Below, piece by piece: positions 1 to 39,507 of a stretch of 39,507 bases of DNA. The notes beneath the pieces are model-generated. The model was given only the letters and a program-made list of their open reading frames with translations. It ran no database searches and was not told the origin of the DNA. Position numbers and translations under genes: made by a program. The DNA is taken from IMG/VR virus record IMGVR_UViG_3300025078_000008, positions 1 to 39,507 of that record. One strand, written 5' to 3'. The number at the start of each line of letters is the position of its first letter. The first letter of the stretch is position 1. This DNA comes from a virus. Taxonomy: Duplodnaviria; Caudoviricetes.

Positions 1-1
1 A

Positions 2-946
2 ACAGATCTTGCAATTAACTCAACTATTCCTTCACATGAATTGCCTAAAGGCGGTTTGATTCCAGGAGAAAAGTTATATCTTGACAACGACCAGAAATCA
101 AATATGACTGATGACGAGCTTAAAAGATTTATGGGTTTATCAAATCTTATTGAAAGCTTCCCGAGAGATAAAACTTCTGAATATTATTTCAACAGATTAA
201 TGAGTGATCCAGATGTAAAAGAGTATCTTGAAGAAATGGAAAAAGGCTCTTCTGTTGGAATTGGGTTTGATGATCATGAAGGGTGGGATGAGATGTCAAA
301 TGAAGAAAAGGAATTGATTCAAGGTAAGATTAAGGAGTTAGTTAAGGACGCTGCAGAAGAAGCTGAATGTAGAAACTGGGGATCAGTATCACAACATACT
401 CGAGCTGAAATATATAAAATGTTATCAAACAAAATCCAGTGGCAATCTTTGTTAAAGAGATTTTGTGGTTATACTAAGAAAGATCAAAGGAACTCTTCAG
501 TAAGAAAGCTACATAGAAAATACCCGGGTGTTCATCCTGGCGCTAAAAAGGTTTATCGACCAATGATTGCTGTATATATTGATGAGAGTGGTTCTGTTTC
601 AAATAAAGAGTTAGCAGCATTCTATGCTGAACTGGATAATCTTTCTAGAAATACAGACTTTTATCTTTATAAGTTTGATCATTCAGTTGATGACAAAGGA
701 GGGTTTCTTTGGAAGAAAAATAAACGTCCTAGCATGCACAGATCATTAACAGGAGGAACATCGTTTAAAGCTGTATCTAATCATGCAATCAAGAATAAAA
801 GAAAGTTTGATGGTTATATAGTTTTAACAGATGGAGGTGCGCCAAAACCCGGGCCTTCATTTAGAATGAAACGATGTTGGATATTAGCCAAGAATTGCAA
901 GTTAGCTTTTGAAGCTGACAAATCTGATGTTACAATAAACATGTAA
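2..946 (+). CDS. DUF2201-type putative metallopeptidase / VWA-like domain protein (5' truncated by window)
   Basis: Frame is open from the window start (TDLAINS...). MIDAS-like IDESGSV, GGTSF and LTDG motifs, plus W..LL.RF linker. Confidence 0.8.
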   Translation, partial: TDLAINSTIPSHELPKGGLIPGEKLYLDNDQKSNMTDDELKRFMGLSNLIESFPRDKTSEYYFNRLMSDPDVKEYLEEMEKGSSVGIGFDDHEGWDEMSNEEKELIQGKIKELVKDAAEEAECRNWGSVSQHTRAEIYKMLSNKIQWQSLLKRFCGYTKKDQRNSSVRKLHRKYPGVHPGAKKVYRPMIAVYIDESGSVSNKELAAFYAELDNLSRNTDFYLYKFDHSVDDKGGFLWKKNKRPSMHRSLTGGTSFKAVSNHAIKNKRKFDGYIVLTDGGAPKPGPSFRMKRCWILAKNCKLAFEADKSDVTINM

Positions 947-969
947 ATTAATTTATAAAAGAGATAATT

Positions 970-1134
970 ATGTTATATAATTTTAATACTGAGACATTTA
1001 AGTTTGTTAAAGAAAACAACAAAGTTAAATTATATCATAAAGCCCAAAATAAGTGGACCCAAGGTTGGACTTATATTGGAAAGTACGAAAACACGCAAAA
1101 AGCAGAAGTTGCTGCAAAACAATACACAAATTAA
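970..1134 (+). CDS. hypothetical protein (54 aa)
   Basis: Below the track cutoff; ATG after AGAGA, MLYNFNTETFKF...KQYTN*. Confidence 0.6.
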   Translation: MLYNFNTETFKFVKENNKVKLYHKAQNKWTQGWTYIGKYENTQKAEVAAKQYTN

Positions 1135-1149
1135 AAAAGGATAAAAATT

Positions 1150-1374
1150 ATGATGCGTTACAAGCTTACTATTGATCGTCATGGTCTTGGAGAATATGAA
1201 AAGAGCATTGTAAACTATGTCTTTGATTCTTCTTCACCGAAAGATGCATTAAAGAGAGTTCAAGCTGTATATGAAAGATGTGAGAAAACTAACAAAAGAA
1301 TTCCGTATAACTCAAAGTTATTCCTGGAAGCTGTAGCCATTTCAGCAGGTGCTGATTTAGATAAAATCAAATAA
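1150..1374 (+). CDS. hypothetical protein
   Basis: ORF with AAGGA RBS in + strand operon. Confidence 0.65.
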   Translation: MMRYKLTIDRHGLGEYEKSIVNYVFDSSSPKDALKRVQAVYERCEKTNKRIPYNSKLFLEAVAISAGADLDKIK

Positions 1375-1389
1375 AGCGCTGTTTATCAT

Positions 1390-1590
1390 ATGTTATATTA
1401 CATTGGATTTATATTTATAGTTCTTTTTAATGTAGCAATATTTTACGATCAAACTCAGCACAATGAAGAGATATACAAGTCAAACTATAGTTTATTTCTT
1501 TTTGTGTTGAGCTTTTTTTGTATTTTAGAGATAATGTTTTTTACTTTAATCTATGTTGTAATAAAAGATTTTATAGGATTTGTGCTATGA
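1390..1590 (+). CDS. small membrane protein
   Basis: Two hydrophobic segments; ATGA overlap with ligase start. Confidence 0.6.
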   Translation: MLYYIGFIFIVLFNVAIFYDQTQHNEEIYKSNYSLFLFVLSFFCILEIMFFTLIYVVIKDFIGFVL

Positions 1591-2879
1591 TTACAGAAAT
1601 CAATGAGTTTATAGAGAAAATGAATTCTTCAACGTCATCAAATGACAAAGTAGAAATTATAAGATTATCAGATAAAAACGTGTTAAGAGTTTTATATTAT
1701 ACGTACAATACTTTTATGCAATATAACATAACATCTAAAGTTCTTAATAAAAGAAAAGATCTATGTAACAAGCATACGAAATTTAGTTCTATATTTGATC
1801 TGTTTGATTCTTTAAATCAAAGACTAATTACAGGACATAAAGCGATAGAAGAAACAAACGGGTTTATCTATTGTAATCCTACGTATGAAAAATTATTATG
1901 TCTAATGTTAGAAAGAAACTTAAAAGTTAGAGCATCAGTTAAGTTAATAAACAGAGCTGTGCCAAGTTTGATACCCACTTTTAACGTAGCATTAGCAAAC
2001 AAATATGATGAGAAGACAAAAAAGAAAGTCGATTTCGAAAAAGATATCTGGTATGTATCGAGAAAGCTTGACGGTGTTCGTTGTCTTATTGTTGTTGATG
2101 ACAAAGGTAAAGCTAAATCATTCTCTAGAGCAGGAAAACAATTTCATACGTTATCCTTAATAGAAGAAGAAATAAAAAGTTTAGGTGTTAAAAACATTGT
2201 CTACGACGGTGAAATGTGTATAGTTGATGAAAATGGTAACGAAGATTTTCAAACTGTAATGAAAGAGATAGGTCGCAAAGACCACACTATTCAAAAAGGT
2301 TTATACCAGGTATTTGACTTCATACCTTACGAAATGTTTAAAAGAGGAGATGCTACCTCAGGAACTTTTTCTCAAAGAGTTTTTGCATTGCAAAGTCTTA
2401 TGCTAGGAGAAACTCTAAATTATCTAGACTTCTTAGAACAAACTCCGATATCAAATTTTGAAGAGCTTGATAAATTAACACAAAAGGCGTCTGAAAAAGG
2501 TTGGGAAGGCTTAATGTTGCGTAAGAACGATACTTATAAAGGTAAACGTTCTAATGACATCTTGAAAGTTAAAACATTTCATGACGCTGAGTATGATGTT
2601 AAAGATGTAGTTTACGGCCCGTTTAGATATATCAAAGAAGGTATTGAAGTAGAAGAAGAAATGTTAAGTGCTGTGATGATAGAGCATAAAGGAAACACAG
2701 TTAGGGTTGGTAGTGGTTTTTCAATAGAGCAACGACAAAAGTTTTTTAATAATCCACAAGACATTATTGGTAAAGAAATAACAGTTCAATACTTCGAAGA
2801 ATCTCAAAATCAGAATGGAGAAAACTCGTTAAGATTCCCGGTTATAAAGGTTATTCATGAAGATAAAAGAAAGTATTGA
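1587..2879 (+). CDS. lig: ATP-dependent DNA ligase
   Basis: Motif I SRKLDGVR, III YDGEM, IIIa QVFD, IV EGLMLR, V KRSNDILKVK, OB-fold VGSGF, VI LRFP. Start placed at ATG 1587 (ATGA coupling). Confidence 0.95.
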   Translation: MITEINEFIEKMNSSTSSNDKVEIIRLSDKNVLRVLYYTYNTFMQYNITSKVLNKRKDLCNKHTKFSSIFDLFDSLNQRLITGHKAIEETNGFIYCNPTYEKLLCLMLERNLKVRASVKLINRAVPSLIPTFNVALANKYDEKTKKKVDFEKDIWYVSRKLDGVRCLIVVDDKGKAKSFSRAGKQFHTLSLIEEEIKSLGVKNIVYDGEMCIVDENGNEDFQTVMKEIGRKDHTIQKGLYQVFDFIPYEMFKRGDATSGTFSQRVFALQSLMLGETLNYLDFLEQTPISNFEELDKLTQKASEKGWEGLMLRKNDTYKGKRSNDILKVKTFHDAEYDVKDVVYGPFRYIKEGIEVEEEMLSAVMIEHKGNTVRVGSGFSIEQRQKFFNNPQDIIGKEITVQYFEESQNQNGENSLRFPVIKVIHEDKRKY

Positions 2880-3054
2880 TCTAGTAGGGAATCTATGCAC
2901 TTTTAATAATATGTTAGTTTTAGTTATTTCAAAACATGTTATATTGAGACCATTTGGTAATAGAGAATACATAAAAAAAGAATCTTACTACGTTCTCTTC
3001 CCGCAAGGAGGAATAGACACAGTCTCAAAAGAAAGTTTAAAAGTTATATGTTAA
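2857..3054 (+). CDS. hypothetical protein
   Basis: Short ORF overlapping ligase end. Confidence 0.5.
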   Translation: MKIKESIDLVGNLCTFNNMLVLVISKHVILRPFGNREYIKKESYYVLFPQGGIDTVSKESLKVIC

Positions 3055-3257
3055 TGATTAAGTGTGAATGGGATTATGTGTTTAAAAACTTTCCACATCA
3101 CCAGAAAGGATACGTTTTTATGACAAACTTAAAGACGAACATAAGTGTAGCTGATTGTGGCGTAGAAGATTATAAAGCTAAAGGATATGAGTTGGGTTAT
3201 TGTAAACCTTATATACATTGTAGGACACAAAAAAAGTATAAAATCTATGTTAAATGA
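3048..3257 (+). CDS. hypothetical protein
   Basis: Short ORF coupled to upstream gene. Confidence 0.5.
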   Translation: MLMIKCEWDYVFKNFPHHQKGYVFMTNLKTNISVADCGVEDYKAKGYELGYCKPYIHCRTQKKYKIYVK

Positions 3258-3305
3258 TAATATATATAGTATATAATAATAATAACAATAAAAAGAGGTA
3301 TATAA

Positions 3306-3557
3306 ATGAAAATAACAGAAAGACGTTTGAGACAAATCATTAGAAGTGTTATAAAAGAAAACGAAAACGATCCTTATCTAGATCCAAATAGTCGTAAGCT
3401 CGAGCCAGAAGATGTTTTCCCGCCTATTGATGATGATGATAGATACCTACAAAATGACGAAGAAGATATACGCTATGATGAAGATGGCAATCCGTATAAC
3501 GCAGCTGAAGAAGTATACCGCGCTGATATGTGGAACGAACAATTCCTAGACTCTTAA
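3306..3557 (+). CDS. acidic protein with MKITERRLRQIIRSVIKE leader (possible virion-internal protein)
   Basis: GAGGT RBS; basic amphipathic N-terminal helix then D/E-rich body. Confidence 0.7.
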   Translation: MKITERRLRQIIRSVIKENENDPYLDPNSRKLEPEDVFPPIDDDDRYLQNDEEDIRYDEDGNPYNAAEEVYRADMWNEQFLDS

Positions 3558-3590
3558 GTTATATGTAGAATAAAGTTTGTTATATTTATG

Positions 3591-3615
3591 AAGCCCGGTA
3601 ATTCCGGGTTTTTTT
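3591..3615 (+). terminator. rho-independent terminator
   Basis: AAGCCCGG-taatt-CCGGGTT hairpin followed by T run. Confidence 0.85.
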
Positions 3616-3640
3616 GTATTCGCAGAAAGTCTTGAGTATT

Positions 3641-3672
3641 TGACGAAGCAGGGTGTTAACACAGTAAATCAC
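3641..3672 (+). repeat. 32-bp dispersed motif copy A
   Basis: TGACGAAGCAGGGTGTTAACACAGTAAATCAC. Confidence 0.65.
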
Positions 3673-3726
3673 ATACGTTTTATAAAAAGTGAAATATATT
3701 TATATTATAGTTAAACAGGAGATTTA

Positions 3727-4554
3727 ATGAAGTATAGATTTATGATGTTATTGTTGCCTTTTATGTTTAATTGTTCTGACGATCTTTCATCTTATAAAGG
3801 ATATGAAGTTGACTTTAGAGATAAAACTTATTCTGATACAAAGCACGTAGGTTCATCTTGTGATGTAAATTGTATATACTCAAGTTACGCAGTTAAGTAC
3901 AACATACAGAACAAGCAGTATGATTGTATTGAAGGACCTTGCGCTTGTGTTGAAGAAGGAAATGCAAACAACTTATGTGATGTTAACTCTAATCCGCAAG
4001 ACTTGTGGGAGCAAGAAGATATTAGTTCATCTCAAGAGACAATTAAAGTAGGTGTAATACCATACTACAATCAGTACGATAATATAAATTACCCAAGTTC
4101 TACGTGTCAAAATACATCTATAGCTATGGTGCTAAGCAAATTTCAATATAAAATACATCCAGATGATATATTTGGTAGATGGGGAAAAGATCTTGCACAG
4201 TCGCCGTCAGGATTAAATTATGTATATAAACATTATGCAACTAACAGTTCAATAAACACATACACTAATGCAACACCTGAAGATTTGACTAATGCGTTAG
4301 ATAACGGTTATATAGTTATAGTGCATGGATATTTCACTTCTTTTGGACACGTTTTAATAATTAAAGGATACGATGATAGTTATTATTATGTTAACGATCC
4401 TGCGGGAGTTTGGGATGGTTGTTTTAAATGTGGGTATAGTCAAAGTTATAATGGTGTAACTCAATACCCACGTCAATCTTTAGAGAACGCAGTTTTTACA
4501 TCTGACGGTTATTCTTATTTGCCTGGCTGGATCCACCTTATAAAAGGGAATTAA
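3727..4554 (+). CDS. lipoprotein with peptidase C39-like domain
   Basis: Signal peptide ending FMFNC; YYNQ, TCQNTSIAMVL (Cys), GHVLIIKGYD (His), YVNDP (Asp). Confidence 0.8.
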   Translation: MKYRFMMLLLPFMFNCSDDLSSYKGYEVDFRDKTYSDTKHVGSSCDVNCIYSSYAVKYNIQNKQYDCIEGPCACVEEGNANNLCDVNSNPQDLWEQEDISSSQETIKVGVIPYYNQYDNINYPSSTCQNTSIAMVLSKFQYKIHPDDIFGRWGKDLAQSPSGLNYVYKHYATNSSINTYTNATPEDLTNALDNGYIVIVHGYFTSFGHVLIIKGYDDSYYYVNDPAGVWDGCFKCGYSQSYNGVTQYPRQSLENAVFTSDGYSYLPGWIHLIKGN

Positions 4555-4555
4555 A

Positions 4556-5191
4556 ATGAAGTCTTATTTTGCTGCCTGTTTATACTTTTTTATAATTATG
4601 AACAATATATCATATGGTCAAAGTTATGAATGCGACAATAATTTTGAAGAATGTGGAACACCCAATCAGTCCGGTGGTAGTGGAGGAGAAGGTTCTATTC
4701 TAATTGCAAATACTGACCTGGGTGATTCGTATCAACATGCTGATGACTTTGATGATGATGGTATAGAAGACCCAACAGATAATTGTCTAAGGTATCCTAA
4801 TCCCGACCAGCTTGATAGAGACAGTGATAGTATAGGAGATATGTGTGACAACTGTTTAAATGTATGGAATCCAGAGCAGAGTAATATTGATGGTGATGAG
4901 CATGGCGATTATTGTGATGATGATATAGATAATGACCAGATTTTAAATTCTGCTGACGAGTGTCCTCTTCATTGGGGAAACTTATCTTGCTTTAATTCTT
5001 ATGAACCAGAATTAAAACCGACAAACAATCATCAACATAATTATAAAATGAATACTAACGTATCAACGTTGGGAAACACAAATCAAGTAATTACAAATAG
5101 TTGTGTAACTTCATCACAGAAAGAATCACTGTTTTACTTTGTGATAATCTTTTTTACAATTCTTGTATATAAAAGAGTGAAAAAGATTTAG
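4556..5191 (+). CDS. thrombospondin type-3 repeat surface protein, MtsC-like, with MYXO-CTERM-like tail
   Basis: Signal peptide; D.D.DG..D..DNC...NPDQ.D.D.D..GD.CD repeats; C-terminal Cys + TM helix + KRVKK. Confidence 0.8.
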   Translation: MKSYFAACLYFFIIMNNISYGQSYECDNNFEECGTPNQSGGSGGEGSILIANTDLGDSYQHADDFDDDGIEDPTDNCLRYPNPDQLDRDSDSIGDMCDNCLNVWNPEQSNIDGDEHGDYCDDDIDNDQILNSADECPLHWGNLSCFNSYEPELKPTNNHQHNYKMNTNVSTLGNTNQVITNSCVTSSQKESLFYFVIIFFTILVYKRVKKI

Positions 5192-5195
5192 ATTT

Positions 5196-5227
5196 TGACG
5201 AAGCGTAACGTATGAATATTGAGTCAC
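5196..5227 (+). repeat. 32-bp dispersed motif copy B
   Basis: TGACGAAGCGTAACGTATGAATATTGAGTCAC. Confidence 0.7.
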
Positions 5228-5388
5228 GTAATAGGATTGGTATTATAAAGACGGGAAAGTTAAAAGGGAGTTTATGTTTAGTATTGTCTGAAAGTTGTTT
5301 TTTGACTAGCGACAATTTGAAGTGGTTTAGAATTTATGTAGATAATAAACTACTAAGAATGTATGAGAAAAATATACGTCTATTGTAA
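5212..5388 (+). CDS. hypothetical protein (58 aa)
   Basis: MNIESRNRIG...NIRLL*; fills gap, stop lies in the TTGTAA of the next promoter. Confidence 0.45.
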   Translation: MNIESRNRIGIIKTGKLKGSLCLVLSESCFLTSDNLKWFRIYVDNKLLRMYEKNIRLL

Positions 5389-5411
5389 AAACAAACTACT
5401 TGACATATACT
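5383..5411 (+). promoter_or_regulatory. promoter variant TTGTAA-N17-TATACT
   Basis: Same geometry as the - strand promoter family; followed by AAGGAG RBS. Confidence 0.5.
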
Positions 5412-5547
5412 TACAAGACAAACATAAGGAGACTTGCATGTTTAAAAAAGAAGAATCATACGCATATATTTATTTAGCAGTAACTTATTTTATTGCTTTT
5501 ACAATACCAAGTTTAATTAAATTATTTTAAAAAAGAAAGAAGAAAAA

Positions 5548-5790
5548 ATGTCTGGTGGTTTTAACGAAGAAGTAGTAGTGTTAACAACAAATCCAAAAGA
5601 TAAGGTTGTGAGTTTTTTAAACGATCTAAGAGTGTTATTGAATAAACATAATGCAAAACTCTATGCTACAGATTGTGAATTATTTATGAACGGATTAGGA
5701 TATGTTGGAATGCTAGAAGACAATATAGAGACAACAGAAATATCAGATGGTAATGAACTGTTATATACTTCTAGTGTAAAATCACAATAA
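5548..5790 (+). CDS. hypothetical protein
   Basis: ORF ending before convergent terminator. Confidence 0.6.
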   Translation: MSGGFNEEVVVLTTNPKDKVVSFLNDLRVLLNKHNAKLYATDCELFMNGLGYVGMLEDNIETTEISDGNELLYTSSVKSQ

Positions 5791-5803
5791 AAGTTGCAAA
5801 TAC

Positions 5804-5828
5804 AAAAAAACCAGCGAAAAGCTGGCTT
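5804..5828 (-). terminator. rho-independent terminator between convergent genes
   Basis: CCAGC-gaaaa-GCTGG stem with A7 on + strand (U7 on - strand). Confidence 0.7.
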
Positions 5829-5858
5829 GTTAATGACTATAACTCTTGTATAGTTTTA

Positions 5859-6239
5859 TTATCTGAATGATATATTTTTAGCTGCATCTTTACCACACAC
5901 AGGCATAGTAACAGTTAGGATTCCTTCGTTAAGTGAAGCATAGCTCTTGTCAGCGTCAATTGATTTTAATAAACTTATTTTTTCATTTAAAACCGATTTA
6001 AAGTCCTTATCAAATCTTTTATTGTCACTCTTTACAATTAAACTTTTCTTGTCAAAAGTAATATCGATATTTTCTTTTGACATTCCAGGCGCAAGACACT
6101 TAAAAATGATATTGTTGTCTTCTTCGAAAATCTTGTAAGAACTTCTTTGATAGTTTGTACTTTCATATTTAGGTTTAGCATTATAAGTAGAAAAACTCAA
6201 TTCTTGCATTAACGTATTTAAAAAATTATCTGGTGTCAT
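5859..6239 (-). CDS. Hsp20 / alpha-crystallin small heat shock protein
   Basis: APGMSKENIDI and ASLNEGILTVTMP alpha-crystallin motifs; C-terminal I-x motif. Confidence 0.88.
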   Translation of the reverse strand: MTPDNFLNTLMQELSFSTYNAKPKYESTNYQRSSYKIFEEDNNIIFKCLAPGMSKENIDITFDKKSLIVKSDNKRFDKDFKSVLNEKISLLKSIDADKSYASLNEGILTVTMPVCGKDAAKNISFR

Positions 6240-6302
6240 ATTGTTCGCCTTTCAGAACGTTGTATGTATAGCTTAAACACCAAACTTAAATTTGTAACCC
6301 CC

Positions 6303-6539
6303 TTACTGAATATTTTTTTTATATACATTAATAAGTTGACTCAAAAGAACCATGTCTATTTTACCACCCCAACTTTCTACTAAATTTTTAAGTTCTACAA
6401 AAGACAGTTTGTTGTCTTCTATAATATCACATAACTCTGATTTATACGATCCAACATCTTCAATTATCATTATTTTATTATTGCTTCCTACATCGAATAT
6501 CTGACCATCTCCAGAAAAAGTAAAAATTATTTTAGACAT
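6303..6539 (-). CDS. hypothetical protein
   Basis: AGGAGG RBS. Confidence 0.65.
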   Translation of the reverse strand: MSKIIFTFSGDGQIFDVGSNNKIMIIEDVGSYKSELCDIIEDNKLSFVELKNLVESWGGKIDMVLLSQLINVYKKNIQ

Positions 6540-6584
6540 TAGTTACCTCCTTATAAGATATAATAAGTAGGTTCAATTCTATGT

Positions 6585-6809
6585 TTAAATAGAGTGATTA
6601 ATCGCTATCTTTTTCCTAATCATCAGAACTCTTCCTTTGTAAAGAAAATTTATTAAATCATCTTCAAAATCATACTTTTCATCGTTTTCGTAAAAAGCTA
6701 AATAATATCCTGTTTCTAATCTGTAGTTTTTTATGTTTTTATTAGGACAATAAATATTGTAGCCTAAAACACAACTAAAATTGTCAATGTAAAACAGGAA
6801 ATGTTTCAT
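6585..6809 (-). CDS. hypothetical protein
   Basis: Abuts YkuK-like gene. Confidence 0.5.
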   Translation of the reverse strand: MKHFLFYIDNFSCVLGYNIYCPNKNIKNYRLETGYYLAFYENDEKYDFEDDLINFLYKGRVLMIRKKIAINHSI

Positions 6810-6810
6810 A

Positions 6811-7284
6811 CTATGATTTTCTAGTATGAAGATCTGCTATTGATGATGCAACGAAAGACAAAGGTTTAACCTTAACATCAAAGCCGCAACCTGTTATATA
6901 TCCTGATATCATATTTTTATATTTAGATGATAAGTGTCTAGAATCAGGATTGACGTCAGCGTGTATTTCTATGTTTGCTTTATCTATAACACTTTTGATT
7001 TCCATCGCTAAGTTTAAAGAGTCAGTAGTTTCTTTTAATAATCTTTTAGAAAGGTCTAAATAAGAATCGTCTTTGAACTTGTCTCTTAAATAAAAATATC
7101 TTCTATCATAAAAGTCTTCGTTTAATACGCAAATTGCTTTTGTAAAAACATAGTGATAACCTAACTTAACACTATCAGTGCCAATAATTATTTTATGATT
7201 ATCTGATTTAGACACCTTTCTTAGTATATAAATAATCTCATTTAAATCAACAACTTCTTTATTCCCAGTTCGCCATGTAGTCAT
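6811..7284 (-). CDS. RNase H-like YkuK (DUF458) family protein
   Basis: IIIGTDS, RLLKET..S, EIHADVN, GY..G.GF...KP.SFVASSIAD. Confidence 0.85.
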   Translation of the reverse strand: MTTWRTGNKEVVDLNEIIYILRKVSKSDNHKIIIGTDSVKLGYHYVFTKAICVLNEDFYDRRYFYLRDKFKDDSYLDLSKRLLKETTDSLNLAMEIKSVIDKANIEIHADVNPDSRHLSSKYKNMISGYITGCGFDVKVKPLSFVASSIADLHTRKS

Positions 7285-7336
7285 ATTTAAACTCTTTTAC
7301 GAAAAAACGTTTCACTGTTTAAGTATGCCAATATAA

Positions 7337-7888
7337 TCACTGTTTACTGTTTTTATAAAACTTTAAAGTTCCATTAAGCTTTCTACGATAATCAATGCTC
7401 GAAAGACCAGATGCAGCAACTTCTTCTGTCCAGTCTTTATACATTGCATAACCAAGTTCAGTCAACTCTTCTTCAACAGGAGGATAAGAAATAGGATCAT
7501 AAAACCCGTCATCCGGCTTTCGCCAAGAACCTTTACTTTTTTCTCCTGTATTATATAACTTCATCGCTTTAGGCGTGCCATTTAACAAGTGAGAATCAAG
7601 TAAAACAGAAGGCTCTATAGAAATATCTATTTTGTTATTATTCTTGTCAACGATTTGACATAAACAATTGAAGTTTTTTCTACCCACTGTTTTAATAAAT
7701 TTTAAAAAGACTTTCTCTTGTTTTTTAAAACATTTGACAATGTTAATTGCATCCTTGCTTTTTATTTCTTTACTGTGAACTTTAGCTGTAATTGCATCTA
7801 CAACATCATGAAAAGTCTTAGTATCAATATGATAATAAATCCACTTGTGCTTGACGCCATTAAACTTTTCTTTTATTTCGTCCTTCAT
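7337..7888 (-). CDS. hypothetical protein, divergent member of five-paralog 'GRG..W / WIRF / GTP..L' family
   Basis: IKEKFNGVKHKW and NGTPKAMKL align with 26162..26920. Confidence 0.65.
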   Translation of the reverse strand: MKDEIKEKFNGVKHKWIYYHIDTKTFHDVVDAITAKVHSKEIKSKDAINIVKCFKKQEKVFLKFIKTVGRKNFNCLCQIVDKNNNKIDISIEPSVLLDSHLLNGTPKAMKLYNTGEKSKGSWRKPDDGFYDPISYPPVEEELTELGYAMYKDWTEEVAASGLSSIDYRRKLNGTLKFYKNSKQ

Positions 7889-7933
7889 AACAACTCCTGA
7901 CTTAACATATAAAGACTAGTTTAGTTATCTGTT

Positions 7934-8149
7934 TTAATCATCTTTTTCCAGCTTGATCGATTTTACTTCAAAGCCATAGTTTTCTAACAGATATTCAATA
8001 ACGTCTTCATCTTCAGCATCAGAATCTAGTTCGTCTTCTTTTAACTTTAAACTCTTAGGCAGAATAGCAATTTTCCGTGATTCTTCATAATTGCAATCTT
8101 CAAACTCTGTATCTGAAAAGTCCCATTTTATATTTTTTATTACTATCAT
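7934..8149 (-). CDS. hypothetical protein (family with 36737 and 39180)
   Basis: I.WDF...LP...L.E.YGF.V pattern; AGGAG RBS. Confidence 0.65.
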   Translation of the reverse strand: MIVIKNIKWDFSDTEFEDCNYEESRKIAILPKSLKLKEDELDSDAEDEDVIEYLLENYGFEVKSIKLEKDD

Positions 8150-8193
8150 TATTACTCCTTAATTTCTTTTTATATATAAGAAGGAATTAAATA

Positions 8194-8484
8194 TTAATTA
8201 TTATTTTTTAATTCGTTGATCTGATGCTGTATATACCACTTAGCTTTTTCAAGATCTTCCATTGTTTTTTTAGCATCTTTTTTGCCCGATCGAGCGATAT
8301 ACTTTATTGCATTTCCTAGTTCAAAATTTAAATCCCAAGAGTTAATAACGTCTATAACCTCATGTCCAGAGTCCTTAAGATAATGATCAGGATGATCTAC
8401 GTTTTTGTTTTGTTTAGGACTTGTTGATTTACATTGGCAAAGAATGCCAGCTGTACAGGATGTACATCTTTTACATTTAGTCAT
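8194..8484 (-). CDS. DUF3310 domain protein
   Basis: VDHPDHY, EVIDVI, GNAIKYIARSGKK, EDLEKAKWYI. Confidence 0.88.
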   Translation of the reverse strand: MTKCKRCTSCTAGILCQCKSTSPKQNKNVDHPDHYLKDSGHEVIDVINSWDLNFELGNAIKYIARSGKKDAKKTMEDLEKAKWYIQHQINELKNNN

Positions 8485-8487
8485 TTT

Positions 8488-8706
8488 TTACTCCAGCTTA
8501 ATTAATTTTGAAAGCTTAGGTTTTTTGTCATCCCAGTATCTGATACAAGGAATCTTGTTAGGCGAGAATATTATATATTCTTTGTAACTTGTTGATTTAC
8601 CGATAGTTTTAGTATTAACGCCTATTATTATAGAAAAACTATCAATTTTTTTATTATTATTTTTAACAATCTTAACTAAATCACCAACTTTAAATATTGT
8701 TTTCAT
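8488..8706 (-). CDS. small KVGDL-type (SH3/KOW-like) phage protein
   Basis: FKVGDLVKI N-terminus. Confidence 0.55.
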   Translation of the reverse strand: MKTIFKVGDLVKIVKNNNKKIDSFSIIIGVNTKTIGKSTSYKEYIIFSPNKIPCIRYWDDKKPKLSKLIKLE

Positions 8707-9322
8707 CTATTAAAATATCATCTATGGAAATTATTCCCAACATATCTAACTCATCTTTAGAAACTACTTTTTCTACTTTTTCTTTAATACTAATATCATT
8801 TCTTAATAAGCCACTTTCAAGACCAAGATTATGTGGGACACCTTCTAGATTTTGTATAAACTTATCATTTACGTAATGATTATCTATATAAATCTTTATG
8901 TGTTTATCTAGTTTCGATCCCCATAGTCTAAGATGAAACTTAGTATACCCTTTAGATGAAGAACCAAATCTTATCCAAGCAATACCAGAACTTTCAAACA
9001 AGTCTAACATATTAGAAGACAAACTAAACATTTCAGAATTAGTATCCGCAATCTTCATCTCAGTTGTTAATACTTCTTTTATCTTAACCCACACAGGATT
9101 ATCTTCATCAGCAGAAATTTTAGCCCAAGCTCTGCCCCTACCAGAAAATATAGACTTAATACTTGAATTATTAGTATGACTTATATTTAATGCACCATTA
9201 ATTGCTTCGTTAAATATATCTCTTAAGATTGTTAGTTTAACTTTTTGATTGCTTTGTTCGAGTTCATTGATTGCACTAGAAACAGCAGGAAAAATTATTT
9301 TTCTAATTGATTGAATGTCCAT
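8690..9322 (-). CDS. hypothetical protein, five-paralog family
   Basis: FSGRGRAW, AWIRF, GSKLD, GVPHNLGLE. Confidence 0.75.
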   Translation of the reverse strand: MDIQSIRKIIFPAVSSAINELEQSNQKVKLTILRDIFNEAINGALNISHTNNSSIKSIFSGRGRAWAKISADEDNPVWVKIKEVLTTEMKIADTNSEMFSLSSNMLDLFESSGIAWIRFGSSSKGYTKFHLRLWGSKLDKHIKIYIDNHYVNDKFIQNLEGVPHNLGLESGLLRNDISIKEKVEKVVSKDELDMLGIISIDDILIDENNI

Positions 9323-9350
9323 TTTAATATTCCTTTTCCTTGTTTTTATT

Positions 9351-9379
9351 ATTATAACACTACAATTTAAGAGTTACAC
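9351..9379 (-). promoter_or_regulatory. phage early-type promoter GTGTAA-N17-TATAAT
   Basis: Exact match upstream of 9322 start. Confidence 0.75.
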
Positions 9380-9383
9380 TTTA

Positions 9384-9659
9384 TTATCTTCTTTCCTTCA
9401 TTATCTCATTAAACTCTTTTCTTGATTGTAATAGCTTTGATACCATTCTTGCATTAGGCTTTTCAATTAATTCTGAAGTTTTCCCCATTCTATAACCACC
9501 GTTAACTAGACAATGGAAACAAAACAACTCTTCCTTTATTCCTTCATCGAACCACACTTCTTTTACCTCACCGTGGCCATAGTTTTGATCTGGACCTTTT
9601 AATTGAACCCAAATCATATCTCCAACTTTTAGATATAGTTCACTTGTAGAGGGTGACAT
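9384..9659 (-). CDS. hypothetical protein (KVGD-type)
   Basis: LKVGDMIWV; start uncertain. Confidence 0.55.
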   Translation of the reverse strand: MSPSTSELYLKVGDMIWVQLKGPDQNYGHGEVKEVWFDEGIKEELFCFHCLVNGGYRMGKTSELIEKPNARMVSKLLQSRKEFNEIMKERR

Positions 9660-9870
9660 AATTACCAAACCAAATATCAAAAGTTTTAATTAACTGATCA
9701 TAGTTACCCATCATCATCGTTTCCTTAACGTCATTTCTAATTTCTTTTGGTAATTTAATTTGTTTGCCAAGATTATCAACTAGTCCTAATAAGTAAAAAG
9801 CATTTCCACATTCACTACTTAAATCTATTTCAATCTTTTTGTTTTGTAATTTACTTCTACATTCTATCAT
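9640..9870 (-). CDS. conserved phage hypothetical protein
   Basis: IEIDL....GNAFYLLG ... M..G.Y..L...F motif typical of myophage small proteins. Confidence 0.7.
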   Translation of the reverse strand: MIECRSKLQNKKIEIDLSSECGNAFYLLGLVDNLGKQIKLPKEIRNDVKETMMMGNYDQLIKTFDIWFGNYVTLYK

Positions 9871-9874
9871 ATTA

Positions 9875-10201
9875 TTACACGCCTAAGCTGCTCTCGTTTG
9901 ACTTACCAAAGTATTTATGTAATTGTCTTTCACTGACAGCGAACACCGTGCTGTCTTCGATTCTAGTTAGAAAACACTTTATTATTCTTTCACATCCGTC
10001 AACTTTTTGAACTTTAGAGTCTGTGAATATGAATCTCTCCATTTTCATGATTGGACTCTTTACACCTTTAATTCTCATACCAATCTTAGCAGGCATAAAA
10101 TATCTTCCGTGATTTTCTGTTTTTACAACAGATCCTTCGCCAGTATTACCAATAAAGTAAACAGAGTCACCATTTCTTACTTCAACCCATTTGTTATACA
10201 T
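9875..10201 (-). CDS. hypothetical protein
   Basis: AGGAG RBS. Confidence 0.65.
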   Translation of the reverse strand: MYNKWVEVRNGDSVYFIGNTGEGSVVKTENHGRYFMPAKIGMRIKGVKSPIMKMERFIFTDSKVQKVDGCERIIKCFLTRIEDSTVFAVSERQLHKYFGKSNESSLGV

Positions 10202-10473
10202 AATTTCTCCTATTTAAATTGTAAGTAACTGAAGATCATAACAACTTCACACGCGATAAAAACAAAGAATACATCATATCTTTTTCTATTGTTATGATAA
10301 GAATGTAAGTAGCTAAATATTAATACGAATAATGTTATAAAAATTAAGTCAAACACTGATTATGAAAAGTCCTGATAAGATAACATTGTTTATGATAAAA
10401 AATAAAATAGCTTCGCTATCGTTCTTTACCAGACAAGAAAAAACAAACAACAAGAAAACAAGAATAATGTGCA

Positions 10474-11031
10474 TTAAAAGTTTTCTTCGTATATATTATT
10501 AACTTTTAAGAACTCATACCACTCTTCTAATTCTCTGTCTGTAGGCTTTGTTAGTGATGCTTCTTTAATAACTCTAATTTCTTTTTCAATGTTAACTTCA
10601 AGTACTTCTTCACTATCCTCTTTCTTAGCAATAAACTTTCTTGGATATTCTGTTTTCTTAGCTTTTCTACAGACAGGATCTATTTCATACTGCAACTTGT
10701 AAGGTGTGTTACCTAACAAAGAAAAGTGTTGTGCAATTTTATCTTCAATTAAGACTGTAAAGTCTGGATGATCTATTTTTGAACCTTTATATCTTACTTC
10801 AAACCTTATTAAGGGATCACTGGAAGAACCTTCAACTCTAGTAAATCTAATCCAGAAAAACCCTTCTCTGTCTGTGTGATTTGTGTATTCTGATACATTA
10901 TCTTTTGGTTGTGTATCAAGTAAATCTTGAATCTGTCTTGATCCTTCTTGATCCTTCATAACCTTGACCCAGGAGTTTCCTCTTCCTTTGTATCTTTCCT
11001 GAATTGTTTTTTTAAAAGAATTTTTCGACAT
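10474..11031 (-). CDS. hypothetical protein, five-paralog family
   Basis: YKGRGNSW, FWIRF, FEVRYKGSKIDHP, GNTPYKL. Confidence 0.75.
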   Translation of the reverse strand: MSKNSFKKTIQERYKGRGNSWVKVMKDQEGSRQIQDLLDTQPKDNVSEYTNHTDREGFFWIRFTRVEGSSSDPLIRFEVRYKGSKIDHPDFTVLIEDKIAQHFSLLGNTPYKLQYEIDPVCRKAKKTEYPRKFIAKKEDSEEVLEVNIEKEIRVIKEASLTKPTDRELEEWYEFLKVNNIYEENF

Positions 11032-11052
11032 ATTATTTTCTCCTTATGATAT

Positions 11053-11081
11053 ATTATAAATAAAAAGTTTCCAATTTACAC
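11053..11081 (-). promoter_or_regulatory. promoter GTGTAA-N17-TATAAT
   Basis: Exact match. Confidence 0.75.
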
Positions 11082-11084
11082 GTG

Positions 11085-11378
11085 TTAAGCACTTCTAGAT
11101 TTGAACCACTGTGATACTTTGTAGATTGCTTTTTCAAACAGAATTTCCAAACCTAAAACAATTTTTAAAATAAAAGAGTGATCTCCGGCAACTACTAACA
11201 TTCTTGTTGCAACACTTTTTTGAACCTTTGACATATCCCCGGTAGACATCATTACAACTTCTCCTTTATGACCAACATAGAATAATATAGAGCTATGTTT
11301 TTTAATGTTTGAAGTTATTTCTTTTGTTATGTTATCTATACTTTCAATGTCAAGCTTTTCTTCTTCTTTACTTTCCAA
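11085..11378 (-). CDS. hypothetical protein
   Basis: ORF in operon. Confidence 0.55.
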   Translation of the reverse strand: MESKEEEKLDIESIDNITKEITSNIKKHSSILFYVGHKGEVVMMSTGDMSKVQKSVATRMLVVAGDHSFILKIVLGLEILFEKAIYKVSQWFKSRSA

Positions 11379-11379
11379 T

Positions 11380-11619
11380 TTAAACCTCTTTATCTATGTC
11401 AACGTAAACAAGACGATTCCATTTAGGACCTAACTTTAAATGAACTATTCTAGCTTTACTTTTTTTTATAAACAAAGTGAATTCTCTGAAAGACATTGTT
11501 TTGTTTTTCTTGTTACTACCTCTAACTTGAAAAAGTTTAAGCATCCTTTTTTTATCGTAATTGTTTAGATTAAGATCACGAATCTTATTAACAAATTGTA
11601 TTATGTCGCTACCAGTCAT
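11380..11619 (-). CDS. hypothetical protein
   Basis: ORF in operon. Confidence 0.55.
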   Translation of the reverse strand: MTGSDIIQFVNKIRDLNLNNYDKKRMLKLFQVRGSNKKNKTMSFREFTLFIKKSKARIVHLKLGPKWNRLVYVDIDKEV

Positions 11620-11854
11620 TACAGTTCTTTCAAGTAAAGTGGATTATTATATATGTAAAGTTTTTGACAGAATTAAAGCTGTTTAAAGAAAACTACTAAT
11701 CTTTACACTTCTAATATACATTGTTTTGAATTCTAGCTCAGGTATCATTACTTCATAATAATCTTTGCCGTGAACAAGTTTTGCATGAGCAAAAACATTT
11801 TTATACATATCTTCTTTGTCATAGATATAGTCTATGATTATAGGAATCCAGCTT

Positions 11855-12109
11855 TTATCTTCCAAAACAGTCTCTTTTTAGATTGGCATTAATTCTATCA
11901 CACGAAAGCAGTCTATCAAAACATCTATCTTTTTCATATAACTTTTCTTTTAATCTGGACTTAGCTCTTACAATTTCTAACTTTAGATGCTCATTTTCTA
12001 AACATTCGTTTTGCAACTTTTTATTTTTTTCAACAATATTATTGTAGGCATAACTAGAAACACAGCTACTAGATGTAGTTAATAATAATAATAAAAGTAT
12101 GTTTTTCAA
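11855..12109 (-). CDS. putative lipoprotein
   Basis: MKNILLLLLLTTSSSC signal, coiled-coil body. Confidence 0.6.
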   Translation of the reverse strand: MKNILLLLLLTTSSSCVSSYAYNNIVEKNKKLQNECLENEHLKLEIVRAKSRLKEKLYEKDRCFDRLLSCDRINANLKRDCFGR

Positions 12110-12396
12110 TATAAATCCCCTGGATCTGGTGAAGGATTGTGTGAAGGATACAAAATAGTGATCTCTTTTCTTTGAATGTCTGTAAACAGATGTTTTAATG
12201 GAATAGCTCTAAGATAATAATCGCCTATTGTAATATCACAAAAAGTTTGCGGCTGATAACTTTCAAAAGAAATGCTGACAACTGGTGTAAAATTAAAACG
12301 ATTTGCAATATCTATTTTTTTTTGTGTGCCTTCTTCGTTAGCTAATGACTTAGCATAACTCTGACCGTCAAAATATATTTTATTTAATTTTATCAT
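12106..12396 (-). CDS. hypothetical protein
   Basis: First gene after promoter at 12419. Confidence 0.6.
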   Translation of the reverse strand: MIKLNKIYFDGQSYAKSLANEEGTQKKIDIANRFNFTPVVSISFESYQPQTFCDITIGDYYLRAIPLKHLFTDIQRKEITILYPSHNPSPDPGDLY

Positions 12397-12418
12397 TGTT
12401 TAATTTGCCTTTTTGTTT

Positions 12419-12447
12419 ATTATATAATTCAAATTGTATAATTACAC
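12419..12447 (-). promoter_or_regulatory. promoter GTGTAA-N17-TATAAT; -35 element is Val-stop of upstream ORF
   Basis: Exact match. Confidence 0.75.
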
Positions 12448-12861
12448 ATTGTAAAACTTGTTAAGCCTATTTTCTTTTGAATATTCGCTTCTACTTTTTC
12501 TCTTGCACTCCCATACATCAATTACATCTAAAACTTTGTTTTCATTTCTTTTTACAAGATAAAAATTAAATCCTGTTCTATTGATATAATGCGTTTCATA
12601 AACATCGAAAAAGTCAAGTATACTATTCGCAGTTTCATTTCCACCGCTTATATCAATTGCGCGATGCGCAAAAAAGTCTTCAAACACTAATCTGATATTG
12701 TCATACTTATTAGGATTAAGAATATCAGACATTAAATTCCTCATAATATCAATAACATTATCCCCATCACCGATATCATAAAAAGTTAAATCTTTATGAC
12801 TTAAATCTTCACCTATTCTTGGGTGAGTAATTCCTTGGAACATACTATATTTCATTTTCAT
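12442..12861 (-). CDS. hypothetical protein
   Basis: 139-aa ORF. Confidence 0.6.
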   Translation of the reverse strand: MKMKYSMFQGITHPRIGEDLSHKDLTFYDIGDGDNVIDIMRNLMSDILNPNKYDNIRLVFEDFFAHRAIDISGGNETANSILDFFDVYETHYINRTGFNFYLVKRNENKVLDVIDVWECKRKSRSEYSKENRLNKFYNV

Positions 12862-13079
12862 CTTACCTCATATAATTCTGTTGTTAACACAGTTTTAATT
12901 GACTTTTCAAATATAACATCGATAACATCATAAAGAGTGCCATCGATAGTATATTCAGCAAAGTCGTTATATCCTTCTAACTCGTGCTCATCTTGTAAAG
13001 ACAGCACTATAGATGTTGTTTGTTTGTTTCTTTCAAGTGAATAGTATTCATAATAGTAAAGATTATTCTTTTTTATCAT
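12858..13079 (-). CDS. hypothetical protein
   Basis: ATGA coupling with downstream gene. Confidence 0.55.
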   Translation of the reverse strand: MIKKNNLYYYEYYSLERNKQTTSIVLSLQDEHELEGYNDFAEYTIDGTLYDVIDVIFEKSIKTVLTTELYEVR

Positions 13080-13248
13080 GATTATCCCAATCAGCTTTAC
13101 AGTCTACGCACCAATTGTCGCAATCTATACAACCGTAGAATTCTTGAATTGATCTTTTGCACGCGTGAAAGTAAAAAGCAACAGTCTTTTTTTTACAAAA
13201 ACAACACTTTGTCTTTTTAGATTCTACTTCTTTTGTTTTTTTTGTCAT
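13063..13248 (-). CDS. small Cys-rich (zinc-binding) protein, paralog of 24250..24507
   Basis: CxxC...HxC...YGCxxCDNxCxxC; GGAGG RBS before MTKK. Confidence 0.65.
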   Translation of the reverse strand: MTKKTKEVESKKTKCCFCKKKTVAFYFHACKRSIQEFYGCIDCDNWCVDCKADWDNHDKKE

Positions 13249-13572
13249 CTTTGCCTCCATATATGTTAAATATATTATCAAAGTCTGACAATGTTGTCAA
13301 ATTAATATTTAAGATTTCTAAAATGTTTGACGTGATTATTAAACGCTTCTAGACTCTTGAATTTGTATTGTAAGCAAACAGACGTTTGAGGAAAAACTTT
13401 TGTTTGCAAAAAGTCACCTTCTGTTATTAATAAATCAACCCAGCTTTTGTCAACATAATACTCTTCACTTACTGATATGTCTCTTACATTAAAGTCATTT
13501 ACATAACCAATAAAAAGACCAATTCCACAAGTAGCATTCCAAAAGTCATTCCAGTAAAGAAGATCACCTCTA

Positions 13573-14325
13573 TTATAAATACTTTTTTCTAATTTCATTA
13601 GAAGCCCAATCAGTAGTTCCAATATTTTCTAGGTAAAATCCGTACTCCACAGACACTTTTTTCATTATATTAGTTTCAAATCTTCCAACTAATATTGAAA
13701 GCTCGTCATCAGAAAGATCAATTTTCTCATGAACTCTTCTGATATAACACTCAGATAGCTGGTTTAAGTTGCCCAAAGGAGAAAATTCTTCTCCCCAATT
13801 GTTTGCTGATATTTTGTACAAATAATCTCTAATAGAATTAGAAGTTTCTGTACTATTGTTAAGCTCTTTAAACTTGTGTCTATATAGATACTTTATTATT
13901 CTCTGTCCAAGTAAAGGTGAAATACACTTGTCTATGTTTAATAACTTCTGTTTATTTAAACGATCAGCACGATAATCCTTTAAAATCTTAAACTGATTAT
14001 TTTCTTTGAATATTAAATACTTACAATTTGTAAAATCAAAGTTGTCTAGACATTCTTTGAAATTTTTGTATACAAACTGTAAAACCATCTGTACTTTTAC
14101 AATACTATTTTTTTCTTTTGTTAAGTTAACTGCAAAAGGAGAAAGCCATGTGTAATTAAATACTTCGTTTTCATCGACAAATTGTCGAGCGTGATTTATA
14201 TCTGACATAAAAATATCGATATCACCGTATTTGTTATGAAAATAGTCTTCAATTACTATTCTTGGATCTAGATTATTATGCTCTATCTCGCCAATGATTC
14301 TAGCAAATCCTCCTGCAATCCACAT
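13573..14325 (-). CDS. Pol beta-superfamily nucleotidyltransferase (CCA/poly(A) polymerase head-like)
   Basis: WIAGGFAR, GDIDIF, FDFTNC motifs; true start probably further upstream. Confidence 0.7.
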   Translation of the reverse strand: MWIAGGFARIIGEIEHNNLDPRIVIEDYFHNKYGDIDIFMSDINHARQFVDENEVFNYTWLSPFAVNLTKEKNSIVKVQMVLQFVYKNFKECLDNFDFTNCKYLIFKENNQFKILKDYRADRLNKQKLLNIDKCISPLLGQRIIKYLYRHKFKELNNSTETSNSIRDYLYKISANNWGEEFSPLGNLNQLSECYIRRVHEKIDLSDDELSILVGRFETNIMKKVSVEYGFYLENIGTTDWASNEIRKKYL

Positions 14326-14464
14326 CTTATAGCCAAAAATATCTTGAATACCGTTAGCTGATAATGTATGTGATAGAGCATCTGAGATGTTTCGTGGTAA
14401 GACTTTTACTGTATAATTATTGATAACATATTCCTTTCAATAAAGTAAAACGTTGTGCTAACTG

Positions 14465-14734
14465 CTAACTTCTTAATAAAAAAGAATCACTTCCGCTGTT
14501 TGCTCTTTCGTAAACTTCTTTTTCAACTAAAACCCAATACTTTTCGCAGTCTATATTCTTGAACATTTTATCTCTATTCCTATAATGGTCGATACCATTT
14601 AAGAACTTTACACATCCTAATGCTTTGACTTGATTACCTACTGCACCGATACAAACAGCGTATACATAGTCTTCAAAGTTAAGACAGCCTTTAAGATAAT
14701 TATTTTCTCTTAATAAATCTTTATAAGAATTCAT
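14465..14734 (-). CDS. hypothetical protein
   Basis: First gene after promoter at 14772. Confidence 0.6.
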   Translation of the reverse strand: MNSYKDLLRENNYLKGCLNFEDYVYAVCIGAVGNQVKALGCVKFLNGIDHYRNRDKMFKNIDCEKYWVLVEKEVYERANSGSDSFLLRS

Positions 14735-14771
14735 ATTAGTCTCACAATTTAAAGTGGTTGGTCTATAATAT

Positions 14772-14800
14772 ATTATAATTGGATTAATTCTTTTTTACAC
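14772..14800 (-). promoter_or_regulatory. promoter GTGTAA-N17-TATAAT
   Basis: Exact match just 3' of tRNA-Tyr. Confidence 0.75.
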
Positions 14801-14804
14801 ATAA

Positions 14805-14887
14805 TGGTAGAGGCAGGATTTGAACCTGCGTACTCTTAAGAGAACGGGTTTACAGCCCGTCGCCTTTAACCACTCGGCCACTCTACC
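14805..14887 (-). tRNA. tRNA-Tyr(GTA)
   Basis: GGTAGAG/CTCTACC acceptor, ACGGG-CTGTAAA-CCCGT anticodon arm, long V-arm, GGTTCAAATCC T-loop. Confidence 0.93.
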
Positions 14888-14924
14888 AAGATATTATCTT
14901 CCTAGAAATGCTAGGAAAACAATA

Positions 14925-15128
14925 TTACTTCTTTGAAACGAAAGAATATAAAGTTTCTGCTGTCTTTAAGACTTCTTCAACTGTATACGGAGAAATTGAA
15001 TCTCTATCACCCTCAGGCTTTAAATACTCGTTTTCTCTTAGCACGCTGTTTTTTTCTTGAAGAATTCCAACTGCAAGTCCTAGCAAACTCTCTCTAATCT
15101 CGTAGCCGTTTTTGTTCGTATCTCCCAT
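14925..15128 (-). CDS. conserved phage hypothetical protein
   Basis: NKNGYEIR..LL..A ... EVL..A..LY.FV pattern; AAGGAG RBS. Confidence 0.7.
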   Translation of the reverse strand: MGDTNKNGYEIRESLLGLAVGILQEKNSVLRENEYLKPEGDRDSISPYTVEEVLKTAETLYSFVSKK

Positions 15129-15176
15129 AATAAACTCCTTTCTATGTCTGTGTCTGTAATTGTTAAATTACGGGAA

Positions 15177-15261
15177 AGCTGGCGAGGGGACTCGAACCCC
15201 TGATTGAGAATTAACTCTCCGGATTATAAATCCGGTGCAATAGCCACTATTCGACACCAGC
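15177..15261 (-). tRNA. atypical tRNA, anticodon TAT (Ile by anticodon), Thr-like acceptor and long variable arm
   Basis: GCTGGTG/CGCCAGC+T acceptor; CCGGA-TTTATAA-TCCGG; V-arm GAG-TTAATT-CTC; AGGGG-TTCGAGT-CCCCT. Confidence 0.8.
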
Positions 15262-15283
15262 TTAGTGTGTATCTATATTATAT

Positions 15284-15496
15284 CTAAACTTCTCCACACA
15301 GTTTAATTTTATTTTTAAATTCTTGCCAAACTTCTTTTGAAATACAAATCTCAACTTCACTTACACACCCTTCAATTGTTGATAACTTAACCTCTGTAGG
15401 CTGAAAGAATTTTATAAAGATACCTTTGTCTTCTTCAAATACTTCATTGAATATGTAAAAGTTTTCGCCTGTAATAATTTGATTTTTTGTACTCAT
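15284..15496 (-). CDS. hypothetical protein
   Basis: AGGAG RBS, after promoter. Confidence 0.6.
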   Translation of the reverse strand: MSTKNQIITGENFYIFNEVFEEDKGIFIKFFQPTEVKLSTIEGCVSEVEICISKEVWQEFKNKIKLCGEV

Positions 15497-15524
15497 ATTA
15501 TTAATCTCCTGTTGTTTTTTTATT

Positions 15525-15553
15525 ATAATATAATATAAAAATATAATTTACAC
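15525..15553 (-). promoter_or_regulatory. promoter GTGTAA-N17-TATTAT
   Basis: -35 exact, -10 variant. Confidence 0.6.
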
Positions 15554-15565
15554 ATAAGGCACTAA

Positions 15566-16102
15566 ATGAGGATTAAACCTAACAGAATACCTTGGGAAAA
15601 TGCATACAGTTTATATCAGCTAGAGTCGAAAGATATTATTTTTGTTCTCGAACAAAATGGCATTCAAGTTAAAAACATTTCACCTGCTGGATCTTTAAGA
15701 AGAGGAAGAAAAACAATAGGTGATCTAGATATTGTTATTGAAGTAGACAACCCACTTCTTGCCGGCAAAACGCTAGAAGACACAATGAATTACCAGTTTT
15801 TTGCTAAAGGATCTTTTTATAAAGGACAAATACTTGATACTGGAATTGATTTGTTTGTTGCTGGGCATCACAATTATTATTCTATGCTTTTCTTCTTGAC
15901 AGGTTGTGAAGATTGGAACTTAAGAATTATGAAATTCTTAAGAAATAATTCTGATATACGATATACGCCTTTTAGGTTTATTAATATAAATACTAAAGAA
16001 GTCTATGACTTTAAGTCAGAGGAAGATATATTTAAGCTTATAAATCATAGTTATATATTACCAAAAGATAGAATACCACAAAGTATAAAGTTCGGAGAAT
16101 AA
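15566..16102 (+). CDS. minimal DNA polymerase X-family protein (palm + thumb only)
   Basis: AGSLRRG..TIGDLDIV, IDLF, FLTG...WN, SEEDIF......I.P..R. Confidence 0.85.
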   Translation: MRIKPNRIPWENAYSLYQLESKDIIFVLEQNGIQVKNISPAGSLRRGRKTIGDLDIVIEVDNPLLAGKTLEDTMNYQFFAKGSFYKGQILDTGIDLFVAGHHNYYSMLFFLTGCEDWNLRIMKFLRNNSDIRYTPFRFININTKEVYDFKSEEDIFKLINHSYILPKDRIPQSIKFGE

Positions 16103-18286
16103 ATGAGAAAACTACTGAAAGAACATTTCAAAGAATTGCTCAAAGAAGAAATTGATTTTAGTTCAAAAACAGCAACTGTATACCATTTAACAGGTTTTAA
16201 AACTGCTGACTATGATCCTGTATATGCAGAAAAAATGAAGAAAACAAATAAAGATTTAAGAGGCCAAATTAAATCAAAATATGCAGGCAAGGAAAAAACA
16301 AGAGCACAAAGTATTTTATCTAAAGCAGAATATAAAACTGCTGCAAAAGAACTTAAGCAATTTAAAACTCCGCAAGGTCAAGCATATTATATAGGAAAAC
16401 AAATTGAAAAAGGTGCTTGGGACTTAGGCAGTAATTACGTACCTGGTCACGGTAAGATGTATGCTAAAGGTCTTTACACATGTTATAAATTAAACCCGAC
16501 AATTGCAAGAACATACGGTAGCGTTATTTTAAGATTTGAAGCCGATATATCCTCAATGCTAATTTTTAACGCAGGAATAGCAAAGAGTATATACGGAAAA
16601 AACTTCAGATTAGAAGATCAGTTTCTAGAAATATGCAAAAAAATGAACGTTGATATTCGTGGCTTCTGGAATCAGGAAGCTTCTTTCGACTTTTCAGCTG
16701 ATGCTCAAGACGCTATAAGTGAATTTATTGAGATGTTAACATCAATATCAAATAGACCAGAGTTTTTAAATAGTAGTTATGACGCAGAACTTAGAACTGC
16801 TCCATTTGCGTTGCAAGCCATAGAACAATATAGCAGACTATTTAAAAGAGGAAGAGGTTCTATACTAAGAAATGTTATAGACGGAGTAATTTTTTGGGGA
16901 AGGGGAGATGGTCCTGTTTGTATTGTTTATAATCCGGAAATAACTTTACGTCACAAACTTACAGGTGCCGGATATTTTGACAAAAAAGGGGAACCTATAA
17001 TTGAGGATGTAATTGAAAGATTAATAGGTAGATCAGGAACAAGTCTTGCAGATACTTTTGAATTTGCTCAAGAAATAGATGAAGAAGCACAAGAAATTGA
17101 GAAAGCTCGAGCAGAAAACTTCAAGCAACAACTTGCAAATTTTTCGCAAGAAGAAGATTCAACAGACGATTTTTTAAATAACTTACCTTCCAAGTTAAAT
17201 ACAATATTATCGCCTATAACAAATCTTTATAAAGATGCATGTGATGATCTTATTATGTCAAGAGTAAAAGACACACAACCTGATTTTGATAATTACTGTC
17301 AGAATGTAGCTGAAGGTTATAGATATGTACAATTTATCTGTTCAATTTTATCTGAACCATTCCTACAATTTGTTGATATTTTTGGACCAGGACTTGATAT
17401 AGTTAGCAAAGATGAGTTTGAAAAATACTGCTATATATTTAAACAGTATTCTTCAAATCTCCTTTTTAATGATTATTCATTAGCTCCAAAGTTAGCAGAC
17501 TTTGAGCTTAATGGTTTAAAATGTGCAGCACAAAACGAAGAAGAATTTGCTAAACTCGTAGAACAACATCTTAAACCTTTGACAGATAGATTTAATGAAA
17601 TGCTTAAAGAAGGTCTTGCAAGTGAATTTGTAAATGAAATTTCTCAAGAAGCAATTGGGTCTGGTGAAATCGGTGTATTCAATAACTCCATTACTAAATT
17701 TGAAATAGGCGAAGTTAGTTTAAATACTACAAATGATGCTCAAACTCTCGAATCTTCTCTTGAAGGCAGTGGAACAATAATGCAAAAAGCAGAGCAAGAA
17801 TTGCTCGACCTATTTAATGATGAAAGAGTTAAGACTCCTGAAGGGCAATCAGCTTTAGAAAGCATGCTTCAGTATAACAAAACTATAAATACCGATGGTA
17901 CACTTGATTTTGGTGAGATTGTTAAAAGCTTTGGTTACTACTCTGACTATTGTCACGCAGGAGGTGATATATTTTATACTCTTTGTGAACAAATTAGGTC
18001 ATTAGACTATGCCGGTTTAGGTTCTTATAAGATAGATAGAGATAAATTTAATCCTGAGTTTATATTGCAGAGGATGTATGGTCAAAAAGAAGAGTGGAAA
18101 GTAAGAGACGCAGCTGGTTTATCCTTGTCAATGTTTAAAGATGGTAGAAAAGCGTATAACGATACTACTTTAGTTACAACTGAACTTGTCAAACAAAGAG
18201 TTATACAAGACAAATCAGGCAATCTTGAATGGGTTGTTGAAACAGTATTTGATTTGCCTAGACATAGAGAAAAATTAATTATTTAA
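16103..18286 (+). CDS. large protein with N-terminal ADP-ribosyltransferase-like (PARP/diphtheria-toxin fold) domain
   Basis: VYHLT, GKMYAKGLYT, ARTYG.VI, DGVIF....CIVYNP; LLKE leader. Confidence 0.65.
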   Translation: MRKLLKEHFKELLKEEIDFSSKTATVYHLTGFKTADYDPVYAEKMKKTNKDLRGQIKSKYAGKEKTRAQSILSKAEYKTAAKELKQFKTPQGQAYYIGKQIEKGAWDLGSNYVPGHGKMYAKGLYTCYKLNPTIARTYGSVILRFEADISSMLIFNAGIAKSIYGKNFRLEDQFLEICKKMNVDIRGFWNQEASFDFSADAQDAISEFIEMLTSISNRPEFLNSSYDAELRTAPFALQAIEQYSRLFKRGRGSILRNVIDGVIFWGRGDGPVCIVYNPEITLRHKLTGAGYFDKKGEPIIEDVIERLIGRSGTSLADTFEFAQEIDEEAQEIEKARAENFKQQLANFSQEEDSTDDFLNNLPSKLNTILSPITNLYKDACDDLIMSRVKDTQPDFDNYCQNVAEGYRYVQFICSILSEPFLQFVDIFGPGLDIVSKDEFEKYCYIFKQYSSNLLFNDYSLAPKLADFELNGLKCAAQNEEEFAKLVEQHLKPLTDRFNEMLKEGLASEFVNEISQEAIGSGEIGVFNNSITKFEIGEVSLNTTNDAQTLESSLEGSGTIMQKAEQELLDLFNDERVKTPEGQSALESMLQYNKTINTDGTLDFGEIVKSFGYYSDYCHAGGDIFYTLCEQIRSLDYAGLGSYKIDRDKFNPEFILQRMYGQKEEWKVRDAAGLSLSMFKDGRKAYNDTTLVTTELVKQRVIQDKSGNLEWVVETVFDLPRHREKLII

Positions 18287-18478
18287 TAGTTCTAACGTTA
18301 TATTTCTATTAAGCAGTGTTGTATCGTATATCTTAATCTTATTTTTGTACAACAAATTAAATAAGAAGTCATCGTCTAATTTTTCCCTAGACAAAACAAG
18401 ACAAGTATCTTCTTCTTTATCTATTTTTATTTTTCTTTTTATAAGAATTAAGTCACCAACTTTTATATGATCGTACAT
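18275..18478 (-). CDS. small KVGDL-type protein
   Basis: IKVGDLILI. Confidence 0.55.
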   Translation of the reverse strand: MYDHIKVGDLILIKRKIKIDKEEDTCLVLSREKLDDDFLFNLLYKNKIKIYDTTLLNRNITLELLNN

Positions 18479-18507
18479 TTAGCAACCTTTAGAAAAATAG
18501 TTTATAG

Positions 18508-18536
18508 TACACCCGGTAGGATTTGAACCTACGACC
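18508..18536 (-). pseudogene. tRNA 3' fragment (V-loop, T-arm, acceptor 3' strand)
   Basis: GGTC-GTAGG-TTCAAAT-CCTAC-CGGGTGT-A. Confidence 0.75.
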
Positions 18537-18538
18537 AG

Positions 18539-18576
18539 TACGCCTATCTGGACTCGAACCAGAACTCTTGGGCTTA
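18539..18576 (-). pseudogene. tRNA 3' half starting in the anticodon loop
   Basis: TAA-GCCCA-AGAGT-TCTGG-TTCGAGT-CCAGA-TAGGCGT-A. Confidence 0.75.
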
Positions 18577-18578
18577 AG

Positions 18579-18665
18579 TACCTCCTGGAGGATTCGAACC
18601 TCACACTCTCCAATTCCCCTATATTAATGAGGCCGGCTTAGAAGACCAGTGGGGATGCAGAAGGC
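18579..18665 (-). tRNA. non-canonical tRNA-Arg(TCT)-like RNA lacking a normal D-arm, with enlarged variable region
   Basis: GCCTTCT/AGGAGGT acceptor; CTGGT-CTTCTAA-GCCGG; GAGG-TTCGAAT-CCTC; only ~9 nt between acceptor and anticodon stems. Confidence 0.65.
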
Positions 18666-18756
18666 ACACAGTTATATTATTATATTTTTATTTATTGTTA
18701 AATTAAAACACTTTTTTTAGATTCCTGCTATATCCTGTCAAGTTATAAGTGTTAAA

Positions 18757-18829
18757 TGGGACATGTAGGACTCGAACCTACAATGAACTGATTAAAAGTC
18801 AGGTACTTTTCCAATTAAGTTAATGTCCC
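18757..18829 (-). tRNA. tRNA-Lys(TTT)
   Basis: GGGACAT/ATGTCCC+A; CTGA-CTTTTAA-TCAG; GTAGG-TTCGAGT-CCTAC. Confidence 0.92.
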
Positions 18830-18876
18830 ATAATAAACTTTTCATAATATAATAAAAGTCTATCTATTGTTTAAAT

Positions 18877-19518
18877 TTATTTTAATAAATCAATTAGTTT
18901 ACAAACGTATTCTTTCTTTTCAAGTAAAGGCAGTCTTTGATACTCGGACCATCTTACTCGTATTGTTTTCCAGCCTTCGTTTTTTATGTAATCATTTCTC
19001 TTCTCATCAGAATTAACTACTCTATTATCAACATAATGTTGTTCTCCGTCTATTTCAAGATCGATCATCTTTGAAGGTATTGCAAAGTCCATTGAATAAA
19101 GACCACATCGATGTTCCTGTATATATTCTATAGAATTGTTTTCTAACACTTCTCTGAAGTATTTTTCTGGATAACTTTCACCTTTTGAATAGTGATTTAG
19201 GATATATGGAACTTGATCAGGATTATCTTCCAGATATTTTTTTCTAGACTCTGATATTTTCTTTTTTGTTTCTTCTGAATGTTTTCTTCCTTTATTCGCT
19301 TCTGATAACTTTTCTCTAGTTGCATCAGACATTTCATAGTTTGGATTTTTTGTCCATTGATTCGCGCCTTTTCCTTTCCTGTTTTTCATTGCCTTCAACC
19401 ACTTTTTAGACTTTGGTTTTGGTTTCGCAGGATTAGGATTTTTAAAGCAGCGATTTTCATGATACTTTGATCCATGTTTACTTTCTGATTTTCTTCCACA
19501 CCATTTGCATTCATACAT
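18877..19518 (-). CDS. free-standing homing endonuclease-like protein (Zn finger + NUMOD3 + DUF559/Vsr-like nuclease)
   Basis: CKWC..H..C; KGRKHSEETKKKISE; ESYPE, DFA..IDLEIDGEQHY, D..R...GW...R.RW. Confidence 0.85.
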   Translation of the reverse strand: MYECKWCGRKSESKHGSKYHENRCFKNPNPAKPKPKSKKWLKAMKNRKGKGANQWTKNPNYEMSDATREKLSEANKGRKHSEETKKKISESRKKYLEDNPDQVPYILNHYSKGESYPEKYFREVLENNSIEYIQEHRCGLYSMDFAIPSKMIDLEIDGEQHYVDNRVVNSDEKRNDYIKNEGWKTIRVRWSEYQRLPLLEKKEYVCKLIDLLK

Positions 19519-19615
19519 TTTAGATTTTCCTTTCTAATGTAAGTATGCTTCGGGTAGAGCAGAAATCTAAAAAGTGTGTTTTAATTTTATATTGAGCTAA
19601 CAATCCTTGTATAGA

Positions 19616-19641
19616 TACTCCGAGCGGGACTTGAACCCGCA
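19616..19641 (-). pseudogene. tRNA 3' fragment (Leu-like T-arm + acceptor strand)
   Basis: T-GCGGG-TTCAAGT-CCCGC-TCGGAGT-A with no matching 5' half nearby. Confidence 0.7.
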
Positions 19642-19686
19642 AAGCATAGTTGTATTGTATTCGTTACTATTTATATGTAAAATTAA

Positions 19687-19762
19687 TGGGCCCTCTGGGA
19701 TTTGAACCCAGGAATCGCAGTTTTATGAGAACTGTGCTGTAACCTGACTTAGCTAAAGGCCC
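19687..19762 (-). tRNA. tRNA with CAT anticodon, probably Ile2 (lysidine); elongator Met not excluded
   Basis: GGGCCTT/AGGGCCC+A acceptor (Ile-like); CAGTT-CTCATAA-AACTG; CTGGG-TTCAAAT-CCCAG. Confidence 0.88.
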
Positions 19763-19836
19763 GAAATGATGTACCGAAGTACATCTGTTATTATACTAAC
19801 GCTGTTTAAAACGTTAATACTTTTCTTGTTAGAAAG

Positions 19837-20223
19837 TTAACGAGGAGTAACAACAATAGTATCTGTATCTGATGAGAATACTGAAGTGATTTCTGAGCTG
19901 TCATAGTTTTGAGCAACTTGTTGAATTCTTCGTAGTTGGTCATTTAGTCGATGTAAAGGAACGAATTTGCCGTTGCTCGGTTGACGATAGTTAACCTTGG
20001 TATAGCGAGTTCGCTTGCGTGTATCTGTTGTTGTTGTCTGGCGTGAGTCTGTTGAAATGGTCTTCTCCGTTGTCTTAATAATACGATTAACATTACCGTT
20101 TCGATTAGCTGAATAATAAACTCCTGGATTTAGTGCATCCATAAACATAGTTGTGCCATTTTCAAGTTGGCGTGTAGTTGAAGTCTCGATAAAACGGTTT
20201 GTGTCAAAGTTAATGTTTCCCAT
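19837..20223 (-). CDS. hypothetical protein, related to N-terminus of 27018..27674
   Basis: IETSTTRQLENGTTMF vs IEITTPLQSKNGTRMF; AAGGA RBS. Confidence 0.7.
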   Translation of the reverse strand: MGNINFDTNRFIETSTTRQLENGTTMFMDALNPGVYYSANRNGNVNRIIKTTEKTISTDSRQTTTTDTRKRTRYTKVNYRQPSNGKFVPLHRLNDQLRRIQQVAQNYDSSEITSVFSSDTDTIVVTPR

Positions 20224-20338
20224 TGTATTCCTTTCAAAAGAATTAGTTAAATTAGGGGGTGACTTAGAATAACCATATAATGATTAAACTAAGCAAAGTC
20301 CTTAAAATTTAAGGATTTATTTCGTATTCCATATTATT

Positions 20339-20367
20339 ATTATAATATGAATATTCAAAATTTACAC
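20339..20367 (-). promoter_or_regulatory. promoter GTGTAA-N17-TATAAT
   Basis: Exact match; probably drives the tRNA cluster. Confidence 0.75.
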
Positions 20368-20393
20368 ATATTAAATTAATTTATTTAACTAAT

Positions 20394-20621
20394 TTAATTC
20401 CTAGTAACAAAAACGATATTCCCTTCTTTATCTTTTAATTCAAAATATTGTTTTCTACTCTCATCAATCAATATCTTAGCACTTGTATTGTCTTTAAATG
20501 TAATTGTTGCAACATTCAAGTAATCTTCACAAATTTTAGTTTCAAACAACAACTCTTCAGTTTGACAGTTCAAAAGCTTTGAAATCTGTGTAACTTTGTC
20601 ACTAGATATAACATCTTTCAT
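20394..20621 (-). CDS. hypothetical protein
   Basis: GAGGA RBS. Confidence 0.6.
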   Translation of the reverse strand: MKDVISSDKVTQISKLLNCQTEELLFETKICEDYLNVATITFKDNTSAKILIDESRKQYFELKDKEGNIVFVTRN

Positions 20622-21007
20622 TTTATCCTCTTGTTTTTAAAAGAGATTTGTATTGTTTAAGACACAATCCTGTTGACTTCCAATCTTTATAAAAGTTTTG
20701 AATGTATTCTTTATTTAATCCTGTAATATTGTTTTTACCAAATACTTCACAAGCAAACTCGTACAAAGTAATATTAATCATTAGTTATCTTTCTGGGGTA
20801 ATAGTAATTTCATATTCTGACATATCGTGAAATTCAATGTTAGTCTTTTCAAAACTAACAAGGCTAAATATTGCTGTTAGACATAGTGTAGTTAAAATTG
20901 TATATAAATATTTCATTTGGTAATTCCTTGATTTTGTTTATTTGTTTGTTATATATACTGAACAAATTGATTTGACATTATTATATTTGTTTTTGTTAAA
21001 ATTTACA

Positions 21008-21364
21008 TTAAAACTTAGCATTAAAAACTAACAATACATGATCATTATAATAACTGTCAAGTTGTGTTTTGCTAGAAACAACAAGTTTTTGACATATAAC
21101 TTCATCTTCAACTATTTCATAATCACAATCATAAGAATCATAACACCTTGCTGTGACAATTTCAAGAGACACATCTTTCTTTTCTACAGTAGCATATATC
21201 TTGTAGAAAGGGTTACTTCCCACATCAGACTTAATATCCTTATATTCAAGATTTTTACAATGAATTTCATCAAATCCTTGCTTTTTTAAAGAATCAATTG
21301 ACGGCTTTCTTATATCAGCGCAAGATAGAAGTGTAAAAGATAGTAGCAACAAATATTTTTTCAT
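21008..21364 (-). CDS. putative lipoprotein
   Basis: MKKYLLLLSFTLLSC lipobox. Confidence 0.7.
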   Translation of the reverse strand: MKKYLLLLSFTLLSCADIRKPSIDSLKKQGFDEIHCKNLEYKDIKSDVGSNPFYKIYATVEKKDVSLEIVTARCYDSYDCDYEIVEDEVICQKLVVSSKTQLDSYYNDHVLLVFNAKF

Positions 21365-21670
21365 TAATCCCTTTTAATTTCTATGTGTATTGTAAAATGT
21401 TCTCTGCTAGAACATTAACAATTTCGTAATCTTTTATCTCAATACAATAACAAGCTTGTGTTATCATGTCATAGAAGCATTGCATATTAATTCTTTCTGT
21501 AATTTGTAAATATAAAAACAATGTAGTATAATAAAACAACGGCAGGAAACACTTCAATTCTAGAGTAGGGTGTCACTTTACAAATATTATAAGTAACAAA
21601 GCAAAACGAGAAAGATACTAAACCGAATTTTATAACGTTAAAGTTATTATCTGTATTTCTCAATAATATA

Positions 21671-21910
21671 TTAGATATCTTTCCAAGTAAAATCATTTGA
21701 ATCAACTGTTAGTGAAAGAAGTTTCCCTTTTGATATAGCAATTAATTGACTATGTTTGTTTGGGTTAACAAATACATCTGAAGTTTTTGACAGATCTCTT
21801 TTTACTTTTCTAATTTCATTAATACACATTGTCTGAGTTTCATTTATTTCTAGCGAATCATCTTCACAACAGTCAGTTAAGATCATAACTTTGTATTCTG
21901 GTAAGGTCAT
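21671..21910 (-). CDS. hypothetical protein
   Basis: TAATG coupling. Confidence 0.55.
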   Translation of the reverse strand: MTLPEYKVMILTDCCEDDSLEINETQTMCINEIRKVKRDLSKTSDVFVNPNKHSQLIAISKGKLLSLTVDSNDFTWKDI

Positions 21911-22194
21911 TAAAATGAAGGTATTCTACGAAGATTAATCATGCAGTTTCTTACAACATTATTATAATCATAGTCTAAAGAATTAATATCAGGCGTGTTT
22001 ATGTTATATAAAACAACTTCAGCACTGCCTTCATCTATTTCAAAGTTCAAACGAAGTGCATCATCTTTTTTATCATAATCATAGTCGAAATACTTATTTA
22101 ACATTTGCTTATTAAAAACTAAGTCTAGATGCATATTAATTCCTATCTCTTTCTCAACAATACTTGCTGTCTCTATAAAATCATTTAAATCCAT
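21910..22194 (-). CDS. hypothetical protein
   Basis: ORF in operon. Confidence 0.6.
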   Translation of the reverse strand: MDLNDFIETASIVEKEIGINMHLDLVFNKQMLNKYFDYDYDKKDDALRLNFEIDEGSAEVVLYNINTPDINSLDYDYNNVVRNCMINLRRIPSF

Positions 22195-22196
22195 TT

Positions 22197-22403
22197 TTAG
22201 TTTCCTTTCTTTATCTCTATAAAAGAATTGTTGTCATTAAAGTTTTCAAATGTATATAATCTATATTTTCCTTCACCCCAGATTCTATTGCACCTTCTAA
22301 TCGCTATATCATCTACTCCTAAATGAAATTTTGTATTTTCAACGAGTTTTTTCTTCGCGTCAGATAAATTTGAATTACCTTTATATGCAAAATATTTATT
22401 CAT
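22197..22403 (-). CDS. hypothetical protein, paralog of 30228..30428
   Basis: K(Y/F)(F/Y)AYK...AI......G...Y.L pattern; AAGGAG RBS. Confidence 0.65.
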   Translation of the reverse strand: MNKYFAYKGNSNLSDAKKKLVENTKFHLGVDDIAIRRCNRIWGEGKYRLYTFENFNDNNSFIEIKKGN

Positions 22404-22421
22404 TTTATCTCCTTATATTGT

Positions 22422-22450
22422 ATTATAATAACAAATTTATTTAATTACAC
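22422..22450 (-). promoter_or_regulatory. promoter GTGTAA-N17-TATAAT
   Basis: Exact match. Confidence 0.75.
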
Positions 22451-22776
22451 TTAACAAAACAAACATTCGGGCAAAGCCCATCTGTGTATAATAGAAAAAT
22501 TATCTCTCCCATTGATAAGCATTCATAGATTAACGGCACTTCTCTTTCGTAAAATATTCTTGTAATCATAATCATCATATTACTTTTTATGAATCCTCCA
22601 AAAGATTCATCTAGATGACAAGAAAAGTTATATATATCATTTAAACTTTGATGATCTTCATCAGGCAAGTAAGTAACAAAAGGAAACGTCGATATATCAT
22701 CTCTTAATGTAATCATATCACCCGGGAAAAACTCTGCTAGATTGTACTTCTTTATCATATGCAAATCTAATATCAT
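22441..22776 (-). CDS. hypothetical protein
   Basis: ORF ends within the promoter. Confidence 0.55.
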   Translation of the reverse strand: MILDLHMIKKYNLAEFFPGDMITLRDDISTFPFVTYLPDEDHQSLNDIYNFSCHLDESFGGFIKSNMMIMITRIFYEREVPLIYECLSMGEIIFLLYTDGLCPNVCFVKCN

Positions 22777-22778
22777 AT

Positions 22779-23057
22779 CTATAACTTCCTTATAAGAGAA
22801 ATAAAACTACCAATCTCTGTAATATTGTAGTCAACGTCTCTAACAACATTATTTTCTAAAATAGCAAGTGTAAATATTTCGCTATGATTTTCTTCAATGT
22901 TCTCTTCAAAGTATTTATCGTCTTCTAAAATACTTTTAAATACACTGTTCCAACTTTCTACTCCTACTATTATACCAATAGAAGTAATATCTGATTCATT
23001 TGTTTTAACTAGATCACCTAAGCTAAACATAAACTTTACGTAATCTCTATAGGACAA
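22779..23057 (-). CDS. small GDLV-type protein
   Basis: FSLGDLVK...GIIVG. Confidence 0.55.
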   Translation of the reverse strand: MSYRDYVKFMFSLGDLVKTNESDITSIGIIVGVESWNSVFKSILEDDKYFEENIEENHSEIFTLAILENNVVRDVDYNITEIGSFISLIRKL

Positions 23058-23356
23058 TCTTCTTCAAATATCTCGTTCCAAGACTTTCTATTTAAGTAGT
23101 CACCATCATCATGATGGGTTAATTTAATTCCATCAATTTTAAACTGAGTCGAACCTTGAATTCTTGTCATAGAAAGTGTTAAAGGCTTTCCTTCACTAGA
23201 TAACTCTGCTTTATAAGCATGTACCTCATAATATGGATGATAACTATGACTATGAGATATAAACTCAAGCACAGTTCCAATTGGCATTATATGATTTTCT
23301 TTATCGAAAGCTTGTCTAATTAATATAGATTTTTTGATTGTTAAAGATAAACTCAA
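23036..23356 (-). CDS. hypothetical protein
   Basis: TTG start after AAGGA, downstream of promoter. Confidence 0.55.
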   Translation of the reverse strand: MSLSLTIKKSILIRQAFDKENHIMPIGTVLEFISHSHSYHPYYEVHAYKAELSSEGKPLTLSMTRIQGSTQFKIDGIKLTHHDDGDYLNRKSWNEIFEEDCPIEIT

Positions 23357-23389
23357 AATATTTCCTTAATTTAATAGGCATTTATACAT

Positions 23390-23418
23390 ATAATAAACGC
23401 TTGATAAACAATTTACAC
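23390..23418 (-). promoter_or_regulatory. promoter GTGTAA-N17-TATTAT
   Basis: -35 exact, -10 variant. Confidence 0.6.
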
Positions 23419-23436
23419 GAAGAATTTGCTTCAATG

Positions 23437-23709
23437 CTATATTAGTTCACCTTTACTTATTTCTAAATGGCAATAAGTTGATATAACTTCTAGTCCACTT
23501 GTTGTCTTAAAACTCCACAAGCCTGCTTTCGGAGCATATGGATAACGTGCCTCATATGAGGTGACTTCATACTTTTTAATATGACCTAATGGATGTTTAC
23601 AAGTTATAACATAATTTTTATTATGAATCTTATTGGAGTCTTTTATCACTTGATCACAGCCGGTGGTGATCATCAAGATTACAAATATACTTAGCTTTGC
23701 TTTTATCAT
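23437..23709 (-). CDS. putative lipoprotein, paralog of 31994..32263
   Basis: ITTGC lipobox; G.WSFKT..G....S..CH.E. Confidence 0.7.
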   Translation of the reverse strand: MIKAKLSIFVILMITTGCDQVIKDSNKIHNKNYVITCKHPLGHIKKYEVTSYEARYPYAPKAGLWSFKTTSGLEVISTYCHLEISKGELI

Positions 23710-23716
23710 AATTTAC

Positions 23717-24028
23717 TCAGATTTTCTTTTGCTTTTTTGTAAGCATAAAATATTCAGTTCGCCAAATTCCGTCTACCCAATCAAAGTAATGGTACGCATG
23801 TGTCTCATCATTTCCAGAGATATCATAATACTTTCTATTATATTCTTCAATATTAGCGACACCTTTACAAGTGCCAATTGTTTCTACATTCCAATCGCCA
23901 CTATACATCTTCGTTCTAAGACACATACTTCTTAACGAAATGTTTGTATTACCCACCTTTTTAGACTTAGGATCAGTTAACTGAGATCTAGTAATATCAC
24001 TATGCCACTGTTCACTGTAATGTAACAT
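23717..24028 (-). CDS. hypothetical protein, paralog of 29872..30186
   Basis: H.SEQW, TCKGV, AYHYFD..DGIWRT. Confidence 0.75.
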   Translation of the reverse strand: MLHYSEQWHSDITRSQLTDPKSKKVGNTNISLRSMCLRTKMYSGDWNVETIGTCKGVANIEEYNRKYYDISGNDETHAYHYFDWVDGIWRTEYFMLTKKQKKI

Positions 24029-24260
24029 TTAAATCCTTTATTTCAATCATTCTTACACTATCAGAAGAATTGTAAAGTATTTCTACATAGTCCGTATCCC
24101 ATCGAATATCACGCCACATTACAGAAATCCCGGGTTTAGACCAATTAACTTGGTAACCAGAAAAGTAATTCCTTACAGAAACTTTATAACCTGGCCCGAG
24201 ATGTGCAGAAATATTAGCAATTGAATTAAGTAGTTCATTGTCAATCATATTAATACTCAT
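24012..24260 (-). CDS. hypothetical protein
   Basis: ORF in operon. Confidence 0.55.
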   Translation of the reverse strand: MSINMIDNELLNSIANISAHLGPGYKVSVRNYFSGYQVNWSKPGISVMWRDIRWDTDYVEILYNSSDSVRMIEIKDLNVTLQ

Positions 24261-24507
24261 CTCTTACACAAAATACACAAATATTGTCACACTTACTACA
24301 ACCATAAACTTCACTCATATCTGATATATGACATTTATGTATAAACCACTTTTTTTCACCATTACAACTATTACACACAGATACGCCATCAGATGAAGTA
24401 ACAGGATCAACATAAGCGTTATTTTTTTTCTTAATACTTGTTAATCTTATCTGTGATCTAATGACAGATTCTTTTAATTTTGTTTTTTTAGCATCATTAC
24501 TAGACAT
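24250..24507 (-). CDS. Cys-rich zinc-binding protein, paralog of 13063..13248
   Basis: CNSC...HKC...YGCSKCDNICVFC. Confidence 0.65.
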   Translation of the reverse strand: MSSNDAKKTKLKESVIRSQIRLTSIKKKNNAYVDPVTSSDGVSVCNSCNGEKKWFIHKCHISDMSEVYGCSKCDNICVFCVRDEY

Positions 24508-24802
24508 TTTCTAATTCTTTCTCTTCTTCAATAGAAAGATCAGAAAAGCTTATCTTAAGTCCAGGATCTTGATCGTTTTGTGTATAACAATCGAATTGAT
24601 CGATTAATAATTTATATAACGACTTTTCAACCCAGCCCTTACAATCCTCGTCTTCATAGACAAACATATCTACTCCACCTTCCCGCTCATTGCCTGTAAC
24701 TAGAAGCCAACCATTTCTAACTCTTCTAATTAGTATATCACCGTTATCATACTCGGGTCTCATATTAATCTCCATACATTTCGTTATATCTTTTAGCTTC
24801 AA
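24500..24802 (-). CDS. hypothetical protein
   Basis: I..V.NGW motif; start likely MRPEY. Confidence 0.6.
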   Translation of the reverse strand: MKLKDITKCMEINMRPEYDNGDILIRRVRNGWLLVTGNEREGGVDMFVYEDEDCKGWVEKSLYKLLIDQFDCYTQNDQDPGLKISFSDLSIEEEKELENV

Positions 24803-25154
24803 TAAATCCAGGGGTCATATACGCAATTTTACATTCTAAAGTTCTTTTAGCAGCAATACAACTGTCATGCCAATTTTTCATGTCTCTTTTAGAAATCTCT
24901 TGTGTCAAGATCTTTGATATTGCCATATATAAAGGTCTTCTGTTAACAACAGTTATGTTGCAAGATTTGATTGCATTATCAACATCTCTGTCATATTGAT
25001 ATGAGTTTTCATAGTGTGTTTTGCCTTCGCAAGCAGATGATATTGCTTTTACAATAGGCATTAGTTTTTCTTTGCTGAACGTAATTGTTTCATAACTTGC
25101 GATCCAAGGATTGTCGCTTGTATTGAATTTTATAGTTATTTCGTTTGAAGACAT
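24765..25154 (-). CDS. hypothetical protein
   Basis: First gene after promoter and CAAT leader. Confidence 0.65.
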   Translation of the reverse strand: MSSNEITIKFNTSDNPWIASYETITFSKEKLMPIVKAISSACEGKTHYENSYQYDRDVDNAIKSCNITVVNRRPLYMAISKILTQEISKRDMKNWHDSCIAAKRTLECKIAYMTPGFIEAKRYNEMYGD

Positions 25155-25202
25155 AGTTGTTACCTTTTGATTGATTGATTGATTGTTGTTGCCTTATAAT
25201 AT

Positions 25203-25231
25203 ATTATAATAAGAGATTAATTTATTTACAC
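25203..25231 (-). promoter_or_regulatory. promoter GTGTAA-N17-TATAAT with CAAC/CAAT-repeat leader
   Basis: Exact match; upstream stop abuts the -35. Confidence 0.8.
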
Positions 25232-25435
25232 TTAAGAGTTAACTTCATGATTCTTTCCAAACGAAACTACAGCTGTATAATTACAAACTTTGCATTCTTT
25301 AAAGTTGATTGTTTTATTGACTGATATACTCATTGTTTTAATAACATTATCAAGTATATGGAAACCATACTCACAATCGTTATAAACTTCCATAAAGCGT
25401 CTATGCTCTTCAATTACACTATCTTCTAAAATCAT
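25232..25435 (-). CDS. hypothetical protein
   Basis: AGGAG RBS. Confidence 0.55.
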   Translation of the reverse strand: MILEDSVIEEHRRFMEVYNDCEYGFHILDNVIKTMSISVNKTINFKECKVCNYTAVVSFGKNHEVNS

Positions 25436-25445
25436 TTCTCTCCTA

Positions 25446-25724
25446 TTAATAACGTGGAAACATCAAAATCTCAAACCCAGTACTTTCTAACTCTTCTTGC
25501 ATAATACCATATACATGCGGTGACATAACTTTAAACTCACCTAGAGGAGTAAACAAGAGCTGTAATATTGAAGAGTTTGTTGCTTTAAAATAACTCTGTA
25601 TATTATCTTTAAGCAATACTGCATTTTCATATTGAGTCATTGAGGAGAGGTTTTTTATTAATGAGTTTTCTCCTTCAACTTTAGTAGAGTCTTTTATAAT
25701 GTTGTATAACAGCAATTTATTCAT
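25446..25724 (-). CDS. hypothetical protein
   Basis: AGGT RBS. Confidence 0.55.
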   Translation of the reverse strand: MNKLLLYNIIKDSTKVEGENSLIKNLSSMTQYENAVLLKDNIQSYFKATNSSILQLLFTPLGEFKVMSPHVYGIMQEELESTGFEILMFPRY

Positions 25725-25770
25725 GCAAATACCTATCTTAATGTAAACATTTCTACTTTATATGTTTTCT

Positions 25771-25992
25771 TTATCCACGTGTCTTATAGAACTCATTCAA
25801 GTCATCAGAGACTTCATCGAAAGATGTCCTAACATGAACGCTCTTTCCACTATGGAAATGAATCCAACATGATTCAAGTGATTCTTCACCCTTATGTGGA
25901 TCTTTATTCTCAATAATATGTGATATCGCTGACATAACTACAGACATATCTGTTGAAGAATTCACTGTTATATAATTTTGTAATGCTGACAT
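25771..25992 (-). CDS. hypothetical protein, paralog of 35069..35302
   Basis: MSA.SHIIENK...WIHFHSGKSVHVR shared; AAGGA RBS before MSALQ. Confidence 0.75.
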   Translation of the reverse strand: MSALQNYITVNSSTDMSVVMSAISHIIENKDPHKGEESLESCWIHFHSGKSVHVRTSFDEVSDDLNEFYKTRG

Positions 25993-26126
25993 AGTAATCC
26001 TTTTTCTATATAATAATTCGTCTAATACACACTCTATGATACTTCCAAACAGAATTGAACTGTTTAAACACAACCGTGAAGAAGTATAATACTACAGCTA
26101 AAGAATAACAACAGCTGCAGAAAAGA

Positions 26127-26158
26127 TGACGAAACGCAGGGTTTGACCCGCAAGTCAA
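26127..26158 (+). repeat. 32-bp dispersed motif copy C
   Basis: TGACGAAACGCAGGGTTTGACCCGCAAGTCAA. Confidence 0.7.
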
Positions 26159-26161
26159 GTG

Positions 26162-26920
26162 TTATAGATCGTAATCATCATCTAACGAGACTTCAAGCTC
26201 TTCGTCTATCAAACCTTCAGCAGCTAAAAATGATTCCCACTCTTTAGGATCATCACTTTGAGGAGGCTCACTTAAAACCACTTCATCTTCTAACTCATCA
26301 TTAATCTCATTAGCAAGAACCTGAACAGATGATGTATCAATCTCTACTTCTTTAATCTTCTCCTTTGTCTTTACTTTAGGCATAGGAGCTGAGTCCTCTT
26401 CTAGCTTAAGAGATTTAGGAGTACCAGGCATAGCTTCAATATAAGATGTTATAGTATCAGTTGGCATCATATGAAGTTGCTTAGGATGATCGATAGTCGA
26501 GCCTTCAGTTCGAACCTCAAAGGCAGCAGACTTAACACCATCATTAACACGAGGACCATTAAAACGAATCCATGCTTTACCTAACTTAGTAGTATTCTTA
26601 CGGTAATCAGTGCAATCAATACCATCAGTTTCAAACTGTACCAAAGTTGGTTCGATTTCTTCAAGAGATACAAATACCCATTTAGCTCCACGACCGTTAA
26701 ACTGTGATTTGATCTCAGATCTCCAATCATTACCAGACTTGTCACTGCGAGATGTTAAAGGTTTAACATTTTCTTTTAATAAAGATTCAACTTCTTTACG
26801 ATAGTCTGTAAAACCTTGTGGATTATCTTTGAAGTGATTGACAAGTGCTGTGATTAATGTAGTAGTTGAGTTCATAGAAATCTCCTCAGAACTGTTATTG
26901 TTTGTTTGAATGTTGGTCAT
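26162..26920 (-). CDS. hypothetical protein with acidic tail, five-paralog family
   Basis: DWRSE.K..F.GRG.KWVFVSLE, AWIRF.GPR, AAFEVRT.GST.DHPKQLH shared with 37874..38566. Confidence 0.85.
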   Translation of the reverse strand: MTNIQTNNNSSEEISMNSTTTLITALVNHFKDNPQGFTDYRKEVESLLKENVKPLTSRSDKSGNDWRSEIKSQFNGRGAKWVFVSLEEIEPTLVQFETDGIDCTDYRKNTTKLGKAWIRFNGPRVNDGVKSAAFEVRTEGSTIDHPKQLHMMPTDTITSYIEAMPGTPKSLKLEEDSAPMPKVKTKEKIKEVEIDTSSVQVLANEINDELEDEVVLSEPPQSDDPKEWESFLAAEGLIDEELEVSLDDDYDL

Positions 26921-26966
26921 AATTAATGTCCTTTTTGAATGATTAAGTGTTGTTGCCTTATGGTAT

Positions 26967-26996
26967 ATTATAATATGAAGTTTAACCTGTTTACAC
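26967..26996 (-). promoter_or_regulatory. promoter GTGTAA-N18-TATAAT
   Basis: Exact hexamers. Confidence 0.78.
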
Positions 26997-27017
26997 GCAA
27001 GAGAGACTCTTTAGATC

Positions 27018-27674
27018 TTATCCTCTACTTCTATCAATGTTGTCAACTAGATCAATCATACGATCAACAGATTGGCGTGCTCGAGACTGAAGGTGTTGCA
27101 TAACATTATGAACTGCTTCAACCTTTTCTTGTCGAGTGTTAAAGTTAAATCGATGGGCAGGAACATCAGATAACATTTGATCAACACGATCAGTAATCAT
27201 TTCTGGTGTTTCGTTAAGCATCATACTTGAATGAACAACCTGAAAAATGTACGAAGGCCACTTCAGATTCTTTCTAGAACCTGTAAACGAACGACTCTTT
27301 GTAATAACTGTTCTTACATTAGCTTCAATGTTTGTGTTTAACATAACTTCTTCTTTTTGTGTATTAGTTTGTTGTGTATTGGTTCTAAACTTTAAACTGC
27401 GTTGTTTAATAAGATTGAGTCTCTCTTCTTCAGAATTAATCAGAACACGCTTTGTATTGTTGAATGTCATATTAAGTTGTTTATTAAATGTTTCAAAGGT
27501 TTCCTTTTTGTTTAGCTGGTAGAAACGACCGTTAGGTTGACTTCCGTTAACTTTTCTTCTTACATAACCTGAAGCATAACTTCCGTAATGTGCACCAGTA
27601 CGAGTGCATTTAAACATACGAGTTCCGTTTTTAGATTGAAGAGGAGTTGTGATTTCGATTAAGTTGTTGTTCAT
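27018..27674 (-). CDS. hypothetical protein
   Basis: Start MNNNL after AAAGGA; N-domain related to 19837..20223. Confidence 0.7.
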   Translation of the reverse strand: MNNNLIEITTPLQSKNGTRMFKCTRTGAHYGSYASGYVRRKVNGSQPNGRFYQLNKKETFETFNKQLNMTFNNTKRVLINSEEERLNLIKQRSLKFRTNTQQTNTQKEEVMLNTNIEANVRTVITKSRSFTGSRKNLKWPSYIFQVVHSSMMLNETPEMITDRVDQMLSDVPAHRFNFNTRQEKVEAVHNVMQHLQSRARQSVDRMIDLVDNIDRSRG

Positions 27675-27720
27675 ATTTAATGTCCTTTTTAAATGATTTT
27701 TTGTTTTTGCCTTGTGATAT

Positions 27721-27749
27721 ATTATAATCACGATTTTTTTTATTTACAC
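27721..27749 (-). promoter_or_regulatory. promoter GTGTAA-N17-TATAAT; -35 is Val-stop of upstream ORF
   Basis: Exact match. Confidence 0.78.
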
Positions 27750-28001
27750 ATAAGAGATAACTCTGTCTGCATATTCCTTAAATAAGTTAACATGCTTTGA
27801 TGTTGTTGCTGAATGGAAACTTCCTCCTGGAGTTGTATGATTGTATACTACTTTCTTTCCATCAACAACTTCAGCAATCAAAAGCCGATATGAATATGCT
27901 CTACCTTCGCTGCAAACTCTCAAAGTATTGTCATGATTAACTGATTCAAACTGCCAGTTGTTCCACATACTAGCAACTTCTCTATTTCTTTTTCTACTCA
28001 T
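27744..28001 (-). CDS. conserved phage hypothetical protein
   Basis: YSY.L.IA ... S.TTSKHVN motif; start MSRKRN. Confidence 0.65.
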   Translation of the reverse strand: MSRKRNREVASMWNNWQFESVNHDNTLRVCSEGRAYSYRLLIAEVVDGKKVVYNHTTPGGSFHSATTSKHVNLFKEYADRVISYV

Positions 28002-28017
28002 ATTACCTACTTTAACT

Positions 28018-28269
28018 TTATTTAATATACCTGAAAATACAGTCAGCATCTACTTCAATCATTTCACCAGTGTCTTTCTCGACAAAGTAATACCCATTGC
28101 TATTAGCCTCACTTCTAATCTTACCTGTACTTGTCGTGTCAACTACTAACTTTCCACCACTATAACACTTAACGCTAGCAGAGCTACCTAAGCTTTTTAA
28201 CTTGCCAAAATAAGCATCAGTGCAACCACTGAACAAAACTGCAGCAGCAATAATAACATACTTAATCAT
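28018..28269 (-). CDS. conserved phage lipoprotein
   Basis: LFSGC lipobox; CYSGGK...STGK...GYYF...EV.ADC. Confidence 0.75.
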   Translation of the reverse strand: MIKYVIIAAAVLFSGCTDAYFGKLKSLGSSASVKCYSGGKLVVDTTSTGKIRSEANSNGYYFVEKDTGEMIEVDADCIFRYIK

Positions 28270-28498
28270 CTGAAAATCCTCTTTCTTTTTCTGTAACATC
28301 ATCCTTCATTTCTTCATCATCTTCTCCAAAACGATATAACCAGTCATCTAGAAAATCATCGTCACTCGCTTCAAAGTAATCCTGCATGTTTTCATAAACA
28401 TATGCAACAAGATCACTCATGTTCATACCTTCGATGATGTTCTTAATGAGTTTATCTCTATTTTCGTAATTGTTTTGCGCCATGTTTTGTTTCCTCAT
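28262..28498 (-). CDS. hypothetical acidic protein
   Basis: ORF; start probably MAQNN. Confidence 0.6.
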   Translation of the reverse strand: MRKQNMAQNNYENRDKLIKNIIEGMNMSDLVAYVYENMQDYFEASDDDFLDDWLYRFGEDDEEMKDDVTEKERGFSDD

Positions 28499-28670
28499 TA
28501 CTAATTGTATATAGATTTGGCAATAAATGCAAGTAGTATTTGTGTTAAAAGATAAAAAGCTAATGATAAGCTTGTTGAAGCTGTCCTATCAAAGATAAGA
28601 AACCCACCAGCAATGGGTACAATAAATAATAAGCTGAACGGCATTGGTACAATAGTCACTTAATCAACCT

Positions 28671-28922
28671 TTATTCTGAGAACACTTTAACATCAACATC
28701 ATTCCCGTGATTATCTTCAACTTTAATCTCAATCGTTATATAACTCTCATGAACAGGATCTTTATTGAGAACCCAAGTAAAACCACTACCAACTTTAGTA
28801 GGCACGACAAAACTATCCCAATAGTCTATAAAGTCTTTGATCTCAACTTCGTTCATATTCTCTTCTGAAGAATCCCATCCACCTTTAACATAGAACTTTG
28901 TAATATAAGCTTTATAGTTCAT
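28671..28922 (-). CDS. hypothetical protein
   Basis: ORF in operon. Confidence 0.6.
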   Translation of the reverse strand: MNYKAYITKFYVKGGWDSSEENMNEVEIKDFIDYWDSFVVPTKVGSGFTWVLNKDPVHESYITIEIKVEDNHGNDVDVKVFSE

Positions 28923-28927
28923 TAGTC

Positions 28928-29170
28928 TTAATCCTCATCTTCTTCTTCTTCTTCATCATCATCACCATCATGCCACTCATTAATTGTGTCTTGCATGCTG
29001 CACATACTACCACCTAAATAACCATGATCATCATCCAAAGCAACAATTATTTGTGAATACCAATACGACTCAGCTCGAGCTCTTGCATGTGTAGGAACAA
29101 GGTCAAAGGCTTCTTCAAGTAACTCTTTAATCTGCATTTTAATTTCTTCGAATAAATATTTATCAGACAT
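28928..29170 (-). CDS. hypothetical protein with acidic tail
   Basis: TAATG coupling; RAESYW. Confidence 0.65.
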   Translation of the reverse strand: MSDKYLFEEIKMQIKELLEEAFDLVPTHARARAESYWYSQIIVALDDDHGYLGGSMCSMQDTINEWHDGDDDEEEEEDED

Positions 29171-29340
29171 TAGTTATACACCCTTCTTATTAGTTTGCGT
29201 TTACCATCTTCAGTAACACCCCAGATGGAGCCTGAATATAGATTAATCATCGATGCAGAAGTAAAAGAACTAAACCTTAAAGGCTTAAATCTTTTGCCAC
29301 CTCTCATCTTGCCTGTTACTTCGAATCTTGTAAAATACAT
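29170..29340 (-). CDS. hypothetical protein (56 aa), paralog of 30487..30657
   Basis: Not in track; MYFTRFEVTGK...INLYSGSIWGV..DGKRKLIRRVYN*. Confidence 0.75.
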   Translation of the reverse strand: MYFTRFEVTGKMRGGKRFKPLRFSSFTSASMINLYSGSIWGVTEDGKRKLIRRVYN

Positions 29341-29795
29341 TAGTTAACCTCCATTTCAATCAAATCTTTAATCAACTCAAAACCAATTAATCTGTTATTA
29401 ACCCTAACTTTTATATGTGTATACTGTGCATATAATTCTTCTTTGCCAATCTTCCACATTTCAACATCACCTATAGTTGGTTCGTTTTGGTCTTTGTTAA
29501 CATGTCTGTAAGCAATAAATTCATCATCAGAGTAATCAAAGTTTTTCTCGATGAACTCTTTAAAATTATTATATTGTGTGTAATGTATAAGAACATTTTC
29601 AACTGCAGATTTTAGCCCTATGCTTAAAAAGTCAGGATTAGTATCAAACGATCTTTCGTAAAACGATGAAGTATAATAAACTTCTTCTAGCTCTCCCTCT
29701 TCATAAGCGTCTAGTATAATAGATCTGTCACAAACGATACTTACAGTATAGTCTTCACATATTGCGGCGTTTAGTTTTTGGATTGTTGGATTCAT
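29340..29795 (-). CDS. hypothetical protein, paralog of 30659..31117
   Basis: CDR...LD.YEEGE, EPTIGD.E.WKIG.E.L..QYT. Confidence 0.8.
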   Translation of the reverse strand: MNPTIQKLNAAICEDYTVSIVCDRSIILDAYEEGELEEVYYTSSFYERSFDTNPDFLSIGLKSAVENVLIHYTQYNNFKEFIEKNFDYSDDEFIAYRHVNKDQNEPTIGDVEMWKIGKEELYAQYTHIKVRVNNRLIGFELIKDLIEMEVN

Positions 29796-29841
29796 ATATT
29801 ATATCCTTTTTGATTGAATGATTGAATGTACCTTATGGTAT

Positions 29842-29871
29842 ATTATAATATAAAATAAATCTTATTTACAC
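29842..29871 (-). promoter_or_regulatory. promoter GTGTAA-N18-TATAAT
   Basis: Exact hexamers; upstream stop abuts the -35. Confidence 0.78.
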
Positions 29872-30186
29872 TTAAGGATTACCTGGAACCCTAAACGTTA
29901 ACTTAACAAAGTCTGTTCTCCAAATCCCATCTCCACCATCAAAATAGTGATATGCATAATGACCAGAACTACCATGAACGTCTTCCCAAGTGTTAGTATA
30001 ATTCTCTATCTCATCCACTCCCTTACACGTTCTTACTAACCTACAATGATACATACCACTATTCTTCTTAGATATATACTCTTCACTCCTATGCACTATC
30101 TTCGTCTTACCAACATACTTGGATGCTGGATCCACTAACTGTTTCCTCATCCTACTATCTCGCCACTGTTCTGAAAAATGAAACAT
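29872..30186 (-). CDS. hypothetical protein, paralog of 23717..24028
   Basis: Shared motifs as above. Confidence 0.75.
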   Translation of the reverse strand: MFHFSEQWRDSRMRKQLVDPASKYVGKTKIVHRSEEYISKKNSGMYHCRLVRTCKGVDEIENYTNTWEDVHGSSGHYAYHYFDGGDGIWRTDFVKLTFRVPGNP

Positions 30187-30227
30187 GTTTTACCCTTTCA
30201 TATCTCCAACATTTGAAAATAAATATT

Positions 30228-30428
30228 TTAAACATTAGCCATTACAAGCTTGTACTTTTTTCTGTTGTTGTAAATAGTAGTATAACTAAAAAGCATATAT
30301 CTATTACCAAGAATACTTTCTGTATGCTTAATTGCATCTTCAGCAGTATCACTTTTAAATAGTATTCTTCCATTCTTACCAATCGGTTCTTGACCACTGT
30401 CTGATGACTTGTATGCATAAAACTTCAT
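30228..30428 (-). CDS. hypothetical protein, paralog of 22197..22403
   Basis: MKFYAYK. Confidence 0.65.
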   Translation of the reverse strand: MKFYAYKSSDSGQEPIGKNGRILFKSDTAEDAIKHTESILGNRYMLFSYTTIYNNRKKYKLVMANV

Positions 30429-30486
30429 ATCTTATCCCTTCAAATATGAATTATGTTTGCTGCTGTAAAAGAGAAATCACTGTTAC

Positions 30487-30657
30487 TTAATTGTATACTC
30501 TTCTTAACAAACTACGCTTACCATTTTCTTGAACACCCCAGATAGAACCCTGATAAAGATTAATCATCGCTGCAGCATTGAAACTTGAAAACGTCATCTT
30601 CTTAAACCTAGAACCATCTCTACGTTTACCTGTTACTTCAAATTTTACAAAGTTCAT
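30487..30657 (-). CDS. hypothetical protein, paralog of 29170..29340
   Basis: FEVTGK...INLYQGSIWGV..NGKR.L.RRVYN. Confidence 0.75.
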   Translation of the reverse strand: MNFVKFEVTGKRRDGSRFKKMTFSSFNAAAMINLYQGSIWGVQENGKRSLLRRVYN

Positions 30658-30658
30658 T

Positions 30659-31117
30659 TTATCTTTCCTCTTTAACGTCAAGTAAAGCTAAGACTAGATC
30701 TAAATCAATCTGTCTGTTATTAATCTTTATACCAATTCTCGTATATTGGTTGAAAAGAATTTCTTCACCAATCTTCCATAATTCTATATCACCGATTGTC
30801 GGTTCTTCATAGTTTCTATTTACTTGTTGTAAAACAATAAAATCGTAATCTGAATCATTAAAATTGTCTTTCATACATTCTTCAAGAGTATCATACTGTG
30901 TATGAATCTTTAAAAAGTCTTCAATCATCTCTTTGAGATTGTCTTTAAGATCACCTACTGTTGATTCTCGATCGACACAATAAAAAAGTTCATCATACTC
31001 TTCAGACTGCATCTCGCCTTCTTCATACCTGTCCAAGAACAACTCTCGATCACAGTCTAACGTGATTGTATACTCTTGACATATTACTTCGTTTAATTCA
31101 CGAATTACTTTATCCAT
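30659..31117 (-). CDS. hypothetical protein, paralog of 29340..29795
   Basis: Shared motifs. Confidence 0.8.
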   Translation of the reverse strand: MDKVIRELNEVICQEYTITLDCDRELFLDRYEEGEMQSEEYDELFYCVDRESTVGDLKDNLKEMIEDFLKIHTQYDTLEECMKDNFNDSDYDFIVLQQVNRNYEEPTIGDIELWKIGEEILFNQYTRIGIKINNRQIDLDLVLALLDVKEER

Positions 31118-31171
31118 ATTATTTTTCCTTTTGATTGAATAATTGATTGATTGATTGATTCCTTATAATAT

Positions 31172-31201
31172 ATTATAATATGAAGTTAATCTTATTTACA
31201 C
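31172..31201 (-). promoter_or_regulatory. promoter GTGTAA-N18-TATAAT; -35 is Val-stop of upstream ORF
   Basis: Exact hexamers. Confidence 0.78.
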
Positions 31202-31387
31202 ACATATAACAACTACACTCTTTGTATCCTCATCTTCTTCAAAAGCGATAACATTCCCACCAACAGTCATCTCCGCTTCAATCGGCATCTTATTTAACTT
31301 AACTATCTCATCATGATTTAACTCAACAAAGACTTCAGCAGTCTCATCATACTTACTCAACATCTCGATCAACTCTAATACAGACAT
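31196..31387 (-). CDS. hypothetical protein
   Basis: V.ELIE.L..Y....EV motif; single-gene cassette between two promoters. Confidence 0.65.
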   Translation of the reverse strand: MSVLELIEMLSKYDETAEVFVELNHDEIVKLNKMPIEAEMTVGGNVIAFEEDEDTKSVVVICV

Positions 31388-31440
31388 TATATTTTCCTTT
31401 TAAATGATTATTTGTTTGTTTGTTTGTTACCTTATGATAT

Positions 31441-31470
31441 ATTATACACCAAATATAATCTTATTTACAC
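31441..31470 (-). promoter_or_regulatory. promoter GTGTAA-N18-TATAAT
   Basis: Exact hexamers. Confidence 0.78.
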
Positions 31471-31482
31471 ATTAATATTATA

Positions 31483-31983
31483 TCACATATTAAACCCAAA
31501 AGTCAAAGATAATCTATGTCCAGTATGTCGGAGATCCCTATGATAATCATCTCTAATTTGATTTGAAGGTACCCAAGATAAGTTCAAAGGTAGATTCAAA
31601 TCTCCTACACTAAAGCTATACCCAACAGCAACAACTAAACCAACACCCGTTAAAGATAGATTAGGTCCAACACCTAACTCAAAACCACTCTTCGTTCTTA
31701 AACCAATTATGGAAGTTATTGATGGTAATACATATCCCTTCTCTATACCACCCGCTAAAAGCACCCACTCTACTAAGCCAGCCAACTCCTCTCCAGAAAC
31801 AAATCTTGTTTCAAATTGCCAACCATACTGCGTTATAAAACTTCCATCAATCTCCTTCGTTATCTCCCCAGGGGTAATATACGTAAACCCCAATCTAGGT
31901 CCAGATAACTCTTTAGGCTCAGCTCTCACTACTGACGCTGATAATATAATCGCTGAAACTACTAATACTATAATCTTCTTCAT
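31483..31983 (-). CDS. secreted / outer-membrane beta-barrel-like protein
   Basis: Signal peptide ending VRA; Gly/aromatic alternating strands; C-terminal LSLTFGFNM. Confidence 0.65.
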   Translation of the reverse strand: MKKIIVLVVSAIILSASVVRAEPKELSGPRLGFTYITPGEITKEIDGSFITQYGWQFETRFVSGEELAGLVEWVLLAGGIEKGYVLPSITSIIGLRTKSGFELGVGPNLSLTGVGLVVAVGYSFSVGDLNLPLNLSWVPSNQIRDDYHRDLRHTGHRLSLTFGFNM

Positions 31984-31993
31984 AAACAATCCT

Positions 31994-32263
31994 CTATTCT
32001 TCAACATGACAAATACTAGATCTTACTAGTCTCCCGTCTAAAGTTTTAAAACTCCAGATACCACCTCTATGATTTGAAGGTGATACCATATTATCAAAGT
32101 TAATGTCATAACTCTTTACTTCTCTACTACCGGGCATTTCACAATGTACTTTGTATATACTTTCTTTCCTCTTGTTATACTTCTGTTTATGCTTGATCCT
32201 CTCCTCTGAAGTTGTACACCCACAAAAGAAAATCGCTGCTGATAATAAAACAAATAACTTCAC
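31994..32263 (-). CDS. putative lipoprotein, paralog of 23437..23709
   Basis: GTG start after AAAGG; FFCGC lipobox; GIWSFKT. Confidence 0.7.
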   Translation of the reverse strand: MKLFVLLSAAIFFCGCTTSEERIKHKQKYNKRKESIYKVHCEMPGSREVKSYDINFDNMVSPSNHRGGIWSFKTLDGRLVRSSICHVEE

Positions 32264-32279
32264 AATAAACCTTTCTAAA

Positions 32280-32732
32280 TCAATAACACTCAGACCAATG
32301 CTCACCTGTCTCTTCACCCCATTGAGAACGTGAAGATAAGAGCTGCCCACTTCCATTATAATCAGCACCACACACGCTGCAAGTATTAGTAAACTTACCT
32401 AAACTCAACCAAGCATCACAACACTTAACCTGCGCTGACTCCCTGTAAAAGAATTCATTCTCATAATATCCCAGTTCATAATCTCCACTCTCTAAAACAC
32501 GTAGATAATTCTGATAACCCATATCACCCTCTTCACTCCACTCTCCCCACCCCATATCTTCAAACATCTCCTTACGCGCAGCAATATAAGATTCATGAAA
32601 AACCTCAACACCTTCAGAATAATCTCCTCCATGTACTTCAAAATCACAGATACCTTCCATACTATGACTCATATAAGATGTTCGCTGATAACGTGTTTTA
32701 GTTTGCGCTGGTACAAAATTTATGCTGCTCAT
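32280..32732 (-). CDS. hypothetical protein with C-terminal zinc ribbon
   Basis: CC...NTC..CG.DYN.SGQ.L..RSQWGEETGE. Confidence 0.65.
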   Translation of the reverse strand: MSSINFVPAQTKTRYQRTSYMSHSMEGICDFEVHGGDYSEGVEVFHESYIAARKEMFEDMGWGEWSEEGDMGYQNYLRVLESGDYELGYYENEFFYRESAQVKCCDAWLSLGKFTNTCSVCGADYNGSGQLLSSRSQWGEETGEHWSECY

Positions 32733-33073
32733 TATACTACCCTTTTATTTGTTTGTTTCTTAGTGTTGAGTTGAGGATTATACACATTAATATATTCTAT
32801 TTCTCTTTGATGAGTTTGTTTCTTACCACGTACAACTTCTATTACTTCATATCTAAAGTTCTCATAACCATATCTTCTCATTTCCTGATATAACAACCAC
32901 TTCTTACCAGATGTCTTACAACGGGATATATGCTGCTTAAAACGTAACTTCACACTACCAATAACTTTTTGATCTCTTTGCACAGTAATACCAATATACT
33001 CGTTACCTGTCTCATCATTCGTGAGCCTGTAGATTATATGATTCCTATCAGATCGTTTCTTTCTCTTTATCAT
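32732..33073 (-). CDS. GIY-YIG endonuclease (catalytic domain only)
   Basis: IIYRLTN...YIGIT, RFKQH, YG.ENF, RE...I, N motifs. Confidence 0.85.
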   Translation of the reverse strand: MIKRKKRSDRNHIIYRLTNDETGNEYIGITVQRDQKVIGSVKLRFKQHISRCKTSGKKWLLYQEMRRYGYENFRYEVIEVVRGKKQTHQREIEYINVYNPQLNTKKQTNKRVV

Positions 33074-33091
33074 ATATCCTCCTTATATAAT

Positions 33092-33121
33092 ATTATAATA
33101 CAATCAAAATCTAACTTACAC
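33092..33121 (-). promoter_or_regulatory. promoter GTGTAA-N18-TATAAT; -35 is Val-stop of upstream ORF
   Basis: Exact hexamers. Confidence 0.78.
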
Positions 33122-33310
33122 GTTAATAACCCTATAAACATAATCATTCCACTCTGAATATAATATATTCAACTGCCTAACATGACTACTCTTATTTAAA
33201 ACCAATAAATAAATAGAATTTAAATTGTCACAACGCTCTGAAACTATTAATCCATAATACTCATTATCTCTCGCTAAGATATCTCCAACTTTAAAATGCC
33301 TACTAGTCAC
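33116..33310 (-). CDS. small KVGD-type protein
   Basis: FKVGDIL...YGLIV. Confidence 0.55.
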   Translation of the reverse strand: MTSRHFKVGDILARDNEYYGLIVSERCDNLNSIYLLVLNKSSHVRQLNILYSEWNDYVYRVINV

Positions 33311-33939
33311 TTTCCTATGATTCTTTCAAACACATCTTCAAAGTTCTCATACACAACATCAGGAACGCTATCAACTAATGAATCATACGACGTAGATAAA
33401 AAACTCCAACTCCTCCCCTCTCCTATCCCACCACTTCTCCAATAACCCTGCTCATACATGTCTACAAAAAATACTATATAACTCTCACTGACATATACAT
33501 CCTGAAAATACACATACAACAAATCATTCTTTCTACCAACTTCTACAACCTCTCTAACACTTAAATCTTCAAAGCTGTCTCCAAAAAACTCTCTAACACT
33601 TTCAAACCTAACTGTTACTCCCCTACTCCTCTCTACACTACCTCTCTCTCTTAACATATACTCACACATTCTACGCATAGAAAAACTTCTATCTCCCGCA
33701 CGCCTAACTAAAGCTTTCTTCCCAAATAATTCAAAACAACTATCATCAACTCTACACTCAATCTCAATGTCCTCTCTACTTTTTCTTTCATTAAAAGCTA
33801 TTAAATCAAATTCGTAGCCATCGTCTTCATCGTCTTCATAATCATCATCATCACTATACCCTCTCGATGAATAATATCTTTCATTGTTAGGATTACACTG
33901 CATACTCCGATTATCATTAACTGTATATCTTCCCATCAC
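33307..33939 (-). CDS. hypothetical protein
   Basis: N-terminal NDNRS.Q.NPNN..Y.SSRG motif; AGGAG RBS. Confidence 0.65.
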   Translation of the reverse strand: MMGRYTVNDNRSMQCNPNNERYYSSRGYSDDDDYEDDEDDGYEFDLIAFNERKSREDIEIECRVDDSCFELFGKKALVRRAGDRSFSMRRMCEYMLRERGSVERSRGVTVRFESVREFFGDSFEDLSVREVVEVGRKNDLLYVYFQDVYVSESYIVFFVDMYEQGYWRSGGIGEGRSWSFLSTSYDSLVDSVPDVVYENFEDVFERIIGK

Positions 33940-33970
33940 ATCTCCTCTTATAAATAATTCTCTACACTCT

Positions 33971-34207
33971 TCAAATATCTACCTCTTCTAACTTCTTCTC
34001 AAGTCGCCTAATCTCAAAACCTAACTCATTAGACTCCCTCACCTCCCCCCTCCTCTCACACTCTTCTCTCCTCTTCAAAAGCTCCCTAATCTCTTTCCTC
34101 ACCCTCACACTCGGCCTCGAACCAAACGCCATCAACCACATCACACCATATACTAACAACACACTACTCAAACCTACTACTACTGCTACTACTACTTCTC
34201 TTACCAT
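33971..34207 (-). CDS. small membrane protein
   Basis: TM helix then charged coil; G-rich codons. Confidence 0.5.
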   Translation of the reverse strand: MVREVVVAVVVGLSSVLLVYGVMWLMAFGSRPSVRVRKEIRELLKRREECERRGEVRESNELGFEIRRLEKKLEEVDI

Positions 34208-34410
34208 CTCTTCTCTCCTCTTCACTCCACAATATATAAACATTAACTCCACAATAAACAACAAGTGGCCGAAAAGATCTTCTGTTAACACTTCTCACCT
34301 CGACCCATAGTAAACACCCAAAAACAAAAAAAACCAAAACAGCGTCAACGTCGTGATTCTATTATGACTCACCATACCTACCCTACACGACCAAGCTAGG
34401 GAAGCGCGCT

Positions 34411-34430
34411 GATTTTGATAATCATTATCA
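34411..34430. promoter_or_regulatory. Fur-box-like palindrome
   Basis: GATTTTGATAATCATTATC is 17/19 to GATAATGATAATCATTATC; perfect 7-1-7 TGATAAT-C-ATTATCA. Confidence 0.6.
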
Positions 34431-34502
34431 TTTACATTTTTTTCAATTCTGTCCCGGGGAAAGTAGTCAAGAAGCTGTGCTACGTGAGACAGAGTGGCCT
34501 GA

Positions 34503-34880
34503 TTAGAAAGAGCTAACGTTGTTATTTATAACCCAATCACACACGATCTCTTCTGACATATCGTATCCTTCTTCGTTAAAGAAGTTTTGGGCAATGTTTA
34601 AACCCTCGTCAAAGGTGATGGGAGCTCTTGCTTGTTCACTGCCGTTATAGACTGTGAGCGTGCCCATTAAAGAGTTATTTTTAATGATGAGGTCGAAACC
34701 CGGGACGTTGTGACGATCGTAGTTATCGTAGCAGAAGTAGCGAGTATTGTTAGTTTTATTGCTATCAATCTTTTCAGACCCTACGTACATTGTATCTGTA
34801 GGTTGTTTAGTGTCTATGCGGTTTTTTGAAACAGCGTTGATGAGTTTATTCCATTGTTTGATATTGATTAGATTATTCAT
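34503..34880 (-). CDS. hypothetical protein
   Basis: AAAGGA RBS after promoter. Confidence 0.65.
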   Translation of the reverse strand: MNNLINIKQWNKLINAVSKNRIDTKQPTDTMYVGSEKIDSNKTNNTRYFCYDNYDRHNVPGFDLIIKNNSLMGTLTVYNGSEQARAPITFDEGLNIAQNFFNEEGYDMSEEIVCDWVINNNVSSF

Positions 34881-34912
34881 TATGTAAATCCTTTGGATGG
34901 TGGTTGTGATAT

Positions 34913-34942
34913 ATTATAATAGGTGAGAGAGCAGAGTTACAC
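34913..34942 (-). promoter_or_regulatory. promoter GTGTAA-N18-TATAAT
   Basis: Exact hexamers. Confidence 0.75.
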
Positions 34943-34975
34943 ATCGGGTATTATTGTAGAGTTAATTAAAAAGTC

Positions 34976-35056
34976 GCGACTAGATCTACGCAAGAGTTGA
35001 TTAAAGCGTTTGCAGCTGTGACGAGGACGTGACGAGTGGTTATAACGTTGAATCAC
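34976..35056 (+). repeat. extended repeat including 32-bp motif copy D (35025-35056)
   Basis: GCGACTAGATCTACGCAA...AAAGCGTTTGCAG..GTGACGAGGACG shared with 36453-36533. Confidence 0.8.
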
Positions 35057-35068
35057 GTTTTTGGTTAG

Positions 35069-35302
35069 TTATAGAGAAGAAGAGAGGTAGAAGTCTTCGA
35101 GGTCTTTGTTGATATCTTCGAAGTGTTCTCTAACGTGTACACTCTTTCCGCTGTGGAAGTGAATCCAGGTTGTGCCGTTGACGTTGACGTCATCATCATC
35201 TGGGTGTTTGTTTTTGTTTTCTATGATGTGTGAGACAGCTGACATTGAGATGGTTAGAGAAGAGTCGCTATTTACGGTGACGTATGTTTGTAAGCTGTGC
35301 AT
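35069..35302 (-). CDS. hypothetical protein, paralog of 25771..25992
   Basis: WIHFHSGKSVHVR identical. Confidence 0.75.
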   Translation of the reverse strand: MHSLQTYVTVNSDSSLTISMSAVSHIIENKNKHPDDDDVNVNGTTWIHFHSGKSVHVREHFEDINKDLEDFYLSSSL

Positions 35303-35345
35303 ATTATTTATTCCGTTTCTGTTTGCTATTTTTTTAGACTCTGGG

Positions 35346-35418
35346 CCCGGGGAAAGTTAGTTCAAAGCGTTGTTAGAGGTGACGAAGACGAAGGGAGGGC
35401 GTTATGATGGTGGGGCAG
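35346..35418 (+). repeat. degenerate extended repeat copy
   Basis: CCCGGGGAAAGT (also at 34453) then TCAAAGCGTT..AGAGGTGACGAAGACG. Confidence 0.6.
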
Positions 35419-35436
35419 TATCGATGAGGGAGCGAG

Positions 35437-35691
35437 TTAGTTGACAAAGACTTCTGGGTGAGACATTAATATGCCGGAGCATAGTGTGACGTATTTGTTA
35501 GCGGAGTACATTTGTTTATGAGGTGGCATAGAGCGTGTGCTGTATAGCCAGCCTTTAGTGGGTTTGCAGTATGTTTGAACGTATTTTTGTAGAGCGTTTG
35601 TATTGCTAGTAGTTTTATTTAGAGAGAACAGTATTCCCCCTGAGATACAGACTAAGAGTATGAGTAGAGTTTCTATGATAGTTGTTTTCAT
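35437..35691 (-). CDS. hypothetical membrane-anchored protein
   Basis: N-terminal TM. Confidence 0.5.
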   Translation of the reverse strand: MKTTIIETLLILLVCISGGILFSLNKTTSNTNALQKYVQTYCKPTKGWLYSTRSMPPHKQMYSANKYVTLCSGILMSHPEVFVN

Positions 35692-35783
35692 TTATAGCAG
35701 CTTTCGAGTTTAACTGTGGGTTGTGTATTAGTGAAGAGTTTTACAATTCTGAATCGTCATCTCGTTTCTTTTTAAGTTCGTCT

Positions 35784-35827
35784 AACTTGTCGTTAGAGAA
35801 TTCGAACTTGTCGTTAGAGAATTCGAA
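35784..35827. repeat. 21-bp perfect tandem duplication inside small ORF 35741..35875 (-)
   Basis: AACTTGTCGTTAGAGAATTCG x2, encoding FEFSNDK x2. Confidence 0.85.
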
Positions 35828-35986
35828 GATGTAGCCGAAGAAGAAGCCGAGAAAGAATGTGACGAAGTGAATCATTGTTTGTCCTTGAGTAGTTTATTGC
35901 GTTGGTTGATGAGATCTTCTAGTTTACCTGTCAGGCCACGAAGTCTCTCGTTGTGTATAGCTTTGTTGAGTTGTTCTAGCGTCATG

Positions 35987-36340
35987 TTATCTTCTCATCT
36001 CTAACCATTGATCTAGAGTGAATGTAGTGTTGCCGTCATTGTATTCATAACCCATTTCAGTATCATAAACATATTCAACGTCGTAACGTTCAAGGATAGT
36101 GCTGAGTGCTGCTTGACCAACTTCATAATGTTCTGATGTATCGAAGGGGATATGAGAAACTGATTTTGGGAGAAACTCTTCTTTGATTTGTTGTGTAGCT
36201 TCAGACATATCTTTTGGACCGTATCCTTCGTCTGTGACAAGTATTGTGTCGTCGTTTGGAAAGTTGATGTGGCCGATGCCTGAAGGGAGGCTGCGATAAT
36301 CGATGCTGAAGTAGATGTGATCTTTAAGATTGATATCCAT
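35987..36340 (-). CDS. hypothetical protein
   Basis: AAAGGA RBS after promoter. Confidence 0.7.
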   Translation of the reverse strand: MDINLKDHIYFSIDYRSLPSGIGHINFPNDDTILVTDEGYGPKDMSEATQQIKEEFLPKSVSHIPFDTSEHYEVGQAALSTILERYDVEYVYDTEMGYEYNDGNTTFTLDQWLEMRR

Positions 36341-36381
36341 ATTGGAGTCCTTTTTGATTGTGTGTTAGTGGATTATGGTAT

Positions 36382-36410
36382 ATTATAATATTGTTATTTG
36401 AAAGTTACAC
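36382..36410 (-). promoter_or_regulatory. promoter GTGTAA-N17-TATAAT
   Basis: Exact match. Confidence 0.78.
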
Positions 36411-36452
36411 TTGAAGTGTTTTATTTGTAGTAGTATTTATCTATTAAAAGCT

Positions 36453-36533
36453 GCGACTAGATCTACGCAAAGCTAGATCAAAGCGTTTGCAGAAGTGACG
36501 AGGACGAACCAGCGCGTATGAACGCTGAGTCTG
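36453..36533 (+). repeat. extended repeat including 32-bp motif copy E (36502-36533)
   Basis: Near-duplicate of 34976-35056. Confidence 0.8.
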
Positions 36534-36620
36534 TGAGTGGAGTCATTTAGAGGTCAAGTAAACATATGAACGTCTGGCAGCACTTTGTTATATTTAAGTG
36601 TAGAAAAAAAACGTTCGGCA

Positions 36621-36691
36621 GCGGCGAAAGTTAATCAAAATGTTTGCAGAGGTGATGAGGACGAAACGCTATGGTTAGCGGGCTGAGTTAG
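36621..36691 (+). repeat. degenerate extended repeat / motif copy F
   Basis: GAAAGTTAATCAAAATGTTTGCAGAGGTGATGAGGACGAAAC...CTGAGTT. Confidence 0.65.
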
Positions 36692-36736
36692 CTTTTGATA
36701 GAGAATTGTTTAATCTGTCGAAGCTTGCCTGTAGGT

Positions 36737-36937
36737 TTATAGAGACCAGTTATAGATGAGCCATCCGTGTTCGTCGCTAAGCGCGTCAGTTATTTGGTCG
36801 TCAGAAGCAGAAGTTGGATCTTTGAGATAATCATTGAGGTCGACTTCTGTTGGAACACCATTTTCAGCAGCAAACTCATCGTGCGCCTCAATGCTGTTGT
36901 CTTCTAGATCGAATTCCCATTGTATTTGAATAATCAT
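36737..36937 (-). CDS. hypothetical protein, paralog of 39180..39464
   Basis: QWEFD, GVP..VDLN, ITDALSDE.GWL. Confidence 0.75.
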   Translation of the reverse strand: MIIQIQWEFDLEDNSIEAHDEFAAENGVPTEVDLNDYLKDPTSASDDQITDALSDEHGWLIYNWSL

Positions 36938-36979
36938 ATTGTATCCTGTTTGTTGGTTGGTTGATTTGCCTTATGGTTT

Positions 36980-37008
36980 ATTATAATATATGAGAAGATT
37001 ATTTACAC
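36980..37008 (-). promoter_or_regulatory. promoter GTGTAA-N17-TATAAT; -35 is Val-stop of upstream ORF
   Basis: Exact match. Confidence 0.78.
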
Positions 37009-37260
37009 ATCAAACAGATTAACCATTTGATAGCTTCCTTCTGATACGATGAGTGAAGAATCGAAGAGGTCGTACGATGTGAAGATCATTTCAAGAGTTT
37101 CTGCAGTCGGTTTAATATCAATGCCGTTACGCGTCGTTGTTTTGCATTCTGTAAGGTAGTGATAATATCGTCTCCCACTTTCAGCTTCTTTGTCTGCAGC
37201 AACTCCTGTAGGGAGAGACCACGTGATTGGCTCAACATAGTTTGTATTCTCATCGCTCAT
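37003..37260 (-). CDS. hypothetical protein
   Basis: ATGA coupling, GGAG RBS. Confidence 0.6.
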   Translation of the reverse strand: MSDENTNYVEPITWSLPTGVAADKEAESGRRYYHYLTECKTTTRNGIDIKPTAETLEMIFTSYDLFDSSLIVSEGSYQMVNLFDV

Positions 37261-37523
37261 TTTATCTCCAAATCTTTCATCACGTCGTCTAGAAACCCGT
37301 AGTAACCTGCAACAAAGAAGTAAAACATATATCCTCCAATCATAATAAGAAAACCCGCAGCGTTGTTGTAATGCTCAAAGTAAAACATCGTCGCGAAGAT
37401 AGGTAACAACGCAACAAAAGCTGCGAAGATTAATATACTCATCAAGCATAATCCGCCAAAAAAAAGAATAGCAACTTCTTTCATCGTCGCTAACATCGTA
37501 GGTCTTTCATATCTTCTCATCAT
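37257..37523 (-). CDS. membrane protein
   Basis: Two hydrophobic helices; TAATG coupling. Confidence 0.6.
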   Translation of the reverse strand: MMRRYERPTMLATMKEVAILFFGGLCLMSILIFAAFVALLPIFATMFYFEHYNNAAGFLIMIGGYMFYFFVAGYYGFLDDVMKDLEIK

Positions 37524-37738
37524 TATAACGTGCCTGTTAGGAAAATGTTTTTGAGTTCGTTCATCGAGGGTCCGTTTACTTCGAACCACCACCAGTTCTT
37601 TAACTTGGCTTCGTCGTATCGATCACATATCTGGTCGTCGACGCTGTCGTTCAGGTCAAGGTCCATTAAAACTGTTTTACTTTGTCCGGATTTGTAGATA
37701 AGATCAACTTTGCATTGTCTGATGTATGTCTTTGACAT
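37523..37738 (-). CDS. hypothetical protein
   Basis: AAAGGA RBS after promoter. Confidence 0.65.
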   Translation of the reverse strand: MSKTYIRQCKVDLIYKSGQSKTVLMDLDLNDSVDDQICDRYDEAKLKNWWWFEVNGPSMNELKNIFLTGTL

Positions 37739-37789
37739 TTGAGTATCCTTTGAGAGTTGGTTGGTTGATTTGTTTTTGCCTTATGATAT

Positions 37790-37818
37790 ATTATATCCAA
37801 GGTATATAAAAGTTACAC
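37790..37818 (-). promoter_or_regulatory. promoter GTGTAA-N17-TATAAT
   Basis: Exact match. Confidence 0.78.
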
Positions 37819-37827
37819 GAAGTGGGA

Positions 37828-37859
37828 CGACGTTACCAAGCGTGGTAACACCGAGTCAG
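37828..37859 (+). repeat. 32-bp dispersed motif copy G
   Basis: CGACGTTACCAAGCGTGGTAACACCGAGTCAG. Confidence 0.7.
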
Positions 37860-37873
37860 TATCGGCGTGGGGA

Positions 37874-38566
37874 TTAGAGGTCTTCGTTTTCCATATTCAT
37901 TAGCTCTTCTAGATCACCCATCATATCCTCATAGCTTTCTTCAATAACTGGAGTTTCTGCAGTTTCGCTGAGTTCAACCTCGATCTCATTGACAGCTTCA
38001 ACTTCAACAGCTTCCTCTTCCGCTTCTTGAGGCTTCGCAACTTCTTCGAGTTTGAGTGAGTGAGGAGTTGTATTGATAAAACTGATCGCATCGTCCAAAT
38101 CATGAAGAGGGATGTAGTGAAGCTGTTTTGGGTGATCAAGGGTAGATCCTCCGGTTCGAACTTCGAAAGCTGCTGCCTTAACTCCGTTATTGATGCGTGG
38201 TCCACTGAATCTGATCCAAGCTTGACCTTGATCTGTAATAAACTTTGAGTAATCCTCTATATCAACTCCTTGCTCGCCGAGTGATGTGAGAGTTGGTTGG
38301 ATATTTTCCAGGCTGACAAAGACCCATTTCATTCCTCGACCTCCGAACTTGGTTTTCACCTCACTACGCCAATCAGTACCATCAGCTGATTTGCCAGATC
38401 GAGTGCAGAGAGGTTTAATATCTGAGTTAATGAGTTGATCAAGGTGTCGTTTGAAAGCTGTAACTTTGGGTTCGCCACCGTTATCAACAAAAGTCTGAAA
38501 GATGTTTTGAATGTTTGACATAACTGTTTCCTCTGATGAGATGATTTGTGTGTTTGAGTTTTCCAT
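37874..38566 (-). CDS. hypothetical protein with acidic tail, five-paralog family
   Basis: Close paralog of 26162..26920. Confidence 0.85.
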   Translation of the reverse strand: MENSNTQIISSEETVMSNIQNIFQTFVDNGGEPKVTAFKRHLDQLINSDIKPLCTRSGKSADGTDWRSEVKTKFGGRGMKWVFVSLENIQPTLTSLGEQGVDIEDYSKFITDQGQAWIRFSGPRINNGVKAAAFEVRTGGSTLDHPKQLHYIPLHDLDDAISFINTTPHSLKLEEVAKPQEAEEEAVEVEAVNEIEVELSETAETPVIEESYEDMMGDLEELMNMENEDL

Positions 38567-38606
38567 GTTAAGGATCCTTATTTTGATTGGTTGGTTATTA
38601 TGTTTT

Positions 38607-38635
38607 ATTATAAATGGATTTGAGATTAGTTACAC
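38607..38635 (-). promoter_or_regulatory. promoter GTGTAA-N17-TATAAT
   Basis: Exact match; leader nearly identical to next copy. Confidence 0.78.
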
Positions 38636-38846
38636 TTAAGGAGTTATAAACCCTAGAAACCTTTTAAAGCTTCCAACTCTTTAGATAAGAAGTAAGCATC
38701 ATCTGCGTATTGTCTCGCTGTTGAGTAGTCTCCAATCTTTTCAGCGGTTTTTGATTTGTTTAGAAGCTGTTGAATGATTTTGCGAAGTTTTTGTTTTGAT
38801 GGGGACTTCATTTTGAATCCTTTTGGTTGGTTGGTTATTATGTTTT

Positions 38847-38875
38847 ATTATAACTAAACTCTTAAAGAGTTACAC
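38847..38875 (-). promoter_or_regulatory. promoter GTGTAA-N17-TATAAT
   Basis: Exact match. Confidence 0.78.
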
Positions 38876-38883
38876 GAATCAAA

Positions 38884-38915
38884 CGACGTTACCAGGGGTG
38901 TTAACCCTGAGTCTT
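38884..38915 (+). repeat. 32-bp dispersed motif copy H
   Basis: CGACGTTACCAGGGGTGTTAACCCTGAGTCTT. Confidence 0.7.
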
Positions 38916-39108
38916 AACTCTTAAGGCCGAACTTATGGCGAGCCTTACGGAGGTTGTATTCAAGCGTCTCAAGGTTTGCTGCTCCTCCAGCAATGGTTTT
39001 CTTTTCAGTTCCCTTAATGCCACAGAAGATAATGTATCCGCCCTTCTTATTAACTTCTGACCAAACTTGATGTGCCGGTTGATGTGTTACTCTTCTTCTT
39101 GCTTTCAT
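38914..39108 (-). CDS. small basic hypothetical protein
   Basis: AAGGGA RBS after promoter. Confidence 0.65.
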   Translation of the reverse strand: MKARRRVTHQPAHQVWSEVNKKGGYIIFCGIKGTEKKTIAGGAANLETLEYNLRKARHKFGLKS

Positions 39109-39156
39109 ATTATTTATCCCTTTGGAATGTTGGTTGTTGTTGTTGCCTTATGATAT

Positions 39157-39185
39157 ATTATACTTTAACTATTTAAAAGTTACAC
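39157..39185 (-). promoter_or_regulatory. promoter GTGTAA-N17-TATAAT; -35 is Val-stop of upstream ORF
   Basis: Exact match. Confidence 0.78.
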
Positions 39186-39464
39186 ATCATAAAACGTTTT
39201 AACCAGCCAGCCAAACTCATCGCTTAGCGCATCAGTAATCATATCATTGCTGATCTCAACGTCATTATTAAATAAACTGTTCAGATCAACTTTTTCTGGG
39301 ACACCGTATAGATTACATAAAAGACCATTCACTCCCATAGCCCATTCATGATCATGATTAAGTTTATATTCAACGTCAACATCATCGATTCTGATAAGTT
39401 CTTGTGTCTGGTGATCCGACTCGATGTCAAACTCCCATTGTACTTTAATTGTTGGATGAGTCAT
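39180..39464 (-). CDS. hypothetical protein, paralog of 36737..36937
   Basis: QWEFD, ITDALSDEFGWL; AAAGGA RBS and CAAC/CAAT leader. Confidence 0.75.
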   Translation of the reverse strand: MTHPTIKVQWEFDIESDHQTQELIRIDDVDVEYKLNHDHEWAMGVNGLLCNLYGVPEKVDLNSLFNNDVEISNDMITDALSDEFGWLVKTFYDV

Positions 39465-39507
39465 ATTTATAATCCTTTGTTTGATTGATTGGTTGGTTGG
39501 TGATTAT

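Follow-up and report, generated by a model that had tools for sequence, protein, structure and literature searches.

A polar, gapped DNA motif beside the early promoters of uncultured T4-like marine jumbo phages: a candidate asymmetric operator

In the cluster A mycobacteriophages, the sites associated with L5 gp71 and the TipsytheTRex repressor are described as asymmetric, multi-copy, and located at promoters and in short intergenic gaps, and one mycobacteriophage protein has been proposed to have effects on both initiation and elongation (PMC9283540, PMC1934351). The site analysed here, which we call motif A, resembles these operators and stoperators in being asymmetric and multi-copy, in its placement at promoters and intergenic gaps, and in its fixed orientation. 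However, the cluster A sites are contiguous, 13 bp long and number more than 20 over a temperate genome, whereas motif A is 29–30 bp long, gapped and clustered at one end. The cluster A sites also follow local transcription, whereas motif A is fixed against early transcription, but a distal pair lies with its + genes; since that pair faces with its genes, orientation does not track local transcription as it does in stoperators. Finally, motif A is centred near −60 of the promoter. Cluster A phages have a cognate helix-turn-helix immunity repressor, with a block of transcription that depends on protein and orientation; among about 289 of 308 ORF calls of G006, a complete relative of the phage studied here, no repressor or integrase family was found, most of these calls having no Pfam match.

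The PeSL cassettes offer a second comparison. As in the PeSL papers (PMC4122927, PMC2839356), we see a T4-like phage genome in which a strong sigma70-type early promoter is repeated between ORFans of a hyperplastic region, a conserved element lies just upstream of that promoter, and gene swaps, in strain comparisons, break mostly in the promoter repeats. The PeSL element is, however, a stem-loop terminator, whereas motif A is read as sequence and lacks a conserved stem; unlike PeSL, among promoters it marks just those of the first ~9 kb, and it is also found away from promoters. Formation of mini-circles is a further PeSL trait; the sequences covered here are assembled contigs.

Phage T5 (NC_005859) likewise has conserved non-coding elements in a first-expressed terminal segment of ~9–10 kb whose gene content is fluid, and the inner end of that segment carries a complex element (bioRxiv 10.1101/866236). 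In our clade this position would be held by a second motif, motif B, and not by motif A. There is no sequence likeness, the best score in the T5 ends being 8.7 bits. T5 belongs to the siphoviruses and carries arrays of palindromes, inverted repeats and paired DnaA boxes, whereas our clade consists of T4-like myoviruses with a putative terminal repeat. Motif A is non-palindromic family-wide. According to the preprint, first-gene shut-off, repeat duplication and staged DNA entry are open questions even for T5.

Sites of the att, attC and dif types have a fixed crossover point inside them, whereas motif A has none. KOPS- and Chi-type chromosome motifs are strictly polar, short and genome-wide. 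Motif A is as strictly polar, but shows no strand-biased excess outside its clusters in the complete relative, so that genome-wide marking for nucleoid organisation, a role listed by a first-pass annotation, or for translocation is not supported.

Motif A in the window and across its clade

The window, the whole 39,507-nt stretch of DNA that was analysed, is part of the genome of an uncultured marine T4-like jumbo phage. A complete relative syntenic with it measures 239.5 kb, and the T4-like families gp23, gp20 and gp21 and terminase were found in relatives G005 and G006. The clade comprises widespread uncultured marine jumbo phages (980 protein relatives of one anchor gene) and has no match among 50,697 deposited phage records. 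Its cultured relatives are distant (best ligase about 33%, best terminase about 39%). The right end of the window gave one chance-like 45-bp match and nothing else. Loci of relatives were retrieved via the anchor gene, so that the motif A copy adjoining it is over-represented in the matrix; two of these loci, L063 and L072, come from 277-kb and 100-kb metagenome contigs, covered within the retrieved flanks. In two RNA runs the shares were small; one of the runs was covered as contigs, which carry no strand or start-site information.

37874..38566, − strand: anchor gene; early, with an acidic tail, from a multi-paralog family present clade-wide; candidate binder

The seven copies of motif A listed by the first-pass annotation are all present where it placed them, match its pattern and lie on the + strand only. 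Its two degenerate copies, at 35387 and 36660, fit when one inserted base is allowed, at 16 and 21–22 bits.

3642..3670, + strand: distal copy 1, flanked by a terminator-like hairpin on one side and by the promoter region of ORF 3727–4554 on the other
5197..5225, + strand: distal copy 2; positions 16–18 are the ATG of ORF 5212–5388 in 8 of 8 orthologs compared
26128..26156, + strand: promoter-free copy that follows the stop codon of paralog 26162–26920 at 5 nt
35026..35054, + strand: copy starting 47 nt after a motif B start
35387..35416, + strand: variant of 30 bp, one base longer, 47 nt after a motif B start
36503..36531, + strand: copy 47 nt after a motif B start, within a 157-bp unit absent from close strains
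36660..36689, + strand: 30-bp variant, 47 nt after a motif B start
37829..37857, + strand: copy 10 nt upstream of an early promoter −35 box (− strand)
38885..38913, + strand: copy 9 nt upstream of an early −35 box, abutting the stop codon of ORF 38914–39108

A scan with a related IUPAC pattern, allowing up to two mismatches, gave 7 matches in the window; 100 dinucleotide shuffles averaged 0.07 matches and never gave more than 1. Every copy held out in a leave-one-out analysis ranked in the top 7 of all window positions, and a matrix built from 112 sites of relatives, each less than 75% identical to any window copy, recovered exactly the seven window copies at 22–34 bits, the next match scoring 6.6 bits. 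The seven exact-register copies and the two with one extra base are all in + orientation, where chance would be expected to produce none. The proposed GC enrichment is also real (51% on average against 32% for the window).

Other parts of the original description need adjustment. Motif A does span about three helical turns, but its informative core is 29–30 bp rather than 32. Further copies do reach out to 3642, yet the motif is clustered rather than dispersed over 35 kb, the last 4.5 kb holding 6 of the 9 copies. Inverted ends can be seen within the window, but family-wide GACG alone is near-invariant and the right end varies. The placement at gene boundaries is broken by copy 5197, which overlaps a conserved ORF start codon, and by copy 36503, which ends 205 nt from the nearest stop codon.

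Among relatives, motif A was found in 81 of 86 anchor loci, and 151 distinct sites yield the consensus GACGnnnCnRRRSGTnnnMACnnYRARWC. The conserved blocks (positions 1–4, 13–15 and 24–27) lie about one turn apart, a spacing that would fit binding to one face of the DNA by a putative protein. Against early transcription are oriented 227 of 231 matches, and the four exceptions are either coding-like (two) or overlap a stronger copy on the opposite strand (two). The clade-wide conservation with fixed polarity, together with the lack of any RNA-structure signal, bears out the earlier view of motif A as a polar, DNA-level site that is read as sequence. A Dam/CcrM-type reading was rejected, as GANTC occupies positions 25–29 in just 23 of 76 sites.

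Single copies can be drawn as GAC...GTC hairpins, and many lie a few bases past a stop codon, as might be expected of a structured RNA or single-stranded DNA element such as a terminator, processing site, small ribozyme or single-strand initiation signal. Such a role is nevertheless barely credible. The 76 dereplicated sites show no covariation: complementarity within the motif peaks at z 2.9, below the average null maximum of 3.3. The RNAalifold prediction contains 0 pairs, and the seven window copies share no consensus pair. Rfam returned tRNAs and one chance-level match in the window, terminator calls overlap no copy in 24,000–39,507, and motif A occurs in both orientations relative to its genes. 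Watson–Crick stem readings are largely refuted, and the earlier statement that this is not an RNA element stands, the covariation that would contradict it having been looked for and not found. A hammerhead-like reading of the GTGATGA-GGAC-GAAAC context was rejected: it had no Rfam match and no covariation, and this context belongs to the linker between motifs B and A.

The co-orientation of motif A arises mostly because early promoters are themselves co-oriented, and the case for polarity at the genome level rests on the three promoter-free loci, 26128, 5197 and 3642. These copies are conserved and keep the same absolute polarity in relatives. For the distal pair (3642 and 5197), polarity is kept in 9 of 10 close loci having enough sequence, and the orthologs are 84% and 79% identical in the consensus columns versus 45% and 36% in the left flanks; the pair faces with, not against, the local + genes. 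Copy 26128 has a weak ortholog at G006:222859, and one of the three loci was probably duplicated together with its neighbouring gene. Overall, motif A has a density of about 7–10 per 240 kb, with about 10 copies of varying strength in G006. Outside the clusters of that genome, gapped matrices found 6 places above 10 bits versus 21 raw matches in a reversed control, and over its core of about 200 kb there is no excess.

Motif B, skew switches and the putative terminal repeat

34400..39507, no strand: inner part of the motif-rich ~9-kb segment that starts the early block; putative long direct terminal repeat, truncated where the contig ends
34446..34480, + strand: motif B, ~35-bp conserved element, at a skew switch and the putative inner end of the terminal repeat
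34979..35013, + strand: motif B paired with motif A 35026
35340..35374, + strand: motif B paired with motif A 35387
36456..36490, + strand: motif B paired with motif A 36503
36613..36647, + strand: motif B paired with motif A 36660

Most motif A copies are confined to a ~9-kb segment opening the early block, and in G001, G005 and G006 a conserved skew switch delimits the cluster at each end, the two lying about 9 kb from each other. The inner switch, visible at fourfold-degenerate sites, coincides with the motif B site in 9 of the 10 loci for which both sides are covered. The motif B region contains inverted repeats, and motif A follows motif B at 37 or 47–48 nt, that is, in a one-turn step. 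On indirect evidence, namely the two modules at its boundaries and a contig-depth step of ~1.6-fold in two of three DNA runs, the third lacking a clear step, the segment is likely a long direct terminal repeat, and the first-expressed genes would lie in it. Skew alone is no proof of a repeat, since T5, used as a positive control, shows no comparable skew flip at its known repeat ends. A terminal repeat ending at 3.6–5.2 kb was rejected, there being no depth step.

Gene content in the motif-rich region is very fluid among relatives. Co-oriented copies at gene boundaries amid such fluidity, and the 157-bp unit between two B+A repeats that is present or absent by strain, would suit an integron-like site at which site-specific recombination between direct repeats moves early-gene cassettes. 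The break positions make this very improbable: in 31 non-independent pairs that have the gene on one side in common, the points where homology stops are scattered from −77 to +14, with 16 of the 31 at −47 to −77, near the −10 box of the promoter and the leader, and 7 reciprocal pairs end at +13 to +46. Across these 38 non-independent pairs the ends run from −77 to +46 with no fixed crossover, and no integrase family was found among about 289 G006 ORFs, so the recombinase-site role suggested at the outset is not supported.

Motif A may instead be a polar loading or positioning site for a DNA transaction at the genome end, serving staged entry, repeat duplication, packaging or, with motif B, origin assembly, its association with promoters being secondary. 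This is the main rival of the operator reading set out below, and the less likely of the two. It would account for a cluster bounded by two conserved skew switches, for the coincidence of motif B with the inner one and the one-turn steps at which A trails B, and for the absolute polarity kept by the three promoter-free copies. The distal pair moreover lies just outside the early block, at the point up to which early transcription would be expected to pull the DNA, and the conserved repeat arrays in the T5 terminal repeat have been tied to two-step injection (bioRxiv 10.1101/866236). However, a loading site leaves unexplained the sharp 10-nt gap between motif A and the −35 box (see below), the distal pair is without skew anomaly or depth step, and the sites have the same polarity on both sides of the inner switch, not mirror polarity. 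Nor did Pfam reveal a translocase or a T5 A1/A2 family in about 289 of the 308 G006 ORF calls, among which unnamed genes dominate; the genes of the segment likewise gave no such family match.

The fuller version of this idea, in which T4-like jumbo phages with a terminal repeat of 9 kb use motifs A and B as the polar loading and phasing sites of a putative machine for end processing or staged entry, is doubtful. Motif A would then mark the DNA that enters first, together with fixed stations about 8 kb and 25–29 kb past the repeat, the last of them just where transcription-driven pulling would end, and motif B would mark the inner end of the repeat. If true, it would give a sequence handle on long-repeat duplication or on the stepwise uptake of a 250-kb genome.

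Early promoters and a candidate operator

37790..37818, − strand: early sigma70-type promoter (GTGTAA, 17 nt, TATAAT), paired with copy 37829
38847..38875, − strand: early sigma70-type promoter, paired with copy 38885

The window contains 20 GTGTAA-17/18-TATAAT promoters, on the − strand. It is literally true, as first proposed, that motif A is not the early promoter, but that statement misses its tie to the promoter, which explains most of the co-orientation. Among relatives, 56 of 80 dereplicated copies begin within 14 nt of an early −35 box, as do window copies 37829 and 38885, while the other 24 have no promoter within that distance. The gap is 9–11 nt in 48 of the 56 promoter-adjacent copies and exactly 10 nt in 35, which places motif A at about −46 to −75 relative to the promoter. 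The 10-nt linkers are a mere 40% identical. Of 68 promoters lacking the motif, 20 have the upstream stop codon at most 1 nt away or within the promoter itself, so tight packing alone does not account for the gap; the gap could be partly inherited via duplication of promoter cassettes. Helical phasing of displaced copies with the promoter is not significant (n=10, Rayleigh p 0.26). In four genomes, which are not independent, motif A is present at 19 of 58 early promoters inside the ~9-kb segment versus 0 of 40 elsewhere in the early block, and at 0 of 15 same-type promoters of the G006 core.

Our best explanation, to which we give a probability of about 0.5, is that motif A is an asymmetric, operator- or stoperator-like double-stranded DNA site of a putative phage protein, placed where PeSL has its hairpin. 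A phage-encoded protein would bind it head-to-tail and act on host RNA polymerase at the early promoter, with shut-off more likely than activation. We favour silencing because promoters of identical type elsewhere lack the site and because a newly made phage protein is absent when infection starts, although a position near −60 is commoner for activators than for repressors. At promoter-free copies, the bound protein may halt polymerase coming from the early direction, like a stoperator, and let it pass from the opposite one; such one-way passage would explain how copy 5197 could overlap a start codon.

Promoters too are polar and gapped, and motif A might itself be one, used by an alternative or phage-modified RNA polymerase and firing against the early genes, back-to-back with the early promoter; GACG would be −35-like, YRARWC −10-like, and motif B an upstream activator site. 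TTGACG stands at the left end of 19 of 76 dereplicated sites, copy 3642 has the terminator-like hairpin on one side and a + gene on the other (8 of 8 orthologs compared), and G006 encodes an RpoD-like sigma factor without the region-4 helix-turn-helix plus a separate region-4 protein. We nonetheless regard this as improbable. Motif A is absent upstream of the core and structural genes of G006, regions that are AT-rich; inside, it has conserved central bases and is GC-rich (54%), the AT content immediately downstream does not exceed background (68%), and the Pfam search yields no phage RNA polymerase.

A host regulon was rejected as the origin of the combined promoter and motif A pattern: in 596 Gb of species genomes we found 88 scattered single matches (median 11.6 bits), whose genera do not recur beyond a few enterobacteria. 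In viral contigs, 15 of 22 loci with the pattern belong to this clade; the other 7 score below 16 bits, and in five of those records a stricter match is absent. A literature search, whose coverage left subscription journals largely outside, found motif A nowhere described.

The candidate binder, the anchor protein, matches no PHROG, no meaningful Pfam family and no Atlas entry. Foldseek returned nothing at E 0.001, and VIA-align found no significant fold match (best Z 4.8–4.9). Its best scores fall among SH3/Tudor-like barrels, including CarD and Mfd polymerase-binding domains, and are too weak for use. For the small basic protein 38914–39108, all Atlas leads were below 0.9. Pfam identified no repressor-type or phage-regulator family among the segment genes, and no repressor or integrase family in about 289 of 308 G006 ORF calls, most of which have no Pfam match.

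Operator arrays at phage early promoters are of an already known kind. If the operator reading is correct, an abundant marine clade would time its first genes via a long asymmetric operator, a new regulatory part whose well-defined matrix (151 sites) may serve discovery of the binder. Concrete positions for testing come from the conserved arrangement of A and B sites and from the sharp mutational switch at motif B.

Distribution of motif A and its tie to the early promoter

All seven copies of motif A, the one-way gapped site of 29–30 bp, that the first-pass annotation had placed on this stretch are present, every one on the + strand (starts at 3642, 5197, 26128, 35026, 36503, 37829 and 38885), and its two degenerate copies (35387 and 36660) match once one extra base is allowed. 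A related pattern with at most two mismatches has seven matches, where 100 shuffles of the window average 0.07, and in leave-one-out scans of about 79,000 positions no held-out copy ranks below seventh. A weight matrix built from 112 sites of relatives that are unlike any of the window copies recovers the same seven at 22–34 bits, the next match scoring 6.6.

The 39.5-kb window encodes a ligase, homing endonucleases, Hsp20, four tRNAs and many small ORFs on the − strand, and its sequence occurs in marine and seawater sequencing runs. T4-like head genes are present in longer relatives; no close relative was found among deposited phages. In reverse orientation, the window is syntenic with the 239,550-bp relative G006, rated complete, whose early block lies at about 206.2–238.8 kb on one strand and whose remainder is mostly on the opposite one. 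G006 codes for both a family A polymerase fragment and a DNA polymerase III alpha subunit, along with a GroEL-type chaperonin, purine salvage enzymes, UvdE and S-adenosylhomocysteine hydrolase. Two genes of the window run on the + strand within the − strand early block, and contig depth in the DNA run X14 falls over them.

Genes of the window referred to in the text
15176–15262: tRNA, called Ile, anticodon TAT, 87 nt, one of the four
15566–16102, + strand: gene with weak likeness to a DNA polymerase beta domain (E 4e-4)
16103–18286, + strand: gene with no match in Pfam or PHROG
37874–38566: anchor gene, used to fetch relatives
26162–26920, 10474–11031 and 8690–9322: its paralogs

Relatives' loci fetched via the anchor gene, an early gene, amount to 1.22 Mb and hold 151 distinct motif A sites, a sample in which the copy adjoining the anchor gene is over-represented; the motif is present in 81 of 86 anchor loci. 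The reversed control over the same 1.22 Mb gave nothing above 15 bits. The strand bias noticed in the window extends to the relatives, where 227 of 231 matches face against early transcription. GACG hardly varies among 76 dereplicated sites; conservation is also strong at C8, S13-S14-T15 and Y24-R25-A26-R27, and the right end is variable. Motif A is recognised as sequence, with blocks about one helical turn apart. At one locus of the relative G005 (L025:12830-12915) its right half has grown into three tandem units of 28 bp. An RNA structure (already set aside in the first-pass annotation) or a single-strand structure is disfavoured as extremely improbable: the best intramotif column complementarity in the 76 sites (z 2.9) does not exceed the shuffled-null maximum, which averages 3.3, and RNAalifold predicts zero pairs on the window copies. 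Rfam finds only tRNAs in the window.

The early promoter, GTGTAA-17/18-TATAAT, occurs 20 times on the − strand of the window. Motif A had been held not to be this promoter, and it is indeed distinct, but it is not independent of it: among 80 dereplicated sites in relatives, 56 begin at most 14 nt upstream of an early −35 box, 10 lie 61–119 nt away, and 14 have no promoter within 200 nt. This tie was missed from the window alone because only the copies at 37829 and 38885 show it there. The gap to the −35 box is exactly 10 nt in 35 of the 56 promoter-adjacent sites and 9–11 nt in 48, across linkers that are only 40% identical, so that the motif covers about −46 to −75. Distances to the upstream stop codon spread broadly. 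Since many early promoters without the motif overlap the stop codon upstream of them or directly adjoin it (inside or at most 1 nt away in 20 of 68), the gap is peculiar to motif-bearing promoters. Helical phasing of the displaced copies with the promoter is not significant (p 0.26).

Another reading makes motif A itself a promoter for an alternative form of polymerase, and G006 has a sigma factor that lacks the region-4 helix-turn-helix, plus a separate region-4 protein. The motif is, however, missing before the core and late genes of G006, and we consider this reading improbable. The sigma factor is RpoD-like and ends before the helix-turn-helix (L110:6015-6761); the 87-aa region-4 protein (L118:4653-4913) adjoins an Hc1-like gene of histone-H1 type. 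The two are possibly a split sigma factor.

The motif-rich segment and its ends

Motif A is concentrated in a stretch of about 9 kb with which the early block begins. Counted over four related genomes, the 58 early promoters of this segment include 19 that carry it, as against 0 of 40 in the remaining early block; none of 15 same-type promoters in the G006 core does, and G006 outside the motif A clusters shows no excess over the reversed control. The outer end of the segment is a conserved GC-rich module where transcription diverges, and this module is a candidate outer genome end. It carries CCCCGGGG palindromes (L025:13930-14030 in G005; the same module occurs in G001–G004 and G006), and similar words, CCCGGGG, recur where copies of motif B lie at a boundary. 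Motif B, a conserved element of about 35 bp, forms the inner end.

Motif B and features of the inner end
Window 34416–34430: perfect 7-1-7 palindrome, TGATAATCATTATCA, directly before motif B
Window 34446–34480, 34979–35013, 35340–35374, 36456–36490 and 36613–36647: motif B
Window about 34,400; G006 about 214.7 kb; G001 about 31 kb; G005 about 4.6 kb: inner GC-skew flip, between same-strand genes

The palindrome is kept in several relatives and resembles a Fur box. In L010, L088, L092 and L104, two motif B copies in inverted orientation are separated by about 197 bp. The 3' extension of motif B contains an inverted repeat whose arms co-vary in some relatives.

GC skew flips at motif B in nine of ten loci with data on both sides, several of them close strains, and 800 nt away in the tenth; a second flip, seen in G001, G005 and G006, lies at the outer end. 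The inner flip is sharp and local, fading over 2–4 kb. Fourfold-degenerate sites on the sense strand have C 0.29 and G 0.04 inside it, C 0.04 and G 0.20 outside, and about 0.07 each further away, which suggests long-lived single-stranded DNA flanking a genome end or origin. In two of the three DNA runs, contig depth, which is not copy number, is higher to the right of a point near 35 kb: it goes from 21–27 to 36 in X1 (possibly the window's source run) and from 5.2–5.5 to 8.1–9.0 in X9; X14 has no clear step. From the conserved end modules, the paired skew flips and this depth step, we infer that the segment is likely a direct terminal repeat, the alternative being a replication origin at motif B. 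The known repeat ends of T5 show no comparable flip.

Where motif A follows motif B, it starts 37 or 47–48 nt after the start of B. Such spacing would be covered if motif A were a polar loading site used in DNA entry, in duplicating the repeat, in packaging or in assembling an origin; the analogy is with T5 repeat arrays in the available text of an in-silico study (bioRxiv 10.1101/866236). The same reading covers the promoter-free distal pair near the ligase, yet it leaves the 10-nt gap unexplained, and we hold it to be a tentative possibility; the bolder reading of end processing is doubtful.

Copies without a promoter

The distal pair (3642 and 5197) recurs with the same polarity in nine of the ten loci whose ligase reaches 70% identity and is followed by 2.2 kb or more of sequence, the tenth having one copy. 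In 25 loci where the ligase is at most 49% identical, the pair is missing beyond that gene (49 of 66 loci scanned, those with partial ligase matches left out). Consensus columns of the two copies are 84% and 79% identical, left flanks 45% and 36%, and right flanks 55% and 64%. In 8 of 8 cases a small conserved ORF has its start codon inside copy 2. The G006 record begins and ends on this copy (22-50 and 239431-239459), and many ligase-bearing contigs stop 0.1–0.7 kb beyond the ligase, shortly before copy 1. The copy at 26128 has a weak ortholog past the same paralog in G006 (10.9 bits) and was probably duplicated together with that neighbouring gene; genome-level polarity independent of the promoter thus rests on two or three loci.

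A putative operator and its candidate binder

Motif A is proposed to work like the operator/stoperator system, differing from its sites in length, number, spread and local orientation, as far as the available text of PMC9283540 and PMC1934351 goes. Judged likewise from the available text of PMC4122927 and PMC2839356, it is housed in PeSL-like cassettes without the stem-loop that defines PeSL. Gene swaps in the motif A cassettes break mainly in the promoter repeats; that motif A is itself a recombination site is disfavoured as highly improbable. No description of motif A was found in the largely open-access literature covered.

Of the 308 ORF calls in G006, about 289 were covered with Pfam, which named none of them as a repressor, an integrase or an RNA polymerase. 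By its position, the anchor protein family (980 relatives, four paralogs in the window) is a candidate binder. Its fold combines a helical hairpin with an SH3/Tudor-like barrel and an acidic tail, and structural comparisons gave no significant match. These unnamed early proteins have invariant aromatic and basic residues besides the acidic tail, and the first long gene past the divergence point belongs to this family in three relatives.

Our preferred reading, to which we give a probability of about one half, is that motif A is an asymmetric operator of a phage protein acting on the host polymerase. The bound protein would act at the first early promoters, likely shutting them off, and where no promoter follows the motif, it would block polymerase in one direction.
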